From NCBI GenBank assembly GCA_964568855.1, contig CAZMSD010000003.1, positions 25,848 to 89,847 of the forward strand: a stretch of DNA of 64,000 nt. Reading direction: 5' to 3'. The notes beneath the pieces were generated by a model. That model saw nothing but the letters and a program-made list of their open reading frames with translations. It was not told the DNA's origin and did not search any database. Origin of the DNA: an uncultured Bacteroidaceae bacterium. GTDB taxonomy: Bacteria; CAIWAD01. This document shows, in pieces, positions 1-64,000 of the stretch; positions within the stretch are counted from its first letter, which is position 1; each line of letters starts with the position of its first letter. The translations under genes were made by a program, and so were the position numbers.

Positions 1-195
1 CAAGCCCGGGAAGGATATCGCGCCGGTCGCCTGCCTTTCCTCGACCTCATCGACGCGCAACGAACCCACTCAACAGTCGAACAACGTGCGCTGACCCTGC
101 GCAGGGACCTCGTCCTTGCCTCGGCGGAGCTGATGAGCTTGGCCGGTGCGGGCGCCTATGCTGAGAACGAATCGAAAAACGGAGAAGAACAATGA
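1..195 (+). CDS. Partial CDS: C-terminal end of an outer-membrane efflux factor (CzcC/TolC family) from a heavy-metal RND system.
   Basis: Frame 1 translates as QAREGYRAGRLPFLDLIDAQRTHSTVEQRALTLRRDLVLASAELMSLAGAGAYAENESKNGEEQ*, a typical outer-membrane-factor C-terminal helix. The stop TGA (193-195) overlaps the ATG at 192 of the next gene (ATGA), which suggests operon coupling with the downstream fusion-protein and RND genes. Confidence 0.55.
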   Translation, partial: QAREGYRAGRLPFLDLIDAQRTHSTVEQRALTLRRDLVLASAELMSLAGAGAYAENESKNGEEQ

Positions 196-1742
196 TCCAA
201 TCCCACGCATTGAAGACGCTCCCGGTGCTGTTGATCGCCCTGGTCTGCGGTTGCGGTGGGAGCAGCACGGAAACCCGGGAGCCCGCCGGGGACGAAACGG
301 CCGCCTTCTGCTCCGAGCACCAGGTTGCCGAAGCCATTTGCGCCTGGTGCAATCCAGGGCTGATCGAGTCGCTGGGTTTCTGCCGCGGCCACGGAGTGCC
401 CGAGGCCTTCTGCTACCGGTGCAACCCGGCCTTGATTCCAGCCTTCAAAGCGGTCGGCGACTGGTGCGCCGGGCACGACCGGCCGGAATCCCAGTGCTAC
501 ATCTGCAATCCCGGACTCGACCCTGCGCTTGAGGAGAGCACGCAAGAAGGCGGCGGCGACCTGCGCTCGCTGAAGGAGGATCACACAGCGATCCTGGGGC
601 CGCAGGGAGACCGCCCCGCACGTGTGCAGCAGCCGCCTTCGATCTCGTGCTCGAAGCAGGACCTGGTTGTGCGCTTCGAGACCCCGGCCGTTGCCCGTGA
701 TACAGGCATCGAATTGGCCGTCGTCGAGACCAGGCCGATCACCGAGACCGTCGAATGCGGGGCCGTGATCGCCTACGACGGCAACCGTTTCGCGCATCTC
801 TCGTCCCTGGTGCCCGGTGTCGTCGAGGAAGTGCACAAGGACCTGGGAGAAGCGGTGGCGCCCGGTGAGGCCTTGGCCACGATAGCTTCGGCCCACCTGG
901 GCGCGGCCAAAGCGGTTCTGCTCCGGGCCCAGGCCGCGGTCGACCTGTGGGGGCGAAACCACGCCCGCGAGTCCGAACTGCTGGCCGGCGGGGTGTCCAC
1001 GGAAAGAGACCTGCTGGAGGCGCAGACCCGGCTCGAGGAAAGCCGGATCTCGCTCTCCGCGGCGGAGCACGCGCTGCTCGGTCTTGGTCTCAGCGAAAGC
1101 GGCATCGACGATGTCCTGTGCACAGGTGACACGAGCGCCCGGTACACCGTCAGGGCTTCCTTCCCCGCCGTCGTGGTCGAGCGACACGCGGTGATCGGCG
1201 AGCGGGCGGATCCCGCCGATCCACTCTTCGCCGTCGCCGACGTCTCGCGGATGTGGGCCATGCTCGATGTCTACGAGACGGACGCTCGCCACCTGCAACC
1301 CGGGCAGAATGCCGTGATCCACGTGGAAGGACTGCCCGGGGAGGCCTTCGGGGGCCGAATCGACTGGGTCGATCCGCGCGTCGATCCTCGAACACGCACC
1401 CTCCGCGCCAAGGTCGAACTGGACAACGCGAGCGGACTGCTGCGGGCCGACATGTTCGCCCGGGCCGAGGTGCTGCTCAGGGACAGTCACCCGGCGCTTG
1501 TCGTACCGGTCTCGGCCGTGCAGTGGGAGGGCTGCTGCAACGTGGTCTTCGTCAGGCGGTCCGAGACGGTCTACGAACCGCGCAAGGTCCGCCTGGGTCT
1601 GGCCACGGGGACGCTCTACGAAGTCCTCGGCGGTGTCGGCGCCGGCGAACAGGTCGTCACACAGGGAAGCTTCCTGCTGAAGACCGAGATCCTCAAGGGC
1701 AGCATCGGCGCCGGTTGCTGCGAGGTGGATCCCGGGGCTTGA
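192..1742 (+). CDS. Membrane fusion protein of a heavy-metal RND efflux system (CzcB/CusB, HlyD family), with an N-terminal Cys/His-rich metal-binding repeat region.
   Basis: 516-aa ORF. It has an N-terminal signal/TM segment, then three tandem repeats of the pattern C-x2-H...C-x2-C-N-P-x-L (CSEHQVAEAICAWCNPGL / CRGHGVPEAFCYRCNPAL / CAGHDRPESQCYICNPGL). The remainder is a typical membrane-fusion barrel-sandwich with coiled-coil and beta-barrel regions. It sits directly upstream of the CzcA-like pump. Confidence 0.85.
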   Translation: MIQSHALKTLPVLLIALVCGCGGSSTETREPAGDETAAFCSEHQVAEAICAWCNPGLIESLGFCRGHGVPEAFCYRCNPALIPAFKAVGDWCAGHDRPESQCYICNPGLDPALEESTQEGGGDLRSLKEDHTAILGPQGDRPARVQQPPSISCSKQDLVVRFETPAVARDTGIELAVVETRPITETVECGAVIAYDGNRFAHLSSLVPGVVEEVHKDLGEAVAPGEALATIASAHLGAAKAVLLRAQAAVDLWGRNHARESELLAGGVSTERDLLEAQTRLEESRISLSAAEHALLGLGLSESGIDDVLCTGDTSARYTVRASFPAVVVERHAVIGERADPADPLFAVADVSRMWAMLDVYETDARHLQPGQNAVIHVEGLPGEAFGGRIDWVDPRVDPRTRTLRAKVELDNASGLLRADMFARAEVLLRDSHPALVVPVSAVQWEGCCNVVFVRRSETVYEPRKVRLGLATGTLYEVLGGVGAGEQVVTQGSFLLKTEILKGSIGAGCCEVDPGA

Positions 1743-1790
1743 GGATCGTCCGGATCGAGCGCACCGAGGTCGTTTCACGGCCGCGCTTGA

Positions 1791-4700
1791 GTGCTGCAAG
1801 TTCGAATGAGGAATCGACTCGTGCTTAACGCTATCATCACCTGGTCCCTGGGCCACCGTTTCCTGGTCATCGCCTTGACTCTCGCGCTGCTGGCGACGGG
1901 TGTGCTGACACTGATGCGCCTGCCCGTGGACGCCTTTCCCGACACGACGCCGGTGCAGGTGCAGATCAACACGGTGGCGCCGTCGCTGGCTCCGCTGGAA
2001 ATCGAGCAGCAGATCACGTTTCCGGTTGAGCAGGCCATCGCGGGGCTGCCGGGACTGGAGGAGGTCCGCTCGATCTCCAAGTTCGGCCTGTCCCAGGTCA
2101 CGACCACCTTCGACGATCGCACGGAGATCTACTTCGCCCGCCAGTTGATCATGGAACGTCTGCAGGCCGTCGAACTGCCGGAGGGCGTTCCACGCCCGGA
2201 AATGGGTCCCGTGGCCACCGGGCTGGGCGAGATCTTCCACTACGTGCTGACCAGTTCCAGGCACAGCCTGATGGAGCTTACAACGCTTCACGACTGGGTC
2301 ATCAAGCCGCGATTGCGCTCCGTGGCCGGCGTCGCCGAGGTGAACACCTGGGGCGGCGAGCGCAAGCAGTATCACGTGCTGGTCGATCCCCTGCGGCTGG
2401 TGAAGCACGATTTCACCCTGGACGACGTGCTGCGGGCTCTCGCGGCGAACAACCTGAACGTGGGCGGGGGCTACATCGTCCAGGCCGGCGAGCTGCACCT
2501 GGTGCAGGGGATCAGTCTCACAACAAACCTCGAGCAGATCGGCAACATCGTCATCGCGGCGCAGAATGGAATCCCCATCCGCATCCGGGACGTGGGCGAG
2601 GTGAAGGAGGGACACGAGATCCGCCGGGGCGCCGTGACGGCCAACGGGGAAGGCGAGGTCGTACTCGGTCTCGGCTTCATGCTGATGGGCGAGAACAGCC
2701 GGGATGTGAGCTCGCGCCTGCGCCTGCGCATGGAGGAGATTCGTGATACGCTGCCGGAGGGCGTCGACGTGGCGATCGTGTACGAGCGGACCGAACTCGT
2801 CGACAAGGTGCTGCACACGGTCCGGGAGAACCTGCTGCTGGGAGCGCTGCTGGTGATCGCCGTGCTCTTCGCCTTCCTGGGACACCTGCGCGCCGGACTG
2901 ATCGTCGCCGCGGCGATTCCACTGTCGATGCTCTTCGCCGCCCAGGGAATGCTCTACCTGGGCATCGCCGGCAGCCTGATGAGCCTGGGAGCGATCGATT
3001 TCGGGCTGATCGTGGACAGCTCGGTGATCATGATCGAGAACAGCGTGCGACGGCTGGCCTCTTCCGCGCGGCGCTCCTCCGTCCTGGAAACGGTCCGCGA
3101 GGCGGCGCTCGAAGTGCGCAAGCCGACCATGTACGGCGAGTTGATCATCGCGGTCGTGTTTCTGCCGGTGCTCACCCTCGAGGGCCTGGAGGGGCGGCTC
3201 TTCCGTCCGATGGCCTTGACGCTGCTCTTCGCCCTCGCCGGTTCCCTGGTACTTTCGCTGACCCTGATGCCCGTGCTGGCCAGCCTGGTGCTCAAGGGCG
3301 GGATCCGCGAGCGGGAGAACTGGTTCGTGCGCGGGGCGAAGCGCATCTACGAGCCCGTAGTCGCCTTCGCGATTCGCCGCCGGCGGGTCGTGCTCGCCGC
3401 GACTCTGGCCCTGCTGGCCGGGGGCGGAGTTCTCGCCACACGCATTGGCTCGGAGTTCATCCCGCGCCTGTCGGAAGGCGGGATCGTGATCAACACCGTG
3501 CGCCTGTCGGGGGTTTCCCTGGAGGAATCCGTGCGCTACGGCACACAGCTCGAAAAAGTGATCATCGAGAAATTCCCCGATGAAGTGCGCGACGTATGGG
3601 TCCGCACTGGTACGGCGGAGGTGGCCACGGACCCCATGGGGATCGAGCTCTCAGATGCCTTTGTGACCCTGCACCCCAGGAACCGGTGGACGCGCGCCCG
3701 GACCCAGGACGAACTGGTGGCGCAGATGAGCGAGGAACTCTCCGGGCTCCCGGGGATGCGGCTGATTTTCACCCAACCCATCGAAATGCGGGTGAACGAG
3801 ATGATCGCCGGCATTCGCACGGACGTGGGGATCAAGATCTTCGGCGACGACCTGGAGCGACTGCGGGACCTGGCGACGCGGGTGGGCGACATGGTGGGCG
3901 ACATCGACGGCGCCGCCGACCTCTACGTGGAACAGATCACGGGGCAGCCCCTGCTCCAGGTGCGCGTGGACCAGGATGCGGCGGCGCGTCACGGGGTGGC
4001 GGCCAGGCAGGTGATGCAGATCGTCGAGGCCATCGGAGGTGTTACGGCAGGGGAAATCCGCGAGGATCAGCGGCGATTCGATCTTGTCGTACGCCTGCCC
4101 GAGCGCCACCGGGACGACCCCGGGATGGTGGGCAGGATCCTTGTGCCGACTGCGGAGGGCGGCCGCATTCCACTGGAGCGTCTTGCCGAGATTCGGCAGA
4201 TCGAGGGCCCGTCGACGATCACGCGGGAGTGGCAGCGCCGCCGGATCGTGGTGCAGTGCAACGTGCGCGGTCGCGACGTGGGAGGTTTCGTGGATGATGT
4301 CCGGGAGCGCATCGCCGCCGAGATCACGCTCCCCGACGGATACTACCTGAGCTTCTCCGGGCAGTTCGAGCACATGGAGCGGGCCCGGCAACGGCTGATG
4401 ATCGTCGTGCCGCTGGCGCTGCTGCTGGTCTTCTTCCTGCTTCACGCGAGCATGAACTCGGTCCGCGATGCACTGATCATTTTCACCGGAGCGCCCTTCG
4501 CCGCCATTGGCGGCCTGGCGGCGCTGTTGATCCGCGGCATGCCCTTTACCGTCTCCGCCGGAGTGGGTTTCGTCGCTGTCTCGGGAGTGGCGATGCTCGC
4601 GGGCCTGGTCCTGGTTTCCACCATGCAGCGGTTCCTGAAGAACGGGGCGCCTCTTGAGGAGGCCATCACGCAGAGCTCCCTGACCCGGCTCAGGCCCGTG

Positions 4701-4886
4701 TTGATGACGACCCTTGTGGCGGCGCTTGGTTTTGTGCCCATGGCCTTGAACACCGGGGTCGGCGCCGAGGTCCAGCGCCCGCTGGCCACGGTGGTGATCG
4801 GCGGCGTGCTGTCGGCGAACCTGCTGACCCTGGTGGTGCTGCCGGCGCTTTACCGGGTGTTCGGACGACCGGGACCGGGCACCTGA
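1791..4886 (+). CDS. Heavy-metal efflux RND transporter, CzcA/CusA family.
   Basis: 1031-aa ORF with the expected 12-TM architecture and two large periplasmic loops. Conserved motifs include GLAALLIRGMPFTVSAGVGFVAV. An alternative start is MRNRL at 1806. It is co-linear with the outer-membrane-factor and membrane-fusion genes. Confidence 0.9.
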   Translation: MLQVRMRNRLVLNAIITWSLGHRFLVIALTLALLATGVLTLMRLPVDAFPDTTPVQVQINTVAPSLAPLEIEQQITFPVEQAIAGLPGLEEVRSISKFGLSQVTTTFDDRTEIYFARQLIMERLQAVELPEGVPRPEMGPVATGLGEIFHYVLTSSRHSLMELTTLHDWVIKPRLRSVAGVAEVNTWGGERKQYHVLVDPLRLVKHDFTLDDVLRALAANNLNVGGGYIVQAGELHLVQGISLTTNLEQIGNIVIAAQNGIPIRIRDVGEVKEGHEIRRGAVTANGEGEVVLGLGFMLMGENSRDVSSRLRLRMEEIRDTLPEGVDVAIVYERTELVDKVLHTVRENLLLGALLVIAVLFAFLGHLRAGLIVAAAIPLSMLFAAQGMLYLGIAGSLMSLGAIDFGLIVDSSVIMIENSVRRLASSARRSSVLETVREAALEVRKPTMYGELIIAVVFLPVLTLEGLEGRLFRPMALTLLFALAGSLVLSLTLMPVLASLVLKGGIRERENWFVRGAKRIYEPVVAFAIRRRRVVLAATLALLAGGGVLATRIGSEFIPRLSEGGIVINTVRLSGVSLEESVRYGTQLEKVIIEKFPDEVRDVWVRTGTAEVATDPMGIELSDAFVTLHPRNRWTRARTQDELVAQMSEELSGLPGMRLIFTQPIEMRVNEMIAGIRTDVGIKIFGDDLERLRDLATRVGDMVGDIDGAADLYVEQITGQPLLQVRVDQDAAARHGVAARQVMQIVEAIGGVTAGEIREDQRRFDLVVRLPERHRDDPGMVGRILVPTAEGGRIPLERLAEIRQIEGPSTITREWQRRRIVVQCNVRGRDVGGFVDDVRERIAAEITLPDGYYLSFSGQFEHMERARQRLMIVVPLALLLVFFLLHASMNSVRDALIIFTGAPFAAIGGLAALLIRGMPFTVSAGVGFVAVSGVAMLAGLVLVSTMQRFLKNGAPLEEAITQSSLTRLRPVLMTTLVAALGFVPMALNTGVGAEVQRPLATVVIGGVLSANLLTLVVLPALYRVFGRPGPGT

Positions 4887-5098
4887 ACCATTTTCCGCTT
4901 TGCGCGGAGCCCCGCATTCATTATCCTTGGATGAGGGTGAGCTCCCCTGAATAGTATCCATTGTTAAATGGAGGAGGGCGCTATATGGACGAGGTTTACG
5001 AGGAAACTCGCAAGTAACGCACGGGAGCCGGTCATGGAGACCGGAACCCGCGAATGGGCGTGAGCCTATTCCGGCAGCCAAGGCTGCCAGAAATCATA

Positions 5099-5126
5099 GC
5101 CCCCGGCCTTGCGCCGGGGGTTTTTT
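5099..5126 (+). terminator. Rho-independent terminator after the czcCBA-like operon.
   Basis: GC stem GCCCCCGGCC-ttgcg-CCGGGGG followed by TTTTTT (5121-5126). It is preceded by a second hairpin, GGCAGCCaaGGCTGCC (~5066-5083). It sits in an unusually AT-rich 240-nt spacer between czcA and mutM. Confidence 0.5.
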
Positions 5127-5141
5127 CCAGCAGGTGGAGAC

Positions 5142-5972
5142 ATGCCTGAACTTCCAGAGGTGGAAACGGTGGTCCGGCAGTTGCGGCCGGCCCTCAAGGG
5201 CCGCGTGATCCACGGAGCGCGGATCGTCGATCCCAAGCTCCGGCCGCTTGTCGAAGGGCGTCGCCGGGGGGAGACCATGCTGCGCGGCGCGGCGATCGAA
5301 GAGGTCTTCCGGGCGGGCAAGCATATCGTGATACATACCGAGTTGAGGACCGGGAAAGCCGCCTGGCTGGCGATCCACCTGCGGATGACCGGCCGTCTGT
5401 ATCACAAATCGCGGGCCGACCTGTCCGAGGAGCAGCGGCGCCACCTGCGGATGGAGATCGAACTGGACCGCGGACGGCTCTATTTCGTCGACACCCGGCG
5501 CTTCGGCACGGCGCGACTGCTCTTCGCGCCCGAGGCGTTCAGGCCCGCCGGGACGGATCCGCTGTCGGCGGAACTCGGCGCCCGGGAACTGAAGCGGCTG
5601 ATAGCGGGAAGCCGGCAGCAGATCAAGTCCTGGCTGCTGCGCCAGGACCGCCTGGTGGGTCTGGGAAATATCTACGCGGCCGAAGCTCTGTACGCGGCGG
5701 GCATCGATCCCGCGCGGCAGGCCGGTTCCATGTCGAACGACGAAGTCAGGCGGCTGCACCGGCAACTGCGGCGAATCCTGCGTGCGGCGATCAGGATGTG
5801 CGGCACCACCTTCTCCGACTTCCAGGACACCCGAGGCCTCGAGGGCGGATTCCAGGCCGCGCTCAAGGTCTACGGCAGGGAAGGCGAGCGCTGCCCGCGC
5901 TGCGGGGAGACCGTAAAACGCTACAGCCAGCAGCAGCGCAGCACCTTCTGGTGCCCGGGCTGCCAGGCGTGA
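5142..5972 (+). CDS. mutM: Formamidopyrimidine-DNA glycosylase (Fpg/MutM).
   Basis: The N-terminus MPELPEVETV carries the catalytic Pro2/Glu3 signature. The C-terminus has the zinc finger CPRCGETVKRYSQQQRSTFWCPGCQ. An RBS GGTGGAGA lies upstream of the ATG at 5142. The 5109 start in the ORF track is probably too far upstream. Confidence 0.85.
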   Translation: MPELPEVETVVRQLRPALKGRVIHGARIVDPKLRPLVEGRRRGETMLRGAAIEEVFRAGKHIVIHTELRTGKAAWLAIHLRMTGRLYHKSRADLSEEQRRHLRMEIELDRGRLYFVDTRRFGTARLLFAPEAFRPAGTDPLSAELGARELKRLIAGSRQQIKSWLLRQDRLVGLGNIYAAEALYAAGIDPARQAGSMSNDEVRRLHRQLRRILRAAIRMCGTTFSDFQDTRGLEGGFQAALKVYGREGERCPRCGETVKRYSQQQRSTFWCPGCQA

Positions 5973-5997
5973 CACAACCCGAGGAGCGCATGCACCC

Positions 5998-7059
5998 GTG
6001 ACACAAGACCACGACACGATCCTGGATTTCCGCTCCGACACGGTGACGCAGCCCTGCCCGGCGATGCGCCGGGCGATGGCCGAAGCGGAGGTGGGCGACG
6101 ACGTCCTGATGGACGATCCCACGGTCCGGCGGCTGGAAGCGATCTGCGCCGAGCGCTTCGGTCGCGAGGCGGCGCTGTTCGTGCCCTCCGGGACCATGGC
6201 CAACCTGATCGGCGTGGCCCTGCACTGCGAGCGGGGCGACGAGCTGATCCTCGAGCGGCGCACCCACTCCTTCGCCTTCGAGGTGGGCGGTCCCGCGGCG
6301 CTGCTGGGAGTGCTGGTCAACCCGGTGGACTGCGATTCGGGTTTCCTGGAGGCGGCAGCCCTGGATGCGACCATCCGCCCGCGCAACGTGCACATGCCCG
6401 TCAGCAGGCTGGCCATAATCGAGAACACTTCCAACATCGCCGGCGGGCTGGTGGTTCCGCTGGAGCGCATCCGCGAGTTGCGGAGCGTCTGCAGCGAACG
6501 CGGCCTGGCCCTGCACATGGACGGCGCCCGGATCTGGAACGCCGCCGCGGCATCGAGAACCGGCCTTAAGGAATACGCCGCGGAGGTGGACAGTCTCTCC
6601 TGCTGCCTCTCCAAGGGCCTGGGCTGTCCCGTGGGTTCGCTGGTGGTGGGCGACGCGGAGCAGATCCACAGGGCGCGCCGGTTGCGCAAGATGATGGGCG
6701 GCGCCATGCGCCAGGTGGGCATCCTGGCCGCTGCCGGAATCTACGCCCTCGAGCACAACGTCGATAGGCTGGCCGAGGATCACGCCCTGGCGCGCGAACT
6801 GGCGGCGGTCCTGGGATCGCTGCTGGGAGACGCGGTCTCGATCTCCGAACCGGAGAGCAACATGGTCCTGGTCCGCATGAAACATGCGGACCAGGCGCAG
6901 ATCTTGTTGAAGACCTGGAACGATCACGGCATCCGGGCCCTGACGGTCGATCCGGTGACCATTCGCCTGGTGACGCATCTCGATCTGTCCCGCGATGCCG
7001 CGAAGCTGCTCAAAGAGCGGACGCCGCCGCTCCATAGCGTGCCGGCGGGTGAGTCCTGA
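5998..7059 (+). CDS. ltaE: Low-specificity L-threonine aldolase (PLP-dependent).
   Basis: 353 aa with a GTG start. It carries the threonine-aldolase signature DFRSDTVTQP and the fold-type I PLP motif SGTMANL. Confidence 0.8.
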   Translation: MTQDHDTILDFRSDTVTQPCPAMRRAMAEAEVGDDVLMDDPTVRRLEAICAERFGREAALFVPSGTMANLIGVALHCERGDELILERRTHSFAFEVGGPAALLGVLVNPVDCDSGFLEAAALDATIRPRNVHMPVSRLAIIENTSNIAGGLVVPLERIRELRSVCSERGLALHMDGARIWNAAAASRTGLKEYAAEVDSLSCCLSKGLGCPVGSLVVGDAEQIHRARRLRKMMGGAMRQVGILAAAGIYALEHNVDRLAEDHALARELAAVLGSLLGDAVSISEPESNMVLVRMKHADQAQILLKTWNDHGIRALTVDPVTIRLVTHLDLSRDAAKLLKERTPPLHSVPAGES

Positions 7060-7073
7060 AGCGCGAGGAATGC

Positions 7074-7700
7074 TTAACAGCGAACTGAGATGTCCTCGCT
7101 TCCGAAGCGCCGGGATGCTTCCTCCCAGTTCACCACTTCCCACCAGTTGCGGATGAAGTCCGGGCGCCGGTTCTGGTACTCCAGGTAGTAGGCGTGCTCC
7201 CAGAGGTCGATAACCAGCAGCGGGCGACCCTGTCCGGTCATCAGCGGATTGTCGTGGCCGGGCATGCTGATGACCTCCAGGCGATCCCCCCGGGCCGCCA
7301 GCCAGGCCCAGCCCGAGGCGAAGTGCCCGGCGGCCAGGGCGTTGAACTTCTCCTTCAGCCCGGTCAGTGAACCGAAATCCCGCTCGATGGCCCGGTCCAG
7401 CTCGGCGCTGCGCACGGATTTTCCGCCTGGACACAGAATCTGCCAGTAGAGACAGTGGTTGTAGTGACCGCCGCCGTTGTTGCGCACGGCGCTGCGCAGG
7501 TTCTCCGGCACCTGCTCCAGTCGCTGCATCAGTTCGTGCAGGCCGAGTTCGGCCAGCCCGCCGCCGGCCTGCTCGAGGGCGGCGTTGAGCTTGTCCACGT
7601 ATGTCTGGTGATGCTTGTCGTGGTGGATCTGCATGGTGCGCCCGTCCAGGTGAGGTTCCAGAGCGCCGAAGTCGAATGACAGGTCAGGAAGCTTGTGCAT
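7074..7700 (-). CDS. Fe/Mn-family superoxide dismutase.
   Basis: The product begins MHKLPDLSFDFGALEPHLDGRTMQIHHDKHHQTYV and contains DLWEHAYYL, both canonical Fe/Mn SOD motifs. An SD AAGGA lies 8 nt upstream of the chosen ATG. The longer 7817 start in the ORF track adds an implausible 39-aa leader. Confidence 0.85.
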   Translation of the reverse strand: MHKLPDLSFDFGALEPHLDGRTMQIHHDKHHQTYVDKLNAALEQAGGGLAELGLHELMQRLEQVPENLRSAVRNNGGGHYNHCLYWQILCPGGKSVRSAELDRAIERDFGSLTGLKEKFNALAAGHFASGWAWLAARGDRLEVISMPGHDNPLMTGQGRPLLVIDLWEHAYYLEYQNRRPDFIRNWWEVVNWEEASRRFGSEDISVRC

Positions 7701-7894
7701 GGAGGGTTCCTTTCTGGTTATCCAACGAATGATCTGCTGTTCGTTTTCTCGATCCAGGCCCGGCGCGGCCGGCGGCGGTGCCGCCTTTAGCGACATCGCG
7801 GCCTTGGTGAGGATCAAGGGGAAGAGTCAGCCGCAGGCTCTGCTCAAGGCAATAAATAGCATGGTATCTTAACACACTTAGGATTGCCTTGCAA

Positions 7895-7908
7895 TATTCT
7901 ACAGAATA
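7895..7908. promoter_or_regulatory. Inverted repeat TATTCT-ac-AGAATA in the AT-rich SOD upstream region; candidate operator.
   Basis: Read directly from the sequence. It lies in a locally AT-rich stretch between the copZ-like gene and the SOD start. No consensus could be assigned. Confidence 0.25.
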
Positions 7909-7966
7909 AACACTCAACTGGTTCCAGGATATTCCTAAGCGCGATGCCTGCCTGCACGGGCAGGGC

Positions 7967-8185
7967 TCATTCCGCCTCTCCGCGGTACTTGAAGCCGGCC
8001 TCCTCCACCGCCGCGCGTACCCGCTGCTCCTCGGGCAGATTTCCGGATGATCGCAGACGGACCTTCCCGCCTTCCAGGTCGACGCTGACCTCGAGTCCGA
8101 CTACCAGGTTCCGCAAGAAATGGGAAACCGTGGAAGAACAGCCTTCGCAGTGCATGCCTTCCACCCGGATGATCGTTTCCTTCAT
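7967..8185 (-). CDS. Heavy-metal-associated (HMA) domain protein, CopZ-like metallochaperone.
   Basis: MKETIIRVEGMHCEGCSSTV carries the GMxCxxC metal-binding motif. The product is ~72 aa. A strong SD GGAGGAGG precedes the start. Confidence 0.65.
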   Translation of the reverse strand: MKETIIRVEGMHCEGCSSTVSHFLRNLVVGLEVSVDLEGGKVRLRSSGNLPEEQRVRAAVEEAGFKYRGEAE

Positions 8186-8512
8186 GCTTCCTCCTCCAGG
8201 ATATTCAATAAAAACCATAAGCTAGCAGTCCTCATGGTTCCGGGATAATCGAGACGATTGCTTCATCTTCCAGGCATCCTGTCGAAGCTCCGGAGAAATC
8301 CGCGGCGGAGGTCTTTCCCAAGGTACCACCCACTTACTCGCCCACGGGGCATTAATTCCAGTTTTGAACAAGTCTCCGTAACTTGCATTCAGCGCTTGTT
8401 AAGGAAATGGCAACCGGAAGCCCGGAAATCCGGGTTATGAGAGCTAAGCGCTTTGTTTTCCTGATATTACGACAAGCGGTTCCCCAATCGAATCCTGGAG
8501 GCCACACTTTTC

Positions 8513-9187
8513 ATGAGCTGGCTGAAAACCTTCGCGGGATCGTCCATCGGCAAGAAGCTGATGATGGCCGGCAGCGGCATCCTGCTGCTGCTTTTTCTTC
8601 TAGTCCACCTGCTGGGAAATCTGCAGATCTTCATCGGGGCCGATGCGCTCAACGCCTATGCCCATTTCCTGCATTCCAAGCCGGCCGTGGTCTGGATCTT
8701 CAGGCTGATCGTGGCGGCGCTGTTCGTCGTGCACATCGTCACTTCCATCGTGCTGTGGCTGGAAAACAAGGCCGCCCGTCCTGTCGCTTACCACAAGAAA
8801 GATACCCTCGAAGCCACCTTGGCCTCCAGGACCATGATCTACAGCGGCATCGTGATGGTGCTGTTCCTGGTCTACCACCTGCTGCACCTGACCGCCCACT
8901 CGGTGGGACCGGAACTGCACCAGGTTCACGGCGGACCCGACGTCTTCCGTGCCGTGGTGGACGGATTCAGCGCTGAGGTCTGGTGGATCCCGCTGATCTA
9001 CATCGTGGCCCAGGTTTTTCTTTTTCTACACCTGACCCACGCTTTCCAGAGCGCTTTCCAGACGCTCGGTCTGAATCACGCGAGATACACGCCGCTGATC
9101 CTGGCGGTGGGATGGATCTACGCGGCCGTGATCGCGCTGGGCAACATCCTGATTCCGGTGGCGGTTCTGGCCGGTTGGGTCTGCTGA
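8513..9187 (+). CDS. sdhC: Succinate dehydrogenase cytochrome b558 subunit (single large membrane anchor, type B SDH).
   Basis: 224 aa with 5 predicted TM helices and heme-ligand His residues in TM helices (HLLGNL, HIVTS, HLLHLT). It is followed by sdhA and sdhB. Confidence 0.8.
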   Translation: MSWLKTFAGSSIGKKLMMAGSGILLLLFLLVHLLGNLQIFIGADALNAYAHFLHSKPAVVWIFRLIVAALFVVHIVTSIVLWLENKAARPVAYHKKDTLEATLASRTMIYSGIVMVLFLVYHLLHLTAHSVGPELHQVHGGPDVFRAVVDGFSAEVWWIPLIYIVAQVFLFLHLTHAFQSAFQTLGLNHARYTPLILAVGWIYAAVIALGNILIPVAVLAGWVC

Positions 9188-9284
9188 CCAGGGAAGCGCC
9201 CGGGAGGGGAACGGATACGCGACCGGCGGTGTGCGACTATCCTAGCGCTGCATCCGCCGCAAGAACACAAGGAAGGGATGCTCG

Positions 9285-11197
<1,913 letters not shown>

Positions 11198-11201
<4 letters not shown>

Positions 11202-11947
11202 AGCTGACACTCAAAGTCTGGCGGCAGGCTTCCGCCGATGCTCAGGGACGGATCGAGACCATCCAGACGCCCGACATCTCGACCCACATGTCCTTCCTGG
11301 AAATGCTCGACGTGGTCAACGAGATGCTCGAGCGCGAGGGCCGGGAACCCGTCGCCTTCGACCACGACTGCCGCGAGGGAATCTGCGGCACCTGCTCGCT
11401 GATGATCAACGGGCTGGCCCACGGTCCCTGGGAGGCCACCACGGTCTGCCAGCTGCACATGCGCGAGTTCAAGGACGGCGACACCATCGTCGTGGAACCA
11501 TGGCGGGCGCGGGCCTTTCCCGTGCTGCGCGACCTGATCGTGGACCGCGGCGCCTTCGACCGGATCGTCCAGGCCGGCGGCTACGTGAGCGTCAACACCG
11601 GGGGGATCCCCGACGCCAACGCCATCCCCATCCGGCGCAAGGAGGCCGAGCTCTCAATGGACGCGGCGGCCTGCATCGGCTGCGGGGCCTGCGTGGCGAG
11701 CTGCAAGAACGCCAGCGCCATGCTCTTCGTCAGCGCCAAGGTCAGCCAGTTCGCGCACCTGCCGCAGGGACAGCCGGAACGCATGGAGCGCGTGCATAGA
11801 ATGGTGGCGCGGATGGACGCGGAAGGCTTCGGCAACTGCACCAACCTCTACGAGTGCGAGGCGGCCTGTCCCAAGGAAATCAAGATCAGCAACATCGCGC
11901 TGATGAACCGCGACTTCTGCAGGGCCGGGTTCTGCGAAGCGGATTGA
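11198..11947 (+). CDS. sdhB: Succinate dehydrogenase iron-sulfur subunit.
   Basis: GTG start overlaps the sdhA stop. Cys clusters are present for 2Fe-2S ([10 protein letters not shown]), 4Fe-4S ([11 protein letters not shown]) and 3Fe-4S (CEAACPK). Confidence 0.9.
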
Positions 11948-11986
11948 CGCGCCGGCGAGTGGCCCCCGCCGGCGCGGCCTGCGTCA
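11945..11986. terminator. Long GC-rich hairpin between convergent sdhB and the BNR gene; possible bidirectional terminator.
   Basis: TGACGC-GCCGGCG-agtggcccc-CGCCGGC-gcggcct-GCGTCA forms nested inverted repeats. There is no U-tract. Confidence 0.3.
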
Positions 11987-11990
11987 GTCG

Positions 11991-14423
11991 CTACTTCAAC
12001 AGGATCATCCGGCGGGTCTGCGTTCCCAGGCTGCTTTCCAGGCGGTAGAAATAGACGCCGGAGGGCTTTCCATCGCTGCGCCAGGTCAACTCGTGCCCTC
12101 CCGCGCCCAGGCGGCCGTCCACCAGCACTCCCACGTTCCGCCCCAGCACGTCGTACACCGTCAGCCGCACTCGCAGCGCCGCGGGCAGGTTGAAGGCGAT
12201 CGAGGTGTTCGGGTTGAAGGGGTTGGGATAGTTCATCCCCAGCATGTAAGACGATGCGCCAGGCGCGCCGACACCTGCGTCTCCGAGCTGCTGATGCCCG
12301 TAGAGACCCGTACCCGTGCCCACCAGCAGGTCGTCGTAGTAGATCACGTTGATCTGTGTGCCATCCGGATACTCCGCCTCCAGCGACCAGGAGGCCGCGC
12401 CGGTGTCGTACAGGTATATTCCCGTGTTCACCGCAACGTAGGGCGCCTCGACCCCGGTCCCGTCGTCGCCCACGGTGACTGCCAGGGCCGAGCCGCTCGC
12501 GGGCAGGCCGCTCCAGCTCATGACCGTCCAGGAACCCGATCCGTAGGTCTTGTAGTACACCACAGGGTGATCCGAGTTGTCGCAGCCCACGGCGTAGATG
12601 CCTCCCGCGCCGTCCAGGGCCATGTCCTTGATGCTGACCGCGTGGGTCATGTCCTGCGTCACGGTCCAGCCGGACATCGCGCTGCCCTCCACGCGGCAGA
12701 CGGCGTAGCTGGTGCCGTAGCCCAGCGAATAGGTGTAGTCCATCCCCACGTAGAAGACGCTGGTTCCCGATTCCTCGAGGAACAGGATGTCGTTGATGTC
12801 CCCGCCGTCCACGGGCATGGCCCCGCCGGTGATCTCGCTGAAGGATGCTCCGCCGTCCTCGCTGGCGAAGAGCATGCCCTTCATCGACTCGTCCTGGGCG
12901 TAGTAGCCGGCGGCCACCCGGGCGGGATCGTAGGGATCCACTTCGATGCTGCTGACCCAGCTGAAGAAATCCAGGTTCCAGGGAGCCTGCTGGGCGTCCA
13001 GGGTCTGCGTCCAGGTGCCGCCCCCGTCGTCGGTCGCGTAGACCCGGCAATTCCCGGCTAAGACCGTGTTGCCCGTGTGATCCGTGGTATCCATGGCGAT
13101 CGAGTAGTAGGGCGAGCCGTCGTTGTTGGGAAAGACGGCGTTGCTCCAGACGGGTGAAGTCTGGTAGTCCGTGACCTGGCGGATACCCGACTTGGAGGCC
13201 ACCCAGGCGATGTTCTTGTCGCTGTCCATCTCCAGGTCACGCACCTGCACCGCCTCGAGTCCATCGTCGATCTCGAAGATCGTGGCTCCGTTGTCGAGGG
13301 ATGAGCCGATGCCCTGGTCGGTCGTCATGTAGATCACAGTCGCATCCAGCGGATCGGAGATCACCGCGCCGTCGTTGGGATGGGTCTCGAAACCGGCGTC
13401 GCCGATGGAACTCCAGGTTCCGGAGTCGCCGCGGTCGTCGCTCATCGCCGTGCCGAAGTAGACGTAATACGAAGCGGCCCCGCCCGCGCAGTGAATTTCG
13501 TTACCGGCGGTTCCGCCGATGCCGGTGTCCAGCTCGGTCCACACGGCGCTTCCGCTGTCCAGGTAGGCGATGCCCTTCCCGTGAAAGGGCTCGCTGCCGA
13601 TCACTCCGCCCAGGAAGACGCGCTCGTCGGGTCCGGCTCCCGCGGCGCAATAATCCTCGGGCGTGGACAGGCCCGTGACACTCAGCGCGCCGAAAGTGGT
13701 CGCCGCGCTGAAAGAGCCCATGGCGTCGGAGGAGCGGTAGAGCGGCGCGGTGCTTTTCGCGTCGAGAATGAACAGATGGTCGCTGCCGCCGTAGGCGCCC
13801 GTGAACAGGGCCTGCCTGTCGCCGCCGAATGCGGGTGCGGCGATGGGCGAGTCGGCGTGCTCGAGGAAGGCGCCGCTGGCGCCGCCGATCGTCCCGAAGT
13901 GCAGGTCGCCGTTCTCGAGGTAGAACAGCATGCCTCCGTGGACCTCCAGCGCGGCGACCGGAGCTCCGTCCACCAGCGTCAGGCTGCCCGCGGAGTCTGT
14001 AACACGGTAGAGTCCCGACTGGTGAACGAAGAACAGCCAGCCGGAGGCCTCGTCGGCGGCGAGCAGCTGAATTCCGGAGCCGTAACCGTCATCGGCGTCC
14101 ACGTCCGGAATGGTCTGGAATGCCGCCGTCAGGGGCGGCGCCACGCTGTGATCCACGTCGGCGCAGAAGAGCGAATTGGCGCTCTCGGTGGCCAGGAAGA
14201 CCGTCGAGGACGACGCTCCCGTGGCGACGGCGTCGATGTTGTTCACTCTGCCGCCGTAGACGCTTTCCGCTTCGGGTCCGCCCAGGTCGGCCATGAGCGG
14301 ACGGGGAGCCGCCAGCAAGGCCAGCAGGCCGGCGACGAGAGGAACGCAGCAGCAGCCGCTCCGCGAACCGGTCCACAGGCGGCGCGTCCGCTTCGCCGTG
14401 AAATTCGAGGTCGAGATGCGCAT
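11991..14423 (-). CDS. Secreted BNR/Asp-box repeat (sialidase/Ycf48-like beta-propeller) protein with a T9SS (Por-type) C-terminal sorting domain.
   Basis: Several S-x-D-x-G-x-T-W Asp-box repeats are present (SDDRGDSGTWSS, TDDGGGTWTQ, SEDGGASFSE). The C-terminal ~80 aa (NYPNPFNPNTSIAFNLPAALRVRLTVYDVLGRNV...GVYFYRL...RMILLK) matches the Por_Secre_tail consensus. A signal peptide follows the probable start MRIST (14423). The ORF track extends to 14489. Confidence 0.75.
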   Translation of the reverse strand: MRISTSNFTAKRTRRLWTGSRSGCCCVPLVAGLLALLAAPRPLMADLGGPEAESVYGGRVNNIDAVATGASSSTVFLATESANSLFCADVDHSVAPPLTAAFQTIPDVDADDGYGSGIQLLAADEASGWLFFVHQSGLYRVTDSAGSLTLVDGAPVAALEVHGGMLFYLENGDLHFGTIGGASGAFLEHADSPIAAPAFGGDRQALFTGAYGGSDHLFILDAKSTAPLYRSSDAMGSFSAATTFGALSVTGLSTPEDYCAAGAGPDERVFLGGVIGSEPFHGKGIAYLDSGSAVWTELDTGIGGTAGNEIHCAGGAASYYVYFGTAMSDDRGDSGTWSSIGDAGFETHPNDGAVISDPLDATVIYMTTDQGIGSSLDNGATIFEIDDGLEAVQVRDLEMDSDKNIAWVASKSGIRQVTDYQTSPVWSNAVFPNNDGSPYYSIAMDTTDHTGNTVLAGNCRVYATDDGGGTWTQTLDAQQAPWNLDFFSWVSSIEVDPYDPARVAAGYYAQDESMKGMLFASEDGGASFSEITGGAMPVDGGDINDILFLEESGTSVFYVGMDYTYSLGYGTSYAVCRVEGSAMSGWTVTQDMTHAVSIKDMALDGAGGIYAVGCDNSDHPVVYYKTYGSGSWTVMSWSGLPASGSALAVTVGDDGTGVEAPYVAVNTGIYLYDTGAASWSLEAEYPDGTQINVIYYDDLLVGTGTGLYGHQQLGDAGVGAPGASSYMLGMNYPNPFNPNTSIAFNLPAALRVRLTVYDVLGRNVGVLVDGRLGAGGHELTWRSDGKPSGVYFYRLESSLGTQTRRMILLK

Positions 14424-14529
14424 GATGGATCCTTTCAGTGGTTGAGCACGCATTATCGGCACTTTACTCCCCGCTCTACAGCCGCGCATCGCGGCCCGCG
14501 ACGCGTTCTAAAACGGCTTCAAAGGTATG

Positions 14530-14547
14530 ATCTCCGATATCGGAGAT
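14530..14547. promoter_or_regulatory. Perfect 18-bp palindrome ATCTCCGATATCGGAGAT in a divergent intergenic region; candidate operator.
   Basis: Read directly from the sequence. It lies between the BNR gene (minus strand) and the LamG gene (plus strand). Confidence 0.3.
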
Positions 14548-14860
14548 GTGTGGGCGAGGTGACACGAAGCATGTATCCGGAATCAACAAGCGACGTACCG
14601 TGCGGCACTGTGTGTCACGACATGGCGGCACTCGATCTCACATCGTGTGATGAGCGCTCTCCTGCACCGATGATGATTCATGCGTCACCATCAGGCGAGC
14701 AGCGGCGGCCTTCGTGCGCCCGGCAGCCACTGGGAGTCCGTCGGTTTCGGCTAGATGGAGGAAATTCCGGTACAGGCGGATTTGAAGCGGCTTCGCCCCG
14801 CGCCAAATGTCACATTACTCTTTGCTGTTGAGGTACTGAAACAACGATGAGGATCAACCG

Positions 14861-15841
14861 ATGCGCTTCGCGATTTCCGTTCTGCTCCTTGCCGCACTGT
14901 GGGCCGCGCCCTGCCTCGCCGCGCCTCCCCTGCCGGTCGACGACCTGCAGATCGATTTCCTCCCGACCGGGGACGCAGTCCTGAGCTGGAACGCTCCCTC
15001 GCTGGACACGGAGGGCAATCCCCTCGTGGTGGACCGCTACCTAGTGCACTCCTCCCCCGATCCGCACTTCGAACCCGACACGGGTACGCTGCGCGCCGAA
15101 GTCGTGCAAACTTCCTGGACGGACGCGATGTCCTGGGACCTTCCTCCCCGGCGCTTCTATCGCGTGGTGGTAGAGGGCGAGGGCCACGCCTTTCTCTCGG
15201 GGCAGGTCGCCTGGTATCCCTTCGAGGGTAACGCCGACGACGCCGGCGGCAACGGGTATCACGGCCAGCTGCTTGGAGCAGCCAGCGCCCAGGGAACGCT
15301 GGAAATCGGCGACAACGACGAAGACGCGGTGGCTCTTCCGGGGGCCGTGTTCGACGGGCTGCAGGATTTCACCATCGCGGCGAGCCTGCGCTTCAATTCC
15401 CTGCACGCGAGCTGTCCCTCGGGATTCACGCCCGGCCACAGCCTGGTCAACTGCGGAACCCCGATGCAGGTCAACACGCTCTGGCTGATGTATCACCCTC
15501 CCGCCCACGGCTGGATCGTCTACGTCTACGGCAGCCACTTCCTGGAGATCTTCCCCGTGCCCGCGGAAGAATGGTATCACGTGACCTTCGTCCGCCAGGG
15601 CTGGCAAGTGACCCTGTATTACGAAGGCGGGGAGACCGGTTCGGTGGGCGGCATTCAACCGGCGCCGATCGATGCCTGGGACGGGGGCTGCTTCCTGGGC
15701 CAGGACCAGGACGTCTTCGGCGGCATGTTCGAGGCCTGCCAGTCCCTCAACGGCGGAATGGACGACTTGAGAGTCTTCGACCGCGCTCTGGATCCCGGCG
15801 AGGTGATGCAGCTTTACCTGCTGGATACCGGCGGAGAGTAG
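14861..15841 (+). CDS. Secreted protein with an N-terminal FN3-like segment and a concanavalin/LamG-like jelly-roll domain.
   Basis: It has a signal peptide MRFAISVLLLAALWAAPCLA. The LamG-like region runs from WYPFEGNADDAGGNGYHGQL through LRVFDRAL; this is a pattern match only. Confidence 0.55.
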   Translation: MRFAISVLLLAALWAAPCLAAPPLPVDDLQIDFLPTGDAVLSWNAPSLDTEGNPLVVDRYLVHSSPDPHFEPDTGTLRAEVVQTSWTDAMSWDLPPRRFYRVVVEGEGHAFLSGQVAWYPFEGNADDAGGNGYHGQLLGAASAQGTLEIGDNDEDAVALPGAVFDGLQDFTIAASLRFNSLHASCPSGFTPGHSLVNCGTPMQVNTLWLMYHPPAHGWIVYVYGSHFLEIFPVPAEEWYHVTFVRQGWQVTLYYEGGETGSVGGIQPAPIDAWDGGCFLGQDQDVFGGMFEACQSLNGGMDDLRVFDRALDPGEVMQLYLLDTGGE

Positions 15842-16096
15842 CAGTTCGCATGCACTCCGTATTTTTCTGAATACTCCTATTTGCATGTAGAACATTGTTA
15901 CAATTCCATTACATATGGAAGAATATTGAACATTATACTGTTGGTAGCATGGGATTTTTTCTTTGTGGAAATTGAACCTCCCAGCCTCAGTCGATCAGCG
16001 ACGCGGCAGGTTCAGGACTGATTCTTCGCGTCGCCGGGTAGACACTCGCGCTTAACTATCCCCCCACAAGCGCTGCAGCAATGGAAGCAAAGTCCG

Positions 16097-18367
16097 ATGG
16101 ACAAACCCATCCAGATCCTCTACATCGATGAGCTCGCCGCCGACCGGCGAATGGTCCGGGAGTCCCTGCGATCCGCGGCGGGTCGATTCGAGCTCTGCGA
16201 GGTCGAAACACCCGGGCAATTCGCGGCCCGGCTTGCTGAAGGCGTCTTCGACCTGGCGCTCTGCGGCCTGAACGTCCCGGATCCTGACGAACTGAGCATC
16301 ATCGAAGCCACGCGGGTGCATGACGCATCGCTGCCCGTATTGCTGGCGGTCGCGACCGATGCGGAGGAGACGGCCCTGGAAGGCCTCAGGCGCGGGGCGG
16401 CCGATTACGTCGTGAAGGCGTTTCCTCAACTGCGCCGCCTGCCCCACGCCCTGCTCGCCGCGCTGAAACACAGAATTCTCGAAGGCGAGCGCGACCGCTG
16501 CGATCTGCAACATCGCGCGCTCTTCGACCGCGCCCCCCTCGCCTACCAGTCCCTGGACCGGGAGGGCCGTTTCCTCGATATCAACCAGACCTGGCAGGAC
16601 ATCCTGGGCTACCGGCGGAGCGAGGTCCTGGGAAACTGGTTCGGGGATTACCTGGATCCGGACGAAGTGGAGAGCTTTCGCGAGGGATTCCAGCGTTTCC
16701 TCGATTCCGGCGAAGTGCAAGGAGTCGAGTTCAACCTGCGTCACAAGGACGGTGGTACGCGGACCATCCAGTTCGACGGCCGCATCACCGGGGTGGACGA
16801 CAACGGCAAGCTGCGGACGCATTGTATTCTGCATGATATCACCGAGCAGCGCAGGGCCGAAGAGGACCGCAGGCGTCTGGCAGCGGCCATCGAGCAGTCG
16901 TCCGAAACCGTGGTGATTACCGATCCGGAGGGCACGATCCTCTACGCCAACCCGGCTTTCGAACGTATCACGGGTTACACGCGGGAGGAAGCGGTCGGAC
17001 AGAATCCGCGGGTGCTCAAGAGCGGCAGGCACGACGAAGCCTTCTACAAGGACCTGTGGGAGACCATCAGCGGCGGTGAAGTCTGGCGGGGCCATTTCAT
17101 CAACAAGCGCAAGGATGAACGGCTCTACGAGGAAGAGGCCGCGATCTCGCCCGTCTTCGACGCGGCGGGCGAAATCTGCAACTACGTCGCCGTGAAGCGG
17201 GATGTGACACACGAGATCGAGCTGGAAAACCAGTTGCGCCAGGCGCAGAAGATGGAGGCCGTGGGGCAGCTCGCCGGCGGCGTCGCCCATGATTTCAACA
17301 ACATCCTCCAGGCCATGTTCGGCTACATCCGTTTCGCCATGCGGGACCTGTCCCCGGACGAGCAGCGTTACCGGGACATCGAGCAGATCAAGCAGGGGAC
17401 CGAGAGAGCCTCCACGCTGACCCGCCAGCTCCTGGCCTTCAGCCGGCGGCAGATAATACAGCCGGAGAATCTCGAGATCGGTCCGCTGGTCGACAACCTG
17501 CTCAAGCTCGTGAGACGCGTGATCGGAGAGGATGTGGCACTCGAGTTCCATGCCGCCGAAGACCTGCCGGCGATCCACGCCGACCCCACGCAGATCGAAC
17601 AGGTGCTGATGAACCTCTGCCTCAACGCCCGGGACGCCATGCCCGAGGGCGGCAGGTTGTCCATCGAGACCGCTGCGGCGGTTCTCGACGATGAATTCCG
17701 CCGGCTCCATCCCTGGGCCAGGACCGGCTCCTTCGTCCTGGTCAGCGTTTCCGACACCGGGCAGGGGATGGACGAAGAGACCAGGGCGCGCGTCTTCGAA
17801 CCCTTCTTCACCACCAAGGAACCGGGCAGGGGAACGGGGCTCGGTCTGTCCACCGTGTACGGTATCGTCAAGCAGCATGAGGGATTGCTCCACGTCAGCA
17901 GCCGACCGGGCCGGGGATCCACCTTCCGGGTCTACCTGCCCGCGGCGGACTCGCCCGCCGAAAAACCCGCAGAGCGCTCGCCGGAAGAGAGGCGAGGCCG
18001 CGGCGAGACGATCCTGGTGGCCGAGGACGACGTCCAGGTGCGTGAAATGGTCGCCCGCACCCTGCGGGAGGCGGGATACCGCGTTCACGCCGCCGAAGAC
18101 GGCGCGGAGGCCCTCGAGATCTTCAGCGCGCATTCGCAGGAGATCGCGCTGGCGCTGCTGGACGTGGTGATGCCGGGAATGGGCGGCACCGAAGTCTACG
18201 AGAGAATGCGGGCTCTCAAGCCATCGCTGCGGGTACTGTTTTCAAGCGGATACACGGATGATTTCATCCACTCGCGCACCCTCCTGCGCGGCGAACTCCG
18301 GTTGATCGCCAAACCCTTCGATCCTCTGCGCCTGCTGGGCAGGGTTCGCGAAATGCTTGACGGCTGA
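16097..18367 (+). CDS. Hybrid sensor histidine kinase: N-terminal receiver, two PAS domains, HisKA, HATPase_c, C-terminal receiver.
   Basis: The N-terminal receiver begins [13 protein letters not shown] domain ends are marked by [12 protein letters not shown] and [11 protein letters not shown]. The H-box is [12 protein letters not shown]-boxes are present (GTGLGLS). The C-terminal receiver begins [13 protein letters not shown] and includes [11 protein letters not shown]. Confidence 0.85.
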
Positions 18368-18388
18368 GACCAAGGTCCGAGGTAATCC

Positions 18389-18766
18389 ATGCAGAGAATC
18401 CTGGTCGTCGACGATGACCGGCATGTACGGGAGACGATCGCAAGAACCCTGGCGGATCACAGCTATGACGTGGAATCCGCCGAGGAGGGCGGCGCCGCCT
18501 CGAGGCTCCACCGGCGGAAGCCTGCGGACCTGCTGGTCACGGACATCATCATGCCCCGGCAGGAGGGCCTGGAAACCATCATGGAGCTCCGCCGGGATTT
18601 TCCCGACCTGAAGATCATCGCCATTTCGGGGGGCGGGCGCGGGAAGGCGGCGGACTACCTGGAAATCGCCGGGCGCATGGGGGCCGACATGACGATCGAG
18701 AAACCCATCGATCCCGATGCCCTGCTCCGGGCGATCGAAGGGATGATCGGCGCCCCGGGCAACTGA
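18389..18766 (+). CDS. Single-domain response regulator (CheY-like receiver).
   Basis: ILVVDDD...LLVTDIIMPRQEGLE...KIIAISG are receiver-domain motifs. The product is 125 aa. It lies immediately after the hybrid kinase. Confidence 0.8.
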   Translation: MQRILVVDDDRHVRETIARTLADHSYDVESAEEGGAASRLHRRKPADLLVTDIIMPRQEGLETIMELRRDFPDLKIIAISGGGRGKAADYLEIAGRMGADMTIEKPIDPDALLRAIEGMIGAPGN

Positions 18767-18799
18767 GGATACCGCGAGTCTGATCCCGCCCGCGGCGAT

Positions 18800-19612
18800 T
18801 CACCCCGCGGATTTCAGGGCTTCGATGCTCGCCGAAATCACCACGTCTTCCAGGTTCCGCCCCGGCGACCAGCGACGGATCAGCTCGCGACTCTCCTCCC
18901 GGGGACGAATGCGGATCTCCACGAAGCCGGCCTCGGCTATCATGGATTCCAGGTCGTCGACGCTCGCGGCCCCCGTGATACAGGCGGAATAGTACTCGGC
19001 CTTCTCCAGCAGCTCGGCGGGAATCTCCCCCGCGGCCACCACGTCGGAGACCGCCAGCCGGCCCCCCGGCCGCAGCACGCGGTAGGCTTCGCGGAACACG
19101 GCAGGCTTGTCGGGCGAGAGGTTGATCACGCAGTTGGAGAGGATCACGTCCACGCTGCCGTCCGCCAGGGGCAGGCGCTCGATCTCGCCCAGGCGGAATT
19201 CCACGTTGTCGAGACGGCCGCGCTCGGCGTTCGCGCGAGCCTTGGACAGCATTTCCGGGGTCATGTCCACACCGATCACGCGGCCCTCTTCGCCCACTTT
19301 CCGGGCGGCCAGGAAGCAATCGAAGCCCCCGCCGCTGCCCAGGTCCAGCACGGTCTGACCCGGCCTCAGCGAAGCGATGGCCTGCGGATTTCCGCAGCCA
19401 AGGCCCATGTTGGCGCCCTCGGGCATCCCGGCCAGGTCCTCCCTGGTGTAGCCCATCTCGAGGGCCAGGTCCTCGGAGAGTTCCGCTCCGCCGTCCCCGC
19501 AGCATGAACTCGGGCCGCAACCGCAGTCCCCGGCCGCAGTCCGCTGAGCCACCGAAGCGTAGTTCTCGCGCACTTCCTGTCGGATTTCATTTCTGGTTTT
19601 CATATCGGACAC
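18800..19612 (-). CDS. arsM: Arsenite S-adenosylmethionine methyltransferase.
   Basis: The SAM-binding motif VLDLGSGGGFD is present. Conserved As(III)-binding Cys residues occur (CGCG...CC, LGCGNP, SNCVINL). Overall similarity is to ArsM/AS3MT. Confidence 0.8.
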   Translation of the reverse strand: MSDMKTRNEIRQEVRENYASVAQRTAAGDCGCGPSSCCGDGGAELSEDLALEMGYTREDLAGMPEGANMGLGCGNPQAIASLRPGQTVLDLGSGGGFDCFLAARKVGEEGRVIGVDMTPEMLSKARANAERGRLDNVEFRLGEIERLPLADGSVDVILSNCVINLSPDKPAVFREAYRVLRPGGRLAVSDVVAAGEIPAELLEKAEYYSACITGAASVDDLESMIAEAGFVEIRIRPREESRELIRRWSPGRNLEDVVISASIEALKSAG

Positions 19613-19674
19613 TCCTTTGGATTCGATTCCCTGGCAAGCACAGCGACGGAAGCACCGGGTGGACGATCAGTGGT

Positions 19675-20010
19675 TCACCGGTCTTCGTCCACGCGCATGC
19701 TGAAAACGGAAGCCAGAACGCGCGCCGCCTCCTCGTCCACCCAGCATTCCACGTGCCTGCCTCTGCGCTCCATGCGGATCAGGCCCGCCCTGCGCAGTTC
19801 CTTCAGGTGGTGGGATACGGTGGCCGGGGCCAGGTCCAGTCGATCCACCACGTTACCCACGCAACAGGCTTGCCCTTCCACCGGCCGGCAGACCCCGTTC
19901 CGGCCGCAGCAGTCAAGGTATTCCAGGAAGATCCTCAGACGATGGGGATTGGACAAGGCCTTGAACTGCTCGGCCAGTTGATTCAGTTCGATGATACTAT
20001 AATTCGACAT
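19675..20010 (-). CDS. arsR: ArsR/SmtB-family metalloregulator.
   Basis: The HTH segment is LSNPHRLRIFLEYL. A Cys-rich sensing segment DCCGRNGVCRPVEGQACC follows. It lies directly upstream of arsM. Confidence 0.8.
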   Translation of the reverse strand: MSNYSIIELNQLAEQFKALSNPHRLRIFLEYLDCCGRNGVCRPVEGQACCVGNVVDRLDLAPATVSHHLKELRRAGLIRMERRGRHVECWVDEEAARVLASVFSMRVDEDR

Positions 20011-20016
20011 ATTTCG

Positions 20017-20042
20017 AATATTAGAATTGTATTCGGATTCTG
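20017..20042. promoter_or_regulatory. Imperfect inverted repeat TCGAATA-n9-TATTCGg immediately upstream of arsR; candidate ArsR operator.
   Basis: It is located 7-32 nt upstream of the arsR start codon. ArsR-type operators are usually imperfect dyads that overlap the promoter. Confidence 0.3.
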
Positions 20043-20231
20043 CAAGTCGAAACGGCAGGCGGCGGCAGGCAGGACTCCTGGAATTGAAACTGGAACGGTC
20101 GGATGGTTATCGCCGGTCGGCGCCATGCCGGTGTCCCCTTGCGGAGTAACCGTTGCGCCTGAAACAAGGTGGGTCATGGAGCGGTGAGTTACACCGCAAG
20201 TAGATCAAGGTTTCCGGATCTTCGTGAGGGC

Positions 20232-21755
20232 TCAACCCAGCGAGCCCACTTCCTCCTCCACCGCCTCCAGCAGATCGCAGGAGCTCACCAGGGCCTTCAT
20301 GGCGTTGTGGTCGTCGTAGAGCGGCCGGTCCTCGTCCAGGAATTCCACGTGCTCACGGACCACCTGGCGGGCGCGCGTCACCCCAGCGCCCTTCCTGAAA
20401 TCGCGGAAATCCAGGGCCTGGGCGGCGGCCATCAGCTCGATGCCCAGCACGCCGCGGGCGTTGTCCAGGATCTGCAGGTTCTTCAGGGCCGTGTTCATGC
20501 CCATGGAGACGAAATCCTCCTGGTCCGCGGCGGCGGGGATGGACGCAACGGAAGCCGGGGCGGAAAGCATGCGCTGCTCGACGATCAGCGTGTCTGCGGT
20601 GTACTGGCTGAGCATCATGCCGGAGAACATGCCCGCGCCCTTGGTCAGGAAGGCCGGCAGACCCACGCTGAGGGCGGGATTGAGCAGCCTGTTGAGCCGC
20701 CGCTCGCTGAGCACGCTGACCATGGTGACGGCCGCCGAGACCATGTCCATGGGCAGGGAGACCGGGCTGCCCTGGAAATTGGCGCCCGTAAGCGTCAGCC
20801 GGTGCTCCGGCAGAAAGATGGGATTGTCGCCCACACCGTTGAGTTCGATCTCTACCTGCTGTTTCGCCCAGGCCAGGGCGTCGTGGGCGGCGCCGATCAC
20901 CTGCGGCGTGGAGCGCATGGAATAGGCGTCCTGCACCTTGACCTTCATCCTGCCGCTGAGCAGGTCGCTGCCCTCGATGCAGGACTTGATGGCCCGGGCG
21001 CTGCGCACGGCCCCCGCGAAACCGCGGACCTCGTGCAGGCGCACGTCGTAGGGCTTCAAATTGGCCAGCAGGGCCTCCAGGGTCATGGCGGCGGCGATCT
21101 CGGCCTGCTTGAGCCAGCGGTTGAAGTCGTGGAGTTCCAGCGCGCTGATGGCGGTCAGCAGGTTGGAACCGTTGATCGTGGCCAGGCCGTCGCGGGCGCG
21201 CAGGCCGGGAATAGGGATCCCGGCGCGTTCCAGGGCCGCGGCGCCCGGCAGGCGTTCTCCCCGGTAGAAGGCCTCGCCCTCCCCCATCATCAGCAGCGCA
21301 ATCTGGGACATGGGCGACAGGTCGCCGCAGGCTCCCACGGAGCCCTTTTGACAGACTACCGGGGTGACGCCCCGGTTGAGCATCTCCAGCAGGGTCAGGG
21401 TGATCTCGGGGCGGCAGCCGCTGTGCCCGTGGGCGTGAACGTTGATCCTCCCGGCCATGGCTCCCCGCACGTGCTCGACGGGCGCCGGCTCGCCGATGCC
21501 GGCGGAATGGTTGTAGATCAGGTAGCGCTGGAACTGCTTGACCTGCTCGTCGTTGAGCACGATCTCCGCCAGCTCGCCGATGCCGGTGTTCACGCCGTAC
21601 ATGATTTCCCGGGCCTCGATCTTCTCCTCGAGCATCGCCCGGCAGGTCTTGATGCGCTGCAGCGCGTCGGGATGCAGTTCCGCGCGTTCGTTGTCCCGCG
21701 CGATGCGGACGAGGTTTTCCACGTTGAGGTTCGCGCCGTCCAGGACGATGGCCAT
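20232..21755 (-). CDS. Histidine ammonia-lyase family enzyme (HAL/PAL, MIO-dependent) with a non-canonical Ala-Cys-Gly triad.
   Basis: 507 aa from MAIVLDGANL. It has strong HAL-family signatures (GVNTGIGE, QKGSVGACGDLSP, NPIF). The codon at 21329-21327 is TGC (Cys143) where Ser of the MIO-forming ASG triad is expected. No hutU or hutI is nearby. Confidence 0.85.
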   Translation of the reverse strand: MAIVLDGANLNVENLVRIARDNERAELHPDALQRIKTCRAMLEEKIEAREIMYGVNTGIGELAEIVLNDEQVKQFQRYLIYNHSAGIGEPAPVEHVRGAMAGRINVHAHGHSGCRPEITLTLLEMLNRGVTPVVCQKGSVGACGDLSPMSQIALLMMGEGEAFYRGERLPGAAALERAGIPIPGLRARDGLATINGSNLLTAISALELHDFNRWLKQAEIAAAMTLEALLANLKPYDVRLHEVRGFAGAVRSARAIKSCIEGSDLLSGRMKVKVQDAYSMRSTPQVIGAAHDALAWAKQQVEIELNGVGDNPIFLPEHRLTLTGANFQGSPVSLPMDMVSAAVTMVSVLSERRLNRLLNPALSVGLPAFLTKGAGMFSGMMLSQYTADTLIVEQRMLSAPASVASIPAAADQEDFVSMGMNTALKNLQILDNARGVLGIELMAAAQALDFRDFRKGAGVTRARQVVREHVEFLDEDRPLYDDHNAMKALVSSCDLLEAVEEEVGSLG

Positions 21756-21917
21756 CGGGTCCTCCGTTGGGGCCTGTTTGTCTGTTGCCGCCGGGCCCGC
21801 GTGCGGGGCTGCTCCAGCGTTTTTGGATCTGCCCAAGATACACTCGCCGGGGCTTCAGCCCAACCGGGGAGGCGCAGAAATGCCATATTTCCGTCCAGCA
21901 AGGAAGGCCCCGCCGTG

Positions 21918-23605
<1,688 letters not shown>

Positions 23606-23609
<4 letters not shown>

Positions 23610-25003
23610 ATCACGCGGACCGGGGCGAGGAGTCCTGCACCGTACTGCTGGCCGACGACGAGAAACTGCAGCGGGAGACCCTGGCCGGTTTCCTGCGCGG
23701 CGCGGGCTACCGGGTGCTGGAAGCCTCCGACGGCCGGGAGGCCCTCGAAGCGGCGCGGCGCGAGACGGTGGACCTGGTACTCACCGACCTGCGCATGCCG
23801 GAGCTCGACGGACACGGCCTGCTGCGCGAGCTGAAAGGGATGAACCCCTCCGTAGCGGTGATCGTGATGACCGCCTACGGCACGGTCGAATCGGCCGTGG
23901 AGGCCATGCAGGCGGGTGCCTTCAGCTACCTGACCAAGCCCGTGGACCTCAAGGAGCTGGCCCTGCTTCTGGACCGCGCTCAGGAGCTGAGGGAACTCGT
24001 GCGCGAGAACCGCCGGCTCCGCGAGCGCCTGGGCGAGATCGAGGAAGCCGAGCTGGTGGCGCGGACTCCCGAGATGCGCGAGGTCCTGGGAGTCGTGTCG
24101 CGGGCCGCGCCGACGAAGGCTTCGGTGCTGATCACCGGCGAGTCGGGCACGGGCAAGGAGCTGATCGCCCGCGCGCTGCACGGGGCCTCGCCCCGCCACG
24201 CGGGCCCCTTCGTGGCGGTCAACCTGGCGGCGATCCCCGAAGCGCTCGTCGAGAGCGAGCTCTTCGGGCACGAAAAGGGAGCCTTCACGGGCGCTGCGGA
24301 GCGGCGCATCGGCCGCTTCGAGCGCGCCGACGGGGGCACGCTGTTCATCGACGAGGTGGGCGACATGCCCGCGTCGGCGCAGGTCAAGCTGCTGCGGGTG
24401 CTGCAGGAGCACCGCATCGAGCGCGTGGGCGGCGGCCGGCCGATTCCCGTGGACATCCGCGTGGCGGCGGCCACTCACCAGCCCCTGGAGGAGCTCGTCC
24501 GCGGGGGCCGCTTCCGCGAGGACCTGTATTACCGCCTGAACGTGATCAGGCTGAAGCTACCGCCACTGAGGGCGCGCCGGGAGGACATCCCCGAGCTGCT
24601 GGAACACTTCCTGGGCAAGTGTCGCGACGCGATCGGCAAGGAAGTGCGGGGCTTCGACCGCCGCGCCCTGGACCTGCTGATGAAGTATCGCTGGCCGGGC
24701 AACATCCGCGAGCTGGCCAACGCGGTTGAAAGCGCCGTGGTACTGGCCAGGCGGACTCTGATCAGCGCCGGGGACCTGCCCGAAGAGATCCGGCATGCAG
24801 GCGGCGCAGCCGGGCCGACGGACGATACCGGCGACCGGGACGAAGCCGCGACGCCCCTGCGCGAGCGCCTGGAGAGCTTCGAGAAAGCGGCGGTGCTGAA
24901 AGCGCTGGAGGATTGCGGGGGCAACCGCAGCAAGGCCGCGCGCAGACTGGGCCTGAGCGAAAAGAACATCCGCGATCGCCTGAAGCGCTGGCAACTGGGA
25001 TAG
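23606..25003 (+). CDS. Sigma-54-dependent response regulator (NtrC/ZraR family bacterial enhancer-binding protein).
   Basis: It has a receiver domain (LLADDE...LVLTDLRMPELDG). The AAA+ sigma-54 activator domain carries Walker A GESGTGKE and ESELFGHEKGAFTGA (a GAFTGA motif). The C-terminal Fis-type HTH is GNRSKAARRLGLSEKNIRDRLKR. Confidence 0.9.
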
Positions 25004-25048
25004 AAATCGCCGTCCCGCCGGTGGGATCTTCGCGGACCGCATCGAATG

Positions 25049-25064
25049 TGGCACAAGGTTTGCA
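25049..25064 (+). promoter_or_regulatory. Sigma-54 (-24/-12) promoter TGGCAC-aaggt-TTGCA.
   Basis: It is a perfect match to the TGGCAC-N5-TTGCW consensus. It ends 32 nt upstream of the ATG at 25096 and lies immediately downstream of the enhancer-binding protein gene. Confidence 0.7.
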
Positions 25065-25095
25065 CTTACCGACGCTGGTTAATGCGAGCGCGTAA

Positions 25096-25521
25096 ATGAT
25101 GTATACCAGGCGACTGACAACGGGCCTGCTGCTGGCCTTGACATTTTCCCTGTCCGGCATGGACCGGCCTGGGCAGGAAGGCGTCGCAGTCGACAGCTGC
25201 TTCGTCGACCTGGACGGGAACTGCTACTGTGATACGGCGGCGGACGCCGACGGCAACGGCATCCCCGATGCCCTGGAATTCGACAGGAAGGCCGGCGCGA
25301 AGCGGATCCGCTGGGCCCATTTTCGTTCGGTTCCGGACAGCCTTGGCGGCGACAGCCTGGCCTTCCGCCGCTGGTGGGAAGCCGGTTCACGACCCTTCGG
25401 CGCCGCGGAGGCCTGGCGCAGCTGGGGGGAATGGACCGGCGCAGGGGAGAGCTCGGAATCCTGTTCCTGCACCTGTGGCTGCCCGCGCTGCCGCTGTCGC
25501 CACTGCCGGCGCCAGCCCTGA
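25096..25521 (+). CDS. Small secreted Cys-rich protein, a candidate periplasmic metal-binding protein under sigma-54 control.
   Basis: 141 aa. It has a signal peptide MMYTRRLTTGLLLALTFSLSG. An Asp-rich Ca-binding-like motif DLDGNCYCDTAADADGNGIPD follows. The C-terminal cluster is CSCTCGCPRCRCRHC. GC3 is high in frame. A perfect sigma-54 promoter lies upstream. It is unrelated in sequence to ZraP. Confidence 0.5.
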   Translation: MMYTRRLTTGLLLALTFSLSGMDRPGQEGVAVDSCFVDLDGNCYCDTAADADGNGIPDALEFDRKAGAKRIRWAHFRSVPDSLGGDSLAFRRWWEAGSRPFGAAEAWRSWGEWTGAGESSESCSCTCGCPRCRCRHCRRQP

Positions 25522-25597
25522 TCGCCCCTTGCTCACCCCCTCCCCCGCCGCGATCCTCGGAGGCGGCGATCCCAATCCACCTCGATTATCGATGAGC

Positions 25598-25639
25598 TTC
25601 GACCCGCAAGTCGAAGGTTTCGACCTTTTCGTCGAATCC
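25598..25639. promoter_or_regulatory. Array of alternating half-sites TTCGAC/GTCGAA; candidate upstream activator sequence for the NtrC-type regulator.
   Basis: The array reads TTCGAC-n5-GTCGAA-n3-TTCGAC-n6-GTCGAA (25599-25636). It lies 85-120 nt upstream of the sigma-54 promoter at 25720, the usual enhancer-binding distance. Confidence 0.4.
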
Positions 25640-25719
25640 GCCGGCCGGCGGCACGCACGTCGGGCTCATTCCATCGCTAATTGCCTGTAACACAGAGCCC
25701 CAGGCCGTAAAATCCGGAT

Positions 25720-25735
25720 TGGCATCCTCTTTGCC
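25720..25735 (+). promoter_or_regulatory. Sigma-54 promoter TGGCAT-cctct-TTGCC upstream of the efflux operon.
   Basis: The spacing is GG-N10-GC. It lies ~50 nt upstream of the outer-membrane-factor start at 25786. Confidence 0.55.
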
Positions 25736-25785
25736 TTGTGCAGGCCGACCGCAAGGATCGGCAACCGGCAAAGAAAGAGCCCGCG

Positions 25786-27114
25786 ATGTACCGTGTCCCC
25801 GCCATCCAGTTCCTCCTGCAGATGACCGTCGCCGCGCTCGGCTGCCTGTGGCTGCTGCCGGCATGCTCCCGGGCGGCTACCCTGGACAGCTACATCGAGG
25901 AAGCTCTGCGAAATCACCCGGGACTGGCCGCCGCAGAGGCGGATCGCCTGGCGGCCGGGGAACAGGTCCTGAAAGCGGGGGTCCTGCCCGATCCCAGGCT
26001 CAGTTACGCGGGGTATCTCAGCCCCGTGGAGACTCGGGTGGGCCCGCAGCGCCAGGCACTGGCGTTGTCGCAGGCCCTTCCCTGGCCTGGGATCCTGGAC
26101 CTGCGCACCGAGTCCGCGAGGGCGGGCGTCGATCTGGCGGGGCAGAACCTGAGAGCGCTCCGGCTGAACCTCGTACACCGTGTGACACGGGCCTACGCCG
26201 ACTACTGGCTGCTGGGCCGCACGATCCGTAACACGGAAGAGCGGTTGGAGCTGCTGGCGGAGCACGCCGGCGCGGCCGAGACCGGCTACCGCAACGGCAC
26301 CCACGGCTACTCCGACCTGCTCGAGGTCCAGATGCGACAGGCGCGCGCGGATGAGGAGCTGGCGAGGTTGAACCTGAGTCGCCCCGCCCTGCAGGCGCGT
26401 CTCAACAGCCTGCTCGGGCGCGTCCGGTCTGCGGAGCACGCCTGGCCAGAGGAGCTCCCGGCCTGCGACACCCTGCCCGCGGAAAAGGTTCTGGTCGAGA
26501 GACTGCGGACCGCCAATCCCGAGTTGACGGCCCTGGCGGCGGAACTGCAACAGAACCGGGCACGTCTCGGCCTGTCGCGCCGGGAGGGCCTTCCGGCGCT
26601 GAGCCTCGGCCTGAAATGGATCCAGACGGACGAAGCCGCCATGCCAGGGGTGGAGGACAGCGGTAAGGATCCCCTGCTGCTCAACCTGGCGCTCAAGATC
26701 CCTGTCTGGCGGAAAGCCGTAAAGGCCGACGTAAGACGATCCGAGCTGCTGCTGGCAAAAAGCCGCCACCGCGCGGAGGACCGGGAGCTTGAGCTGGCGG
26801 CCGAGTTGGAACGGCTGCTCTACGCGCACCGGGAGGCCGGGCTGACGGTTGAACTGCACGAGCGCGAGCTGATCCCGCGGAGCGAGGCCGTACTGGAGGC
26901 CAGGCGCCTGGATCACGCCACGGGACGCGTGGATTTCGAGGTTCTGCTGCGCGCCGTCGAGCAACTGCTCGACCAACGCCTGGAGCTGGACCGGGCCAGG
27001 GCCAGGCTGCTGGACAGCCGCGCGGCGCTCGACGCGCTGACCGGCGCCGGCCGCCTTGAATCGACCGGGGCCGCCGGAAGCTCGAGCATGGGCTCCGGCG
27101 GCCAAGAGGAGTGA
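25786..27114 (+). CDS. Outer-membrane efflux factor (TolC/CzcC family).
   Basis: The product starts MYRVPAIQFLLQMTVAALGCLWLLPA, a signal peptide. It has the two outer-membrane-factor repeat halves with coiled-coil regions. The ORF track start at 25738 adds 16 aa. Confidence 0.8.
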   Translation: MYRVPAIQFLLQMTVAALGCLWLLPACSRAATLDSYIEEALRNHPGLAAAEADRLAAGEQVLKAGVLPDPRLSYAGYLSPVETRVGPQRQALALSQALPWPGILDLRTESARAGVDLAGQNLRALRLNLVHRVTRAYADYWLLGRTIRNTEERLELLAEHAGAAETGYRNGTHGYSDLLEVQMRQARADEELARLNLSRPALQARLNSLLGRVRSAEHAWPEELPACDTLPAEKVLVERLRTANPELTALAAELQQNRARLGLSRREGLPALSLGLKWIQTDEAAMPGVEDSGKDPLLLNLALKIPVWRKAVKADVRRSELLLAKSRHRAEDRELELAAELERLLYAHREAGLTVELHERELIPRSEAVLEARRLDHATGRVDFEVLLRAVEQLLDQRLELDRARARLLDSRAALDALTGAGRLESTGAAGSSSMGSGGQEE

Positions 27115-28538
27115 ACATGATAGAGCGAAGAGCGAACGTCTGGATCCTGATCCTCGGTCTGCTGCTGCTGGCCTTCGCCGCGGGGCGCCTGTCCACCCGA
27201 TTCGATGCGCCCGCGACGGGCGTCGACGGCGTGAATCAGGTATCACAGGACCAGACGGAATGGACCTGCTCGATGCATCCGCAGATCCGGCTGGCCGAAG
27301 CCGGCGACTGCCCCATCTGCGGGATGGAACTGGTACCCGTCGAGAGCGGTGAAGTCGGCGGACACGCTGAGGAAGCTGAGCGGGACGGCGGGGCCGCAGC
27401 AGGCTACGCCTGCGCCATGAACTGCGTGCCGCCCCTGCCCGAACCCGGCGACTGCCCGATCTGCGGCATGGAGATGGTGCCCGTGGGCGGTCCCGGTCCG
27501 GGTGTCACACAAAGCGGGGAGGAATCTCCCTTCTTCGAGCTCGACCGGCGGGCCCGCGACCTGGCCCGCCTCGAGACCAGCCCGGTCCGACGCCGCTACC
27601 TGGAGGCGGAGATCCCGCTCTACGGACGGTTCACGGTCGACGATAACCGGCTGGCGGACATCACTTCCTGGACGGCCGGAAGAATCACCAGGCTCCACGT
27701 GAAGACCGAAGGGCTGCGGGTCCGCCGCGGCGCACCGCTCTACGACATCTACAGTCCGCAGCTGATCGCCGCCCAGGAGGAGCTGCTGCTGGGATACGGC
27801 GGCGAGAGCGCCCGCGAGAAACTGCGCCTGCTGGGGCTTGACGCCGAGTCGATCTCCGGGATTGAGGAGGAAGGCTCGCCGCGCGAGGTGCTGACCATCC
27901 GCGCCCCCGCGGCAGGGACCGTGCTCGAGCTGCCGGTGCGCGAGGGCGACTACGTGCGCGAGGGCAGCCTGCTCTTCCGCATCGCCGACCTCTCCCGGCT
28001 CTGGCTGTGGTTAGAGGTCTACGAGGCCGACCTGTCTCTGGTTCACGAGGGTCTGACCCTGGAATACGAGGTGGAGGCCCATCCGGGCCGGAGCTTCAAG
28101 GCGACGATCGACTACCTGGATCCGGCCTTGGATCCCGGTACGCGCAGCCTGGGCGTCCGCGCCGCGGTTGACAACTCCGCCGGCCTCCTGAAGCCCGAGA
28201 TGTTCGCCGGCGGCACCCTCAGGTCGGTGTTGCGCCGGGAGGGCGGTTTTCCCCTCAGCGTTCCCGCCTCGGCGCCTCTGTTCACGGGCCGCCGCGCCCT
28301 GGTTTATGTTGAGGCTGAAGTGGGCCGCTACGAGGCTCGCGAAGTGCGACTGGGCCGCCGCGCCGGCGACTACTACGAGGTGCTCGAGGGCCTGGCGGAA
28401 GGCGAAGCCGTCGTGATACGGGGCGCCTTCAAGATCGACAGCTCGCTGCAGATCCAGGGCCGTACCAGCATGATGCAGCCCGAACCGGATGAATCGTCCG
28501 TGACACACGGAATCGGGGCGGGACATCATGGCCACTGA
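27111..28538 (+). CDS. Membrane fusion protein (CusB-like) with two N-terminal DCPICGM metal-binding modules.
   Basis: The GTG start overlaps the outer-membrane-factor stop. A TM segment is followed by CSMHPQIRLAEAGDCPICGMELVPV and CAMNCVPPLPEPGDCPICGMEMVPV, matching the heavy-metal-binding domain found in CusB/CopB-type fusion proteins. The remainder is the fusion-protein barrel-sandwich/beta-barrel region. Confidence 0.85.
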   Translation: MNMIERRANVWILILGLLLLAFAAGRLSTRFDAPATGVDGVNQVSQDQTEWTCSMHPQIRLAEAGDCPICGMELVPVESGEVGGHAEEAERDGGAAAGYACAMNCVPPLPEPGDCPICGMEMVPVGGPGPGVTQSGEESPFFELDRRARDLARLETSPVRRRYLEAEIPLYGRFTVDDNRLADITSWTAGRITRLHVKTEGLRVRRGAPLYDIYSPQLIAAQEELLLGYGGESAREKLRLLGLDAESISGIEEEGSPREVLTIRAPAAGTVLELPVREGDYVREGSLLFRIADLSRLWLWLEVYEADLSLVHEGLTLEYEVEAHPGRSFKATIDYLDPALDPGTRSLGVRAAVDNSAGLLKPEMFAGGTLRSVLRREGGFPLSVPASAPLFTGRRALVYVEAEVGRYEAREVRLGRRAGDYYEVLEGLAEGEAVVIRGAFKIDSSLQIQGRTSMMQPEPDESSVTHGIGAGHHGH

Positions 28539-31500
28539 GCGCGGAAGTATCACCGAAATCCCTGCGGAGCCGCGGCGGACCGAGGATCTGCTCACGCGGC
28601 TGATCCGCTTCACCCTGGATTTCCGCTTCATCGTCGTCCTGGGCCTGCTGGTGCTCTTGGGCTGGGGTCTGCGCACTGCGCCCTTCGACTGGGAGCTGGG
28701 CGGACTGCCGCGCGACCCGGTGGCAGTGGACGCCATTCCGGACATCGGCGAGAACCAGCAGATCGTCTTCACCCGCTGGCCCGGACGCTCTCCCCAGGAC
28801 GTGGAGGATCAGCTCACCTATCCCCTCAGCGCCAACCTGCTGGGCCTGCCCGGCGTCAAGACCGTCCGGGCCTATTCCATGTTCGGCTTCTCCACGATCT
28901 ACGTGATCTTCGAGGAGCAGGTGGAGTTCTACTGGTCGCGCTCCCGGCTGCTGGAGAAACTGGCCAGCCTCCCCCCCGGCCTCCTGCCCGAGGACGCCAC
29001 TCCCGTGCTGGGTCCGGACGCCACGGCCCTGGGCCAGGTCTTCTGGTACACCCTTCAGGGCGCCGACGCCGAAGGCAATCCCACCGGTGGCTGGGACCTC
29101 GCCGAGCTGCGCAGCATCCAGGACTGGAACGTCCGCCTGGCCCTGATGTCGGTCGAGGGCGTCAGCGAGGTGGCCTCGGTGGGCGGCTTCGTCCAGGAAA
29201 TCCAGGTGGACGTGGATCCCGACGCCATGCGGGCGCGCTCGGTGAGCCTGGCGGACGTGATGCACGCCCTGAAAATGGCCGGAGCGGAAACCGGGGCTGG
29301 CAGCATCGAGATCAACCGGGTGGAATACGTGGTCCGCGGCGTGGGTTTCGTCAGGGAACTCGGGGACGTGGAAGAGGCCGTGATCCGCAGTGAGGGAGGC
29401 ACCCCCGTGCGGATCCGCGACGTGGCCCGGGTGGTTCTCGGTCCGGCGCCCCGCCGCGGCGCGCTGGACGTGGGCGGCGCGGAGGCCGTGGGCGGCGTGG
29501 TGGTGGTGCGCTACGGGGAGAATCCCCTGGCCGCCATCCAGGCCGTCAAGCGGAAAATCGCCGAGATCTCGCCCGGCCTGCCCCGCAAAACGCTGCCCGA
29601 CGGCGTGGAGAGCCAGGTCCGCATCGTGCCCTTCTACGACCGCACGCAACTGATCCATGAAACGCTGTCGACGCTCAACGACGCGCTGGTGGGCGAGATC
29701 CTGGTGACCCTGATCGTGGTGCTGCTGATGGTGCGCCACCTGCGCAGCTCGCTCCTGATCGCCGGCCTGCTGCCGGCCGCCGTGCTGATCTGCTTCATCG
29801 CCATGAAACTGGGCGGCGTGGAAGCGAACATCGTGGCTCTCTCCGGCATCGCCATCGCCATCGGCACCATGGTGGACATGGGCATCGTGGTCAGCGAGAA
29901 CATCCTGAGACACCTGGCGGAAGACGCGGGCGGAGGAAAACCTCGCGGGCGCGTCCTCAAAGCCACGCGCGAGGTGGCCGGCGCAGTGCTCACGGCCCTG
30001 GCCACCACGGTGGTCAGCTTCCTGCCGGTCTTCACATTGGAGGCCGCCGAGGGGAAGCTCTTCCGTCCCCTGGCCTATACCAAGACCTTCGCCCTAGTGG
30101 CGGCCCTGCTGCTGGCCCTGGCCGTGATCCCGCCCCTGGCCGAATTCCTGTTCACCCGCCGTCTCCGTCGCGGCGGAGTCCTCGGCCTGGGACTGTTGCT
30201 GGCCACGGCGGGAACCTGGCTGCTGTTCGGCGCCTACCCCGCCGCGGGCCTGCTGGTGCTGCTGGCCGGCCTGGTTAAACTGGCGGAACCCTGGCTGCCC
30301 GGCGCCCTGGAGCCCTGGCGCAGGAAACTGGACCTGGCCCTGGTGGTGCTCCTGGCCGCATACTGGCTCGCCGAGCACTGGCTGCCGCTGGGGGGCGACC
30401 GGCCCTTCGCGCTTAACCTGGCCCTGGTGGCCTTGCTGATCTTCGGGCTGCTGGCCTTCTACCGGCTGGTCCTGCGCTCCTACGACGGGTTGCTCGACTG
30501 GTGCCTGTCGCACAAGACGGTGTTCCTCGCGCTGCCCCTGTCCATGCTCGTGCTGGGTGGCCTGATCTGGAGCCGCACGGGGGACGAATTCATGCCCCCG
30601 CTGGACGAGGGTTCCTACCTCTTCATGCCCAGCACCATGCCCCACGCCTCCATGAGTGAAGTGCAGGAAGTGCTGCAGTACCAGGACGCGAGCATCCTGA
30701 ACATCCCGGAAGTATCACAGGTCGTGGGCAAGCTGGGCCGGGCGGAGACGCCGCTGGACCCCGCGCCGCTGTCCATGATCGAGACCGTGATCAACTACCT
30801 GCCGGAGTACCTGCAGGGCGCCGAGGGCGGTCCGCGGCGCTTCCGCTTCGATCCCGACAGCGTGGACCTGGTGCGCGACGCGGAAGGCCGCCCCCTGTCG
30901 GCGCCGGACGGTGAGCCCTATCGAAGCCGCGGCGCCTACCCCCGCGACTCGGAGGGGCGCCTGATCCCCGACGCGGGCGGGCGCTACTTCCGCAACTGGC
31001 GCGCGGCGCTGGATCCCGGGCTGAATCGCGGGCGCGCCGCCTGGGAGGGCATTCAGCGGCCGGACGACATCTGGTCGGAAATCGTTCGCGCGGGCGAGAT
31101 CCCCGGAACCACTTCGGCGCCGAAACTGCAGCCCATCTCCACGCGCCTGGTGATGCTGCAGAGCGGCATGCGCGCCCCCATGGGGATCAAGATCAAGGGC
31201 CCCGACCTGAAGAGCATCGAGAGCGCCGCGCTGAAGATCGAAGAGCTGCTGCGGGAGATTCCCAGCGTCAACAGGCTGGCGGTGGTGGCCGACCGCGTGG
31301 TGGGCAAGCCCTACCTGGAACTGCACGTGGACCGCGAGCGGATCGCCCGCTACGGCATCAGCATGGGCGCGGTGCAGGAAGTGATCGCCGCCGCGGTGGG
31401 CGGGCGCACCCTGGCCCACAGCGTGGAAGGCCGGGAGCGCTACGCCGTGCGGGTACGCTACCAGCGCGAGGAGCGCGACAACCTCGAGGCCCTGCGCCGG

Positions 31501-32409
31501 ATCTACGTGCCGGCGCCGGACGGCCGTCGCGTTCCCCTGGAGCAGCTGGCCGAGCTGCGCTACCAGCGCGGCCCCCAGATGATCAAGAGCGAGGACAATT
31601 TCCTTCTGGGCTACGTGCTCTTCGACGGCCGCGAAGGCCTGGCCGAGGTGCAGGTGGTGGAAGAGGCCCGGCTTGAAATCGAGCGGCGCCTGGCGGAGGG
31701 CGAGCTGGTCCTGCCCTCGGGAGTGAGTCTGAGTTTCGCGGGGACCTACGAGAACCAGCTGCGCGCCGCCCGAAAGCTGCTGGTGGTCATTCCGCTGGCC
31801 CTGGCGATCATCCTGGTGCTGCTCTTCCTGCAGTTCCGCTCGCTGGGCACCACCGTCCTGGTCTTCAGCGGGGTGGCCGTGGCCTGGGCCGGGGGCTTCC
31901 TGCTGATCTGGCTCTACGGGCAGCCCTGGTTCCTGGACTTCGAGATCTTCGGCGCCCAGTTCAGGGAGCTCTTCCAGGTGCATCCCGTGCATCTCAGCGT
32001 GGCGGTCTGGGTGGGTTTCCTGGCTCTCTTCGGCATCGCCACCGACGACGGGGTGATCATGGCCACCTACCTGGACCAGAGCTTCCGCAGTCGCAGGCCC
32101 GGGAGCCCGCACGAGATCCGTGAAGCCGTCAAGGAGGCCGGCGGCCGGCGGGTGCGGCCCTGCCTGATGACCACGGCCACCACGGTCCTGGCCCTGCTGC
32201 CCGTCCTGAGTTCCCAGGGCCGCGGCGCGGACGTGATGGTGCCGATGGCGATTCCCGTCTTCGGCGGAATGCTGGTGGAGGTGGTCACCATGTTCACCGT
32301 GCCGGTGCTCTATTCCGCCGCGAAGGAATGGCGCCTGCGGTCCCGGTCGCCGGGCCCGGACCGCGACGTCCGGGACGCGGACTCGCTGATCGCGGAAAGC
32401 CGACCATGA
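28528..32409 (+). CDS. Heavy-metal efflux RND transporter (CusA/CzcA-like), extended 1293-aa form.
   Basis: Its HME-RND core is homologous to the czcA at 1791-4886. It carries ~250 extra residues: four additional hydrophobic helices after TM6 (approx aa 545-680) and an insertion in the second periplasmic loop (approx aa 740-860, rich in R/D/P). Confidence 0.85.
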   Translation: MATERGSITEIPAEPRRTEDLLTRLIRFTLDFRFIVVLGLLVLLGWGLRTAPFDWELGGLPRDPVAVDAIPDIGENQQIVFTRWPGRSPQDVEDQLTYPLSANLLGLPGVKTVRAYSMFGFSTIYVIFEEQVEFYWSRSRLLEKLASLPPGLLPEDATPVLGPDATALGQVFWYTLQGADAEGNPTGGWDLAELRSIQDWNVRLALMSVEGVSEVASVGGFVQEIQVDVDPDAMRARSVSLADVMHALKMAGAETGAGSIEINRVEYVVRGVGFVRELGDVEEAVIRSEGGTPVRIRDVARVVLGPAPRRGALDVGGAEAVGGVVVVRYGENPLAAIQAVKRKIAEISPGLPRKTLPDGVESQVRIVPFYDRTQLIHETLSTLNDALVGEILVTLIVVLLMVRHLRSSLLIAGLLPAAVLICFIAMKLGGVEANIVALSGIAIAIGTMVDMGIVVSENILRHLAEDAGGGKPRGRVLKATREVAGAVLTALATTVVSFLPVFTLEAAEGKLFRPLAYTKTFALVAALLLALAVIPPLAEFLFTRRLRRGGVLGLGLLLATAGTWLLFGAYPAAGLLVLLAGLVKLAEPWLPGALEPWRRKLDLALVVLLAAYWLAEHWLPLGGDRPFALNLALVALLIFGLLAFYRLVLRSYDGLLDWCLSHKTVFLALPLSMLVLGGLIWSRTGDEFMPPLDEGSYLFMPSTMPHASMSEVQEVLQYQDASILNIPEVSQVVGKLGRAETPLDPAPLSMIETVINYLPEYLQGAEGGPRRFRFDPDSVDLVRDAEGRPLSAPDGEPYRSRGAYPRDSEGRLIPDAGGRYFRNWRAALDPGLNRGRAAWEGIQRPDDIWSEIVRAGEIPGTTSAPKLQPISTRLVMLQSGMRAPMGIKIKGPDLKSIESAALKIEELLREIPSVNRLAVVADRVVGKPYLELHVDRERIARYGISMGAVQEVIAAAVGGRTLAHSVEGRERYAVRVRYQREERDNLEALRRIYVPAPDGRRVPLEQLAELRYQRGPQMIKSEDNFLLGYVLFDGREGLAEVQVVEEARLEIERRLAEGELVLPSGVSLSFAGTYENQLRAARKLLVVIPLALAIILVLLFLQFRSLGTTVLVFSGVAVAWAGGFLLIWLYGQPWFLDFEIFGAQFRELFQVHPVHLSVAVWVGFLALFGIATDDGVIMATYLDQSFRSRRPGSPHEIREAVKEAGGRRVRPCLMTTATTVLALLPVLSSQGRGADVMVPMAIPVFGGMLVEVVTMFTVPVLYSAAKEWRLRSRSPGPDRDVRDADSLIAESRP

Positions 32410-32471
32410 ACGATTCGAACCGAAACGATAAACGACCGCTGACATACAACTGGAAACAAAAGGAGCACAGA

Positions 32472-33071
32472 ATGAAGATCATCCTCCTCGCCGCTCTCGG
32501 CCTGATGCTGGGCCTGGCGGTGCCCGATACCGAAGCGGGATGTCCTCCCGGATGCGACAAGGCCTGCTGCGCCGGCGTCCCGTCCGCTACTGCGACTGAG
32601 CATGAGCATCCCGGTCATTCCGCAGTGGAAGTGAAGCGGGGCGGAGCCGCGCCCGAACACCCCGCTGCCCCGGCTGAACTTCCCGTCCTCAAGGAGAGCT
32701 ATCCCTGGACCACCTGTCCCATCAGCGGCCTGGAGCTGGGATCCATGGGCGATCCCTATTCCATCGAGCTGGAGGGGCTGACCGTCAGACTCTGCTGCGA
32801 CGGCTGCGAGAAGAAGGCCCGGGCCAGGGCCGCGGAGATCACGGCCGATCTCAGGAAGGCAGTCATCGAGCGCGACTCCCGGGATTATCCCCTGGAGGAA
32901 TGCCTGACCTGCGGAATGCATCTCAAGGATGGACGCGGCCTGGACATGGTTCACGGCAGCACCATGGTGCGGCTCTGCGGTGAAATGTGCCGCGTCAGTT
33001 TCGAAGGGGATCCCGAGGCGCGGGTCCAGCAGGTCCTGCGAGCCCGGAACGAGCAGGCGAAGAGGCAGTAG
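32472..33071 (+). CDS. Periplasmic Cys-rich protein with two YHS-type metal-binding domains.
   Basis: An AGGAG RBS precedes the start. The signal peptide is MKIILLAALGLMLGLA. The N-terminal cluster is CPPGCDKACCAG. Two YHS-like modules follow (TCPISGLEL...RLCCDGCEKKA and CLTCGMHLKDG...RLCGEMCRVSFEGDPEA). The ORF track start at 32328 is too long. Confidence 0.65.
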   Translation: MKIILLAALGLMLGLAVPDTEAGCPPGCDKACCAGVPSATATEHEHPGHSAVEVKRGGAAPEHPAAPAELPVLKESYPWTTCPISGLELGSMGDPYSIELEGLTVRLCCDGCEKKARARAAEITADLRKAVIERDSRDYPLEECLTCGMHLKDGRGLDMVHGSTMVRLCGEMCRVSFEGDPEARVQQVLRARNEQAKRQ

Positions 33072-33165
33072 CCGGTTCCAGAGGGAGCGACGGGTCGCAC
33101 GCTCCGGGTCATTCGCCGGGGCGGGGCGCTTCGCAAAGCGCCTGCTCGGCGTCCAAGATTCCACT

Positions 33166-33205
33166 CCGGCGGGTTTCCTGTGGGAATTCCGCCGGAATTT
33201 TTATA
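33166..33205 (+). terminator. Candidate intrinsic terminator after the metal-efflux operon.
   Basis: CCGGCGG-gtttcctgtgggaatt-CCGCCGG followed by AATTTTTAT. A second GC hairpin GCGCTTcgcaaAGCGC lies at ~33126-33141. Confidence 0.35.
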
Positions 33206-33511
33206 GCTCCCCTCTGGAGGCCTCAGGGAGTCTGTTGGAACAAACAGGTTGCGCCAGGGTTCATCGAGTGGAACCGGAACCGGAGCGGCGGGCTCCATGA
33301 GCGGGCCGGCTCTGCAAGCCGGACCGGGAGGACAGGGTGAGCGGCGGCCCAGAGCGCTGATCGGCAATGCGAAGGAATTCCGCCGCAGATTCAACGTTTT
33401 CCCGTACATATCCCCCCTTGCGGCTTCAGAGCAGCCCCTCGACGGTCGATAGAACCAGTAGCTGATAAATCGGAACAACCCGCTCCCTTAGCCCAGACAC
33501 CGAGGTGCCCC

Positions 33512-35731
33512 ATGCTGAAGGAACTCGACAACCTGCTGAACGACGAGAGCACCGTGATCGCCCAGGACGAAACCCTCAACTTCGAGGACTACCTGGATCT
33601 GCTCCTGCGCGCTCCCTGGATCACCCGCACCACCCCGCAGCTCCTGCACGACATGATCCTGAGTCACGGCGTGGAACACGCGATCCAGCCCGGGAAACCG
33701 GTCAAGCACACCTATCATTTCTTCGAGACGCAGGAGATGGTGGGTCCCTTCGTGGTCTTCGGCCAGCAGAAGGCGAAAGAGAACATCGTCGAGAAGTTCG
33801 ACAATGCCGCCCGGGGCGCCGAGGCCTGGAAACGCCTGTGGATCCTGCTGGGCCCGCCCGGCTCCGCCAAGTCGCGGTCGATGGACGCCGTCAAGCTGGC
33901 CCTGTTCAACTACTCGCGCAGCGAGGAGGGCCGGACTTACACGCTGCTGCTGCCCTCGCTGGACGAGCGCCTGCGCGACCGGGCCGTCTTGGAGCAGGAC
34001 GGTATCTGGTACCTGCAGAGCCCGCTCTTCGAGCGCCCGCTGCAGGTGATTCCCGAGGAGGTCCGGCCGGGCTTCATCGACCGCCTGAACGAGCGCCTCG
34101 ACCAGCAGGCGCTGGCGGAATTCCTGCACCGTCACCCGCAGTACGACAACGATTACCGCATCCAGATCGACGGGCGCATCTCGCCCTTCAGCGACTACGT
34201 CCTGCAGGACTTCATGCGGGCCAAGAATCTGAACCTGCAGGAGCTCTTCCCCTACCTCAAGGTGCGCCGAATGATCTTCAACGCCACCACCAAGGCGGGG
34301 ATCGGCTCCTACACCCCTCGCGACGAGAAGAGCCAGGAGGCCGGCTCGCTGGTGGGCAACGTGGACTACAGCCTGCTGCCGCGCTTCGGCAGCGAATCGC
34401 ACCCCCTGGTGCACGACTACAAGGGCGAACTCTGCGCCGGCGCCAACGGCTTCGTGGAAATCCACGAGATCCTCAAGCTCACCGACCGCTTCCTCTACGA
34501 GCTGCTCTTCGCCACCCAGGACCGTTTCTTCAAGCCCGAGGGCCAGCCGCCGATCCCCTTCAACGGCGTGATCATCGGCCACACCAATTTCCACGAATAC
34601 AACATGTTCATCGAGAACCGCACCTTCGAGGCGCTGCGCAGCCGCACCACCTTCATCGAGATGCCGCTCTCGGTGCACTTCAAGGACGAAGAATTCATCT
34701 ACAACAACACCTATTCGAATAATACCCGGGACTGGAACAAGGAGCGCCGGCACCAGGCCCACGTCGCTCCCCATTCCATCGAGATGCTCAGCCTGGTGGC
34801 CGTGATGTCGCGGCTCTACGCTTCGAACCAGAATCCGAACCTGAGTCTCCTGCAGAAGGCGCTGATCTACGCCGGCCGCAGCGACAGCGGCGTGGACAAC
34901 AACATGGCGCGCACGATCCTCGAGGAATTCGAATACGTCAAACCCTCGGAGGGGACCTTCGGCCTGGACCCGCGCTTCATCCAGAACATCTTCGAGACCA
35001 CCGAGCATTTCCAGATCAACGAGTACGCCGCGAATCTGATGAAGCTCGAGCAGGACAGCGGCGGCCAGGCGATGCTGACCTCCATCGCGCTCGAGAACCC
35101 CTGTGTCACACCGCTGGACCTCTACGTGCGCATGGAGCACGCGCTGAAGGAGACCTTCGCCACCCAGAAGGCGACCCTCAGCCACTACGTGGAGAAGGTC
35201 CTGCCGCTGGCGCGCGGATGGATCTTCGGCCAGATCGCCAGCGACGTCTACAGCGCCATCCTGCGCGACGACTCGGTCATCGAGACCACCTGGAAAAAGT
35301 ACACGGACCACGTGCGGGCCTACGCCCACAACACCACGGTCAAGCACGACGTGACACAGGCGGACGCCCAGCCCGACGAGAAGTTCATGCAGACCATCGA
35401 GCAGTACCTGGGCGTACCCGAGAAGGACGTCTTCCGCAAGGAACTCTCGGACGCCATCGCCACCGTCAGCCACCAGGTCCTGCTGGCCGACGAGCCCTCC
35501 TACATGAGCGCCATCAAGCGTTACGTGTTCGAGAACGAGTTCAAGTCGGGCGAGAACATGAAGCTGCTGGGCTGGATCAAGAGCGGCACCAGCACCGCGA
35601 CGACGCACGCCCGCGAGCGCGAGCACCTGAACGAGACGATCCGCTACCTGATGGAAAACCGGGGCTGCTGCGGGAAGTGCGCCTTCCAGGCGCTGACCAT
35701 CACCGCCAACGCCTCCAGCATCTCGGCCTGA
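33512..35731 (+). CDS. prkA: PrkA-family serine protein kinase (AAA+ ATPase, YeaG/PrkA).
   Basis: The Walker A motif is ILLGPPGSAKS. PrkA-characteristic blocks are present (GELCAGANGFVEIHE, LLFATQDRFFKP...PFNGVIIGHTNFHE). The protein is 739 aa. Confidence 0.9.
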   Translation: MLKELDNLLNDESTVIAQDETLNFEDYLDLLLRAPWITRTTPQLLHDMILSHGVEHAIQPGKPVKHTYHFFETQEMVGPFVVFGQQKAKENIVEKFDNAARGAEAWKRLWILLGPPGSAKSRSMDAVKLALFNYSRSEEGRTYTLLLPSLDERLRDRAVLEQDGIWYLQSPLFERPLQVIPEEVRPGFIDRLNERLDQQALAEFLHRHPQYDNDYRIQIDGRISPFSDYVLQDFMRAKNLNLQELFPYLKVRRMIFNATTKAGIGSYTPRDEKSQEAGSLVGNVDYSLLPRFGSESHPLVHDYKGELCAGANGFVEIHEILKLTDRFLYELLFATQDRFFKPEGQPPIPFNGVIIGHTNFHEYNMFIENRTFEALRSRTTFIEMPLSVHFKDEEFIYNNTYSNNTRDWNKERRHQAHVAPHSIEMLSLVAVMSRLYASNQNPNLSLLQKALIYAGRSDSGVDNNMARTILEEFEYVKPSEGTFGLDPRFIQNIFETTEHFQINEYAANLMKLEQDSGGQAMLTSIALENPCVTPLDLYVRMEHALKETFATQKATLSHYVEKVLPLARGWIFGQIASDVYSAILRDDSVIETTWKKYTDHVRAYAHNTTVKHDVTQADAQPDEKFMQTIEQYLGVPEKDVFRKELSDAIATVSHQVLLADEPSYMSAIKRYVFENEFKSGENMKLLGWIKSGTSTATTHAREREHLNETIRYLMENRGCCGKCAFQALTITANASSISA

Positions 35732-35732
35732 C

Positions 35733-36848
35733 ATGAAACGCCACACGCCGCGGCAGCACATTCCCGAGACCCTCCTGCGGACCGTCGAGGTCAGCCGGAT
35801 CGACTCCTCGGAATCCGAGGGCGCCTTCAACGAGTTCATCGAGGAACAGCTCGAGGACCTGGTGGATCACATCCTCAACGAGGGCGACCTGGGCAACCGT
35901 GGAAGCGACATCATCGTCGAGATGGACGACATCCAGCCGCCCACGCTGGTCTACGGGGATACGGGCGGCGGCGGGAGCGGACAGGGACAGGGTCCCGGCG
36001 GCGAGAAGGGCCGCATCAGCTTCGGATTGCCCTTCGAGAAGTTCATGGATCTCGTGGCCGCCAAGTTGCAGCTGCCCGACCTGACCAAGGAGGGCAAGGG
36101 CCGGATCAAGCAGATCAGCTACGAGTTCAAGACCTTCGGTCCTTCCGGGGCGATCCTCGACAAGCGGCGCACTTTCCGGCGCGCGCTGAGGACCAGCATC
36201 GGAACCGGCGTCTACGCCCCCGACCGGGGCAAGCTCGATGTCTTCGTCCGCAGGCGCGACCGGCGCTTCAAGCTGCCGGTGCGGGTGGAGCGGCCGCGCT
36301 ACAAGGCGGTGGTCTTCTACATGGGAGACATCTCCTACTCGACCTACGGCGAGCGGCTCGAGATCGAGAAGCGCATCGCCAACTTCATCCACAACTGGCT
36401 GGATTACAACTACGGGCCGAACAACGTGGAGCACCGCTTCTTCGTGCACGACGCCGCGGCCTACGAGGTGCGCCCGGAGGAATTCTACACCGTCAAGAAC
36501 GCGGGCGGCACGCAGGCCTCCGTGATCTTCGAGCTGGTGTCGCAGATCGCCTTCAACGAGTACGACACCGAGTCCACGAACTTCTACGCCTTCTACTTCG
36601 GCGACGGCGAGCTCTTCGGCAACGACGCCGGGGACATCGTGCGCATCATCGCCGAAACCATGCGCCCCACCTTCAACCGCATCGGGGTGGTGGAAGTGCG
36701 GCCCAGCCGCATCAGCCAGCTGGCCAACAAGCTGAACGAGACCTTCGAGCACGACCGCGTCGTGCGCGTGGGCGAGATCCGCGAGAAGAAGCAGACCATC
36801 GAAATCATCAAGCTGCTGTTCAGGAGCGAGGGCCGTGAGGAGCATTAG
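35733..36848 (+). CDS. yeaH: DUF444/UPF0229 protein (YeaH/YhbH), the vWA-like partner of PrkA.
   Basis: It starts 2 nt after the prkA stop. It has the Gly-rich loop GDTGGGGSGQGQGPGGEKG and the conserved blocks FVRRRDRRFKLP and AVVFYMGDISYS. Confidence 0.85.
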   Translation: MKRHTPRQHIPETLLRTVEVSRIDSSESEGAFNEFIEEQLEDLVDHILNEGDLGNRGSDIIVEMDDIQPPTLVYGDTGGGGSGQGQGPGGEKGRISFGLPFEKFMDLVAAKLQLPDLTKEGKGRIKQISYEFKTFGPSGAILDKRRTFRRALRTSIGTGVYAPDRGKLDVFVRRRDRRFKLPVRVERPRYKAVVFYMGDISYSTYGERLEIEKRIANFIHNWLDYNYGPNNVEHRFFVHDAAAYEVRPEEFYTVKNAGGTQASVIFELVSQIAFNEYDTESTNFYAFYFGDGELFGNDAGDIVRIIAETMRPTFNRIGVVEVRPSRISQLANKLNETFEHDRVVRVGEIREKKQTIEIIKLLFRSEGREEH

Positions 36849-38454
36849 GACCGATTCGCAGCTTTACGAACTCGAGCAGCGCATTCTGTCTCACGCGGAA
36901 GAGCTGGGGCGCAAGCTGCCCGAAATCCGCTTCTTCATCCTCGACGGCATGGAATTCTCCTCGCTGCTGGAGAAGAACGTCTACCCGGTCAGCCCGGTGA
37001 ACATCTGGGAAGGCAAGCAGATGATCGACCGGCGCCATCGGATCGAGACCGGCCAGGAGTCGAGCATCTTCTACGAGGTGGTGCAGACGGGCCGGCCCTC
37101 CTACGCCTACCTCAGCCACGGCAACTCGCCCATGATGCAGGCCACGGTGATGGCGCACGTCTGCGGACACTGCGAGTTCTCCGAGCTGAGCGTGCTCTGC
37201 GACAGTTTCCCCGACCACACAGAGCGGGTGATGCATCTCGTGCGCAAGACCGAACTCAGCCGGCGCCAGATGGGCGAGTGTTTGTATCACGAGTACTGGA
37301 ACGCCTGCGAGTCCGTGGTCCCGCTGATCGCGCCGAATTCGCAGTTCAACCTGTCCCACTCCATCGACACCGACACCAGGATCAGCGAGAAGTTCGAGCT
37401 GCGCGAGGACGAGGAGCCCGAGCGGAAACCCTACGCACCCTTTTCGAGCACGCTCGAACAGCTGCTGGCCCGAGAAACCGGCGATTCGATCTTCGAGCAC
37501 GACCAGCGGGTGCGCGTCCGCCAGGAGCGGCTGAGCCGCCGCGGTTACAAGCTGCGGGCGCCCTGCCAGGACGTGCTGGCCTTCCTGCGCAATTTCGCTC
37601 CGGCCAGCAACTCGGAACGCGCGATCCTGGAGTACCTGTACACGGTCAACCTGCCCTACGATTTCGTGATCCGCAGCCAGATCATGAACGAGGGCTGGGC
37701 GATGTACTGGCAGAACGAGATCATGCACAAGCTCTTCGCCGAGCAGGCCGTGGGAGACATCATCGACTACGCGCGCATGTTCGCCGGGGTCTGCTACCCG
37801 AGGCCCTTCTTCCAGCGCAACCCGTATCACCTGGGCTACAATCTCTGGAAGCACATCCGCGACCTCTACGAGCGGGGGATGGTCTCGCTGGATTACATCG
37901 AAGAGACCGACCTGAAGCGCCGCGAGGACTGGAACGAGCCCGGCGGCCGGGACCCCGTGTGGGCGATGGAGCACCTGGTCTCGACCGTGACGGATTACGA
38001 GTTCCTCCGCCGTTTCCTGACTCCCGCGCTGATCCACGAGTTCCACCTCAACCGCTTCCCGAAGGAACTGGCGCAGCGCATGGGCATCAAGCCCAAGGAC
38101 GTCGTCAAGGAGGACCACCGGCACGTCTGGATCGACCCCGAGCCGATCAAGGACGAGATGCTCGGTTTCTTCGTCCATTTCTACCGCCCGCGGATCTACA
38201 TCATCGACGACGACTATCAGGACGGCGGCCTGCTGCTGTATCACCGCGACGACGGCCGCGAGCTGCGCACCGAGTGGATCAAGCCCACCCTGCGCAACAT
38301 CAACCTGATCTGGAAGGGGCCGGTGGCGCTCTACTCCCGCAACCGGCTCTACGGTTTCGCCGCCAACACCTACAAGGAGACCACGGTCACTGGCAGCAGT
38401 TTCGACACCGTGCTGGACCGCATGCGCCGCGACGAGAAGCCTCTGCGCGTGTGA
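36835..38454 (+). CDS. spoVR: SpoVR-family protein (YcgB-like).
   Basis: Its start overlaps the yeaH stop by 14 nt. SpoVR-family blocks are present (NEGWAMYWQNEIMHKLF, HLGYNLWKHI). The protein is 539 aa. Confidence 0.85.
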   Translation: MRSIRTDSQLYELEQRILSHAEELGRKLPEIRFFILDGMEFSSLLEKNVYPVSPVNIWEGKQMIDRRHRIETGQESSIFYEVVQTGRPSYAYLSHGNSPMMQATVMAHVCGHCEFSELSVLCDSFPDHTERVMHLVRKTELSRRQMGECLYHEYWNACESVVPLIAPNSQFNLSHSIDTDTRISEKFELREDEEPERKPYAPFSSTLEQLLARETGDSIFEHDQRVRVRQERLSRRGYKLRAPCQDVLAFLRNFAPASNSERAILEYLYTVNLPYDFVIRSQIMNEGWAMYWQNEIMHKLFAEQAVGDIIDYARMFAGVCYPRPFFQRNPYHLGYNLWKHIRDLYERGMVSLDYIEETDLKRREDWNEPGGRDPVWAMEHLVSTVTDYEFLRRFLTPALIHEFHLNRFPKELAQRMGIKPKDVVKEDHRHVWIDPEPIKDEMLGFFVHFYRPRIYIIDDDYQDGGLLLYHRDDGRELRTEWIKPTLRNINLIWKGPVALYSRNRLYGFAANTYKETTVTGSSFDTVLDRMRRDEKPLRV

Positions 38455-38494
38455 CAAATCCGCGGGACCGATCCTGGATTCAACGAGGAAGGAA

Positions 38495-40996
38495 ATGGTC
38501 GACTTCAACTACCGCAAGCTGCTGGATTACCATCTCAAGCAGACCATGAGCTTTTCCGAGTGGGTGGGGCTTTTCACCGAGCGTCCCCAGGACCACCTGC
38601 ACACTTCCTCCACGCTGATCTCCGAGGCGATCAAGTACTTCGGCTTCGAGATCGTGATCCGCAGCGGCGAGCCGGCCATCAGCTACAACATCTTCAAGGA
38701 CCTCTTCTCCAACGGCATCAACGCCGTCTACGGGCAGGAGTTCTGCATCAAGCACATCGTGGACGTGATCGAATCGGTGGGCAAGGAGTCGGGCCCCAAC
38801 CGCGGCATCGTGCTCGTTGGCCCGCCGGCCTCGGGCAAGACGAACATCATCGACATGATCTCGCTGGCGCTCGAGGAGTACACAAAGCAGCAGAACGTGC
38901 GGATCTATTCCTGCTTCTTCCGCTTCCCGGACCGCGACGGGCGCGCCGTCGAGCTGCGCAGCGCCTTCATGCACAATCCCGTGCTGCTTTTCCCGACGAT
39001 CCTCCAGCTCGACGGCCGCGTGACGCGTCCGAGGCAGGAGCTTTTCGAGCACATCAACAGCCGCCGCAGCGCGGACGAGCAGATCATCTTCCCCACCTAC
39101 TACCAGAACGCCACGCTCGACAAGCGCAACATGGACATCATCGAGAGCCTTCTCCAGCACCCGCGCAACGAGGGCAAGTCGCTCTTCGACATCATCGAGG
39201 AATACGTGCGCGTCGAGGAGATCGAGTTCTCGAACGCCCAGGCCCGGGGAATCGCCAACATCGACGACATGCCCAAGCTCGAGGTGGGAATCCAGTCGGC
39301 CAAGCTGGGCCCCTCCTCGCTGGAGGTCCTCAACCAGCACCTGCCCAGCCATTTCCTTTACAACTACACCGGCGCGATCGTGGCGGCCAACCGCGGCATC
39401 CTGCACATCCACGACGCCTTCGGCAGCGGCAGCGAGTCCGAGATCCCCACCGACCGGGACTACAAGCCCCTGCTGATGCTGCTGGGCAGCGGGCGGGTGG
39501 CCTGCGAAGCCACCCAGGCGCCGGTGGACAACACCGTGGTGATCACCACCAACATCGAGGAGATGGAGCGGCTGGACCAGCAGCTGACTTCCTCGAAGCT
39601 GCTGGACCGCATCGAGAAGGTGACCGTCAACTACCTGCTGGACACCAACTCGGAAACCGACATCCTGCGGCGCGACATGTCCGTGATGCGCGAGAAGTTC
39701 GACGTGGACCCGAACCTGCTGCGGGTGGCGGCCTATTTCTCAGTGTTGACGCGCCTGCTCCCACCCTGCCGCAACCAGTTCCCCAACCAGTGGAACGTGG
39801 AGAAGATCGAGCTCTACCGCACCATCACGCCCGAGCAGAAGCTCTTCATCTACTCCAGCCAGTCCGAGGACCCGGTGAACACGATCCGCCGGCTGCCCCA
39901 CTGGCACCCCTTCCGCAACGAGGCGCTGCGCCTGGGGATCAGCATCAACGATCCGCAGGAGCTGGCCGGCTACGTGGCGCGGCACCCCGACGCGCTCAGC
40001 CTGGAGGACTCGGGGCTCTTCACGCTCGAGCAGCTCAAGCTGGCGGACGACGAATTCATGCGGGCGCTGTGGAACGAGCACTTCCCCAACGAAGGGCGCC
40101 ACGGCATCTCGATCCGGCAGCTGCAGAACGTGATGCGCAACACGATCACGGCCTCCGACGGCCACAAGGTCCACGTGGGAACCTTCTTCAGCCAGCTGCG
40201 GAAGGTGATCGCCGAGGGACCCGGGCTGCACCACTGGCTGGCCATCGATCCCGAGTACCGCAAGAACCGCAAGCCCGTGCCGCCGCGGCGGATCGGGGAG
40301 GTTGAGCTCGAGGAAGGGGTGGGCGACTACGGGGACTTCAAGGGCCTGCTGCGTGTGTCACAGGCCTTGTACTTCATGATCATCCGCCGCGAGATCACGG
40401 TGGCCACCGTGGACCGCGACCCGGAGCAGATCGAATCGGACCTGCGCCGCTACATCCAGCACGCATTGCTGGCCAAGGCCGTGGAGAACAAGGCCTTCGC
40501 GCACATCATGGTTCCGCGCTTCTCGTTCATCGATCCGGAGTCGGGCATCGAAATCAACCGGCCGGACGACACCTTCATGCGGGCGGTCGAGAAGGTCATC
40601 ACCCCGGAGCGCCAGCCGGCAGAAGCCCGGATGAAGATCGCCGAGAAGTTCCTGGAGCTGCAGAACACGGGCGAGTTGCTGCTGGAGGCCGACAAGAACG
40701 CCGTCTACTCGCGGAACGACAACCTGGTCAACTTCTTCGTCGCGGAATACTCGTCGCTGCTGTCACACAGGAAGACCGTCGACGGCATCAACGTCGAAGA
40801 CCTGCGCGACGCCTTCTTCCAGAAACGCAACGCCCTGGACAAGTATCACCACTACGCCCGCGAGATCCGCAGCCTGGTTGAGACGGTCCTGGACAACCTG
40901 GTCACGCGCTACAACTACTCGCGGCAGCTGGCGCTGGACACCGTGGTCTTCGCGCTGCGCAAGAACATCATCGACTTCGGGAACATCATCAACTGA
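38495..40996 (+). CDS. Divergent PrkA-like AAA+ protein (second PrkA paralog), 833 aa.
   Basis: The Walker A motif is VLVGPPASGKTNI. Blocks align with PrkA: GAIVAANRGILHIHDAFGSGSES aligns with GELCAGANGFVEIHE, and LLGSGRVACEATQAPVDNTVVITTNIEE aligns with LLFATQDRFFKPEGQPPIPFNGVIIGHTNFHE. The C-terminal ~400 aa has no PrkA C-domain match that I can recognise. Confidence 0.6.
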   Translation: MVDFNYRKLLDYHLKQTMSFSEWVGLFTERPQDHLHTSSTLISEAIKYFGFEIVIRSGEPAISYNIFKDLFSNGINAVYGQEFCIKHIVDVIESVGKESGPNRGIVLVGPPASGKTNIIDMISLALEEYTKQQNVRIYSCFFRFPDRDGRAVELRSAFMHNPVLLFPTILQLDGRVTRPRQELFEHINSRRSADEQIIFPTYYQNATLDKRNMDIIESLLQHPRNEGKSLFDIIEEYVRVEEIEFSNAQARGIANIDDMPKLEVGIQSAKLGPSSLEVLNQHLPSHFLYNYTGAIVAANRGILHIHDAFGSGSESEIPTDRDYKPLLMLLGSGRVACEATQAPVDNTVVITTNIEEMERLDQQLTSSKLLDRIEKVTVNYLLDTNSETDILRRDMSVMREKFDVDPNLLRVAAYFSVLTRLLPPCRNQFPNQWNVEKIELYRTITPEQKLFIYSSQSEDPVNTIRRLPHWHPFRNEALRLGISINDPQELAGYVARHPDALSLEDSGLFTLEQLKLADDEFMRALWNEHFPNEGRHGISIRQLQNVMRNTITASDGHKVHVGTFFSQLRKVIAEGPGLHHWLAIDPEYRKNRKPVPPRRIGEVELEEGVGDYGDFKGLLRVSQALYFMIIRREITVATVDRDPEQIESDLRRYIQHALLAKAVENKAFAHIMVPRFSFIDPESGIEINRPDDTFMRAVEKVITPERQPAEARMKIAEKFLELQNTGELLLEADKNAVYSRNDNLVNFFVAEYSSLLSHRKTVDGINVEDLRDAFFQKRNALDKYHHYAREIRSLVETVLDNLVTRYNYSRQLALDTVVFALRKNIIDFGNIIN

Positions 40997-41014
40997 GGCC
41001 CGCCGCGCCCGGGC

Positions 41015-42130
41015 TCAATCCACCCAGTCGGCCAGGAACACGTTCGTTTCGCGCGGCGAACTGTTGAAGCGGTTCGAGGCGAAGACCAGCCGACTGCCGT
41101 CGCGCGTGAACATGGGAAAGCCGTCGAAGCCCTCGAAGGCGGTCACCCGCTCCAGGCCTTCGCCGTCCTCGCCGATGATCCACAGGTTGAAATCCGAGTG
41201 CCGACGGTCTGCGCTGCCGATGTTGGAGCAGAAGATGATCCGCCGGTTGTCGGGGTGGAAGAAGGGGCCAAAGTTGGCCCACTCGTTGTGCGTCACCTGC
41301 CGCTTGTTGCCGCCGTCGGCGTCCATCACCCAGACCTGGAAGTTGTTGGGCTCGATCAGTTCGTCGGCCAGCAGCGCGCGGTAGCGCGCCCGGGCTTCCG
41401 GAGTCTTCGGGTAATACGAGCGGTAGACGATCTTGCGGCCGTCCCAGGAGAAGAACGGCCCGCCGTCGTAGCCCAGTTCGTGCGTCAACTGCCTGAGGTC
41501 GCCGCCATCGAGATCCATGGTCCAGATCTCCAGGTCGCCGCTGCGCTGCGAGGTGAAGACGATCCGGTCGCCGGCGGGTGAGACGGTGGGCTCGGCGTCG
41601 TAGCCGGGCGCGGCCGCCAGGGGACGCAGGTTGCCGCCGCCGGCGTCGGCCTTGTAGATGTCGTAGCCGCCGTACACAGCCCAGACGTAGCCCTTCGAGA
41701 AGTCGGGCGGCGGGGGGCAGTCCGGGTCCGCCGCGTGCGTGCTGGCGTAGACGATCTCCCGGTCGCCGGGCAGGAAATATGAGCAGGTGGTGCGCCCGCG
41801 CCCCGTGCTGACCATCCGTTTCTCCGAGCCGTCCACGTTCATGGTGAAGATCTGGTCGCACTCGAGCTCGCCGTGCGTGGTCTGGTAGATCAGCTTCCGC
41901 TCGTCGAAGCTGAAATAAGCCTCGGCGTTCTCCCCGCCGTCGGTCAGCATGCGCAGATTCTTCAAGTGCTTCTCGCCGGGATCGTCCACAACAGCCGGCC
42001 GGCCGCCGTCCGCGCCGGCCCGGTCCGCCGTCTCCGGCTTAGGGGGCTGCTCCCCGGACCGGCAGGCCGCCGAGCCCAGGACCATGACGGCCGCCAGGAG
42101 GGCGACCGCCCCCTTCAATCTTCGCTCCAT
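41015..42130 (-). CDS. TolB-like periplasmic beta-propeller lipoprotein (WD40/PD40 repeats).
   Basis: The lipoprotein signal is MERRLKGAVALLAAVMVLGSAAC. Repeated PD40-like units are present (SPAGDRIVFTSQRSGDLEIWTMDLDGG, SWDGRKIVYRS, DGSRLVFASNR). Confidence 0.7.
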   Translation of the reverse strand: MERRLKGAVALLAAVMVLGSAACRSGEQPPKPETADRAGADGGRPAVVDDPGEKHLKNLRMLTDGGENAEAYFSFDERKLIYQTTHGELECDQIFTMNVDGSEKRMVSTGRGRTTCSYFLPGDREIVYASTHAADPDCPPPPDFSKGYVWAVYGGYDIYKADAGGGNLRPLAAAPGYDAEPTVSPAGDRIVFTSQRSGDLEIWTMDLDGGDLRQLTHELGYDGGPFFSWDGRKIVYRSYYPKTPEARARYRALLADELIEPNNFQVWVMDADGGNKRQVTHNEWANFGPFFHPDNRRIIFCSNIGSADRRHSDFNLWIIGEDGEGLERVTAFEGFDGFPMFTRDGSRLVFASNRFNSSPRETNVFLADWVD

Positions 42131-42185
42131 TCCGTCTCCTTTGTGATACATTTGCGCCCGCTCGACCTCCCCAATCCGGGCTGTG

Positions 42186-43787
<1,602 letters not shown>

Positions 43788-43851
43788 CGTGATACCTGTG
43801 TGTTTGTCTGTGATTCGATGTTTGTGTCCGCGCCAGTGTCACCGCTGATAC

Positions 43852-44427
43852 TCAGATGTTCCTCATCCCGATGATGCTCAGGAACTCGGCCCGGGTCTCG
43901 GCGTCGTCGTGGAACTCTCCCAGCATGGAGCTGGTGGTGGCGTAGGAGTTCTGCTTCTCCACGCCGCGCATCTGCATGCACATGTGGCGGCCCTCCATGA
44001 CCACCGCCACCCCCTCGGGATCGAGGACCTCGCAGATGGCCTGGGCCACCTGGTGCGTCAGACGCTCCTGGACCTGCAGGCGCCGGGCATACATCTCGAT
44101 CAGGCGCGGGATCTTGGACAGGCCGATCACCCTGCCCCGCGGAATGTAGCCCACGTGGGCACGGCCGAAGAAGGGCAGCAGGTGGTGCTCGCAGAGGCTG
44201 AAGAACTCCACGTCGCGAACCACCACCATCTCGCTGCAGTCCTCGTGAAACACGGCGCCGCCGGTCACTTCCGCGATGTCCATACGGTAGCCCCGGGAGA
44301 AGAATTCCCAGGCCGCTCCCACCCGCCGCGGTGTGTTCAGCAGCCCCTCACGCTCCGGATCCTCGCCGATGGCGGCCAGCAGGTTCCGCGTGGATTCCTC
44401 GATCATCCTGATATCACTGTCCTTCAT
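43852..44427 (-). CDS. folE: GTP cyclohydrolase I.
   Basis: Conserved motifs are [22 protein letters not shown] and [10 protein letters not shown]. The protein is 191 aa. Confidence 0.9.
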
Positions 44428-45130
44428 GCGTGGTCACCCTTTTCGCGGACCAGGCCGCTTCCTCCGGATCCTCGTGCACCCGCGGCTTCAGCAACCGGAC
44501 GCTCAAGTAGAACAGCGGCGTGTCGAACACGGCCACCAACACCTTGAACAGGAAACCATTCTCCAGCAGCGGCAGGAAGCGCTCCCATTGAAGCACGTTC
44601 GTAATACACAGCAGGAGCAGCACCGAGGCCGTGTCCACAAGTTGGGATATTACGGTCGAACCGTTGTTGCGCAGCCAGAGGTGCCGGCCGCGGGTCAGGC
44701 GCTTCCAGAAATGGAAGATGCGGATGTCGATGAACTGGGCGCAGAGGTAGGCGGCCATGGAGGCGAAGACGGCGGGGCCGAAGAGACCGAAGACCCGGTG
44801 GAAGGTCTCGTCCTCCACCGGAGACCAGGAGGTGGCGCTGACGGCGTCGGCGGTCAGGATCACGCCCATCACGAATACGCTGGCAATAAATCCCGCGGCC
44901 ACCACCAGGTTGGCGCGGCGTCGGCCGTAGAGCTCGGAGATGATGTCCGTGACCAGGAAGGTCACCGGGTAAGGCAGAATGCCCACCGAGATCTCGAAGG
45001 TGTAGAGGCCGAAGGGGGTCCAAGTGAAGAATTTCTGGAAGATCAGGTTGCAGCTCACCAGCGAGGCGATGAAGATTCCCGCCAGAGCGAGATACAGACG
45101 GTCTCTGAAGGCCATGCCGGATTCCATCAT
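44414..45130 (-). CDS. yhhQ: Queuosine-precursor transporter (YhhQ/DUF165 family).
   Basis: It starts at [26 protein letters not shown]. The YhhQ signature [19 protein letters not shown] is present. It is a polytopic membrane protein. The ORF track start (45526) adds a 132-aa Arg/Gly-rich leader that is GC-frame noise. Confidence 0.75.
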
Positions 45131-45135
45131 AGGCC

Positions 45136-45777
45136 CTAGCGGGCGGACGGGCAGAGCGCGACCAGCACGCAGTCGCCGCAGCGGGGCCGCCGGGCCACGC
45201 AGACCGCCCGGCCGTGGTCGATCACGCGGTGGGTGAAGCCCACCCATTCCTCCTCGGGTAAAAGCTCCATCATCTCCCGCTCGATCTTCACCGGGTCCCT
45301 GGTGGCCACCAGCCCCAGCAGGTTGAGAATCCGCACCATGTGGGTGTCCACCACCAGGGCGGGAATTCCATGCCAGGTACCGAGTACGCAGCTGGCCGTC
45401 TTGCGTCCCACGCCCGGCAGGGCCACCAGCCGCTCCAGGCTGTCGGGCACCATTCCGCCGTGTTCTTCGACAATGGCGCGGCTGGATCCAATGATGCTTT
45501 TCGATTTCTGGTTGTGATATCCGCATGAGCGGATGTCCTCGGCCAGTTCCTCCGGGCGGGCGCCGGCGAAATGCTCAGGGCCGGGATACTTTCTGAACAA
45601 TTCCGGCGTGACCTGGTTGACGCGCGCATCGGTGCACTGGGCCGACAGAATGGTGGCCACCAGGAGCTGGTGCGCCGATTCGAAACCCAGGCCGCAGACG
45701 GAATGCGGATAGGCTTCTCTGAGCCTTCCGGCAGCTGCGCGCGCGCGCCGCTTCAGCTTTGTACGATCCGCTTGCAT
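45136..45777 (-). CDS. nth: Endonuclease III (DNA glycosylase/AP lyase).
   Basis: Motifs include LLVATILSAQCTD, the HhH-GPD motif LPGVGRKTA, and the C-terminal 4Fe-4S cluster loop C-x6-C-x2-C-x5-C (CVARRPRCGDCVLVALC). Confidence 0.85.
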   Translation of the reverse strand: MQADRTKLKRRARAAAGRLREAYPHSVCGLGFESAHQLLVATILSAQCTDARVNQVTPELFRKYPGPEHFAGARPEELAEDIRSCGYHNQKSKSIIGSSRAIVEEHGGMVPDSLERLVALPGVGRKTASCVLGTWHGIPALVVDTHMVRILNLLGLVATRDPVKIEREMMELLPEEEWVGFTHRVIDHGRAVCVARRPRCGDCVLVALCPSAR

Positions 45778-46192
45778 GACCGCCTCGAGTGAACGCCGAC
45801 TGATAAAATATGAAACGCCCGCTGACCGAAATCAGCGGACGCTGGTTGGTACATCGCCCTCCAACCCGAAACCCATCCCCCATGCTTCAGGATCGGCAGG
45901 GTGACGACTGAATTATCCTGCAAACCGCAAGCCTCGTGCCAATCAGACAAAGAATACTTGGTTAAGCTAAGATTATTGACTTGCACTCAGCTGGATATTT
46001 CCCGAGCCCGATTCTGAACAGACGCCCGCGGAAAACGGGCGGATATTGAACATTTCAATTAAGGGACATCATCCAGGCCGTCGGAATGGCTGTCCCCGGG
46101 CCCTCGAGTCTAAAGACGCCCCATTGGATTGTCGATTTCAAGGATACGCACATGGCGAGTAATAGTGCACCCGCCGATGCCCCAGGCTGAAC

Positions 46193-47998
46193 ATGGATAG
46201 ACGAGGAGAGACGGCCATGCGTTCCAGCCCGAAGTTCTTTCACCGAACGCGCGGCGAATTGCGGCGCCTTCGACGCCAGAACCACCTGCTGCGTCTCGCC
46301 GGTCCGGAACCGGTCAGGGACAGCGAGCCCGCGGAACCCGATTTCCTGCAGCGGGCGATCGTCGGTTCGGTCTACGAACACGCCGTGATCGTTACCGGTC
46401 TGGACCACTACGTGATCTATTACAACCACCAGGCCGCCAGCTATTTCGGTCGCCCGCTCGAACAGGCCGTGGGGCGCAGGATTCAGGAGCTGCTTTCGGA
46501 CAGGGACTCCGCGCGCCTGTCGAGCGCCTTCGACGAGATCCCGGCGGAAGGCACGCGCGAGCTCGACGTGGAAGTGCGGGACACCGAGGGCCTGTGCAGG
46601 GACCTGAAGCTCTCCGTGGGAGACCTGCAGGAAGACGGCGACCGTTCCGTAGGCTACCTCCTTATCGGCAAGGACGTGACACAGGAGAAGCAGGCGGCCG
46701 CCGAGCGCGAGCGCCTGCTGCTCGACTACGGCATCCGGCTCAGGGAATTGAACCTGATCTTCGATGTGACACAAATCGTCGAGGAGGAAACCACGCTCGA
46801 GGGCATACTCGAGCGCATCGCCTGGAAGCTCCCGGTGGCCTTTCTCAGGCCGCTGCACACTTCGGTGCGGATTCGCTGCGGGGAGAGGACTTTTTCATCG
46901 CCGGGATTCCAGGCGGGCCGCGTGATCCACGATGTGGAGATCAGCAGCGGCGGGCAGCCGGCGGGCGCCATCGAAATGCACTCGCTCGCCCGGGAGTACG
47001 ACTCCGAGGGAGTCTTCCACAGGGAGGAGCGGGCCCTGCTGCGGCACGTGGCCAGCCAGATCGGCAAGGCGCTGCACCAGATGAAGGCGCAGGAAGCGCT
47101 GAAAGAGAGCGAAGACCGCTACCGCACCCTGATCGAGCACCAGGTCGAAGGGGTGGTGATCGTGGATCCCGAGCTGCAGCTGGCCTACGCCAACCGGGCG
47201 GCGGAGAAGATCCTGGGGACGGACGAGGGAGAACTCAGGGGTCGCTCGATCTGGGACTTCCTCGACCGCCGGAACCGCGCTCTGTTGCTGCGCGAAACCC
47301 GCTCGCTCATCGATCGAACCTGCAGCTCCCTGCAGCTGCACGTCAGACGCGAGGACGGAGCGGAGCTGGAACTGCAGGTCACGCTCTATCCCCTCTTCGG
47401 ACCCTCCGGCGAGCTGCTTTCGGCGGCCGGCGTTTTTCAGGACATCACCACCGTGAAGAGGACCGAGCAGCGGCTCGACCAGCGCCTGAGAGCGGAACGG
47501 GCGCTCTCGAGCGTATCCGCCGCCATCAGCACCTGCCGCGACCCGGAGCTGGCGCTGGAGCGCGCCATCGGCGAAGTGGGCCTGCTCGCGCGCGCCTCGC
47601 GGGCCTGCTTCTACAGGCTGGACGAGGCCGGCGCCGGTTTCGACCTTGAGCACGAATGGTGCGACACGGGCGTCAATTCAAGGAAGGACAGGCTTTCCCG
47701 TCTGCCATTGGCGGACCTGTCCCAGGAGGTGGAGCAACTGGGCGCCGGGGCGGAAGTCGTCATCCGCGACACCCATGCGGCGACGACCAGCGCCGGCGGA
47801 GCTCCCGGTCCCCTGCGGGAATCCGGCATCCATTCCCAGGTGCTGCTGCCGGTGACCAGCGGCGACGCGCTGGCGGGCTTCCTCGGCCTGGACAACCTCG
47901 GCGATCCGGCCCAGGGCCTGGAGGTCGAGCTGCCGCTGCTGCGGGTCGCGGCCCGGCTGTTCGGCGAGGCCCTGGATCGCCGTCCCGCTGAGGGCTGA
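46193..47998 (+). CDS. Multi-domain PAS/GAF sensor protein without a recognisable output domain.
   Basis: Two PAS-like segments end in GKDVTQEK and FDVTQIVEE. GAF-like segments lie between and after them. A C-terminal GAF domain is indicated by LLPVTSGDALAGFLGLDN. No kinase, GGDEF, EAL or HTH domain is detected. Confidence 0.65.
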   Translation: MDRRGETAMRSSPKFFHRTRGELRRLRRQNHLLRLAGPEPVRDSEPAEPDFLQRAIVGSVYEHAVIVTGLDHYVIYYNHQAASYFGRPLEQAVGRRIQELLSDRDSARLSSAFDEIPAEGTRELDVEVRDTEGLCRDLKLSVGDLQEDGDRSVGYLLIGKDVTQEKQAAAERERLLLDYGIRLRELNLIFDVTQIVEEETTLEGILERIAWKLPVAFLRPLHTSVRIRCGERTFSSPGFQAGRVIHDVEISSGGQPAGAIEMHSLAREYDSEGVFHREERALLRHVASQIGKALHQMKAQEALKESEDRYRTLIEHQVEGVVIVDPELQLAYANRAAEKILGTDEGELRGRSIWDFLDRRNRALLLRETRSLIDRTCSSLQLHVRREDGAELELQVTLYPLFGPSGELLSAAGVFQDITTVKRTEQRLDQRLRAERALSSVSAAISTCRDPELALERAIGEVGLLARASRACFYRLDEAGAGFDLEHEWCDTGVNSRKDRLSRLPLADLSQEVEQLGAGAEVVIRDTHAATTSAGGAPGPLRESGIHSQVLLPVTSGDALAGFLGLDNLGDPAQGLEVELPLLRVAARLFGEALDRRPAEG

Positions 47999-48112
47999 GG
48001 CGAAACCCGAGAGAAAGAAAGCGGGGGCTCCGCCGGGAGCTCCCGCTTCTTTTTTGTGCTACACGCGCTGCGGACCGCGGTCCGGTTCGCGCGGCGCCTC
48101 ATTCATCCATGC

Positions 48113-51100
48113 TCAGCGGCCCACCTCAACGACCGCCGCTTCTCCGCTCCCGGCGCCGCTCAAGGCGATGTCGCACACTTCCACCACGCGGTAGTAGCGC
48201 TTTTCGCCGTGCACAACCGTGTCGGACCAGACCTGGTCGGGACCGGTCACCGGCACGATGTCCACCGGCGTGGGACCGAAGCCGTAGGCGTCGGTGCTGC
48301 GATAGATGTGATACTCGTTGCCGATCTCGCCGCCGTTGATCACCAGGTCGATGGTGATGTAGTTGTTCACCGCCTCGACGGTGATATCGTGAATCCCGCA
48401 GCCGGCGCCCACGATCAGCGTGGCGGGCACCGTGATCTCGGGCTCGTCCGGATCGTTGCTGGTGATCACGATGTCGGCGTTGTATTCTCCGTCGGCCAGG
48501 CCCTCGGAATTGAACAGCACGTCGACGATCAGGGTCTCGGTCGGGTTCACGTCTCCGCCGGAGCTGCCCAGGGCGATCCAGTCGGGGCCGGAAGCCAGCT
48601 CGACGCTGTAGGCCAGCGCGTTGGGCAGCACGTTGCCCGCGCCGTACCCGTTGCTGTAGGCGTGCTCCCAGGTCTGGCCCGTGGCGACCACGCTGCCGGG
48701 GCCGAAGTCGTGCTCGACCGTGGTGGGCAGTCCACTCTCGTTTTCCGTGATGATCTGCGTTCCATCGGGCAGCACGTTGAAGTACTCGTGGCTCGCATAG
48801 TTGCCGTCGAGCGGCTCGGAGATGCCGTCCATCATCGGGTGTCCGGGATCGCTGATGTAGTTGTTGTAGTCCAGGTCCTCGTTGCCGATGGCCAGCCCGC
48901 CGGGCAGGGGCATGTCGTTGATGCGGTACGAAGACCAGGTGGCGGTGTGAATCTGCATCACGCCGCCGCCGGAAAGGAAGTCCTCGAACCAGCCCTGGTT
49001 GGCGATCATGGCATTGTAGAAGTTCTGGTCCTGCTGCGATTCGATCACGATCAGGTCGAAGGGCGTCAGGTCGATGACGCCCATGTCCGACGACCCGGTG
49101 GTAGACACCGTGACGCCCATGCCCTCGAGCAGGGGCTGATTCACGTCGTAGCCCCAGGGCAGGTTGTCGCGGAAGAGCAGCACGTTGATCGTCCGGCTGT
49201 AGGCGGGCTGCAGGTTGCGCCGCGCCGGCACCTGAGAAACGCTTTCATCGTTGGTCGCCGCGGCCGCGCCGAATTCCTGCGCAGGCCTGCGGTCGGGCAA
49301 CTCGGGCGGCTCGATCGAGGAGGCCGGGACGTCCACGTTCTCCAGGACCAGCGAGACGGAGAGCACGCTGCCCCCGTCGTTGCGGATGTTCAGCGGCACG
49401 GTCGAGGTCTGGTCGGTCTCGAGGTTCTCCACGATGCTGAGGGGATCCACGTCGATGTCGGGTTCCAGGACCACCGTGCCGGACACGATCAGCTCCGCGT
49501 TGGGATTGTCCGAATTATTGACGTGCGTCAAGGTCTCGGAGAAGGCGCCCACGGCGACGGGTGTCACGCTGACCGTGTTCTGCTCGGAGCCGATGGGGAC
49601 CACCGTGTAGCTCGTGTACTCCGGAACCAGGATTCCCGCGCTGGGAATGATGTCGGTGACGAAGAGCGTGTCCAGGCCCAGGTTGAGGATCTGGTAATCC
49701 ACGTCGTAGGAGTAGCCTAGGTAGATCGTGCCCAGGTCGATGGGATCGGGGCTGAAGCTGATGTGCGGGCCCTCGCTCAGCCAGCCGGTGGTGATCAGCA
49801 GGGTGAACTCGTCCTGCAGGGGCGAGGCGTTCTCGTGATACGAATTGTCGAAGACGTACTGGATGCCGTCGTCGCCGGCGGGGTTCTCGATGCCCACCGT
49901 GCAGCTGTTGGTGCGCCCCAGGTGGTTGATGTAGACCTTCCACTGGCCGTCGCCCGTGACGGTCGGATAGTAGGCCGGATCCTGCAGCACCACCTGCATG
50001 GTCACCTCGCCGCCGCCGCCGTAATACGGCGTGTCGTTCCACTCCACGATGAACTCGTGCGTGGCGGGATCGAGGTAGGTGTAGATCATCCCGCCGCTGG
50101 CCGGGTTGATGTCGTCCCAGTGCGGGTAGACGCAGCCGTTGGGAGTGCTGGGGTTGGGGATCGTCTGGTTGGAATATGTCGTGTAACCCGTGGTTCCCGG
50201 CGCCACGTAGCCGTTGGAACACACGGTGAGCTGGCTGTAGGTCGTACCGTAGAAGTCGTAGTCGAAACCGGTGGCGACCGTCGTATAATCGTCGTCGGAA
50301 AGAGACATGGGCGTGCCCACGCCGGAGATGCTGTTCCAGACGTAGGGCACCCCGCCCACGTCGTTGATGTCGTAGATCACGTATCCGTAGTCGTCCGGCG
50401 GGGTGGGCGAGTAGATCGGGTCGTCCGGGATGTAGAAGTCCAGCGGCGTCGTGGTGTTGGCCGTCACGAAGAAGTCCTCCACCAGCTCGGAGCCCAGGCC
50501 CGCGGCGGTGGCCAGGAAATCGTAGCTGGCGTCGCCGGGAAGATCGATGCTGTAGGAGCCGTCCGGTCCCGAATAGACCGGCGTCACGGGAGTTCCGGGC
50601 ACCGAGACCTCGGCGCCTTCCACCGTGTGCCCGTGGGTGTCGTTGACGATGCCCGCCACCGTGCCCTGGTCGGCAATCTGCAGCTGCACGTCGACCCAGG
50701 TGGTATCGTCCACCGTAACGTAGACCGCTTCCTGGTGTTCAACGTACCCGAAGGCGTTGTACTTAAGCGTGTAGGATGAATCGCCGGGCAGGGCCAGGAA
50801 ATAGTCGCCGTTGGCGTCGGCCTGGACCTGCTGGGCGCCGCCCACCACGCTGACCACGGCCTGCAGCGGGTCGCCCGTGTCGAGGTCGGTGACCGTGCCC
50901 GCCACGCGGCCGTAACCGGTCATGGCCATCGTCACGGCCGTGTAGGCGTCGATCATGCCCATGCCCGTGTTGTTGTCGTCGCCGGGGGTATCGAGATCGA
51001 TGGCCGTGTCGAAGATGATCTGCTTGATGCTGGTGACGTCCAGGCCCGGATTGGCGCTGCGCATCAGGGCCACTACGCCGGCGATGTGCGGGCAGGCCAT

Positions 51101-52381
51101 CGAGGTTCCGCTCCAGCCGCCCTGGTAGCCGCCGCCGGGCACGCTGGAGTAGATGTTCTCACCGGGCGCCGAGATGTCGGGCTTGATCATCAGGACGGGA
51201 TCGGCCGTACAGGAAGAGGGGCCCCGACTGGAGAATGAAGCCACGTAGGGATTCTCCGGGTCGTCGATGTTCAGCGCCGCCACCGCAAATGTGGTGTAGA
51301 TCGTCGCCGCCCTCGAGGCCGGCGAGCGCAGACCGCTGAAGCTCTCGTTGCCCGCGGCGAAGACCACCACTTCCCCCGCCGCCTCGCAGTTGTCGATGGC
51401 GACCCAGTAGGTCTCGTCGCACTCGGGACGATAGGCGTGGGGAATGCCCCAGGAGTTGCTGATCACGTCGGGCATGTCCTCGAGCGTACCCGGATCGCCG
51501 TCGGGATCAAGCGCCCACTCGAAGGACTGCAGGGCCAGCACGATGGTGCCCTCGATGCCCCCGCCACTGGGATGGTCGATGGTGGCGGCGGCGATCCACT
51601 CGGCGCCCCAGGCCACGCCCACCGTATCCCCGGTGCTGGGAGACATGCCGGTGATGGTGCCCATGGTATGCGTCCCGTGTGATCCCGAGTCGTAGGGGTA
51701 GGTCTGGCTGAGTACGGGATCGTAGAAGCACTCGGCCGCCGGGGCATGGTTGCCGCGCCAGCGGTCCGTCAGGGCTGTGTGCGGTCCGTCAACTCCCGTG
51801 TCGATGTTGCAGACCAGGGTGCCGGTTCCATTGATGCCCAGTTCGTACCAGACCTGGGGAGCGTTGATCACGGGCAGGCCGTTGCCCAGGGTGCGACTGT
51901 CGCGACCGGCTTCACCTTCCTTCGGGGTAGCGATCTCCGGTTCGATCAGCTCGATGGGATAGTTGGGATACAGGTCGCCGGTGTCGCCGCGGGCGGCCAG
52001 TTCCTCGATCACTTCCACCGTGGCGTTCACGTAGATCATGTTGGCCACGTGGAAGCTGCGCAGGTCGCGGACCTCCCCGCTCTCCTCGTAGAGTTCGAGC
52101 AGGGCCAGGACATCCTGCTGGCTCTCGGCGGCCAGCTCGCGCAGCTCGGTAACCACGATTTCGTGGCGTTGCTGCAGGCTGACTCTCTGGGCCCGAAGGG
52201 CTTCGTCCACCTGGCCCGCCGGGTACTGCTGGTCCATCATGACCAGGGCGTCGATGAACTCGCCCGGTCCCAGGTCCCTGAGCTGTTCCGCGAGATTGTC
52301 CGAAATGCGCCCTCCCAGGGCCGTCCCGCTCACAAGCAGGGTCGCGCAGACAGCGAACAGCAGATTCATTCTCTTTCTCAT
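48113..52381 (-). CDS. Very large secreted subtilisin-family (S8) serine protease with multiple beta-sandwich/carboxypeptidase-regulatory-like domains.
   Basis: The signal peptide is MRKRMNLLFAVCATLLVSGTALG. An I9-like propeptide follows. The S8 catalytic triad blocks are NIDTGVD, SHGTHTMGTITG and GTSMACPHIAGVVALM. About 900 aa of C-terminal beta-rich repeats follow. No T9SS, LPXTG or other sorting tail is recognised. Confidence 0.85.
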   Translation of the reverse strand: MRKRMNLLFAVCATLLVSGTALGGRISDNLAEQLRDLGPGEFIDALVMMDQQYPAGQVDEALRAQRVSLQQRHEIVVTELRELAAESQQDVLALLELYEESGEVRDLRSFHVANMIYVNATVEVIEELAARGDTGDLYPNYPIELIEPEIATPKEGEAGRDSRTLGNGLPVINAPQVWYELGINGTGTLVCNIDTGVDGPHTALTDRWRGNHAPAAECFYDPVLSQTYPYDSGSHGTHTMGTITGMSPSTGDTVGVAWGAEWIAAATIDHPSGGGIEGTIVLALQSFEWALDPDGDPGTLEDMPDVISNSWGIPHAYRPECDETYWVAIDNCEAAGEVVVFAAGNESFSGLRSPASRAATIYTTFAVAALNIDDPENPYVASFSSRGPSSCTADPVLMIKPDISAPGENIYSSVPGGGYQGGWSGTSMACPHIAGVVALMRSANPGLDVTSIKQIIFDTAIDLDTPGDDNNTGMGMIDAYTAVTMAMTGYGRVAGTVTDLDTGDPLQAVVSVVGGAQQVQADANGDYFLALPGDSSYTLKYNAFGYVEHQEAVYVTVDDTTWVDVQLQIADQGTVAGIVNDTHGHTVEGAEVSVPGTPVTPVYSGPDGSYSIDLPGDASYDFLATAAGLGSELVEDFFVTANTTTPLDFYIPDDPIYSPTPPDDYGYVIYDINDVGGVPYVWNSISGVGTPMSLSDDDYTTVATGFDYDFYGTTYSQLTVCSNGYVAPGTTGYTTYSNQTIPNPSTPNGCVYPHWDDINPASGGMIYTYLDPATHEFIVEWNDTPYYGGGGEVTMQVVLQDPAYYPTVTGDGQWKVYINHLGRTNSCTVGIENPAGDDGIQYVFDNSYHENASPLQDEFTLLITTGWLSEGPHISFSPDPIDLGTIYLGYSYDVDYQILNLGLDTLFVTDIIPSAGILVPEYTSYTVVPIGSEQNTVSVTPVAVGAFSETLTHVNNSDNPNAELIVSGTVVLEPDIDVDPLSIVENLETDQTSTVPLNIRNDGGSVLSVSLVLENVDVPASSIEPPELPDRRPAQEFGAAAATNDESVSQVPARRNLQPAYSRTINVLLFRDNLPWGYDVNQPLLEGMGVTVSTTGSSDMGVIDLTPFDLIVIESQQDQNFYNAMIANQGWFEDFLSGGGVMQIHTATWSSYRINDMPLPGGLAIGNEDLDYNNYISDPGHPMMDGISEPLDGNYASHEYFNVLPDGTQIITENESGLPTTVEHDFGPGSVVATGQTWEHAYSNGYGAGNVLPNALAYSVELASGPDWIALGSSGGDVNPTETLIVDVLFNSEGLADGEYNADIVITSNDPDEPEITVPATLIVGAGCGIHDITVEAVNNYITIDLVINGGEIGNEYHIYRSTDAYGFGPTPVDIVPVTGPDQVWSDTVVHGEKRYYRVVEVCDIALSGAGSGEAAVVEVGR

Positions 52382-52799
52382 GCCGTGCTTCCTTTCGGCT
52401 TTATCCATGCTGGGTGATCTGTATCAGTTTTATAGGCATCTCGGCGAGACGGGAGGTTGCGTGCCGCCTGTCGAGTATCGTTTGCAGGTTGCTGCAAGAT
52501 GCAGGAGATCCCTTTGATCCGCGTGAATACGGGGATCTGCGATTCGCTGAAAACCATGGATGCCTGGCTTCATGGTTGGAACAGTCGATTCCGGACGAAT
52601 CGACCGGATGCAGCATGAGACCTGCATTCCAGTCGAACAGAAAACGCAAGTATCGAGCCAGCCCGACCCAATATTCATCATCATTATTAACAAGATGTTG
52701 CCTGAACTGGCGTAGCTCGCGGACCTCCATCTACTGCGCAAAGTGCCGGATTTTGTGCACCTGAGGCGCTTCCACGTGACGGCCGGCGGATCAGCGGCG

Positions 52800-54080
52800 C
52801 TACTTCAGTAATTCAATCTTGCGGATCAGACCTTCCACGAGCTGCTCGGTGCCGGCATGGCCGCCCAGGTCGGGCGTGAGATCGCTCTTGTCCGCCAGGA
52901 AAAGTGTCAGCGCCGCCTGGATGCGGTCGGCCGCGGGGGACTCGCCGATATGTCGCAGCATCATGTTGGCGGAAAGGACCGTGGCCACGGGATTGGCGAT
53001 GCCCTTGCCGGCGATATCCGGCGCACTGCCGTGCACCGACTCGAACACGGCGTAATCGTCGCCGATGTTGGCGCCGGGAACCACGCCCAGTCCGCCCACC
53101 AGGCCGGCCGCCAGGTCCGAGATGATGTCGCCGTAAAGATTGCCCAGCACCACCACGTCGAATTGCTCGGGATGCATCACCATCTGCATGGCGCAGTTGT
53201 CCACGATGATCTCCTTGAGGGCGATCTCGGGATAATCGCGGGCCACGCTGCGTACGCACTTCAGGAACAACCCGTCGCTCTTCTTCATGATGTTGGCCTT
53301 GTGCACCGCGTGGACCAGGCTCCGGCCGTGAGCGCGGGCCCATTCGAAGGCCGCCCGGGCGATGCGCAAGGAAGCGGCCTCGGTGATGATCTTCAGCGAC
53401 TGGGCCACGCCGGGAGCCACGTCGTGTTCCATGCCCGCGTAGAGGTCCTCCGTGTTCTCGCGGAAAATGACCATGTTGATCGGGTGGTGGTGCAGGGTGA
53501 CGCCCAGCGATGAGCGCACCGGGCGCACGTTGGAATAGAGGTCCAGGGCTTTGCGCAGGGTCACGTTGACCGAACGGAATCCCTCTCCGATGGGCGTGGT
53601 CAGCGGCCCCTTGAGCGCCACCTTGTTGGTCCGGATGGAATCCAGGGTTTCCTCGGGCAGGGTGTTCCCGTGGGTTTTGACCGCCGCAGCCCCGGCGGGC
53701 ATGATTTCCCAGTCGATCTTCACTCCCGCCGCGCTCAGGATCTTCCTCGCAGCGCCCGTGACCTCGGGTCCGATGCCGTCACCCTGGATCAGGGTGATGC
53801 GATGTGCCGCCGGTCGCTTAGCTGTTGCCTTGTTCTTCTCCGTAGTCCGGCGAGGCTTCGAGGAGCCTCTTGCAGCGCCCGCCTTCACCGCGCCTGCCGG
53901 CGATTTCCTGACTGTGGCTTTCGTTCCTGCCCTGCCGCGCGGGACGCTGCCGGGCTTCCCTGCGGTCTTGGTCCCTTTACTGCCCGCGCTCTTCGATCCT
54001 GCGGCGCTCCCGGCACTGGTTTTCTTCGCGGCCCTGGCCGAATTCGACATTTCCGGAATCCTTCCCATCTTGGAAATCAC
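52800..54080 (-). CDS. icd: NAD-dependent isocitrate dehydrogenase (isocitrate/isopropylmalate dehydrogenase family) with a ~95-aa Lys/Ala/Gly-rich N-terminal extension.
   Basis: The catalytic core runs from ITLIQGDGIGPEV to the end. Core motifs include SVNVTLRKALDLYSNVRP, KANIMKKSDGLF and NLYGDIISD. The N-terminal region is SAGSKGTKTAGKPGSVPRGRAGTKATVRKSPAGAVKAGAARGSSKPRRTTEKNKATAKRPAA. Its GC3 is high in frame. No in-frame ATG, GTG or TTG occurs near the core start, so the fusion is read-through rather than an annotation artefact. Confidence 0.75.
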   Translation of the reverse strand: MISKMGRIPEMSNSARAAKKTSAGSAAGSKSAGSKGTKTAGKPGSVPRGRAGTKATVRKSPAGAVKAGAARGSSKPRRTTEKNKATAKRPAAHRITLIQGDGIGPEVTGAARKILSAAGVKIDWEIMPAGAAAVKTHGNTLPEETLDSIRTNKVALKGPLTTPIGEGFRSVNVTLRKALDLYSNVRPVRSSLGVTLHHHPINMVIFRENTEDLYAGMEHDVAPGVAQSLKIITEAASLRIARAAFEWARAHGRSLVHAVHKANIMKKSDGLFLKCVRSVARDYPEIALKEIIVDNCAMQMVMHPEQFDVVVLGNLYGDIISDLAAGLVGGLGVVPGANIGDDYAVFESVHGSAPDIAGKGIANPVATVLSANMMLRHIGESPAADRIQAALTLFLADKSDLTPDLGGHAGTEQLVEGLIRKIELLK

Positions 54081-54321
54081 TGTACCGATTCCCGGCGTCA
54101 GGGCCCAGACCGGACCTTCCGCCGCTTCCCCGTTTGAAACGGCCTAATTAGCCATGTTATCTCTGGAATGTCAAAGTATTTAAGGTTTAACTAACATTGT
54201 CCGGGGTGTAGTTCATCATTGCTGACCGCTTGAGAACTCCAAGTCAGGGAGCTTTTGCCTAAATTGCCGTATAGATCAACAGATCTGCATCAACAGCATC
54301 ACGTGATACAGCAGGGAGGAG

Positions 54322-55140
54322 GTGTTCATGCGCGCAAGGCTAACAATGCGCTTGGTCCTCGCGAGTCTTCTGCCCTTACTTCTGATCACCTCCTGCGAGG
54401 AGAACTCCAACAGCTTCGAGACTATCGAGCTGGAACTATGCGATCAGCCGACGGAGTCCGGTGTTTGGGAATTCGAGAATTGCGTAGAGTGGCCTCTGAA
54501 TTCGGTGGAGTCCTGCGCGGCCGCGGGCGCCCCGGAGTACGAACCGGAACAGGAGGTCCAGTTCCACTACTCGATCCAGAATCTCGATACGGTGGCCCTG
54601 ACGATTCCGATGAGCGGTACGCCGGGCGTGGAGTTCAACATTGAACAACTGGGCTGGCGCGGCGGCGGCATAGACGATTCCATCGCCTGGGAGCTGATCC
54701 TGGGGCCCCAGGATAGCTTTACGCGTTCCCTGGAAACCGTCGTGACCGATTCCACGGGTTCTCCCCCACCCGATGGCTACTACGTCTTCTCTGCGCAACT
54801 GTCCGGCTCGATCGATTCCACGACCGTCTTTCCGGTCGAATACGGCTTCATGCTCAGTTCAGCGGCCTCGGAGACGGTGCCGCAATCCTTCGACCTCTTC
54901 GTTTGCTGGCACGATGAAGACCTTGACACCTTGGTTATCTTCGTCAACCTGCCGCAATCCGGCCATCTACGGCTGAGCATCTCGCTGGTGGGCGGCGGAT
55001 TCACCGAAGTCCTGATGGACGGGATGAGTGAAGCGGGCACGCATGTCTACGGCTGCTCCGTGCTTGGTCTGGCCGGCGGCACCTATGCCGTCGTCCTGGA
55101 CGCGGACGCATATCGCCGGGAGCTGCGTTTCGAGTTGTAG
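54322..55140 (+). CDS. Hypothetical lipoprotein.
   Basis: The lipobox is LLPLLLITSC. The protein is 272 aa and acidic. No recognisable domain is present. Local GC is lower than the window average. Confidence 0.5.
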   Translation: MFMRARLTMRLVLASLLPLLLITSCEENSNSFETIELELCDQPTESGVWEFENCVEWPLNSVESCAAAGAPEYEPEQEVQFHYSIQNLDTVALTIPMSGTPGVEFNIEQLGWRGGGIDDSIAWELILGPQDSFTRSLETVVTDSTGSPPPDGYYVFSAQLSGSIDSTTVFPVEYGFMLSSAASETVPQSFDLFVCWHDEDLDTLVIFVNLPQSGHLRLSISLVGGGFTEVLMDGMSEAGTHVYGCSVLGLAGGTYAVVLDADAYRRELRFEL

Positions 55141-55214
55141 TCAAGGAAACCGGGGACCCGCCGCAGCGAACCCCCGGTTGGATTCCGTGATACAAATGCC
55201 GCCCGGCGCGGGAC

Positions 55215-56021
55215 TCACTCGCCGCCGGCGCCCGCCCGGACCTCCAGCTCGAGCATGCCGGAATCCCCTGACCCGTCTTCATTGCGCCTGATCAGGATCC
55301 GGGCCGACTCCGCGTCCACGCCCTGAGCCTCCAGCTGCTCCCTGACCATTTCGCGGATCTGCTCTTCGGACATCTCGCCGGTGACGGAGAGATCGAGATT
55401 CAGGTCCTGCAACCGGCCCGCACCGGCTGATCCGGCCTCTCCGTCGAAGAGCTTGATCTCCAGCAGGCCCGCCTCGCCCGCACCGGCGGAGGATTCATCT
55501 TCAGGCACTTCCACTTCGAGTTGCAGGCCCTCCGCTCCGGCGCCCCGGGAAACGGTCACCGCGCCCTCGAAACCGCTCGCCGCGAGCCGCTCGTTCAGCA
55601 GGCGGTTGATCTCCTCGTCGTTCAGTCCGCCGACATCCAGCGAGACGCTGAACAGGCGGTCCACCATCATGTCGTACAGGGTGCCCTCCGCGGCTTCGAC
55701 CAGGGTCCTGGCGTCGAAGGCTCGCAGTCCCTCCAGGCGCTCGAGATCGCCCAGGTCGCTCCGCTCCGCGTTGAGCAGGCGGGCGGTGATCTCATGCAGG
55801 GGCGGCTCCCCCTCCGTGGTGCTGATGTTCAGGGCGCTCAAGGTCCAGGGCCCGCCGCGCAATTCCTCGATCGCCGGCTCCAGTTCGCCCGCCACCAGCA
55901 GGTTGACTTCCGTTCCCGTCTCGCGCTCGTAGCCCATCGGCACCGTGCAGGCGGCCACCAGGGCCAGCAGGCAGGCCGCCGCCGCGTATTTCAGGACTTT
56001 CCAGGTCTTCGGTTCGAACAT
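55215..56021 (-). CDS. Acidic lipoprotein or membrane-anchored protein downstream of the ECF sigma factor; possible anti-sigma or co-regulated partner.
   Basis: The preferred start MFEPKTWKVLKYAAAACLLALVAAC gives a lipoprotein signal. Internal AGAG-containing repeats are present. The ORF track start (56207) would overlap the sigma gene by 53 nt. No anti-sigma zinc-finger motif is seen. Confidence 0.4.
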   Translation of the reverse strand: MFEPKTWKVLKYAAAACLLALVAACTVPMGYERETGTEVNLLVAGELEPAIEELRGGPWTLSALNISTTEGEPPLHEITARLLNAERSDLGDLERLEGLRAFDARTLVEAAEGTLYDMMVDRLFSVSLDVGGLNDEEINRLLNERLAASGFEGAVTVSRGAGAEGLQLEVEVPEDESSAGAGEAGLLEIKLFDGEAGSAGAGRLQDLNLDLSVTGEMSEEQIREMVREQLEAQGVDAESARILIRRNEDGSGDSGMLELEVRAGAGGE

Positions 56022-56154
56022 CGCTGCAACTCCATTTCGTGTCACACCGGGCCCCTTCCGGACCTCGGCTTCCACCCGCCGGCGCATTTCATCGAGATCC
56101 GGCCCCGTGCCCGTCGCGCCCGGATCCTCGAAGCAGTCCCTCAGCGGGTCCCGG

Positions 56155-56823
56155 TCAGCACCGCTGTCCGCCGAGTCCCTCGTCCCGGACGATTTCTTCG
56201 ATGTCATGATCCAGCTCCTTTTCCCTGTGCCGGCCGATCACCGCGAGCGGCAGCCCGCCTTCCAGCAGTCCGCGCAGCTCGCGGCGCGCCCGGCTCAACC
56301 GCGACTTGGAGGCGCTGAGGCTCTCGCCCAGCATTTCGGAGATCTCAGGCAGGCTGAAACCGGCCACGTAATACAAGAGCACGATCCGTCTGCGGGCCGG
56401 ATTAAGCCTGGCCAGCGCGGCCCTTAAGTGCATCCGGCGCAGGTTCATCTCGTGCGGATCACCCGCGCAATCGGCGCTTTCGAAGCGTCCTTTGAACCCG
56501 GGTCCGGCGGCCTCCCCGGCGCCCGCCGTTGGCCTTCCGTCCTCTCCGCGGCGAGGAGCGTCGAGCGAGCGGAAGCGGCGCCAGAATTCCCGCTTGCGCT
56601 GCCTCCCGGCCTCGTTGGCCAGGATGCGGAAGATCCAGGCCCGGAATTTCCCGCGGTCCCTGAGCCGTTTGAAGGAACACAGGCCGATCAGCAGGCTCTC
56701 CTGCAGCAGGTCCTCCCAGCGTTCCGGCAGCGTGTGGCGCGCGAAGGCGCACAGGCGGCCGTAGAGGGGTTCGACCTCCCGCCAGAACTGCTCATCGTTT
56801 CGCGACGTCGGCTGATGCATCAT
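56155..56823 (-). CDS. ECF-type RNA polymerase sigma-70 family factor.
   Basis: Region 2 is ESLLIGLCSFKRL...FRAWIFRILANE. Region 4 is RRIVLLYYVAGFSLPEISEMLGESLSASKSRLSRARREL. The protein is 222 aa. Confidence 0.8.
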   Translation of the reverse strand: MMHQPTSRNDEQFWREVEPLYGRLCAFARHTLPERWEDLLQESLLIGLCSFKRLRDRGKFRAWIFRILANEAGRQRKREFWRRFRSLDAPRRGEDGRPTAGAGEAAGPGFKGRFESADCAGDPHEMNLRRMHLRAALARLNPARRRIVLLYYVAGFSLPEISEMLGESLSASKSRLSRARRELRGLLEGGLPLAVIGRHREKELDHDIEEIVRDEGLGGQRC

Positions 56824-57000
56824 CGGATCGCGGCCTCCAGTCTGGTAGCAAGAGACTCGAGGGTCGAAAAAGGTCGCAGGCGGAGAGTATTTTCAGAATC
56901 GCCCGCGGTCCTCCCCGGGCGGATCGGGGACAGGGATCTTCATTGCTGGCAGCTTGAAGCTCGAACCGAACCCGCGGCCCGGCGGCCCGGAGAGACCGCT

Positions 57001-57261
57001 TCAGGGTGCTTCATTCCCGGATGATCCCCCCTTCGGCGCGTCGTCCGCGGAGGTATCACCGGTCGCTGCGTCCTTGGGAGATTCTTTCGCCGGCTCGTCC
57101 TCACCGCGCTCGCCCTTGGCGGGCTGCTCATCGAAGAGCATGCGCAGGGCGGGCGTCTTCAGGTCGTCGAACTGCCCGCTCCGTGCGGAGCGGATGAAGG
57201 CGACCAGCATTCCCGCGGCGATCAGGACGGCCAGGGGCAGGACGAGGTAGATCACGGACAT
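57001..57261 (-). CDS. ccoS: cbb3-type cytochrome oxidase maturation protein CcoS/FixS, with an acidic C-terminal tail.
   Basis: MSVIYLVLPLAVLIAAGMLVAFIRSARSGQFDDLKTPALRMLFDE matches the CcoS consensus. The protein is 86 aa with a ~35-aa Glu/Asp/Lys-rich tail. Its start overlaps the ccoI stop. Confidence 0.7.
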   Translation of the reverse strand: MSVIYLVLPLAVLIAAGMLVAFIRSARSGQFDDLKTPALRMLFDEQPAKGERGEDEPAKESPKDAATGDTSADDAPKGGSSGNEAP

Positions 57262-59759
57262 GTTCGGTCCTTCACGAGAAAGGTCCTGGACTTGTAGCTG
57301 CTGGTAACCACGGTGATGGAACTCAACGGCATCAGCAGGGCCGCCGCGAGGGGATGGATCATCCCCGCCACGGCCAGGCCGGCGCCCACGATATTGTAGC
57401 ACAGAGAGAAGACAAGGTTCCTGCGTATCACGCCCACGGTCCGCCGCGAGCCCTCGACCAGGTCCGCCACTGCGAAGATCCCGGGCTCGGTGAGGAAGAC
57501 GTCCGCCGCCGCCAGGCTGGCCTCGGCGCCGCCGTGAACGCTGATTCCCACGGTGGCCGCTGATAGTGCCGCCGCGTCGTTGACCCCGTCACCGACCATC
57601 AGCACCGTTTCCCGGCGGGCTGCCTCCTCGACTACGGCCAGTTTCTCCTCGGGCAGGACCCCGCCGCGGCAGGCCGCCGGATCCAGCCCCAGCGCATCGG
57701 CCACGCGGGCGACCACCCGGGGGTGATCGCCGGAAATCATCTCCAGCTTCCAGCCGAGACTCTCGAGCCTGCGCAGGGTGGACTCGGCGTCGGGGCGCAG
57801 GGGATCGCCCATCCCGGCGACGCCGCAGACCCTCCCGTCCACCGCCACAACCACGGGGCTCAACGCCTCGTCCACCATGGACTCCACCGCCCGGGCGTTC
57901 TCCCCGTCCAGCGGACCGAGTTCGCGCGCCGCGTACGCGGGCGATCCGACCAGCACCCTCCGTCCCCGCACGAGTCCCTGAACTCCTCCGCCCATGACCT
58001 GCCGGAAATCCTCGGGCGGTTCGGCGTCTTCCCTCGTCTCGCCCGCGGCGAAATGTCTCACGAAGGCCCGCGCCACGGGGTGGTTCGAGTGGCGCTCAAG
58101 CTCCGCCGCCAGCCGCCCGGTCTCTTCCCGGCCCTCCCAGCGGACCAGGGCCATCCGGCCCTCCGTCAGGGTCCCGGTCTTGTCCAGCAGCAGGCGTCCC
58201 GGCCGGCTCAGCGCCTCCACCACGTCGCCGCCCTTGATCAACAGGCCCGCGCGGGCCGCCCGGCCCACGGCCACGCTGACCGCCAGGGGAGTGGCCAGGC
58301 CCAGAGCGCAGGGACAGGTGACGATCAGCAGGGCTACCGTGTGATCCACCGCCCGCGACGGGTCCAGCCAGGCCCAGAGCAGCCCGGTGAAGGCCGCCAG
58401 CCCCAGCACGATCGCCACGAACCATCCGGCCAGCCGGTCCGCCATCCGGACCAGGGGCGCCTTGCGCCGGGCGGCCTCTTCCACGATGCGCATCAGGCGC
58501 CCAACGCGGGTGTTCTCGCCCGTCCCGCGGACCCGCAGCAGCAGCGGGGCGCCGAGGTTCAGCGTGCCGGCGTGCACCTCGTCTCCCGGTGACACGTCCA
58601 CGGGCCGCGACTCGCCGGTGATCAGCGAGAGGTCGAGCGTCGAACGTCCCTCCACGATCTCGCCGTCCGCGGGGACGGAGCCCTCCGCCGGAACCTCCAC
58701 CAGATCCTCCGGGAGCAGGGCCTCCACAGGCACTTCCCGCACCCGGCGCGGGATTCCGTTCTCCCCGTCGCTTCTTTCCTCTACGCGCCTGGCCGAGGAC
58801 GGGGCGAGCGAATAGAGCAGTTCGGCGGCGTCCGAGGCTTCGCGCTTCCGCCGGCGCTCGAGCCAGCGGCCGACCAGCAGCAGGAAGATCAGCATGGTCA
58901 CCGAGTCGAAGTAGATCTCCCCGGAGGAACGGACCGTGTTGACCAGGCCGGCGACGAAGCCGACGCCGATGCCCAGCGAGATGGGCAGATCCATGTGCAG
59001 GGTCCGCGTGCGCAGGGCGCCCCAGGCCCCGCGGAAGAACAGGCCCGCCGAGTAGAGTACCGCGGGCAGGGCGATCAACAGGCTGGACCAGTGAAAGTAG
59101 CGCTCGTGCCGGAGGTCCATGCCCCCGGGAATGCTCCCGTAGAGGGCGATGGCGATCAGCATCACGTTGCCCGCCGATGCGGCGGCCACGGCGATGCGGA
59201 TCAGCAGCCGGCGATCCTCGCGGCGCCTGATCTCGCGGATTCTGACTCCCCGGTAGGGATGGACGGGATAGCCCAGCGAATCGATGAAGCGGGCGATGTT
59301 CGAGAGCGGCGTGTCAGCGGGATTCCAGGTGATACTCGCCACCGATCGTCCGATGTCCAGCCGGGCCTCGTGAACGCCCGGCACGGCCAGGGGCACTTTC
59401 TCCACCAGCCAGACGCAGGCGGCGCAGTGCACGCCTTCGAGGTAGAGCTCGACCCGCCGCAGGTCCCCGCCTGCGGGCGGGCAATAGAGTTCCATGAAGG
59501 CCGGGTCGTCGTACTCCTCGTAGCTGCGCCCGCCTCCGCCGGCGCTTCGCGGTTCCTCGCCCACCGTCCGCGCGACCTCGTAATACTGCTCGAGCCCGTG
59601 GCGGTGAATCACCTCGTAGACGGTCCGGCAGCCGTTGCAGCAGAACTGCTCCCCGGCGTCCTCCACCACCAGGCCCCGCGGGACCGGCAGTCCGCAGTGA
59701 GTGCAGTGGACGGATTCCGCCCCCCGCTCAGGGTTTCGCGCCGTGTTCACTGGCGCCAC
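57252..59759 (-). CDS. ccoI: Copper-translocating P1B-type ATPase CcoI/FixI.
   Basis: The N-terminus has CTHCGLPV and FCCNGCRTVYEV, then an HMA motif GVHCAACV. Eight TM helices are predicted. Motifs include CPC (VTCPCALGLA), DKTGTLT, MVGDGVNDAAAL and TGES. It is embedded in the cco cluster. Confidence 0.9.
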   Translation of the reverse strand: MAPVNTARNPERGAESVHCTHCGLPVPRGLVVEDAGEQFCCNGCRTVYEVIHRHGLEQYYEVARTVGEEPRSAGGGGRSYEEYDDPAFMELYCPPAGGDLRRVELYLEGVHCAACVWLVEKVPLAVPGVHEARLDIGRSVASITWNPADTPLSNIARFIDSLGYPVHPYRGVRIREIRRREDRRLLIRIAVAAASAGNVMLIAIALYGSIPGGMDLRHERYFHWSSLLIALPAVLYSAGLFFRGAWGALRTRTLHMDLPISLGIGVGFVAGLVNTVRSSGEIYFDSVTMLIFLLLVGRWLERRRKREASDAAELLYSLAPSSARRVEERSDGENGIPRRVREVPVEALLPEDLVEVPAEGSVPADGEIVEGRSTLDLSLITGESRPVDVSPGDEVHAGTLNLGAPLLLRVRGTGENTRVGRLMRIVEEAARRKAPLVRMADRLAGWFVAIVLGLAAFTGLLWAWLDPSRAVDHTVALLIVTCPCALGLATPLAVSVAVGRAARAGLLIKGGDVVEALSRPGRLLLDKTGTLTEGRMALVRWEGREETGRLAAELERHSNHPVARAFVRHFAAGETREDAEPPEDFRQVMGGGVQGLVRGRRVLVGSPAYAARELGPLDGENARAVESMVDEALSPVVVAVDGRVCGVAGMGDPLRPDAESTLRRLESLGWKLEMISGDHPRVVARVADALGLDPAACRGGVLPEEKLAVVEEAARRETVLMVGDGVNDAAALSAATVGISVHGGAEASLAAADVFLTEPGIFAVADLVEGSRRTVGVIRRNLVFSLCYNIVGAGLAVAGMIHPLAAALLMPLSSITVVTSSYKSRTFLVKDRTCP

Positions 59760-60540
59760 TTTCCTCCTCCTGCTCCTCTTTGCAGCAGGGTAGTTCCCAG
59801 GGATTCTGCGTCTCCGTCCCCCGATCCAGGGCCACCGCCGATTTCAGCCGGGCGAAGCGCTCGACGGGAATCGCCGCCCGGTCGATCACGGTGTAGGCGC
59901 CGATCGCGATCAGGACCAGGGCGCTGACCAGCGGCAGGTGCCGGCGCAGCGGTCCCGCCAGGAACTGCACGCCGAAGCCCAGTCCGAGCATCACGGGCAC
60001 CGTCCCCAGCCAGAAGGCGGCCATCACCAGGGAGCCCAGGGCCGGGTGCCCGGTGCCGGCTGCGGTGATGGCGAAGGCGTAGAGCCAGCCGCAGGGCAGC
60101 AGGGCGGAAAGCAGGCCCAGCGTCAGGGCGCGTATCACGGGCGGTTTCCCTCCGATCCCTCCCAGGAGGCGACCCAGCAGTCGCTGGATCCCTGAGGGCA
60201 GCCGGGCGCCGATCTGCAGTCCACGGATCTGCAGCAGCATCATCAGGCCCCAGAGAATCATCAGGCCGCCGGCCACCAGCGCGCCCCCGCGCTGCAGCCC
60301 GGCCGCCGCTCCGGCCAGGTCGAGGGCCGCGCCCAGCGCCCCGGCGGCGGCTCCCAGCAGGCCGTAGGCCACCAGCCTTCCGCCGTTGTAGGCCGTGTGA
60401 GACGCGATCCGCGAGAGGCCCGCGCTCTGGTCGGCGCCGGCGTAGAAAGCCACGAATCCGCCGCACATGCCCGCGCAGTGCAGGCTGCCCAGCAGGCTGG
60501 CGGCCAGAACGGCTCCGTACAGCGCGATCACGACGGTCAC
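59728..60540 (-). CDS. DsbD_2/UreH-like polytopic membrane protein with an HCxxMCGG motif, inserted between fixH and ccoI.
   Basis: 270 aa with ~6 TM helices. It contains LGSLHCAGMCGGFVAFY plus a second Cys pair. The family is DsbD_2, a cytochrome c biogenesis / metal transporter-like family. Confidence 0.55.
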   Translation of the reverse strand: MTVVIALYGAVLAASLLGSLHCAGMCGGFVAFYAGADQSAGLSRIASHTAYNGGRLVAYGLLGAAAGALGAALDLAGAAAGLQRGGALVAGGLMILWGLMMLLQIRGLQIGARLPSGIQRLLGRLLGGIGGKPPVIRALTLGLLSALLPCGWLYAFAITAAGTGHPALGSLVMAAFWLGTVPVMLGLGFGVQFLAGPLRRHLPLVSALVLIAIGAYTVIDRAAIPVERFARLKSAVALDRGTETQNPWELPCCKEEQEEESGASEHGAKP

Positions 60541-61100
60541 TCCTCCGGCGCGCCGCCGCCCGCCGCGGCTTCCAGCAGGCGGGTCTGGACGCTGGTGAAG
60601 CGCTCGCCGCTCCGGCGCACCTCGGAGCGGAATTCCCAGAGTCCCGGCGGCCCCAGGCGCAGGGCCGCGCCGTATCCGTCGGCCAGGGGCGGCAAGGCCG
60701 CTTCGATCCGGTGCCCGGACCAGGCGTTGTGGAAGCAGGAGACGCGGATCTCCGCGCCCGCGAGCCTCGTCCCCGCGCCGTCCAGCAGACGGCAGAGCAG
60801 CAGCGTGTTCGGCGGTCCGGCTTCCGGCAGCGCGCCGGCCATTCCCTCGGGGACGGGCTTGAAGTCCAGCTCGAGCAGCCAGCCCAGTTCGCGGTTGTAT
60901 TTCCGCTGGGCGGCGGTCTCGTCCCAGTCGAGGGCCTTGCGGTAGTAGTCCGGCTCCACGGCATGTGAGGGATCCTTGTGCGCGTTGTAGACCAGCGCCG
61001 CGTTGATCAGGGCCATCAGCGCCAGCAGACCGACCACGATCCAGGGCCAGTACCAGCCTGTATTACGCCGTCCGCCGCCGGAGTTCTTCCGCTCGCTCAT
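60537..61100 (-). CDS. ccoH: FixH/CcoH family protein.
   Basis: It has an N-terminal TM segment (WYWPWIVVGLLALMALINAALVY). Conserved FixH-like segments follow (DYYRKALDWDE..., ELGWLLELD). It lies between ccoG and ccoI. Confidence 0.7.
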   Translation of the reverse strand: MSERKNSGGGRRNTGWYWPWIVVGLLALMALINAALVYNAHKDPSHAVEPDYYRKALDWDETAAQRKYNRELGWLLELDFKPVPEGMAGALPEAGPPNTLLLCRLLDGAGTRLAGAEIRVSCFHNAWSGHRIEAALPPLADGYGAALRLGPPGLWEFRSEVRRSGERFTSVQTRLLEAAAGGGAPEE

Positions 61101-61124
61101 CTTGAGATCCCGTTTTACTAGGCC

Positions 61125-62657
61125 CTAGTCGCCGATCCCCGGTCCCAGCAGGCGGCATTCCCGCTGCTCGCTGAACTCCACGCTGTCCGTGATCGCGAAC
61201 ACGGCCTGCGCGAAGCCGCGGCTGAATTCCTCCCGCCCCGCCACCACGAACACCCCGGCTGAGGCCATTTTCCCGCCTTCCACCACCAGCGGATTCAAGG
61301 GAGCGATCATCCGTGCATTCTCCGGTTCATCCAGGCGCAGCCAGTAGCTGCGCGTTTCATTCGCCCGGTTCCAGATCTTGATCCGAACGGCGTTGGAGAT
61401 CCCGCCGTCATTAAGGACCGCGTAGGGATCTCCCAGCCCGCGCAGCATGGTCACTTCCGCGCTCTCCCGGGCCGCGAGCTGCATGGCCATCAAGCCGAAG
61501 ATCAGGGCCAACAGCGCGGGATAGAAAACCAGCCGCGGGCGGAAGAAGCGGCGCCGGCCGGTTTCGATCTCGCTCTGGCTGCCGTAGCGCACCAGTCCCC
61601 GCGGATAGCCGATCTTATCCATCACATCGTCGCAGGCGTCGATGCACTGGGTGCAGTGGATGCATTCGAGCTGCAGGCCTTCGCGGATGTCGATTCCCGT
61701 GGGGCACACGGCGACGCAGTGATTGCAGTCGATGCAGTCCCCGCTTTCCTCCGCACGCTTCCCCTTGCGTAGCTTTTTCCGCGGTTCTCCGCGCCGCCGG
61801 TCGTAGGCCACGATGAGCGAGTCGGTATCGAGCAGCACGGACTGGAAACGACCGTAGGGGCAGGCCACGATGCAGGTCTGCTCCCGGAAATAGGCGAAGT
61901 CGACGAAGACCAGCCCCGAGGTCACCAGCATCACCAGGAAGCCGGCGAGGTGATCCGGCGGGGAGCCCGTGATCCAGACCAGCAGCGTATCCGTGCCCAC
62001 CCAGTAGGCCAGGAAAGTGTTGGCCAGGACGATCGAGATCAACAAGAAAAGCAGGTGCTTCACCAGGCGCCGGGGCTTGAATCCCCCGGCCCGGTCCATG
62101 CGGTGCTGGGTCACGTAGTCGCCCTCGATCAGGCGCTCCAAGGGCCGGAAGAGGTATTCCATGTAGACCGTCTGCGGGCAGCCCCAGCCGCACCACGCGC
62201 GTCCCAGCAGGGCGGTGAGCAGGAAGATGCCGAGTAGGATGCCCACCATCAGCAGCATCAGCAGGATCGAGTCCGTGGGCATGAAGGTGGTGCCGAAGAA
62301 GGTGAACTGACGCCGGGGCAGGTCGAAGAGCATCCAGGGCTTGCCGTTCATTCTCAGGTGCGGAATGGCCAGGTAGAGGACCACCAGGAACCAGGCCGTG
62401 AACATCCGCAGCCGGTAGAACCGGCCCCTGGCCAGTCTCGGCCGCAGCCAGCGGCGCGACCCATCCTTGTTGAGCGTGGACAGTACCCGATCGGGGGCTT
62501 CGAGAAATGGTCCTGCACTCACCTGGCGCTTCCTTTCAGCTGGAGATCCGTCGCCCGGCACGGCGGCCCGGCGCGCCTCTCGCCCGCCATGAGCAAAGAA
62601 CGGGGAGGCCACCGTCGCCCGTGCCTGTAACACGGTACCGCGCTTCCGGTATGACAT
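61125..62657 (-). CDS. ccoG: Cytochrome c oxidase accessory protein CcoG/FixG (polyferredoxin-like).
   Basis: TM helices are present. It has two ferredoxin-type CxxCxxC motifs (CGWGCPQTVY; CIDCNHCVAVCPTGIDI; CIHCTQCIDACD). The protein is 510 aa. Confidence 0.85.
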   Translation of the reverse strand: MSYRKRGTVLQARATVASPFFAHGGREARRAAVPGDGSPAERKRQVSAGPFLEAPDRVLSTLNKDGSRRWLRPRLARGRFYRLRMFTAWFLVVLYLAIPHLRMNGKPWMLFDLPRRQFTFFGTTFMPTDSILLMLLMVGILLGIFLLTALLGRAWCGWGCPQTVYMEYLFRPLERLIEGDYVTQHRMDRAGGFKPRRLVKHLLFLLISIVLANTFLAYWVGTDTLLVWITGSPPDHLAGFLVMLVTSGLVFVDFAYFREQTCIVACPYGRFQSVLLDTDSLIVAYDRRRGEPRKKLRKGKRAEESGDCIDCNHCVAVCPTGIDIREGLQLECIHCTQCIDACDDVMDKIGYPRGLVRYGSQSEIETGRRRFFRPRLVFYPALLALIFGLMAMQLAARESAEVTMLRGLGDPYAVLNDGGISNAVRIKIWNRANETRSYWLRLDEPENARMIAPLNPLVVEGGKMASAGVFVVAGREEFSRGFAQAVFAITDSVEFSEQRECRLLGPGIGD

Positions 62658-62850
62658 CCGGAACCGCCGCCTTTCGGTGATTCAACCTCCCCGGTACCCC
62701 GGAGATATTTGGTGCTTTCCCATCCGGGCACGCAGGAGCGGTCCGCCGTGCAATGCTTCGGCGAACCGGCTCAACCCGTTTCTGCGCGTCGCGCCGGACC
62801 TGCCGCGTCCCGATGGAAAGCCCAAGGATTCCGTCGGGACGGGATGGGAT

Positions 62851-63411
62851 TCATTGTACCAGATTCCCTTCCGGAGCTTTCGGCTGGGCCGGCGTGGTTC
62901 CCTTGAGGGTGCTCACGAAGGCTACCACGCTGTTGAGCTCATCGGAACTCATCATGGTCTTCCAGCTCAGCATGCCCTTCTCCGGCACTCCCTCGCTGAC
63001 CACGTGGTGGATGTCCATCAGGCTGCCCGCGCCGTGGATCCAGTAGTTGTCGCAGAGGTTCGGCCCGATGCTGCCTCCGCCGTCGTTCAGGTGACAGGGC
63101 GAGCAGAGGCTCGTGAACTTGGCCCGGCCCGCTTGCACCCGGCCCTGATCGGCCAGGACTGACTTAAGCATGGCGTTGGTGACCTTCACGGCCGGAACCG
63201 CCGCAAGCTGGGCATCCCAGTTGGAAAGTTCTTCGGCGTATTCGTCGTGGATGCTGGGGCCCGATGCGATATGGTAAAACACAAAATAGGCAGCAGAAAA
63301 AACGATGGTGATCCAGAAGATCCAGACCCACCAGCGCGGCAGGGGATTGTCGTACTCCTGGATGCCGTCGTATGAGTGTTCGCGGAGCGTGTCGCGTTCC
63401 TGTCCGCTCAT
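62851..63411 (-). CDS. ccoP: cbb3-type cytochrome c oxidase subunit CcoP/FixP, monoheme form.
   Basis: The N-terminal CcoP signature is DGIQEYDNPLPRWW plus a TM helix. A single heme-binding motif CSPCH is present. The 186-aa length fits the monoheme CcoP variants. Confidence 0.7.
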   Translation of the reverse strand: MSGQERDTLREHSYDGIQEYDNPLPRWWVWIFWITIVFSAAYFVFYHIASGPSIHDEYAEELSNWDAQLAAVPAVKVTNAMLKSVLADQGRVQAGRAKFTSLCSPCHLNDGGGSIGPNLCDNYWIHGAGSLMDIHHVVSEGVPEKGMLSWKTMMSSDELNSVVAFVSTLKGTTPAQPKAPEGNLVQ

Positions 63412-63412
63412 G

Positions 63413-63691
63413 CTATCTCCTTGTCTTCGAAGCCTGAGCCTCGCTTTCTTCTTCGACGAAGCCGGGTCCGTGCTCCGAGATCCTTCCCTCTCCCCCGGCC
63501 GGCTGCTTCCCGCTCGCTCCGGCAGGAACGCCGTCCTCGAGGGGCAGGGAACTCAGTTCATCCAGCTTGCCGCGATGCGACTGGATCATCAGGCGCAAGG
63601 CGATGACCAGGAACACCACCAGGAAAATCAACAATCCAGCGATGGCGTACCCGGCCAGTCCTGAAGCTCCCATGATCTCGGATAGACTCAT
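63413..63691 (-). CDS. ccoQ: Small membrane protein, candidate CcoQ/FixQ.
   Basis: 92 aa with one N-terminal TM helix (GLAGYAIAGLLIFLVVFLVIAL) followed by a hydrophilic tail. It lies between ccoO and ccoP. Confidence 0.45.
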   Translation of the reverse strand: MSLSEIMGASGLAGYAIAGLLIFLVVFLVIALRLMIQSHRGKLDELSSLPLEDGVPAGASGKQPAGGEGRISEHGPGFVEEESEAQASKTRR

Positions 63692-63723
63692 TTTCGTCCC
63701 TATGATCGAAACATCCGATCGAA

Positions 63724-64000
63724 TCAGGGCCGGTTCCGGTCCACCGCAGGGCGGCCTGTCATGCCGGCGGAATTCTCGTCGCTCATGGTGGCTTCACCCT
63801 CGGCCACGGAATTCCTGATGTCGCTTCCCAGCCGCTGCATGTAAGCCAGCAGGGCGATCACGTCGCGGTCCGAAAGATCCCGCTCGTAGCCTTGCTCCAT
63901 CAGGCCCCGGGCCAGCTCATCGGCTTGCCGGCGGGCCATCCCGGAGGCCTTGTTGATCGCCTCCCCGTAGGGCACGCCCAGCATGGCCATGGCGTCAACC
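63724..64000 (-). CDS. ccoO: Partial CDS: C-terminal end of cbb3 oxidase subunit CcoO (or fused CcoNO), running off the window edge.
   Basis: The visible C-terminus (...VIALLAYMQRLGSDI...) resembles the CcoO C-terminus. The frame continues beyond position 64000. Confidence 0.55.
   Translation of the reverse strand, partial: VDAMAMLGVPYGEAINKASGMARRQADELARGLMEQGYERDLSDRDVIALLAYMQRLGSDIRNSVAEGEATMSDENSAGMTGRPAVDRNRP

Follow-up and report, generated by a model that had tools for sequence, protein, structure and literature searches.

GTGATAC, a lineage-specific over-represented DNA word and possible uptake-sequence-like self-tag

Why is a single 7-nt word so abundant in the genes and spacers of one 64-kb stretch of DNA (hereafter the window)? 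Exact matching finds 52 copies of the GTGAYAC family, evenly divided between the strands (26 GTGAYAC and 26 GTRTCAC), where a zero-order model expects 11.6, in agreement with the about four-fold excess that the original prediction had claimed. All 43 positions listed there do carry the word, albeit two were off by 1 nt (correctly 14612 and 43836), and nine further sites had been missed. The GTAAYAC variants, which had escaped notice, are enriched too and bring the total to 69 sites or about 1.1 per kb. Against Markov backgrounds of orders 1–3 GTGATAC/GTATCAC, with 33 sites as compared to 2.2–4.6 expected, is the highest-scoring 7-mer of the window (z = 13–21). The 7-mer is enriched 6–10-fold. 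The word family ranks top in every third of the window analysed alone, and the top words of 38 unrelated control loci of 21 kb each bear no relation to it. The over-representation is thus real and stronger than originally stated.

Could the excess be a consequence of the encoded proteins? As codon-aware null, synonymous codons were shuffled within each gene in 1000 replicates. Against this background the coding DNA of the window contains 29 copies of GTGATAC/GTATCAC (3.9 expected, simulated maximum 11), 15 of GTGACAC/GTGTCAC (3.2 expected), 12 of GTAATAC/GTATTAC (2.1 expected) and 4 of GTAACAC/GTGTTAC (0.8 expected), that is 60 GTRWYAC sites as compared to 9.8. The size of this effect, roughly six-fold, had been understated. 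Rare codons do make up the word in whatever frame it is read, as had been claimed, and every permitted reading frame is enriched (in the following, + and - give the strand of the word). GTA TCA C occurs four times with 0.01 expected, as GTA TCA CGC (VSR) in SdhA (9738–9744, -) and a histidine kinase gene (22836–22842, -) and as GTA TCA CAG (VSQ) in the CusB-like (27240–27246, -) and CusA-like genes (30712–30718, -). GTG ATA C is found five times with 0.43 expected, as GTG ATA CAT (VIH) in the Fpg gene (5328–5334, +), GTG ATA CCT (VIP) in SdhA (10635–10641, +), GTG ATA CGG (VIR) in the CusB-like gene (28413–28419, +) and GTG ATA CGC (VIR) in the CcoI-type ATPase gene (57425–57431, -) and a hypothetical gene (60132–60138, -). 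The three copies of xGT GAT AC (0.31 expected) are CGT GAT ACA (RDT) in the HlyD gene (697–703, +), CGT GAT ACG (RDT) in the AcrB gene (2743–2749, +) and TGT GAT ACG (CDT) in a hypothetical gene (25229–25235, +). Thirteen copies of xxG TAT CAC face an expectation of 2.3; here the first codon is CAG in the AcrB gene (QYH; 2369–2375, -), CTG in the Fpg gene (LYH; 5399–5405, -), GGG, ATG and TGG in the LamG gene (GYH, MYH and WYH; 15256–15262, 15490–15496 and 15574–15580, all -) and GAG and TCG in the S8 peptidase gene (EYH and SYH; 48308–48314 and 49835–49841, both +), those in SdhA, the SpoVR gene and the second PrkA-like gene being treated below. In the PD40 gene ATG TAT CAC (MYH; 42143–42149, +) begins with the start codon of the longest-ORF call, while in the shorter JGI call (371 aa) the site lies upstream of the start. 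GTGATAC is also read as CGT ATC ACG (RIT) in a PAS histidine kinase gene (16965–16971, -), TGT ATC ACG (CIT) in the arsenite methyltransferase gene (18975–18981, +) and AGT ATC ACC (SIT) in the CusA-like (28547–28553, -) and CcoI-type ATPase genes (59329–59335, +).

The variants are embedded in a similar manner. GTAATAC is encoded by TCG TAT TAC (SYY) in the T9SS-CTD protein gene (13464–13470, +) and the PD40 gene (41411–41417, +), CTG TAT TAC (LYY) in the LamG (15616–15622, -) and NtrC-type regulator genes (24526–24532, -), GCG TAT TAC (AYY; 22145–22151, -) and TTG TAT TAC (LYY; 23450–23456, -) in histidine kinase coding sequence, CCG TAT TAC (PYY) in the S8 peptidase gene (50021–50027, +), TTG TAT TAC (LYY) in the ECF sigma gene (56368–56374, +), CAG TAT TAC (QYY) in the CcoI-type ATPase gene (59580–59586, +), TGT ATT ACG (CIT) in the Vut_1 transporter gene (44601–44607, +) and CGT AAT ACA (RNT; 61060–61066, -) in gene 60537–61100, which has no family match and for which CcoH is a guess from position only. 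GTGACAC appears as GGT GAC ACG (GDT) in the HlyD gene (1126–1132, +), AGT GTC ACG (SVT) in the T9SS-CTD protein gene (13675–13681, +), GGT GTC ACA (GVT) in the CusB-like gene (27502–27508, -), TGT GTC ACA (CVT) in the PrkA gene (35103–35109, -), GTG ACA CAC (VTH) in the PAS histidine kinase (17204–17210, +) and CusB-like genes (28500–28506, +), GTG ACA CGG (VTR) in the OEP gene (26182–26188, +), GTG ACA CAG and GTG ACA CAA (both VTQ) in the PAS-GAF gene (46676–46682 and 46766–46772, both +), GTG ACA CCC (VTP) in the S8 peptidase gene (49561–49567, -), GTG ACA CGA (VTR) in a hypothetical gene (56039–56045, -), GTG TCA CAG (VSQ) in the second PrkA-like gene (40355–40361, -) and GTG TCA CCG (VSP) in the CcoI-type ATPase gene (58589–58595, +). 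One copy covers the TGA stop codon (5970–5972) of the Fpg gene (5969–5975, +), and another (GTG ACA CAA; 5998–6004, +) begins with the GTG that starts the threonine-aldolase-like gene. GTAACAC is found as GGT GTT ACG (GVT) in the AcrB gene (4039–4045, -), CGT GTT ACA (RVT) in the T9SS-CTD protein gene (13999–14005, +), CGT AAC ACG (RNT) in the OEP gene (26228–26234, +) and GTG TTA CAG (VLQ) in the CcoG gene (62627–62633, +).

How strongly codon choice is bent becomes apparent from the tyrosine codons. In the window only 17% of tyrosines are encoded by TAT, but 71% of the X-Tyr-His tripeptides are encoded as xxG-TAT-CAC, and the word fills 50% of the synonymous opportunities in X-Y-Y and 44% in [CRSG]-I-T. 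After a codon ending in G there are 13 TAT-CAC and no TAC-CAC, and 10 TAT-TAC and one TAC-TAC; when the preceding base is not G, one TAT as compared to three TAC is found before CAC and one as compared to ten before TAC. Relative to transcription the word is enriched about 11-fold in sense and about 7-fold in antisense orientation. Non-coding DNA of the window holds 8 sites with 0.69 expected, a density of 1.8 per kb as compared to 1.0 per kb in coding DNA: GTGACAC at 14559–14565 (+) and 14612–14618 (-) in the divergent spacer 14490–14860, GTAACAC at 25687–25693 (+), GTGATAC at 43789–43795 (+), 1 nt upstream of the fumarase start codon, GTGACAC at 43836–43842 (-) in the FolE-fumarase spacer, and GTGATAC at 54303–54309 (+) upstream of gene 54322–55140, at 55187–55193 (+) between convergent genes and at 57053–57059 (-). 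Since the excess extends to every frame, to either orientation and to non-coding DNA, it is the DNA word and not the protein that is under pressure, as had been proposed. Moreover, the equal use of both strands together with the enrichment in both gene orientations argues against a polar signal of the Chi or KOPS type, in line with the original prediction.

Is the word a property of this genome alone? A distribution that had previously been missed is that it is common to some relatives and absent from others. In L101 and L103, whose SdhA is 83–84% identical, the top 7-mer is the same word. L101 contains 34 GTGATAC in 21.9 kb but no GTAATAC, with differing flanks on the two sides, the 8-mer GTGATACA 24 times with 1.05 expected and the 9-mer CGTGATACA enriched up to 40-fold, while L103 has 11 GTGATAC and 13 GTGACAC, so that the preferred variant differs among word-bearing genomes in a dialect-like manner. 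The word is absent from the equally close relatives L098 and L102 and from high-GC unrelated loci, and in a tree of SdhA the word-bearing genomes cluster together. In L101 up to 80–86% of synonymous opportunities are filled; in L098 none is filled by GTGATAC or GTAATAC, two GTGTCAC being its sole motif-like sites. Conserved peptides illustrate the difference: in SdhA the window, L101 and L103 all use AAG TAT CAC (KYH; 9383–9389, -), whereas the motif-free L098 and L102 have AAG TAC CAT. For the VSR site of SdhA, with its two rare codons, relatives use GTG AGC CGC or GTC TCG CGC, and for the VIP site L101 and L103 use GTG ATC CCC. GTG ACA CAG (VTQ; 35351–35357, +) of the PrkA gene is identical in L086 and replaced by GTC ACC CAG in L089, which also has AAG TAC CAC for AAG TAT CAC (KYH; 40843–40849, -) of the second PrkA-like gene and GTG TAC TAC for GTG TAT TAC (VYY, GTAATAC; 42540–42546, +) of the fumarase gene. 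In the SpoVR gene CCG TAT CAC (PYH; 37824–37830, -) corresponds to CCC TAC CAC in relatives. Some sites needed amino-acid changes relative to relatives, as in the same gene TTG TAT CAC (LYH; 37284–37290, -; HYT in relatives) and CTG TAT CAC (LYH; 38238–38244, -; LFH or LMH in relatives), and word-encodable tripeptides are 1.3–2.4 times commoner in word-bearing genomes than in L098. Sites of L101 are retained in L103 in 31% of cases as compared to 14% for random 7-mers (P = 0.017), and in 73% as compared to 30% where the amino acids are identical (P = 0.005). The word is constant across three genomes of 58–65.5% GC with proteins about 70% identical. A pressure exerted on double-stranded DNA thus makes and retains the word wherever the protein sequence permits, overrides codon preference and sometimes alters amino acids; it is lineage-specific, being seen in one subclade of a Delongbacteria-like (FCB-group) lineage but absent from its sister lineages.

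The word lacks symmetry and can be written roughly as (not A)-GTGAYAC-R-n-G or, in its best-resolved form from L101, as Y-GTGATAC-R-n-G. Most of its neighbours with one mismatch at position 1, 2(C), 4(G) or 7 are depleted, and partially tolerated variants are enriched. As the L101 motif is asymmetric, half-sites for a dimeric protein, as once envisaged, are not supported, and neither is the composite palindrome GTATCACGTGATAC, since CAC lies 5' of only 3 of the 33 window sites (about 1 expected by our estimate) and of none of the 34 sites in L101. Pairs in intergenic spacers had been seen as a distinct feature, but the 69 sites taken together follow Poisson-like spacing (CV 1.04), a surplus of 40–55 nt gaps has P = 0.15 after scan correction, and the three paired spacers fold no better than shuffled sequences.

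What could read such a word? The two classes named originally, uptake signals and HIP1-like elements, are still the best analogies. Our preferred reading, to which we assign a probability of about 0.38, is that GTGATAC is an uptake-sequence-like, lineage-specific genomic self-tag maintained by biased uptake and recombination. The tag would consist of GTGATAC, the tolerated variants GTGACAC and GTAATAC and the weak flanks (not A)-core-R-n-G. A protein of matching sequence specificity, most likely the DNA-uptake receptor of a natural-transformation system, may bias which DNA is inherited; word-bearing fragments would be preferentially taken up and recombined, and the word would accumulate through molecular drive, as for USS in Pasteurellaceae and DUS in Neisseriaceae, to about 1–2 copies per kb on both strands. 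The graded neighbour depletion and variant tolerance resemble the graded pattern described for uptake sequences (Bakkali, 2007; PMC1939737). Density, even strand use and mostly coding location are also like those of USS and DUS, for which encodable tripeptides are about doubled (Findlay and Redfield, 2009; PMC2817400). However, the strongly specified core of 7–9 bp is shorter than the 9–12 bp of USS and DUS, the intergenic copies lack the inverted-repeat terminators of many neisserial DUS, and no competence, pilus or uptake-receptor genes lie within the 64-kb window. Known uptake sequences are over-represented hundreds of fold, well above the enrichment seen here, and sequence-specific uptake is not known outside two proteobacterial families, both of which count against this reading, as does the fact that the data do not separate uptake bias from other processes favouring the word, such as biased repair or selection for binding.

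Biased repair is the core of the main rival, which we consider possible but less likely: a HIP1-like word kept by methylation-linked biased repair or because nucleoid organisation selects for it. The word would be recognised by a DNA methyltransferase or a repair nuclease, and near-cognate mismatches would be resolved towards it, a ratchet to about 1 copy per kb whatever its use; acting at every replication, this would readily give near-saturated synonymous opportunities. HIP1 and alternate HIPs saturate at roughly 1 per kb, the latter including degenerate words such as rCCGGy and GCsGC and each being tied to a cognate methyltransferase (Elhai, PMC4390886), with which the density of 1.1–1.8 per kb and the on/off distribution between sister lineages agree. 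All frames, rare codons, strand symmetry and conservation between genomes likewise parallel HIP1 (Xu et al., 2018; PMC5861425). The enriched set of the window can even be written as a degenerate palindrome, GTR-W-YAC, with GTR-S-YAC depleted (6 as compared to 20 expected), but this depletion is mostly a general depletion of GTAC, and the L101 motif is clearly asymmetric whereas all described HIPs are palindromic. The repair mechanism put forward for HIPs is itself hypothetical, the enrichment stays below the 15–300-fold reported for HIP1, and no DNA methyltransferase is encoded within the 64-kb window, where the arsenite methyltransferase is the sole methyltransferase.

Alternatively, selection for occupancy could spread binding sites of an abundant chromosome-associated protein (nucleoid-associated, segregation or occlusion). 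The word does resemble half-sites of parS (GTGAAAC), matS (GTGAC) and SlmA (GTGAG), and a signal that is orientation-independent in double-stranded DNA, unchanged across the range of GC content and kept between L101 and L103 above background would suit such a protein. It is nevertheless an unlikely reader, as genomes carry tens of copies of the known specific sites that organise chromosomes, not about one per kb, and such sites are not known to be forced into coding sequence via rare codons; selection per site would by our reckoning be too weak to fill 70–86% of synonymous opportunities, spacing is random rather than regular, and no palindromic full site is enriched in the window or L101. Distinctly unlikely is a purely mutational context bias with neither reader nor function, such as a hotspot (polymerase or deamination) that converts near-cognate words to GTGATAC. 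Several gains are indeed single GC to AT transitions (TAC to TAT, ATC to ATA, GTGACAC to GTGATAC to GTAATAC), GTACCAC and GTACTAC are depleted (3 as compared to 15 expected) and GTATCAC and GTATTAC in excess, and non-coding DNA shows a somewhat stronger effect. However, 66 GTRNYAC words are present where 30 are expected, so that conversion of the centre base alone is insufficient; many sites need at least two changes against the GC-rich codon trend (GTC TCG to GTA TCA; CTG to ATA), depletion concerns several word positions and not one hotspot base, and the same 7–9 nt specificity recurs in three diverged genomes. An origin of the excess in protein motifs, codon usage, translational codon-pair preference or chance is scarcely credible, and we regard it as refuted by the codon-aware null, the non-coding excess and the relatives. 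About one third of the sites are Tyr-His or Tyr-Tyr dipeptides, a few lie in PAS domains, and in the source genome codons ending in T are generally preferred ahead of codons starting with C or T; but TAT is favoured only in the full G-TAT-YAC context, relatives encode the same peptides by other codons, and two further genomes as well as every third of the window give the same result.

The window has a GC content of 65.5%, is about 91% coding, and its gene content is ordinary chromosomal, with two RND efflux systems, Fpg, SdhCAB, a protein with a T9SS C-terminal sorting domain, PAS kinases, a PrkA-DUF444-SpoVR-PrkA operon, fumarase, FolE, Nth, an S8 peptidase, isocitrate dehydrogenase and cbb3-oxidase accessory genes. 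Exact matching locates 26 copies of GTGAYAC and 26 of GTRTCAC, and all 43 positions of the original prediction are right, two of them with a shift of 1 nt. The top-scoring 7-mer of the window under Markov models is GTGATAC/GTATCAC (the word), present at 33 sites where models of orders 0–3 give 2–5, followed by its variants GTGACAC (19 sites) and GTAATAC (12 sites). Taken together, GTGAYAC and GTAAYAC make 69 sites in the whole 64 kb, spread evenly over 8-kb bins and separated by Poisson-like gaps (CV 1.04). The close pairs in intergenic spacers that had been pointed out earlier do not amount to a significant excess (five gaps of 40–55 nt among all sites versus 1.1 expected, P = 0.15 after scan correction), and in the three paired spacers folding does not exceed that of shuffled sequence (z 0.03 to 1.8). 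As had also been claimed, there is no strand bias in the window. With coding constraints taken into account, sense and antisense sites are enriched to a similar degree.

Could codon usage, peptide motifs or chance create such an abundance? Genes were called from third-position GC content and Pfam matches, in agreement with the JGI calls on the same contig, and synonymous codons were shuffled within each gene in 1000 replicates. On this codon-aware null GTGATAC/GTATCAC occurs 29 times in the coding DNA of the window against 3.9 expected and a simulated maximum of 11, GTGACAC/GTGTCAC 15 times against 3.2, GTAATAC/GTATTAC 12 times against 2.1 and GTAACAC/GTGTTAC four times against 0.8, and when all k-mers are scored in this way these words supply the three most enriched 7-mers. 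The enrichment is found in both orientations and in each frame that makes no stop codon, as for xxG TAT CAC (13 versus 2.3 expected), xGT ATC ACx (4 versus 0.8), GTA TCA Cxx (4 versus 0.01), GTG ATA Cxx (5 versus 0.43), xGT GAT ACx (3 versus 0.31) and GTG ACA Cxx (9 versus 1.1). In addition, the 5.0 kb of non-coding DNA in the window contain eight sites where 0.69 are expected. Codon choice hangs on the full context of the word: behind a G-ending codon the window has 13 Tyr-His pairs in the form TAT-CAC and none as TAC-CAC, and ten Tyr-Tyr pairs as TAT-TAC against one as TAC-TAC, while TAT makes up 17% of Tyr codons overall and is not preferred if either flank differs. Among permissive tripeptides, that is those able to hold the word by synonymous changes alone, 71% of X-Y-H, 50% of X-Y-Y and 44% of [CRSG]-I-T in the window carry it, and 15–28% of those that need very rare codons. 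The codon-aware excess, the non-coding excess and the context-bound codon choice therefore bear out the suspicion that the pressure acts on the DNA word, and an artefact of codon usage, peptide motifs or chance is judged excluded.

Two more specific sources of the codon bias were considered and rejected. Avoidance of GTAC does not account for the use of TAT behind G, as G-TAC is kept before GAC (8), GGC (5), TTC (5) and CTG (4), where TAT is found zero times. The presence of FolE and a Vut_1-family transporter within the window had prompted the idea of a queuosine-linked codon-pair effect (NAY-NAY), which is out because enrichment is equal in antisense and non-coding DNA.

How far does the word extend beyond this genome? 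The 'Delongbacteria' label of the closest SdhA relative and the T9SS sorting domain place the lineage within the FCB group. Unrelated loci were fetched via histidine ammonia-lyase, for which the scan of genome contigs returned only distant phyla at ~80% identity, and were used as negative controls (L001–L080, of which 38 are ~21 kb long); the tabulated high-GC loci are unenriched and the top words of these 38 are unrelated to GTGATAC. Two loci with SpoVR about 66% identical (L086 and L089) reach about 2x at most, and a metagenome scan with SpoVR yielded one relative at 59% identity. Among SdhA relatives, the locus L101 (GCA_964345075.1, 57.9% GC, SdhA 84% identical) contains 34 copies of GTGATAC in 21.9 kb, 30 versus 5.2 expected on the codon-aware null, and its 8-mer GTGATACA occurs 24 times versus 1.05 expected. 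In L103 (62.8% GC, SdhA 83%) GTGATAC (11) and GTGACAC (13) are the two top 7-mers. The loci L098–L100 (SdhA 84%) have no GTGATAC, and the word is equally missing from L102 (7.6 kb, 68.9% GC, SdhA 87%). A neighbour-joining tree of SdhA puts the window, L101 and L103 together and the genomes without the word elsewhere, a grouping that, coming from a single gene, is indicative only. L102 has an over-represented word of its own, GGAGATA/GAGATAA, with five copies in 7.6 kb versus 0.2–0.3 expected.

Orthologous positions display the recoding directly. The SdhA tripeptide K-Y-H is encoded by AAG TAT CAC in the window, L101 and L103 and by AAG TAC CAT in L098 and L102, and V-Y-H of SdhC by GTG TAT CAC in L101 and L103 and by GTC TAC CAC elsewhere. 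V-S-R of SdhA reads GTA TCA CGC in the window, GTG AGC CGC or GTC TCG CGC in L098 and L102, and L101 has CTC TCG CGT at this position. Some sites need an amino acid replacement, as in SdhB of L101, where V-L-R has become V-I-R (GTG ATA CGC), and tripeptides able to encode the word are 1.3–2.4 times commoner in word-bearing genomes than in L098. Moreover, protein identity between L101 and L103 is 70% and their third codon positions are near saturation, and 9 of 29 L101 sites are kept in L103 versus 14% of random 7-mers (P = 0.017), or, at sites with identical amino acids, 8 of 11 versus 30% (P = 0.005). This is conservation beyond background, although it may also come from sites gained in parallel at permissive peptides that both genomes share. 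Near-identical assemblies (99.9–100% identity) exist in JGI metagenome 3300009431, contig Ga0120401_1000113 (151 kb), and in several other samples; because these strains are so alike, their polymorphism is powerless for polarising gains and losses, and all 28 variable positions lie outside the sites. Eighteen of the 28 cluster at 32598–32801, a 200-nt hotspot of local diversity within the hypothetical gene 32406–33071, whose protein has no family match.

The shape of the motif was best resolved in L101. Its flanks are asymmetric there (Y at -1, A/G at +1, G at +3), and GTGATAC occurs 34 times, GTGACAC six times and GTAATAC not at all. Variants with a single mismatch are enriched if the change is to A at position 3, T at position 4 or C/G at position 5, and most of those that differ at position 1, 2 (C), 4 (G) or 7 are depleted. 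A palindrome GTR-W-YAC with a methylated centre, in which deamination of GTR-S-YAC would yield the word, looked attractive from the window alone, as GTRWYAC counts in coding DNA were 60 versus 9.8 and those of GTR-S-YAC 6 versus 20 expected on the codon-aware null. It was dropped since the depletion of GTR-S-YAC is mainly a general depletion of GTAC, since the total of GTRNYAC words is doubled, and since the reading fails across genomes given the asymmetry of the L101 word and its lack of GTAATAC. The composite 14-mer palindrome of the original prediction did not hold up either, because CAC stands in front of just 3 of the window's 33 GTGATAC sites and 0 of the 34 in L101. The word is created and retained by a pressure on double-stranded DNA that is specific to the lineage and independent of orientation; what is under pressure is asymmetric, has about 7–9 informative bases and occurs at 1–2 copies per kb, and the pressure overrides codon preference and shifts peptide composition.

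Among known phenomena, this signature belongs to uptake sequences and to HIP-type words. In the accounts of PMC2817400, PMC1939737 and PMC3630211 the former are mostly coding, double the frequency of the tripeptides they encode, have variants of graded enrichment and differ between related genomes. Like the USS of Pasteurellaceae (AAGTGCGGT core) and the DUS of Neisseriaceae (GCCGTCTGAA core), the word is short, asymmetric, present at about 1 per kb and equally on both strands, and this holds within and outside genes over about 108 kb from three genomes (window, L101, L103). It shares with them a location mostly within genes and in several reading frames, the inflated frequency of the encoded tripeptides, close variants graded in enrichment beside depleted single-mismatch words, variant 'dialects' between related genomes, and absence from related lineages. 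Unlike USS and DUS, its core is shorter (7–9 informative bases), its fold-enrichment much lower, and its host an uncultivated FCB-group lineage; unlike the DUS of Neisseria, intergenic copies form no inverted-repeat terminator pairs, which are common for DUS but not family-defining. Among the ~45 genes of the window none encodes a type IV pilus, ComEA, ComEC, DprA or a sequence-specific receptor of the kind of a ComP-type minor pilin. The asymmetric motif, the graded flanks and the dialect-like variation between genomes favour the reading as an uptake-sequence-like self-tag, to which we give a probability of roughly 0.38, the mechanism being argued by analogy since the comparison covers three genomes and strain diversity is too low to polarise.

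The serious rival, rather unlikely by our estimate, would be a HIP-like drive linked to methylation or repair, which would easily explain near-saturation and would need no competence system. The HIP-type words of cyanobacteria are reported in PMC4390886 and PMC5861425 to saturate at about 1 per kb, to be linked to cognate methyltransferases, and to be conserved between genomes and replaced in some lineages. HIP1 (GCGATCGC) and alternate HIPs resemble the word in having about one copy per kb, in occurring in all frames whatever the codon preference and without strand bias, in being kept between genomes above control words and replaced or absent in some lineages, and, for alternate HIPs, in degenerate versions (rCCGGy and GCsGC). 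Unlike HIPs, the word in its best-resolved form is no palindrome, it is AT-richer than its genome where HIPs are GC-rich, its enrichment is 6–10x as compared with 15–300x for HIP1, its host belongs to another phylum, and no cognate methyltransferase is known for it. No DNA methyltransferase lies within the window, the sole methyltransferase being the arsenite methyltransferase ArsM at 18800–20010 (-) (NCBIfam NF008823, 362 bits versus a cut-off of 263). This gene adjoins an ArsR/SmtB-type regulator. Binding sites for an abundant chromosomal protein would be a poorer fit than the uptake and HIP readings and are improbable, and a pure mutational hotspot, likewise fitting less well, slightly more so. 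A likeness to DnaA boxes, to IHF sites or to half-sites of parS, matS or SlmA was considered too, and neither the density nor the exact word agrees with any of these. Chi, KOPS and other polar octamers share with the word that they are short and over-represented throughout coding DNA. Signals of this type are strongly skewed to one strand of each replichore, and no such skew is seen for the word (26 versus 26 sites in the window, 19 versus 15 in L101).

Hyper-abundant short words are rare, and behind every known one stands a machine that reads the sequence and influences how genomes evolve. USS and DUS have their DNA uptake receptors, Chi has RecBCD, and HIP1 has a reader that is still unknown. 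Features of this kind are known, while the word itself, the lineage that carries it and its asymmetric form are new, and the heptamer had no match in the full text of the literature searched. It is a tentative possibility that the word represents the first sequence-specific 'self-DNA' tag outside Proteobacteria and Cyanobacteria, in a subclade of the candidate phylum Delongbacteria (FCB group), either through transformation with the uptake sequence (C/T)GTGATAC(A/G)nG or through a new repair or recombination system directed by it; if so, the pressure would recode 70–86% of permissive tripeptides and shift amino acid usage. Since one subclade has the word and its sister lineages lack it, there is a natural comparative design for finding the reader, the candidates being genes common to the genomes of the window, L101 and L103 but missing from those of L098 and L102. 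The case also illustrates how strongly pressure at the DNA level overrides codon usage and alters protein sequence. The word is usable as a lineage marker for binning, to recognise foreign DNA within these genomes and, if uptake-promoting, possibly for genetic tools.

Several further biases and genes were noted in the window. GTAC is depleted about two-fold in coding regions (93 versus 179, synonymous-shuffle null), most in CTGTAC/GTACAG (7 versus 41) and also in GTACA/TGTAC (31 versus 93), which could reflect a GTAC-type restriction system; under a Markov null the depletion is weaker in relatives (41 versus 54 in L101). Coding DNA also avoids C/G runs (CCCC/GGGG 488 versus 804 expected, CCCCC/GGGGG 83 versus 230) and favours T-ending codons before codons starting with C or T (TAT-CCC 13, TAC-CCC 3). 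GAAC/GTTC is mildly depleted (488 versus 601) and CGTTC/GAACG more so (99 versus 162), and CGTAGAG/CTCTACG (25 versus 8.2), CAATCCC/GGGATTG (15 versus 3.8) and GAATTCC/GGAATTC (29 versus 10.8) are enriched 2.7–4x. The histidine ammonia-lyase gene at 20232–21836 (-), which lacks the word throughout its 1.6 kb, shares 77–82% protein identity with homologues from assemblies labelled Ignavibacteria, Chloroflexota, Acidobacteriota, Aminicenantes and others. The gene may be conserved to an extreme degree, or it may be horizontally mobile. For the neighbouring SpoVR, no relative exceeds 67% identity. The four-gene operon at 33512–40996 (+) comprises PrkA-DUF444-SpoVR and a second, divergent PrkA-like gene of 833 aa, and its gene order is kept in L086 and L089.

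Follow-up and report, generated by a model that had tools for sequence, protein, structure and literature searches.

A stand-alone histidine ammonia-lyase paralogue with Ala-Cys-Gly in place of the Ala-Ser-Gly cofactor precursor is conserved across more than ten phyla

Can a homologue of histidine ammonia-lyase (HAL) that has Cys at the centre of its cofactor precursor still be a lyase of that kind, and is the Cys genuine? The question is raised by a gene in the window examined here, that is, the whole 64-kb stretch of DNA (64,000 nucleotides). The HAL-family coding sequence, defined by its open reading frame and translation, lies at 20232..21755 on the minus strand and encodes 507 amino acids, the length of nearly all its orthologues, with a match to PF00221 over the full length. 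Its ATG (21755-21753) is preceded by the Shine-Dalgarno sequence GGAGG (21765-21761), 5 nt upstream; both were read from the sequence (21753..21765, minus strand). By its sequence, this is an intact, stand-alone HAL-family gene. Residue numbering coincides with that of P. putida HAL (Tyr53, His83 and 142-145), in which Ser143 is the residue aligned to Cys143. The presumed precursor of the 4-methylideneimidazol-5-one (MIO) cofactor is Ala142-Cys143-Gly144, encoded by the codons GCC TGC GGC at 21324..21332 (minus strand) and embedded in GSVGACGDLSP, whereas MIO enzymes are recognised by an X-Ser-Gly precursor; Ala-Ser-Gly was found in 11% of the orthologues.

A sequence-only reading of the same DNA had reported TGC as the Cys143 codon at 21329-21327 (minus strand), giving GSVGACGDLSP, which direct reading of the sequence bore out, and had advised that the base call be confirmed. 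TGC is one base from a Ser codon, which is the sole point in favour of its being a misread or misassembled TCC or AGC. However, 12 contigs that belong to separate, independent ENA and JGI assemblies encode the identical 507-aa protein beside the same neighbours, and TGC was present at Cys143 in all four loci fetched for the identical protein, so that a read or assembly error is excluded for practical purposes. Among 88 loci examined, 74 encode Cys (57 by TGC and 17 by TGT) and 15 encode Ser, and this use of both Cys codons, together with the 12 contigs, leaves the error a practically nil probability. The same reading had proposed a search for the Cys in related genomes and had named uniformly Ser-bearing orthologues as evidence against its view; Cys proved to be the majority state in orthologues, with 113 Cys and 7 Ser among 120 close homologues. 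The unusual residue is genuine, although it is not peculiar to the window gene, being shared by about 89% of a large clade and occurring in a second clade as well.

The protein scored 532.9 bits against PF00221 (cut-off 27.3; E 8e-160; profile positions 1-466 of 466) and narrowly passed the HAL subfamily model NF006871 / PRK09367 (533.2 bits vs a cut-off of 524). Against TIGR01225, the hutH equivalog model, it reached 507 bits, below the cut-off of 539.15, and the aminomutase, TAL and PAL models (TIGR03832, NF053541 and TIGR01226) gave 373 vs 501, 325 vs 700 and 199 vs 519 bits, respectively, all far short of their cut-offs. An AF2 model, in which the triad was treated as unmodified and pLDDT is below 50 at residues 139-144, has the HAL fold, with TM 0.81-0.86 to 7tqr, 1b8f and 2ohy; it matches HAL, TAM and TAL structures, and HALs are the best relatives with a solved structure (7tqr and 1gkm). 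All catalytic and substrate residues of HAL, namely Tyr53, His83, Asn195, Gln277, Tyr280, Arg283, Phe329, Met382 and Glu414, are carried by the protein; their roles in HAL, as well as the Ser/His selectivity switch, are described in PMC11432326. The codon of Tyr53, the catalytic base of HAL-type lyases, was placed at 21597..21599 by alignment to Tyr53 of P. putida HAL, and the codons of the selectivity-switch pair lie at 21507..21512 (both minus strand). This pair is Asn82-His83 instead of the Ser-His of characterised HALs, and neither the His-Leu nor the Phe-Leu switch of TAL, PAL and aminomutase is present, while Glu414 is kept.

Relatives at 78-84% identity were found in at least 568 species genomes of more than ten phyla, with Ignavibacteria, Anaerolineae, Acidobacteriota, Zixibacteria, Eisenbacteria and WOR-3 among the groups represented. 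In 194 unique members of this clade, Ala142, Gly144, Asp145, Phe329, Tyr53, His83, Asn195, Gln277, Tyr280, Arg283, Met382 and Glu414 are 100% conserved, so that the residues of MIO cyclisation and shielding (Gly144, Asp145 and Phe329) are both present in the window protein and invariant; Phe329 in P. putida HAL numbering is Phe327 in the window protein. Beside the pocket residues, a set of clade-specific changes is likewise 100% conserved, consisting of Ser82 to Asn, His330 to Gln, Phe59 to Ile, Leu149 to Met, His151 to Gln and Thr409/Ser410 to Ala/Ala. Position 82 is Ser in 95% and Asn in 1% of canonical representatives, and His330 is present in 99% of canonical HALs. With its signature of Asn82-His83, Gln330 and Arg188-Asp189, the clade is, in terms of sequence, a distinct ancient paralogue separate from the classical HutH of hut operons.

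This clade is under strong purifying selection and evolves very slowly. Members from more than ten phyla share a median pairwise identity of 81%, and at 266 of the 507 positions conservation reaches 97% or more. Where a canonical hutH adjoins the clade gene, the clade gene has diverged about two thirds as far as that hutH in comparisons of the same genome pairs. The host genomic GC across these phyla is about 30 to 68%, and GC3 of the clade genes ranges from 0.20 to 0.97 and correlates with the GC of the host flanks (r = 0.98). Recent horizontal spread was considered as the source of the ~80% identity and was rejected because GC3 tracks host GC and because 49 of 74 nearest neighbours carry the same phylum label, where chance would give 15. 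Moreover, since TGC and TGT are both used over this wide, host-tracking range of GC3, Cys has outlasted saturating synonymous change and is no recent accident. One might suppose that the protein is a pseudoenzyme, an inactive or decaying paralogue that tolerates the change from Ser to Cys since its catalysis has become irrelevant; it is stand-alone, lacks pathway neighbours and coexists with canonical hutH in some genomes. However, the extreme purifying selection, an identity so high despite such a span of GC3, the large share of near-invariant positions and the invariance of every catalytic residue make a pseudoenzyme very improbable.

At position 143, 173 of the 194 unique members (89%) have Cys, 21 (11%) have Ser, and no other residue occurs; Arg, Gly, Tyr, Phe and Trp, each one mutation from TGY, were absent from all 194. 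The Ser143 members are scattered over about 14 separate small groups and use both AGC and TCN codons. One of them (P0049) is 94.7% identical to a Cys143 member (P0055), and as a set they retain every catalytic residue, with an identity to the consensus of 0.856 against 0.871 for Cys members. Given that catalytic residues and overall conservation are kept in the Ser143 members, Cys and Ser are, judging from this pattern, functionally interchangeable in the clade. Cys and Ser are the two residues able to beta-eliminate to dehydroalanine, and the restriction to Cys and Ser is consistent with elimination of the side chain, as H2S in place of H2O, on the way to the same MIO. The earlier suggestion that Cys at this position can still yield dehydroalanine fits this interchange.

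We consider it fairly likely that the protein is a functional, homotetramer-type, MIO-dependent lyase of the HAL kind that makes its cofactor from Ala-Cys-Gly and most likely converts L-histidine to trans-urocanate and NH3. After folding, the backbone of Ala142-Cys143-Gly144 would cyclise through attack of the Gly144 N on the Ala142 C=O, with the conserved Asp145 and Phe329 (Phe327 here) as the driving residues, and the ring would shed water. The Cys143 side chain would be beta-eliminated as H2S, where that of Ser leaves as H2O, and the product would be the same 4-methylideneimidazol-5-one electrophile, so that the mature enzyme would be chemically identical for Cys or Ser. The MIO would activate the substrate and Tyr53 would take the beta-proton, with Arg283 and Asn195 holding the carboxylate and His83, Met382 and Glu414 holding the imidazole ring.

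Alternatively, Cys143 may be retained and no MIO formed, the thiol or another modification giving new chemistry, or the protein acting as a MIO-less lyase like ergothionase. MIO-less PF00221 members exist (bioRxiv 10.64898/2026.04.22.720169), MIO-less GSVGYL sequences were present among the representatives, and an Arg188-Asp189-Phe314-Val348 signature is common to two Ala-Cys-Gly clades. In addition, the excess of Cys over Ser goes beyond neutral codon counting; if Cys and Ser were strictly neutral, our own counting expects mostly Ser at equilibrium, yet 89% Cys was seen, which hints at an unexplained preference for Cys. Against a retained Cys, Ser has repeatedly taken its place in otherwise unchanged orthologues, which would abolish a thiol-specific function, and there is no variation at Ala142, Gly144, Asp145 or Phe329, which are required for cyclisation alone. 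Furthermore, no part of the triad is present in MIO-less lyases, whose substrates are trimethylammonium compounds. We regard a retained Cys as distinctly unlikely and prefer formation of MIO from Cys. Adaptation of anaerobes was also considered as a reason for Cys143 and found no support, as genes for cbb3-oxidase maturation and a superoxide dismutase are present in the window organism, and the second Ala-Cys-Gly clade includes isolates of Roseococcus and Ferrovibrio, which we take to be aerobes.

As for the substrate, the HAL pocket residues are kept, so the most likely reaction is that of L-histidine to trans-urocanate plus NH3, and L-histidine is probably the substrate. The sequence-only reading had left the choice among His, Tyr and Phe open; this choice is narrowed by the invariant His83, Met382 and Glu414 and by the TAL, PAL and aminomutase scores far below cut-off. 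Several points nevertheless stand against a HAL assignment, namely the score below the hutH equivalog cut-off, the Asn-His switch, Gln330, and no hutU or hutI nearby. The same MIO, made from Cys, could serve another reaction, with a histidine analogue (N-methyl- or thio-substituted) or another imidazole amino acid as substrate, or as a 2,3-aminomutase. Such a reaction would agree with the invariant clade-specific changes adjoining the pocket (Asn82, Gln330 and others), the sub-cut-off hutH score, the unusual conservation of the clade, the absence of hut context and the tandem coexistence with canonical hutH described below. However, the residues that bind the carboxylate and imidazole of His and those that catalyse elimination are all invariant, the aminomutase, TAL and PAL models were missed by wide margins (373/501, 325/700 and 199/519), and Met381 stands where ergothionase has its thiolate-binding Lys384. 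We consider another reaction rather unlikely and histidine deamination the preferred assignment.

The genomic context was compared by clustering all ORFs within ±6 kb of the gene at 84 loci. hutU and hutI, which the sequence-only reading had found missing, were indeed not called within ±10 kb of the HAL-family gene, nor did a Pfam scan of ORFs predicted in the 64-kb window show them, and they were likewise absent near the gene in the 84 related loci. Two flanking features named by that reading are also present, an arsenic methylation pair (arsR/arsM, with ArsM at 362 bits vs a cut-off of 263) and a metal-responsive two-component system, confirmed as a sigma-54 two-component system. As context for the gene, however, they are incidental. 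No neighbour was conserved across phyla in the 84 loci, the most frequent family being HflX at 15 loci, which reflects synteny within Ignavibacteria only; a function drawn from gene neighbourhood was rejected on this ground, and so was a link to arsR/arsM or to the sigma-54 two-component/RND module, such neighbours being absent at other loci. Perfect -24/-12 elements at 25049 and 45927 lie in front of the efflux operon, and none lies upstream of the HAL gene. A search of the gene's surroundings turned up no convincing sigma-70 promoter or terminator, and the whole window gave no Rfam match to a riboswitch or other RNA element.

At four loci of the Ignavibacteria type, the clade gene is directly preceded by a bona fide hutH (647-660 bits; for instance, 647 bits against TIGR01225 at L069 and 661 at L022), indicating that the clade coexists with HutH and does not replace it. 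This tandem arrangement speaks for a role other than classical histidine catabolism, and perhaps for another substrate. Because the gene belongs to a paralogue clade and is not the HutH of a hut operon, its physiological role is probably one outside the standard step of the Hut pathway.

Ala-Cys-Gly is also found in a second clade (of the P0201, Roseococcus P0385 and Ferrovibrio P0356 type), in 104 of 120 members. Like the window clade, it has Arg188-Asp189-Phe314-Val348, and its genes are stand-alone or adjoin canonical hutH; unlike the window clade, it keeps Ser82 and His330 and has Gln277 changed to Arg and Tyr280 to Leu, and it is only ~42% identical to the window protein. The shared Arg-Asp-Phe-Val signature suggests a possible single origin of the two clades, but NJ bootstraps never group them (0/40). 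The position of P0201 in a hut operon was set aside as proof of histidase activity with Ala-Cys-Gly, given the changes at Tyr280 and Gln277 in its clade. Cys was seen in at least one otherwise canonical HutH, and SSG and TSG precursor variants also occur among the representatives. A bolder reading is that the Asn82/Gln330 Ala-Cys-Gly clade is no histidase but an unrecognised, near-universal enzyme of many uncultivated phyla with its own substrate or reaction (a modified histidine or a MIO-dependent histidine 2,3-aminomutase), and that Cys143, positively selected together with a convergent Arg188-Asp189-Phe314-Val348, alters how or when the cofactor matures through an H2S-releasing elimination and is not a neutral stand-in for Ser. 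We hold this reading as tentative and rather unlikely.

The sequence-only reading knew of no description of Ala-Cys-Gly as a natural variant, and we found no mention of such a natural MIO precursor in the open-access literature searched. Cys is nonetheless the normal state of a large, uncharacterised branch of the HAL family, common in sequence databases without comment. The central Ser of the triad was treated as invariant in the sources checked, and the PROSITE signature fixes it as well. Two large natural clades have Cys in most of their members, so thousands of proteins would be overlooked or wrongly labelled by motif-based annotation and by genome mining for MIO enzymes. A stand-alone HAL paralogue at ~80% identity across phyla points to an important function in abundant sediment and subsurface bacteria.

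Among known systems, HutH (EC 4.3.1.3; P. putida HAL 1b8f/1gkm; T. acidophilum 7tqr) is like the window protein in fold (TM 0.81-0.86 against experimental structures of the HAL family, ~34% identity to HALs) and in length, in its full PF00221 match and numbering, and in all catalytic and substrate-binding residues. The window protein differs in having Cys for Ser143, Asn-His for the Ser-His switch, Gln for His330 and a score below the equivalog cut-off, and its clade has Arg-Asp for Lys188-Glu189, lies outside the hut operon and evolves at a lower rate than the HutH of those same genomes. MIO-less trimethylammonia-lyases (ergothionase 6s7j, histidine betaine lyase and SO_3057/SO_3299) share the fold (TM 0.86), imidazole substrates and a frequent location outside hut operons; on the other hand, they are without the triad and need a trimethylammonium leaving group, whereas the window protein has Ala-Cys-Gly-Asp and, at the Lys384 position of ergothionase, Met381. 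Documented natural variation of the MIO tripeptide, which still allows the cofactor to form, concerns its first residue, whereas the window clade varies the central one. The closest parallel in this respect is the engineered S143C form of P. putida HAL, which, according to Langer, Lieber and Retey (Biochemistry 1994, 33:14034), is said to mature into fully active enzyme. The Ala-Cys-Gly position is the same, but that form is a laboratory point mutant and the present one a natural, conserved state of a clade, so that the S143C experiment has apparently been repeated by nature at scale, which provides a system for the effect of H2S vs H2O as leaving group on cofactor maturation.

The lyase gene lies on the minus strand at 20232-21755, with an ATG start at 21755 preceded by GGAGG, and encodes a 507-aa protein that covers the PF00221 profile end to end. 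A 534-aa ORF with a TTG start and a 1146-aa plus-strand ORF across the gene were both rejected as artefacts attributable to 67% GC; nearly all orthologues were 507 aa long. The sequence-only reading had reported a TGC codon giving GSVGACGDLSP in a HAL-family gene, and the MIO precursor codons indeed read GCC TGC GGC (21332-21324, minus strand). The alignment with P. putida HAL was gap-free up to residue 223, indicating that Cys143 is the exact counterpart of Ser143 in that enzyme. In addition, an AlphaFold model (pLDDT 77, pTM 0.83) matched structures of HAL, tyrosine aminomutase and ergothionase with TM values of 0.81-0.86. Independent assemblies in ENA and JGI encode the identical 507-aa protein on 12 contigs in all, always beside the same neighbours, which in practice rules out a sequencing or assembly error as the source of Cys.

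Tyr53, His83, Asn195, Gln277, Tyr280, Arg283, Phe329, Met382 and Glu414, whose roles in HAL are given in PMC11432326, were all present and were 100% conserved in the clade of close orthologues. The window protein narrowly passed the HAL subfamily model (533 bits against a cut-off of 524), fell below the cut-off of the hutH equivalog model (507 against 539 bits), and was far under each cut-off of the aminomutase, TAL and PAL models. The clade carries an invariant signature in which Ser82 is replaced by Asn, turning the Ser-His switch into Asn-His, and His330, 99% conserved among canonical representatives, is replaced by Gln; the other changes are Phe59 to Ile, Pro135 to Cys, Leu149 to Met, His151 to Gln, Lys188 to Arg, Glu189 to Asp and Cys284 to Ser. 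The nearest sister sequences, 48-58% identical, share Gln330, and past them identity falls to the ordinary HAL level of ~42%.

Thousands of close homologues were 78-84% identical to the window protein, and relatives were detected in at least 568 species in a scan of GTDB species representatives (one genome per species). Carriers included Ignavibacteria, Anaerolineae and other Chloroflexota, Acidobacteriota including Aminicenantes, Eisenbacteria, Zixibacteria, WOR-3, Marinimicrobia, Calditrichota, Fibrobacterota and Bacteroidota. The same Cys, which the sequence-only reading had proposed to look for in related genomes, was present in 113 of the best 120 of at least 8000 candidate homologues, the other 7 having Ser, and TGC and TGT were the dominant codons across 88 loci (TGC 57, TGT 17, AGC 8, TCC 4, TCA 2, TCG 1). 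Orthologues are thus not uniformly Ser, and Cys is a clade-level trait rather than an oddity of one gene.

Among 194 unique clade sequences, position 143 was occupied by Cys 173 times and by Ser 21 times, with no third residue. Ser appeared on the NJ tree in ~14 separate groups of 1-4 sequences each, parsimony gave 16 changes at this position with outgroups counted, and close Ser/Cys pairs exist (P0049 and P0055, two clade proteins, are 94.7% identical). At the 88 loci, Ser codons of the AGY as well as the TCN set were in use, and either set is a single step away from TGY. The Ser-bearing members kept every catalytic residue and were conserved overall as the Cys members were, and the cyclisation residues Ala142, Gly144, Asp145 and Phe329 were invariant in the clade. 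Cys and Ser are the two residues able to beta-eliminate to dehydroalanine; the restriction to these residues, together with the invariant cyclisation residues, is the pattern expected if the side chain is discarded in MIO formation. Langer, Lieber and Retey reportedly observed in 1994 that engineered S143C HAL matures into an active enzyme, in agreement with such a loss. The earlier suggestion that Cys can still yield dehydroalanine and MIO is plausible on this pattern, in which case the Cys143 side chain would be lost as H2S. We consider it fairly probable that the protein is a HAL-type lyase forming MIO from Ala-Cys-Gly via H2S elimination, most likely acting on L-histidine, and a distinct paralogue.

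The clade is a slowly evolving, long-established, stand-alone paralogue: pairwise identity within it was 73-100% (median 81%), and 266 of the 507 positions were at least 97% conserved. GC3 of the gene ranged from 0.20 to 0.97 and tracked flank GC (r = 0.98), and of 74 nearest-neighbour pairs 49 agreed in phylum label where chance would give 15, indicating that the similarity reflects constraint rather than recent transfer. In four loci from Ignavibacteria-type genomes, canonical hutH lies directly upstream of the clade gene (L069:8250-9848, L022:7908-9473, L015:640-2205, L011:8310-9917), so that the clade coexists with HutH. The two hutH copies scanned scored 647 (L069) and 661 bits (L022) on TIGR01225, and the triad was ASG in L069 and SSG in the other three. 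When both genes were compared across identical pairs of genomes, divergence was ~20% for the Ala-Cys-Gly gene and ~31% for hutH.

The ORFs scanned in the 64-kb window included no urocanase or imidazolonepropionase, in keeping with the reported lack of hutU and hutI neighbours. The described placement between an arsenic methylation pair and a two-component system also held. No neighbour gene conserved across phyla was found. An arsR/smtB-family regulator and an arsenite methyltransferase (18800-20010, minus strand; ArsM passes NF008823 with 362 bits against 263) follow the lyase on the same strand after a 221-bp gap, an arrangement seen only in contigs of the window's own organism. A ZraSR/AtoSC-like sensor kinase and sigma-54 response regulator (21918-25003) diverge from the lyase and are followed by a CzcCBA-like (OEP/CzcB/CzcA) efflux operon (25738-32409). 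Perfect sigma-54 -24/-12 elements (TGGCAC-N5-TTGC) occur at 25049-25063 (plus) and 45927-45941 (minus); the former lies downstream of the two-component system, just ahead of a 141-aa ORF (25096-25521) and the efflux operon, and none precedes the lyase gene. An Rfam search of the window found no RNA family. Elsewhere, the region 33512-40996 (plus) holds a PrkA-DUF444-SpoVR cluster of the yeaG/yeaH/ycgB type and, after it, a second, divergent PrkA paralogue of 833 aa. Genes for cbb3-oxidase accessory proteins (57252-63411, minus; FixI-like P-type ATPase, DsbD_2, FixH, FixG, CcoP) and an Fe/Mn superoxide dismutase (7074-7817, minus) indicate that the host is not a strict anaerobe, and nearby T9SS Por_Secre_tail proteins suggest an FCB-group lineage.

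A 2026 preprint describes Ala-Ser-Gly as required in all characterised aromatic ammonia-lyases (bioRxiv 10.64898/2026.04.22.720169), and the literature searched gave no paper linking Ala-Cys-Gly to MIO, consistent with the earlier impression that the natural variant is undescribed. At 50% clustering, the best 150 representatives comprised 121 ASG, 8 ACG, 8 SSG and 1 TSG sequences; the other 12 lacked a motif match, and some of these are MIO-less with GSVGYL. A second large clade was reached through P0201 (P0201, P0274-P0389); of the best 120 homologues of P0201, 104 carry Ala-Cys-Gly, and isolates in the clade include Roseococcus sp. YIM B11640 and Ferrovibrio sp. This clade keeps Ser82, His83, His330 and Glu414 and has Gln277 replaced by Arg and Tyr280 by Leu; the P0201 gene comes after a canonical hutH with ASG, within a hutU-hutI operon (L091:1576-9536, also L092). 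The Ser share is low in both clades (~11-13% of sequences), and a GSVCACGDL variant with Gly141 replaced by a second Cys occurs in both (P0072, P0106, P0107; P0281, P0282, P0284).

Both clades share Arg188-Asp189-Phe314-Val348, whereas canonical HALs carry Lys-Glu-[Ile/Val/Leu]-[Asn/Ser/Gly/Ala] at these positions. With the four columns removed, NJ bootstraps united the two clades in 0 of 40 replicates, and these positions may co-evolve convergently with Cys143, or else the distance tree is misleading. Finally, P0189 (L089:8001-9572), a stand-alone gene product on 7 contigs, is an otherwise canonical HutH with Ala-Cys-Gly (651 bits on TIGR01225) that retains Lys188-Glu189 and all catalytic residues, and is a natural equivalent of the engineered S143C HAL.

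Follow-up and report, generated by a model that had tools for sequence, protein, structure and literature searches.

A small, predicted exported protein with a cysteine-rich tail, encoded first in a sigma-54-dependent Cus-like module, as a candidate soft-metal-binding accessory

Small periplasmic proteins such as ZraP, CusF, SilE and CzcE often decide the sensing and hand-over of copper, silver and zinc, and the known small periplasmic proteins of metal resistance are, to our knowledge, all from Proteobacteria. In the 64-kb stretch of DNA analysed here (the window), a short open reading frame ending in a run of cysteines is located between a sigma-54-type two-component regulator and a metal pump, which raises the question whether it is a gene and, if so, what its product may do. 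From this position between the regulator and a Cu/Ag-type pump the product is probably a new periplasmic metal-binding helper, and on balance we lean towards a soft-metal-binding accessory or co-sensor encoded first in a sigma-54-dependent Cus-like Cu(I)/Ag(I) module. The family, its synteny, the promoters, the enhancer motif and the Cus-type pump are conserved. The features of the locus are collected in Table 1.

Table 1. Features of the locus, with positions in the window.
Feature	Position	Strand	Remarks
Sensor histidine kinase, 563 aa	21918..23609	+	HisKA, HATPase_c
NtrC/ZraR/AtoC-type sigma-54-dependent response regulator	23606..25003	+	receiver, AAA+ Sigma54_activat, Fis-type HTH
Degenerate palindrome copy	25029..25046	.	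3 mismatches; abuts P1; significance uncertain
Predicted sigma-54 promoter P1	25049..25064	+	TGGCACaaggtTTGCA; for the small gene
Small gene, predicted exported protein	25096..25521	+	141 aa; Cys-tail branch of an undescribed family
Predicted Sec signal peptide / N-terminal anchor	25096..25161	+	residues 1-22; judged by eye
Two Asp-rich loops	25201..25278	+	residues 36-61; FVDLDGNCYCD and DADGNGIPDALE
Helical core	25309..25437	+	residues 72-114; RWAxFRxxPDSxxxDSxAFxxWW ... AWxxWxxWT; conserved columns invariant across alignments
Cys-rich tail	25462..25506	+	residues 123-137; CSCTCGCPRCRCRHC; 7 Cys and 1 His
Tandem perfect palindromes (probable enhancer)	25598-25615 and 25619-25636	.	TTCGACccgcaaGTCGAA and TTCGACcttttcGTCGAA; TTCGAC-N6-GTCGAA twice, 21 bp apart
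Predicted sigma-54 promoter P2	25720..25735	+	TGGCATcctctTTGCC; for the pump operon
Outer-membrane factor (OMF), OEP family, CusC-like	25786..27114	+	likely ATG start 25786; lipobox-like LLPAC
Membrane-fusion protein (MFP), CusB/CzcB type	27117..28538	+	two N-terminal HMBD metal-binding motifs
CusA-like HME-RND transporter, 1293 aa	28528..32409	+	two insertions; Cu(I)/Ag(I) methionine triad conserved
Secreted Cys/His-rich protein, 221 aa	32406..33071	+	two TRASH-like CPISG...LCCDGC repeats; weak TRASH match

The open reading frame is a real gene. GC3 reaches 0.80 in its frame, as compared with 0.61 and 0.63 for the alternative frames, in line with the high value given in the initial annotation of this DNA; its product has homologues at E-values between 1e-40 and 1e-56, and the whole core of the protein is matched by about 30 clusters (50% identity). 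Conservation of the frame and of its cysteine cluster, on which that annotation had made its proposal depend, was found for both in the Cys-tail relatives. A second ATG at 25099 would give a product of 140 aa, and the identical product is called in two JGI metagenome contigs. The suspicion that no described family covers the protein was borne out by hmmscan searches of the 141-aa sequence against Pfam and NCBIfam, which returned no family, and by the lack of a PDB match for the family; a literature search on sigma-54, CusA and cysteine-rich periplasmic proteins likewise turned up no description of it. The family is new and rare and would fill a known niche. At its N-terminus the protein carries MMYTRR, the hydrophobic segment LTTGLLLALTFSL (residues 7-22) and SG, a layout common to all homologues that by eye resembles the signal peptide that had been proposed; the AlphaFold2 (AF2) model places a helix at residues 4-19. 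Judging from this layout, the mature protein of about 12 kDa would be exported to the envelope. The AF2 model is of moderate quality (pLDDT 72.5, pTM 0.45) with a low-confidence tail, and within the core the helices 87-96 and 103-114 reach pLDDT values of 81-91.

The predicted DxDGNGxxD motif is present as D50-A-D-G-N-G-I-P-D58 and belongs to the second of the two Asp-rich loops. The first, FVDLDGNCYCD, is degenerate and contains two Cys (G to C and N to C in comparison with the canonical loop), and the second, DADGNGIPDALE, is a canonical DxDxDG-type calcium loop with D50, D52, N54, I56 and E61 at the ligand positions tested for this type (1, 3, 5, (7) and 12). Across 44 relatives there is no variation at F36, D38, D46, D50 and P57 and next to none at D52, D54 and G55; the loops may bind Ca2+. 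The loop region gave a weak local match to residues 174-193 of anthrax protective antigen, where DADGNGIPDALE shares its layout with the domain 1 stretch DRDNDGIPDSLE, presumably the Ca site of that protein; as a motif match this is sub-threshold. When eight relatives were compared with Pfam at E<=1, only dockerin, EF-hand and FG-GAP motifs appeared, all at sub-threshold E-values of 0.002-0.5, and the window protein itself had no Pfam match that would make it a dockerin, thrombospondin type-3 or EF-hand domain protein. Unlike dockerins and thrombospondin type-3 repeats, it has two loops and no repeat array, and its first loop is degenerate. A scan of genome contigs yielded at least six relatives, which matched the Asp loops alone. 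One distant relative bears the precomputed label PF27309.1.

The Cys-rich tail CSCTCGCPRCRCRHC is present as had been described, but it holds seven Cys in 15 residues and not nine; the whole protein has ten. The conserved tail positions are C125, C127, G128, C129, R131, C132, R133, C134 and H136, and the resulting pattern CxCGCxRCRCxH is invariant in six proteins whose mutual identity is only 42-47%, with synonymous codon differences within the tail DNA among the orthologous loci. This Cys-tail branch comprises six clusters only, all from uncultured bacteria, and its members combine the signal peptide, the FVDxDGDGxND..DxDGDGxPD loops, the PDSxxxDSxxFxxWW and AWxxW helices and the C-terminal CxCGCxRCRCxH with, in the four loci with context, a position after the regulator gene and before a Cus-like pump. 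A metagenome scan with the Cys-tail alignment gave no matches, and none of the 47 metagenome loci that contain the DNA pattern of the tail encodes a family member. With five conserved Cys and one His, and two extra Cys in the window, the tail may bind soft metals; if the periplasm is oxidising, the Cys might be joined in disulfides instead.

The initial annotation had placed the gene divergently from a ZraSR-like pair. The histidine kinase, the response regulator and the small gene all lie on the forward strand, with the small gene immediately downstream of the regulator gene. Scored against the models, the regulator reaches 433 bits with ZraR and the kinase 174 bits with ZraS, both under the cut-offs. 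A longer kinase frame of 1146 aa starting at 20169 was rejected as an over-extension. The search for orthologues beside NtrC-type regulators proved successful: every family member checked adjoins an orthologous histidine kinase and NtrC-type regulator. Full-length identity between the kinase and those beside all related small-protein genes is 35-39%, and the regulator is 53-60% identical to those of the related loci. Transmembrane helices at residues 3-27 and 284-310 of the kinase enclose a periplasmic domain of about 255 aa, which has no Pfam match. These domains are homologous across the Cys-tail branch and the Gly-tail relatives described below. A conserved Cys/His/Met cluster was sought in the periplasmic domains of the Cys-branch kinases and none was found, in keeping with a partner taking over metal recognition.

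Downstream of the small gene an HME-RND pump was found, as predicted. The transporter scores 639 bits to Escherichia coli CusA compared to 393 bits to ZneA, and the CusA residues M573, M623 and M672 all align to Met in it (LFMPST, PLSMIET and RLVMLQSG). With a Cus-like pump that retains the Cu(I)/Ag(I) methionine triad, the metal is more likely to be copper or silver than zinc. The order histidine kinase, sigma-54-dependent regulator, Cys-tail gene, OMF, MFP with HMBD motifs and long RND transporter was found in 4/4 Cys-tail loci with context, i.e. the window, L017, L018 and L019. The TRASH-like protein closes the module in all three loci that reach that far, with homologues in L017 and L018; the contig of L019 ends inside the RND gene.

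Regulatory elements were located at three conserved positions, with P1, the palindrome pair and P2 in the same places in all four loci. The promoter TGGCACaaggtTTGCA, annotated initially as an exact sigma-54 consensus, was confirmed 31 nt upstream of the ATG, and TGGCAC-N5-TTGCW is matched exactly nowhere else in the 64 kb; for the looser TGGCAY-N5-TTGC, 3 matches were found where 0.27 were expected. In 4/4 loci the small gene has a sigma-54 promoter before it, located in three of them inside the last codons of the regulator gene. In L017, L018 and L019 the P1 equivalent is located 28-36 nt before the small gene (from the -12 GC to the ATG) and is followed by Shine-Dalgarno sequences; at a background density of about 0.004 per 40-nt window, recurrence by chance in 3/3 loci has a probability of about 6e-8. 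As the small gene starts only 11-27 nt past the regulator gene in three relatives, co-transcription with the kinase and regulator genes is possible. A sigma-70 scan revealed no sigma-70 promoter on the forward strand.

P2 and the tandem palindromes between the small gene and the pump genes had been absent from the initial annotation. The two palindromes are the sole exact TTCGAC-N6-GTCGAA matches in the 64 kb, and in L017, L018 and L019, too, such a pair is located directly past the stop codon of the small gene. They are probable enhancer sites for binding of the response regulator. P2 sits 84-122 bp downstream of them and has equivalents in the same three loci; an alternative GTG start of the OMF gene at 25738 is located upstream of the transcription start predicted for P2. 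Upstream of P1 no canonical enhancer was found: the tandem palindromes are about 550 bp downstream of P1, and only the copy with three mismatches abuts it. P1 would probably use the downstream enhancer by DNA looping. The sole terminator-like match corresponded to the inner half-sites of the enhancer and is not conserved across the loci, and the single match of an Rfam scan, to a miRNA, was spurious.

The Gly-tail relatives lack the tail Cys and are accompanied by the same kind of regulator pair and by no pump. Since these Cys-less proteins adjoin the same kind of regulator, the core of Asp loops and Trp helices is not specific for metal. Their small gene always precedes a gene for a secreted protein of about 350 aa, under the same enhancer and promoter, and the palindrome TTCGAC-N6-GTCGAA was found upstream of the small genes in L007, L008, L009 and L010. 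The partner of about 350 aa has no known domain and no PDB relative, and the idea that it is a diverged OMF was rejected (hhalign probability 0.2%). Its presence hints at an outer-membrane role of the small protein in place of one tied to metal.

Among the known systems, the closest in organisation is ZraP, a small periplasmic metal binder whose gene is transcribed from a sigma-54 promoter under the adjacent NtrC-type two-component system, on which it feeds back (PMC4987338). The small gene of the window resembles it, in silico, by its predicted sigma-54 promoter beside an NtrC-type regulator gene. There is no kinship in sequence or fold: the view that the two are not homologous agrees with the lack of a Pfam match to the LTXXQ/CpxP family, and the relatives are also LTXXQ-negative at E<=1. 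In addition, the window gene is co-directional with and downstream of the regulator gene, the probable enhancer is located downstream of the gene, the proposed ligands are Cys thiolates and not His and Glu as for the Zn of ZraP, and the output is a Cus-like pump. CusF, a small periplasmic protein that supplies a CusCBA-type pump with the Cu(I)/Ag(I) it has bound (PMC6235853), is likewise encoded with a Met-triad pump of this type. However, CusF folds as a beta-barrel, has a Met2His/Trp site and its gene lies between cusC and cusB, whereas the window protein is predicted to consist of helices and loops with a Cys5His tail, its gene precedes the OMF gene under a sigma-54 promoter of its own, and the CusF Pfam model did not match it.

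The genes of SilE and PcoE adjoin the two-component genes of Cu/Ag efflux clusters. These proteins carry His/Met motifs along the chain, in contrast to the compact C-terminal Cys cluster and calcium-loop core of the window protein, and there is no homology. SilE is a small, largely disordered periplasmic metal binder of its cluster (PMC10407283). The alternating CxC spacing of the tail is reminiscent of metallothioneins and of Mac1/Ace1-type clusters, from which it differs in the remaining spacing, in the predicted extracytoplasmic location and in being a 12-residue tail on a larger domain; Pfam metallothionein families did not match the window protein. The polycopper motif of yeast Mac1, CxCx4CxCx2Cx2H, has five Cys and one His, i.e. 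the same set of ligands, and may serve as a lead only.

In the mechanism that we propose, the membrane kinase would phosphorylate the NtrC-type regulator, which would bind the tandem enhancer and activate sigma-54 RNA polymerase about 100 bp further downstream, at P2, for transcription of the pump operon; by DNA looping it would probably also activate P1, about 550 bp upstream, for transcription of the small gene. The small protein would be exported via its N-terminal signal, its DxDxDG-type loops would fold around Ca2+, the Trp-rich helices would form a compact core and the flexible tail would bind soft metal ions as thiolates. It may then assist the kinase as a metal-binding accessory or co-sensor and feed back on it, as ZraP or CpxP do. 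Such a role is favoured because the core always accompanies this kinase and regulator family, whatever the tail and the output genes; it would involve a contact with the kinase.

A periplasmic buffer or chaperone feeding the pump is a close second choice. As a pure metallochaperone in the manner of CusF or SilE/PcoE, with no part in signalling, the protein would hand Cu(I)/Ag(I) to the HMBD motifs of the MFP or to the CusA-like Met site. This fits the presence of the Cys tail only where the Cus-like pump is (4/4 loci), the absence of a CusF homologue from the module in the Pfam and NCBIfam scan and the many Cys-based sites of the pump partners (the HMBD pair and the TRASH-like protein); there are also precedents in E. 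coli, where CusCBA depends on a small chaperone of the periplasm (PMC6235853), and in Sil systems, which additionally have SilE as a disordered binder (PMC10407283). Nevertheless, the core is shared with the Gly-tail relatives, which are pumpless but have the same kinase and regulator, and the gene is packed against the regulator gene in three loci and separated from the pump genes by the enhancer and P2, so that a role confined to metal delivery is rated as rather unlikely. Still less weight is given to an envelope or outer-membrane structural or stress protein whose tail would be a disulfide knot and whose partners would be the OMF or the protein of about 350 aa. The constant pairing of the Gly-tail gene with the latter under one enhancer and promoter is what such a protein would lead one to expect, and calcium-type loops are typical of extracellular proteins; yet the change to a Cys5His tail and the change to a Cu/Ag pump are seen in exactly the same loci, the two supposed partners are unrelated by hhalign, and an odd number of conserved Cys together with a conserved His suits metal ligation better than disulfides.

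For a small exported Cys-containing frame upstream of copper-resistance genes, a regulatory leader has to be considered as well, in which the nascent peptide would sense metal and act in cis on the genes that follow, as reported for CutF and cutO (PMC9973294). We regard this as very improbable: the pump genes are 216 nt away, with an enhancer and an independent sigma-54 promoter in between, the sequences of five of the six members stop at ...CRCxH and share no Pro-rich arrest motif, and the family retains a folded core of about 80 residues. Finally, the frame might be spurious, its promoter serving the pump only and the Cys run being an accident of GC-rich (TGC/CGC) DNA. Chance occurrences of the peptide pattern C.CGC.RCRC.H are indeed seen when GC-rich DNA is read off-frame: it was present in 18 ORFs of the 47 metagenome loci, all of them off-frame-looking Cys/Arg-rich runs. 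Conservation of the full-length protein with synonymous changes and of the synteny, a P1 that the relatives retain together with Shine-Dalgarno sequences, and the separate P2 of the pump refute this reading for practical purposes and leave it the least credible of all; a promoter that drives the OMF gene only, one part of a refuting case named in the initial annotation, is likewise contradicted by the separate P2.

The co-sensor reading can be extended to a more speculative one, held with low confidence, in which the core would dock on the periplasmic domain of the kinase as a modular plug-in receptor, the exchangeable tail would set the signal and one enhancer would serve both promoters. The Cys5His tail would then be found next to Cu/Ag pumps and a Gly/Arg/Asn-rich tail next to the envelope protein of about 350 aa, and the enhancer between the tandem P1 and P2 would reach back over the small gene to P1, which is about 0.5 kb upstream. 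If the metal-binding reading is true, then in uncultured lineages such as Delongbacteria an unrelated family would do a job comparable to that of the known proteins, with a compact Cys5His tail as a possible polynuclear Cu(I) site of the envelope. The Cys-tail and Gly-tail branches would represent a natural experiment on the rewiring of a two-component module to a new signal, and the layout of promoter, gene, enhancer and promoter would make it possible to test a sigma-54 enhancer that is naturally downstream or shared. For now the importance is moderate, the family being rare.

The genes around the module vary among the loci. In L018 and L019 a PF06491 disulfide-isomerase-like gene without a homologue in the window lies beside the module, and in L017 the module continues with genes for a multicopper oxidase and a P-type ATPase.

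The small open reading frame (ORF) is preceded by an exact sigma-54 consensus promoter (P1), as the initial annotation had claimed, and is read in the same direction as the genes of the sensor histidine kinase (HK) and the NtrC-type sigma-54 regulator (RR), not divergently from them. The high in-frame GC3 was confirmed as well (0.80 vs. 0.61 and 0.63 in the two other frames) and is close to that of the neighbouring genes (0.76-0.90). The N-terminus of the protein is charged and then hydrophobic (MMYTRR, LTTGLLLALTFSL, SG), the Asp loop DADGNGIPDALE follows a degenerate FVDLDGNCYCD, and the C-terminal end is CSCTCGCPRCRCRHCRRQP, with a 15-residue tail containing 7 Cys and not 9 as stated initially, the whole protein having 10. 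With these two factual corrections, the original observation was largely confirmed. The AF2 model, built with 21 sequences (pLDDT 72.5, pTM 0.45), comprises an N-terminal helix (residues 4-19) read as a signal peptide, a loop region (36-57) and helices at 58-65, 73-76, 87-96 and 103-114, the last two with pLDDT 81-91; the tail was modelled with low confidence.

Coordinates of the small gene, its regulatory elements and the surrounding module (window positions unless a locus is named)
Feature	Position	Strand	Remark
HK gene	21918 (ATG, true start)	+	
NtrC-type RR gene	23606-25003	+	
P1, sigma-54 promoter TGGCACaaggtTTGCA	25049-25064	+	sole exact TGGCAC-N5-TTGCW match in 64 kb
Small ORF	25096-25521	+	141 aa; start 31 nt after P1; second ATG at 25099
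Tandem perfect palindromes TTCGACccgcaaGTCGAA / TTCGACcttttcGTCGAA	25598-25615 / 25619-25636		between small gene and OMF gene
P2, sigma-54 promoter TGGCATcctctTTGCC	25720-25735		84-122 bp beyond palindromes
OMF gene, OEP family	25738 (called GTG start)		
MFP gene, CusB/CzcB-type adaptor with HMBD motifs	27117-28538	+	
RND gene, CusA/CzcA family	28528-32409	+	1293 aa
Secreted Cys/His-rich protein gene	32406-33071	+	221 aa
Sigma-54 promoter embedded in RR coding extension	L017 9955-9973; L018 9959-9977; L019 4040-4076		

In agreement with the claim that no family had been described, the protein had no match in Pfam or NCBIfam, and the sole matches of a first database search were two JGI metagenome contigs encoding an identical product and one 178-aa relative (49% identity across residues 36-113). 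The search seeded with this relative yielded 43 small secreted "hypothetical" proteins with an invariant double Asp-loop block, FVDxDGDGFNDLAPDxDGDGIPDxLDPD, to which a closer subset adds RSxPDSxxxDSxxFRxWWE...WxxAWxxW and then Gly/Arg/Asn-rich tails. When the trimmed core was used for an exhaustive HMMER search, 979 matches came up, mostly Asp loops alone within giant repeat proteins; the whole core was matched by approximately 30 clusters at 50% identity. Three of these clusters have a window-like Cys ending and the final profile search gave two more (endings ...NCACGCLRCRCLH; ...PCHCGCKRCRCIH; ...GCGCGCIRCRCSH). Conservation of the ORF and the Cys cluster, on which the original proposal depended, was thereby found in six proteins sharing 42-47% identity, in which C125, C127, G128, C129, R131, C132, R133, C134 and H136 are invariant. 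Since these residues are invariant and the loci use different synonymous codons in the tail, the Cys cluster is under protein-level selection; judged from sequence comparison, the ORF is a real gene of a conserved family. The family is undescribed, rare and known solely from uncultured bacteria, and its novelty is moderate.

All relatives with readable context adjoin an HK (~555-585 aa) and an NtrC-type RR (~455-466 aa) orthologous to the window pair, with 35-39% identity between HKs over the full length, periplasmic domain included, and 53-60% between RRs. A 1146-aa ORF (20169-23609, +) was rejected as the window kinase, being an over-extension of the real 563-aa HK; with its 5' portion it runs over a gene for an aromatic amino-acid lyase (20232-21755, -). 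Genes for OMF, MFP with HMBD motifs and a long RND (1265-1293 aa) follow the small gene in all four Cys-tail loci (the window, L017, L018 and L019), and in the three reaching far enough the RND is succeeded by a protein of 177-221 aa in which a TRASH-like CPISG...LCCDGC repeat occurs twice; the L017 module continues with a multicopper oxidase and then an HMBD P-type ATPase. Next to the Gly-tail small genes (L001, L007, L008, L009, L010) a ~350-aa secreted protein is always encoded (e.g. L007 7578-8636), for which no known domain, no Pfam or PDB similarity and no homologue in the window were found; a relationship to the OMF was considered and the comparison found the two unrelated. This partner represents an uncharacterised family with the conserved motifs DxEAGLQ and GGxDPGELLWDGW. 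One Delongbacteria MAG holds both module types (L010 and L019). Across these loci, the small gene is always linked to this HK/RR pair, and its Cys branch also to a Cus-like pump.

The metal pump initially proposed downstream was recovered as OMF, MFP with HMBD and CusA-like RND. The RND scored 639 bits to E. coli CusA vs. 393 to ZneA, and the Cu(I)/Ag(I) methionines M573, M623 and M672 all align to Met (3/3), so the module is Cus-like, with copper or silver as the best guess for its metal; the earlier interpretation is thus partly supported and sharpened to a Cu/Ag-type module. The RND exceeds E. coli CusA by ~240 aa and carries two insertions, one hydrophobic and resembling extra membrane helices (residues 541-645) and one rich in Asp, Arg and Pro (761-838); lengths in L017 and L018 are similar (1265-1269 aa). 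In the MFP, two N-terminal HMBD motifs (WTCSMHPQ...CPICGM and YACAMNC...CPICGM) stand where E. coli CusB has a Met-rich N-terminus. The secreted Cys/His-rich protein, whose gene is conserved at the end of the module in L017 and L018, contains 12 Cys and 7 His, with GCPPGCDKACCAG close to its N-terminus, two YPxxxCPISG...LCCDGC repeats and a weak TRASH-domain match. The called OMF start lies upstream of the predicted P2 transcription start, and a likelier candidate is the ATG at 25786 in the same frame, which has a lipobox-like LLPAC after it.

The order of sigma-54 element, small gene, tandem palindrome, second sigma-54 promoter and OMF is the same in L017, L018 and L019 as in the window. There, the P1 equivalent lies 28-34 nt (-12 GC to ATG) ahead of the small gene, within a 10-18-codon C-terminal RR extension (TGGCACggagcTTGCC, AGGCACggatcTTGCC, TGGCCCgggaaTTGCC) after the HTH, and is followed by good Shine-Dalgarno sequences, while the tandem palindrome is located immediately 3' of the small-gene stop codon. 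As promoter-like matches occur at ~1e-4 per nt, finding one at the expected 40-nt interval in all three loci by chance has a probability of ~6e-8. The two window palindromes are 21 bp apart, with no other exact matches in the window. In L007, L008, L009 and L010 the same pair precedes the Gly-tail genes, accompanied in L008 and L010 by sigma-54-like elements; it is thus very probably bound by the RRs of this family. Upstream of P1 there is no canonical palindrome, just a 3-mismatch copy abutting it (25029-25046), so that either the palindrome pair ~550 bp downstream, as putative enhancer, activates P1 or P1 supplements HK/RR read-through. Enhancers of sigma-54 activators can act from downstream, as known from NtrC experiments and the Caulobacter ftr elements, and P1 may be activated in this way. 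The promoter-gene-enhancer-promoter layout is unusual. Between small gene and pump, no conserved terminator and no Rfam element were found; a scan flagged 25610-25624 as terminator-like because the inner palindrome half-sites can pair (GTCGAAggtTTCGAC) and CTTTTCG follows, and this site was rejected, its T-run missing in relatives.

Taken as exported and Ca-stabilised in folding, with a tail that would bind Cu(I)/Ag(I) or another soft metal as thiolates, the small protein may serve as a metal-binding accessory or co-sensor of the HK. This reading is favoured because the core travels with HK and RR whatever the tail and output genes, and because no conserved Cys/His/Met ligands were found in the periplasmic domains of the Cys-branch HKs. 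Nearly as likely is a CusF/SilE-like chaperone or buffer, since the Cys tail occurs exactly where the pump occurs; then, in falling order of likelihood, come an envelope role unrelated to metal, a leader of the CutF kind and a spurious ORF.

The proposed functional analogy to ZraP without homology holds for the regulation, as both are sigma-54 driven, under adjacent NtrC-type control, periplasmic (here presumably) and metal-linked (PMC4987338), and not for the orientation, which is unlike that of zraP. There may also be a functional likeness to CusF or SilE (PMC6235853, PMC10407283). Sequence and fold tests for membership in the ZraP, CusF and SilE families were negative, and the proposed ligand chemistry differs from theirs; the protein is best described as a new family in a known niche.

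In L009 the genes stand in another order (small gene, partner, HK, RR), and further TTCGAC-N6-GTCGAA sites before the HK gene (8678-8695) and after the RR gene (11888-11905) suggest autoregulation and a further target at that locus. A third sigma-54-like site in the window (TGGCACgaggcTTGCG, 45927-45941, -) probably arose by chance; the gene beginning ~150 nt downstream of it is endonuclease III-like (45136-45777, -). A PF06491 gene (disulfide-isomerase/bacilliredoxin-like), with no homologue in the window, flanks two of the four Cys-tail modules (L018 18324-18830, -; L019 219-728, -). Just upstream of the window module, the genes of an ArsR-family HTH protein and a SAM-dependent methyltransferase (18800-20010, -) possibly form another metal or metalloid determinant.

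What the first reader, a model, noticed from the sequence alone, without database searches (positions are those of the whole stretch)
28528..32409. CusA/CzcA-like RND pump enlarged to 1293 aa by four extra transmembrane helices and a charged periplasmic insertion
The paralog at 1791-4886 is a standard 1031-aa pump. This copy inserts ~135 hydrophobic residues, predicted as 4 helices, after canonical TM6, and ~120 R/D/P/G-rich residues into the distal periplasmic loop (…QGAEGGPRRFRFDPDSVDLVRDAEGRPLSAPDGEPYRSRGAYPRDSEGRLIPDAGGRYF…). Extra helices would change the 12-TM pseudo-symmetric topology. The insertion lies where the docking and periplasmic-cleft subdomains sit, so it could alter substrate entry or partner contacts.
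Basis: seen in the sequence. Interest (0 to 1): 0.5.

Follow-up and report, generated by a model that had tools for sequence, protein, structure and literature searches.

The report
Long-form copper/silver RND efflux pump
This gene encodes a copper/silver efflux pump of the CusA type that belongs to a widespread but apparently undescribed "long" lineage, carrying four predicted extra membrane helices and a small folded periplasmic module with no known relatives.

Summary
The ORF (28528-32409, +, 1293 aa) is real and intact, and it is not a chimera. It is a CusA-type Cu(I)/Ag(I) RND permease: best solved match E. coli CusA (E 1e-190), TIGR00914 above cut-off, and the Cu(I) site M573/M623/E625/M672 conserved. 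It sits in a σ54-regulated operon with an outer-membrane factor and a CusB-like adaptor.

About 105 aa (net +90) replace the TM6-TM7 linker, and about 80 aa (net +76) lie inside subdomain PC1. A further 22-23 aa lie in the TM9-TM10 loop.

All three are conserved in position and length in over 100 relatives at about 60% identity. At least 547 species genomes from a dozen phyla carry the periplasmic module, and diverged long forms occur in gut Bacteroidota.

Hydropathy, positive-inside charge and AlphaFold2 support two extra TM hairpins (16 TM). The c-d hairpin and its invariant periplasmic HWLPLGPEKG turn are solid. The a-b hairpin is weaker and is missing in some relatives.

The periplasmic insertion folds autonomously (pLDDT 89.5). 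It has no Met, His or Cys, and no sequence or fold relatives outside this clade.

What the insertions do is unknown. I found no paper describing this architecture.

The parts
28528..32409 (+). Long-form CusA-type RND permease gene (1293 aa)
   Evidence: ORF; Pfam ACR_tran E 9e-174; TIGR00914 at 772.5 bits against a cut-off of 701.45; best PDB match is CusA 3K07, E 1.4e-190; AF2 model TM-score 0.77 to CusA.
30148..30462 (+). Insertion 1 (residues 541-645): four predicted extra TM helices replacing the TM6-TM7 cytoplasmic linker
   Evidence: Unaligned to CusA. Four hydrophobic stretches. Helices in the AF2 model at native 548-560, 570-585, 592-617 and 627-661. Positive-inside pattern across 105 relatives. 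Median length 106 aa across the clade.
30172..30294 (+). Hairpin a-b (residues ~549-589): weakly supported, variable
   Evidence: pLDDT 48-65; majority-residue frequency 0.46-0.50; absent in P0129. The a-b turn has no K/R, and relatives carry a WW motif there.
30301..30510 (+). Hairpin c-d (residues ~592-661) with the conserved periplasmic turn HWLPLGGDRP (618-626; clade consensus HWLPLGPEKG)
   Evidence: pLDDT 75-92. Turn conservation 0.90; W618, P620 and G622 are invariant among the 16 long forms of alignment A1 and at least 90% conserved in the 107-sequence alignment. Retained in all divergent long forms, including Bacteroidota.
30808..31056 (+). Insertion 2 (residues 761-843): autonomous β-rich periplasmic module inside subdomain PC1
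   Evidence: Inserted between CusA residues 633 and 641. pLDDT 84-91 in context and 89.5 (pTM 0.75) when folded alone. Conserved motifs FRF, APDGxPY, RDxxGRLIPD, PFRLWRPALDPxLNxGR. No Pfam match. Found only in long-form RND proteins among 1.84 billion representatives. No PDB fold match.
31918..31986 (+). Insertion 3 (residues 1131-1153, QPWFLDFEIFGAQFRELFQVHP) in the TM9-TM10 periplasmic loop
   Evidence: 22 aa absent from CusA and from the paralog. Exactly 23 aa in all 106 long forms. pLDDT 81-89.
30625..31155 (+). Cu(I)/Ag(I) binding site codons: M700 (30625-30627), M750 (30775-30777), E752 (30781-30783), M876 (31153-31155)
   Evidence: Equivalent to CusA M573, M623, E625 and M672. Invariant in all long forms examined. 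The short paralog has N/L/D/E. Their role in CusA is described in PMC8092243.
27111..28538 (+). CusB-like periplasmic adaptor with N-terminal HMBD metal-binding motifs
   Evidence: Pfam HlyD_D23 1.9e-61 and HMBD 4.2e-16; NCBIfam RND_mfp above cut-off and a CusB match. Overlaps the RND start by 11 nt. A homologue lies upstream in 73/83 loci.
25738..27114 (+). Outer-membrane factor (TolC/CusC-like)
   Evidence: Pfam OEP, two stretches, E 1e-35. A homologue is present in 50/83 loci.
25049..25064 (+). σ54 -24/-12 promoter consensus TGGCACAAGGTTTGCA upstream of the operon
   Evidence: The only perfect match in the 64-kb window. It lies directly after a σ54-dependent response regulator (23606-25003) and a histidine kinase (21918-23609).
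32472..33071 (+). Secreted Cys-rich protein downstream (possible metallochaperone)
   Evidence: Signal-peptide-like N-terminus; weak TRASH match, E 0.022; relatives beside long-form pumps in 5 loci. Its membership of the system is inferred only.

Best explanation
The gene encodes the inner-membrane permease of a tripartite, proton-driven Cu(I)/Ag(I) efflux system of the CusCBA type. It belongs to a large, tightly conserved long-form CusA lineage of about 1240-1380 aa.

Shown:
- The canonical RND core is intact: two 6-TM repeats and two porter/docking lobes.
- The periplasmic-cleft metal site is conserved (M700, M750, E752, M876).
- The operon provides a CusB-like adaptor and an outer-membrane factor, behind a σ54 promoter.

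Inferred from CusA: Cu(I)/Ag(I) is taken up from the periplasm at the PC1/PC2 cleft, bound by the three methionines, and expelled through the adaptor and outer-membrane channel. Proton flow through D450 (TM4) and D1173 (TM10) drives this. The pump is probably periplasm-only, because most transmembrane methionine pairs, the M271/M755 exit pair and the K984 'proton sweeper' of E. coli CusA are not conserved.

The core carries clade-specific elements:
1. Two TM hairpins (a-b, c-d) replace the cytoplasmic linker helix between TM6 and TM7, giving 16 predicted TM helices, or 14 in relatives lacking a-b.
2. A compact module of about 80 aa is inserted in PC1 immediately after the strand that carries M750 and E752.
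3. A 23-aa segment is inserted in the TM9-TM10 periplasmic loop.
4. Most relatives, but not this protein, also carry 27 aa after TM7.

My inference for their role (low confidence): these periplasm-facing pieces, namely the c-d turn, the PC1 module and the TM9-10 loop, form an extra membrane-proximal structure on the outer face of the C-terminal half. It would buttress PC1 and/or serve as a docking surface for the adaptor's membrane-proximal or HMBD region or for a chaperone. The module itself is unlikely to bind Cu(I), because its conserved positions include no Met, His or Cys.

The confidence given applies to the identity, architecture and CusA-like transport mechanism. My confidence in the proposed role of the insertions is only about 0.25.
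For: Family and substrate:
- ACR_tran; CusA 3K07 at E 1.4e-190; TIGR00914 above cut-off.
- Met triad, E625, R83, E567, D617 and R669 are invariant in the clade.
- the TM4 motif AIGTMVDMGIVVSEN resembles that of CusA. It is not the DFGX3DGAX3VEN motif of divalent pumps (PMC3637150).
- PMC8092243 defines the roles of the CusA residues.

Operon.

Reality and conservation of the insertions.

Topology:
- hydropathy.
- helices in the AF2 model.
- mean K+R of 4.5 / 0 / 2.2 / 0.8 / 2.7 in successive loops.

Folded module. Exclusive to the clade. Core unchanged: (TM-score 0.77 normalised to CusA).
Against: - No experiment exists on any long-form member that I could find.
- Substrate and mechanism are transferred from E. 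coli CusA at 40% identity.
- K984 is replaced by C or A and E939 by D, so the proton pathway may differ.
- Helices a and b have low pLDDT. The model lacked TM1 because of the 1200-residue limit, so their membrane insertion is not secure.
The spatial clustering of the insertions and any contact with the cleft or the adaptor is my inference from the ferredoxin-like PC1 topology, not a measurement.
- An HMBD adaptor accompanies only 30 of 53 assessable loci, so HMBD docking cannot be the general role.
Confidence: 0.8

Rival explanations
1. The enlarged ORF is an artefact: an assembly chimera, a frameshift joining two genes, or read-through of unrelated sequence.
For: None found. The only related oddity is that the JGI gene call for the identical gene starts at an internal GTG at residue 67.
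Against: The ORF is continuous, and CusA homology resumes in frame after each insertion. The same architecture occurs in over 100 protein clusters and at least 547 species genomes, including isolate genomes. Insertion lengths are nearly invariant. GC3 is uniform at 0.89-0.96. An independent metagenome contig carries the identical gene.
Confidence: 0.01
2. The insertions are tolerated, functionally neutral expansions. Insertion 1 is just a long hydrophobic linker lying on or in the membrane, and insertion 2 is a surface decoration. The pump would work exactly like E. coli CusA.
For: The core and metal site are unchanged. Helices a and b are poorly conserved and dispensable in some relatives. 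Insertion 2 is shorter in Bacteroidota and in P0137. The post-TM7 segment is present or absent without obvious consequence.
Against: Insertion 2 and insertion 3 are almost as conserved as the core (0.70 and 0.77 against 0.80). The c-d turn is more conserved than the core, at 0.90. Lengths are fixed across phyla. The module is confidently folded. Neutral loops would drift in length and sequence.
Confidence: 0.15
3. Insertion 2 is a built-in metallochaperone or extra metal-binding site, a CusF substitute that captures Cu(I)/Ag(I) and hands it to the Met triad.
For: It is inserted directly after the strand carrying M750 and E752. No CusF-like gene was detected among the operon ORFs scanned.
Against: The invariant positions are Y, G, D, R, F, W, L and N. 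No Met, His or Cys is conserved. Soft-metal Cu(I) sites in CusA, CusB and CusF use Met, or His with Trp (established knowledge; PMC8092243 for CusA). The adaptor's HMBD motifs and the downstream Cys-rich protein are better chaperone candidates.
Confidence: 0.05
4. It is a divalent-cation (CzcA/ZneA-type) or multidrug RND pump rather than a Cu(I)/Ag(I) pump.
For: The family-level model TIGR00914 covers both CusA and CzcA. Two HME operons in one window could suggest redundancy.
Against: CusA scores far better than ZneA (E 1e-190 against 2e-116) or multidrug pumps (below 1e-42). The Met triad and E625 are conserved here, while the co-resident paralog has N/L/D/E. The DFG...DGA...VEN motif is lacking here, and the paralog has DFG...D...EN (PMC3637150). 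A Chondrinema relative sits beside a copper P-type ATPase.
Confidence: 0.04

Closest known systems
E. coli CusA (Cu(I)/Ag(I) HME-RND permease; PDB 3K07, 3NE5; subgroup HME4 of Nies)
   Same: 40% identity over about 1020 aligned residues. Same fold (TM-score 0.77). Conserved metal site M573/M623/E625/M672 and charged residues R83, E567, D617 and R669, plus D405. Operon with a CusB-like adaptor and an outer-membrane factor.
   Different: 246 residues longer. Four predicted extra TM helices replace the TM6-TM7 linker. An 80-aa orphan module sits in PC1 and a 23-aa insertion in the TM9-TM10 loop. K984 becomes C/A and E939 becomes D. Most TM Met pairs and the M271/M755 pair are absent. No cusF was found. 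Regulation is σ54/NtrC-type instead of CusRS-type.
Long-form 'CusA/SilA' or 'efflux RND transporter permease subunit' proteins annotated in genomes (e.g. Desulfacinum hydrothermale DSM 13146 P0055, Halodesulfovibrio aestuarii DSM 17919, Pseudodesulfovibrio pelocollis P0100, Gemmatimonadota/Planctomycetota/Latescibacterota MAGs)
   Same: 59-64% identity over at least 95% of the length, with the same three insertions at the same positions. Same OMF-adaptor-RND operon.
   Different: 101 of 106 carry an additional 27-aa segment after TM7 (LGFDxFFGWLP...FPGLG) that the window protein lacks. Accessory genes differ: a YHS protein in D. hydrothermale, a TRASH-like protein here.
Bacteroidota long-form pumps (Parabacteroides distasonis WP_320643338.1, 1248 aa; Chondrinema litorale WP_284688643.1, 1274 aa)
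   Same: 51-55% identity. Insertion 1 has the same (E/H)WLP(L/M)G turn. Insertion 3 is an identical 23 aa in length. Met triad and E625 are conserved.
   Different: Insertion 2 is only about 60 aa and lacks the LDPxLNxGRxAWxGI segment. Gene order is RND, TolC, adaptor.
Window paralog at 1791-4886 (CzcA/ZneA-like divalent HME pump)
   Same: Same family (TIGR00914, 1180 bits). 31-33% identity in the aligned blocks.
   Different: Standard 1031 aa with 12 TM and no insertions. Has the DFG...D...EN TM4 motif. Lacks the Met triad.

Membership tests
RND superfamily permease (Pfam ACR_tran, PF00873) | Significant match to the family profile across both halves | tested here: met
   E 9e-174, 580 bits against a cut-off of 28, in three stretches interrupted by the insertions.
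RND superfamily permease (Pfam ACR_tran, PF00873) | Two 6-TM repeats, each with a large periplasmic loop after its first helix (12-TM core) | tested here: met
   All canonical TM segments and both loops align to CusA. The AF2 model superposes on CusA, ZneA and AcrB. Four additional helices are predicted on top of the core.
HME-RND, CusA/CzcA family (NCBIfam TIGR00914) | Score above the curated whole-protein cut-off | tested here: met
   772.5 bits against a cut-off of 701.45. Multidrug models score far below their cut-offs.
CusA-type Cu(I)/Ag(I) pumps (HME4) | Periplasmic three-methionine site M573/M623/M672 with E625 | tested here: met
   M700, M750, M876 and E752 are invariant in all long forms examined. 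Their role is described in PMC8092243.
CusA-type Cu(I)/Ag(I) pumps (HME4) | Proton-relay triad D405/E939/K984 | tested here: not met
   D405 is kept (D450). E939 becomes D1173, a conservative change. K984 becomes C1212, and is C or A throughout the clade. The neighbouring Arg (R1210, in RRVRPCLMT) is retained.
CusA-type Cu(I)/Ag(I) pumps (HME4) | Transmembrane methionine pairs (M410-M501, M403-M486, M391-M1009) and the M271-M755 exit pair | tested here: not met
   Only the M403 and M1009 equivalents are Met. The others are V, A, L, P or T.
CusA-type Cu(I)/Ag(I) pumps (HME4) | Operon with a CusB-type adaptor and a CusC-type outer-membrane factor | tested here: met
   Adaptor at 27111-28538 (HlyD_D23, HMBD, CusB model hit) and OEP at 25738-27114. 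Conserved in relatives.
CusA-type Cu(I)/Ag(I) pumps (HME4) | CusF periplasmic chaperone in the operon (non-essential in E. coli) | tested here: not met
   None of the operon ORFs scanned gave a CusF match. The downstream Cys-rich protein gives only a weak TRASH hit.
CusA-type Cu(I)/Ag(I) pumps (HME4) | Cu(I)/Ag(I) export and resistance phenotype | not testable with these tools
   Needs transport or complementation assays.
Divalent HME pumps (HME1/HME2, CzcA/CnrA type) | TM4 signature DFGX3DGAX3VEN (PMC3637150) | tested here: not met
   The window protein has AIGTMVDMGIVVSEN, like CusA's AVGAMVDAAIVMIEN. The paralog has DFGLIVDSSVIMIEN.
YD/Rhs repeat (considered for insertion 2 because of 'RDxxGRLIPD') | Match to the RHS/YD repeat profile or the β-hairpin shell fold | tested here: not met

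The most novel reading that the evidence does not exclude
The long-form lineage is a mechanistically distinct class of HME-RND pump. The c-d hairpin turn, the PC1 module, the TM9-TM10 insertion and, in most members, the post-TM7 segment would assemble into a new membrane-proximal periplasmic subdomain anchored by extra TM helices. This subdomain would gate or feed the Cu(I) cleft, for example by docking the adaptor's metal-binding N-terminus or a TRASH/YHS chaperone. It would accompany a rewired proton pathway (no K984) and loss of the cytoplasmic methionine relay. That would make these the first bacterial RND pumps known to have a 14- or 16-TM architecture.
Probability: 0.15. Interest if true: 0.6.

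Novelty: new variant of a known kind. Interest (0 to 1): 0.38.

Why it matters
Every solved bacterial RND pump matched in the PDB searches here (CusA, ZneA, AcrB and other multidrug pumps) lacks these insertions, and current mechanistic models assume a 12-TM core joined by a cytoplasmic linker helix. A lineage present in hundreds of species across at least a dozen phyla instead carries two predicted extra TM hairpins and an orphan folded module beside the copper-binding strand. The lineage includes sulfate reducers, Planctomycetota, Gemmatimonadota and human-gut Bacteroidota.

If these elements affect assembly, gating or chaperone hand-off, copper/silver resistance in anaerobes and environmental bacteria may work differently from the E. 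coli paradigm. The module would also be a new fold family.

The practical value is modest but real. The lineage is currently annotated only generically, as 'efflux RND transporter permease subunit' or 'CusA/SilA', and no solved structure covers the insertions.

For this window specifically, the gene is one ordinary member of that lineage.

Tried and rejected
I modelled residues 66-1265 instead, which loses TM1.
2. Model coordinates are not exposed to scripts. I could not measure where insertion 2 sits relative to the cleft, the membrane or the other insertions. That placement is inference only.
3. The afdb50 fold library was unavailable.
5. Pfam on the isolated insertions at E ≤ 10 gave nothing.
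6. I tested whether insertion 1 is an internal duplication of canonical TM helices, and whether insertion 2 contains internal repeats. hhalign found neither, while the TM2-6 vs TM8-12 control was detected.
7. The YD/Rhs-repeat idea for 'RDxxGRLIPD' was rejected.
8. An HMBD-bearing adaptor as an obligate partner was rejected: only 30 of 53 loci have one by a strict motif.
9. The chimera/frameshift explanation was rejected.
10. Six literature searches and three papers read found no description of long-form HME pumps. The library covers open-access papers only, so this is absence of evidence. TCDB, InterPro and UniProt could not be consulted.


Full report
**1. Observation**

The window has an uninterrupted ORF at 28528..32409 on the + strand, encoding 1293 aa. 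A second RND gene at 1791..4886 encodes 1031 aa. Both match only Pfam ACR_tran. The short one matches end to end, and the long one matches in three stretches.

phmmer against all PDB sequences puts E. coli CusA first (3K07, E 1.4e-190), well ahead of ZneA (2e-116) and the multidrug pumps (below 1e-42). The alignment breaks into three blocks: query 22-540 to CusA chain residues 10-511, 646-760 to 527-641, and 839-1265 to 644-1046. I fetched authentic E. coli CusA and re-aligned it. The results were:
- Insertion 1: net +90 aa (75+15) after TM6.
- Insertion 2: net +76 aa (61+15) between CusA residues 633 and 641.
- Insertion 3: 22 aa after residue 919, in the TM9-TM10 loop.
- About 11 extra residues after TM1.
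- Terminal tails of about 20 aa each.

Composition is as described: L/A/G-rich with four hydrophobic stretches, and R/G/P/D-rich.

**2. Not an artefact, and conserved across lineages**

A search of 5.8 billion proteins returned at least 120 cluster representatives of 1253-1381 aa, at 59-64% identity over at least 97% of the query, plus the identical gene (P0001, 1227 aa, 95% coverage). They come from Thermodesulfobacteriota, Planctomycetota, Latescibacterota, Krumholzibacteriota, Calditrichota and others. Many are labelled 'Cu(I)/Ag(I) efflux system membrane protein CusA/SilA'.

Alignments of 17 and 107 sequences show all three insertions at identical positions. Across 106 long forms, the lengths are:
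- Insertion 1: median 106 aa (66-122).
- Insertion 2: median 78 aa (77-90).
- Insertion 3: exactly 23 aa.
- A fourth 27-aa segment after TM7: present in 101 of 106, but absent from the window protein.

A probe built only from insertion 2 found it in at least 547 species-level genomes. These include Gemmatimonadota (best match), Desulfacinum, Halodesulfovibrio, Pseudodesulfovibrio, Verrucomicrobiota, Lentisphaerota, Acidobacteriota, Myxococcota, Bdellovibrionota and Cytophagia.

Diverged long forms exist in Bacteroidota, for example Parabacteroides distasonis (1248 aa) and Chondrinema litorale (1274 aa). They have the same insertion 1 and insertion 3 and a shorter insertion 2 of about 60 aa.

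GC3 is uniform across core and insertions. An independent metagenome contig carries the identical gene. Chimera and frameshift are excluded.

**3. What kind of pump**

The protein passes the curated cut-off of TIGR00914, the CusA/CzcA family. Residue mapping shows the CusA Cu(I) site is invariant in every long form examined. M573, M623, E625 and M672 correspond to M700, M750, E752 and M876. R83, E567, D617, R669 and D405 are also invariant. The roles of these residues are documented in PMC8092243.

The co-resident short paralog has N/L/D/E at the metal site and a DFG...D...EN TM4 motif. The long form has the CusA-like AIGTMVD...SEN. The divalent-pump signature DFGX3DGAX3VEN is described in PMC3637150.

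Differences from E. coli CusA:
- E939 becomes D.
- The 'proton sweeper' K984 becomes C or A.
- Most transmembrane Met pairs and the M271/M755 pair are absent.

I infer a periplasm-only uptake route and a somewhat different proton path.

**4. Operon**

The elements, in order:
- A histidine kinase (21918-23609) and a σ54-dependent response regulator (23606-25003).
- A perfect σ54 promoter, TGGCACAAGGTTTGCA, at 25049-25064.
- A small secreted Cys-tailed ORF (25096-25521).
- An outer-membrane factor (25738-27114).
- A CusB-like adaptor with HMBD motifs (27111-28538).
- The pump.
- A secreted Cys-rich protein with a weak TRASH match (32472-33071).

Relatives keep the OMF-adaptor-pump core. An HMBD adaptor is common but not universal, at 30 of 53 loci.

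**5. Insertion 1**

In canonical pumps, TM6 and TM7 are joined by a cytoplasmic amphipathic helix, Iα (PMC8277102). Here that linker is replaced by four hydrophobic segments.

AlphaFold2 on residues 66-1265 with 107 sequences gave pLDDT 77.2 and pTM 0.72. It predicts helices at native 548-560, 570-585, 592-617 and 627-661, followed by TM7 at 663-683. Confidence is high for the last two (75-92) and low for the first two (48-65).

Across 105 relatives, mean K+R per loop is 4.5, 0, 2.2, 0.8 and 2.7. This alternation is what two TM hairpins starting and ending in the cytoplasm would give. Relatives carry a WW motif at the a-b turn. The c-d turn, HWLPLGPEKG, is the most conserved part, at 0.90 against 0.80 for the whole protein.

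One divergent relative, P0129, lacks the a-b hairpin but keeps c-d. The best reading is therefore 16 TM helices here, with c-d as the conserved core and a-b as a variable addition.

An even number of added helices preserves the orientation of both repeats. The modelled core superposes on CusA with TM-score 0.77. Insertion 1 is not a detectable duplicate of canonical helices.

**6. Insertion 2**

It lies inside PC1, immediately after the β-strand that carries M750 and E752 and before the next PC1 helix.

It is not disordered. pLDDT is 84-91 in context. When folded alone it reaches 89.5 with pTM 0.75, and the pattern of short strands and bridges is the same. Invariant residues are Y, G, D, R, F, W, L and N, with no Met, His or Cys.

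It has no detectable relatives:
- No Pfam match.
- Against 1.84 billion representatives it occurs only in long-form RND proteins or fragments of them.
- No internal repeat.

It is therefore an orphan, autonomously folding, clade-specific module.

**7. Mechanism**

Shown: a CusA-type core, metal site and tripartite operon.

Inferred from CusA: periplasmic Cu(I)/Ag(I) capture at the Met triad, and proton-driven extrusion through the adaptor and outer-membrane channel.

Inferred, with low confidence: the strand preceding insertion 2 should end on the membrane-proximal side of the ferredoxin-like PC1 subdomain. The c-d turn, insertion 3 and the post-TM7 segment are all periplasmic and membrane-proximal. 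These elements may therefore form one extra substructure that buttresses PC1 or docks the adaptor or a chaperone.

**8. Novelty**

The sequences are abundant in databases and generically annotated. Six full-text searches and three relevant papers found no description of HME pumps with extra TM helices or a PC1 module. No solved structure covers the insertions.

I rate the lineage a new variant of a known kind. The window gene is an ordinary member of that lineage, and it is unusual within it only in lacking the post-TM7 segment.

Interest is moderate. The architecture would be new to RND structural biology. However, the function is most likely standard copper/silver efflux, and the role of the insertions is unknown.

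Noticed in passing
window 32472-33071 (+): Secreted 199-aa Cys-rich protein immediately after the pump gene. It has two 'C...G..L...VRLC..C' units and only a weak TRASH match (E 0.022). Relatives lie beside long-form pumps in 5 of 83 loci (L019, L020, L049, L059, L064). It is a candidate periplasmic metallochaperone.
   Followed up: partly
window 25049-25064 and 25096-25521 (+): A perfect σ54 -24/-12 promoter (TGGCACAAGGTTTGCA), followed by a 141-aa ORF with a signal peptide and a C-terminal CSCTCGCPRCRCRHCRR tail. The ORF has no Pfam match and no relatives in the 83 fetched loci.
   Followed up: partly
window 21918-25003 (+): A histidine kinase and a σ54-dependent (NtrC-type) response regulator directly upstream of the efflux operon. 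This suggests metal-responsive σ54 regulation rather than the CusRS/OmpR-type control of E. coli.
   Followed up: partly
window 192-1742 (+): The adaptor of the second (divalent-type) HME operon has three N-terminal 'C..H...E..C..CNP.L' repeats. Pfam does not cover them (HlyD_D23 starts at residue 183). This may be an undescribed metal-binding repeat.
   Followed up: no
window 28528 vs 28726; locus L003: The public JGI gene call for the identical gene (P0001, contig Ga0171655_1005609) starts at an internal GTG at residue 67 and so deletes TM1. Relatives align from residue ~20, which supports the ATG at 28528. That start overlaps the adaptor stop codon by 11 nt.
   Followed up: yes
window 30553-30588 (residues 676-687): The window protein lacks a 27-aa periplasmic segment after TM7 (LGFDxFFGWLP...PVS..AH.FPGLG). 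That segment is present in 101 of 106 long-form relatives. Only 5 of 106 lack it, among them P0006 and P0014; P. distasonis, outside that set, lacks it too.
   Followed up: partly
P0129 (1239 aa); loci L084 and L085: Architectural variants exist within the long-form lineage. One is a 14-TM form without the a-b hairpin (P0129). The others are Bacteroidota forms with a 60-aa insertion 2 and the gene order RND, TolC, adaptor. In Chondrinema the cluster also contains a copper P-type ATPase.
   Followed up: partly
window 25738-27114 (+): The outer-membrane factor ORF probably starts at its 17th codon (25786, MYRVPAIQF...LLPAC), which gives a lipoprotein signal with a lipobox. A second, weaker σ54-like motif (TGGCATCCTCTTTGCC) lies at 25720-25735.
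   Followed up: no
window 33512-35731 (+): A PrkA-type serine protein kinase gene (AAA_PrkA and PrkA C-terminal domains) lies downstream of the operon. It is probably unrelated to the efflux system.
   Followed up: no
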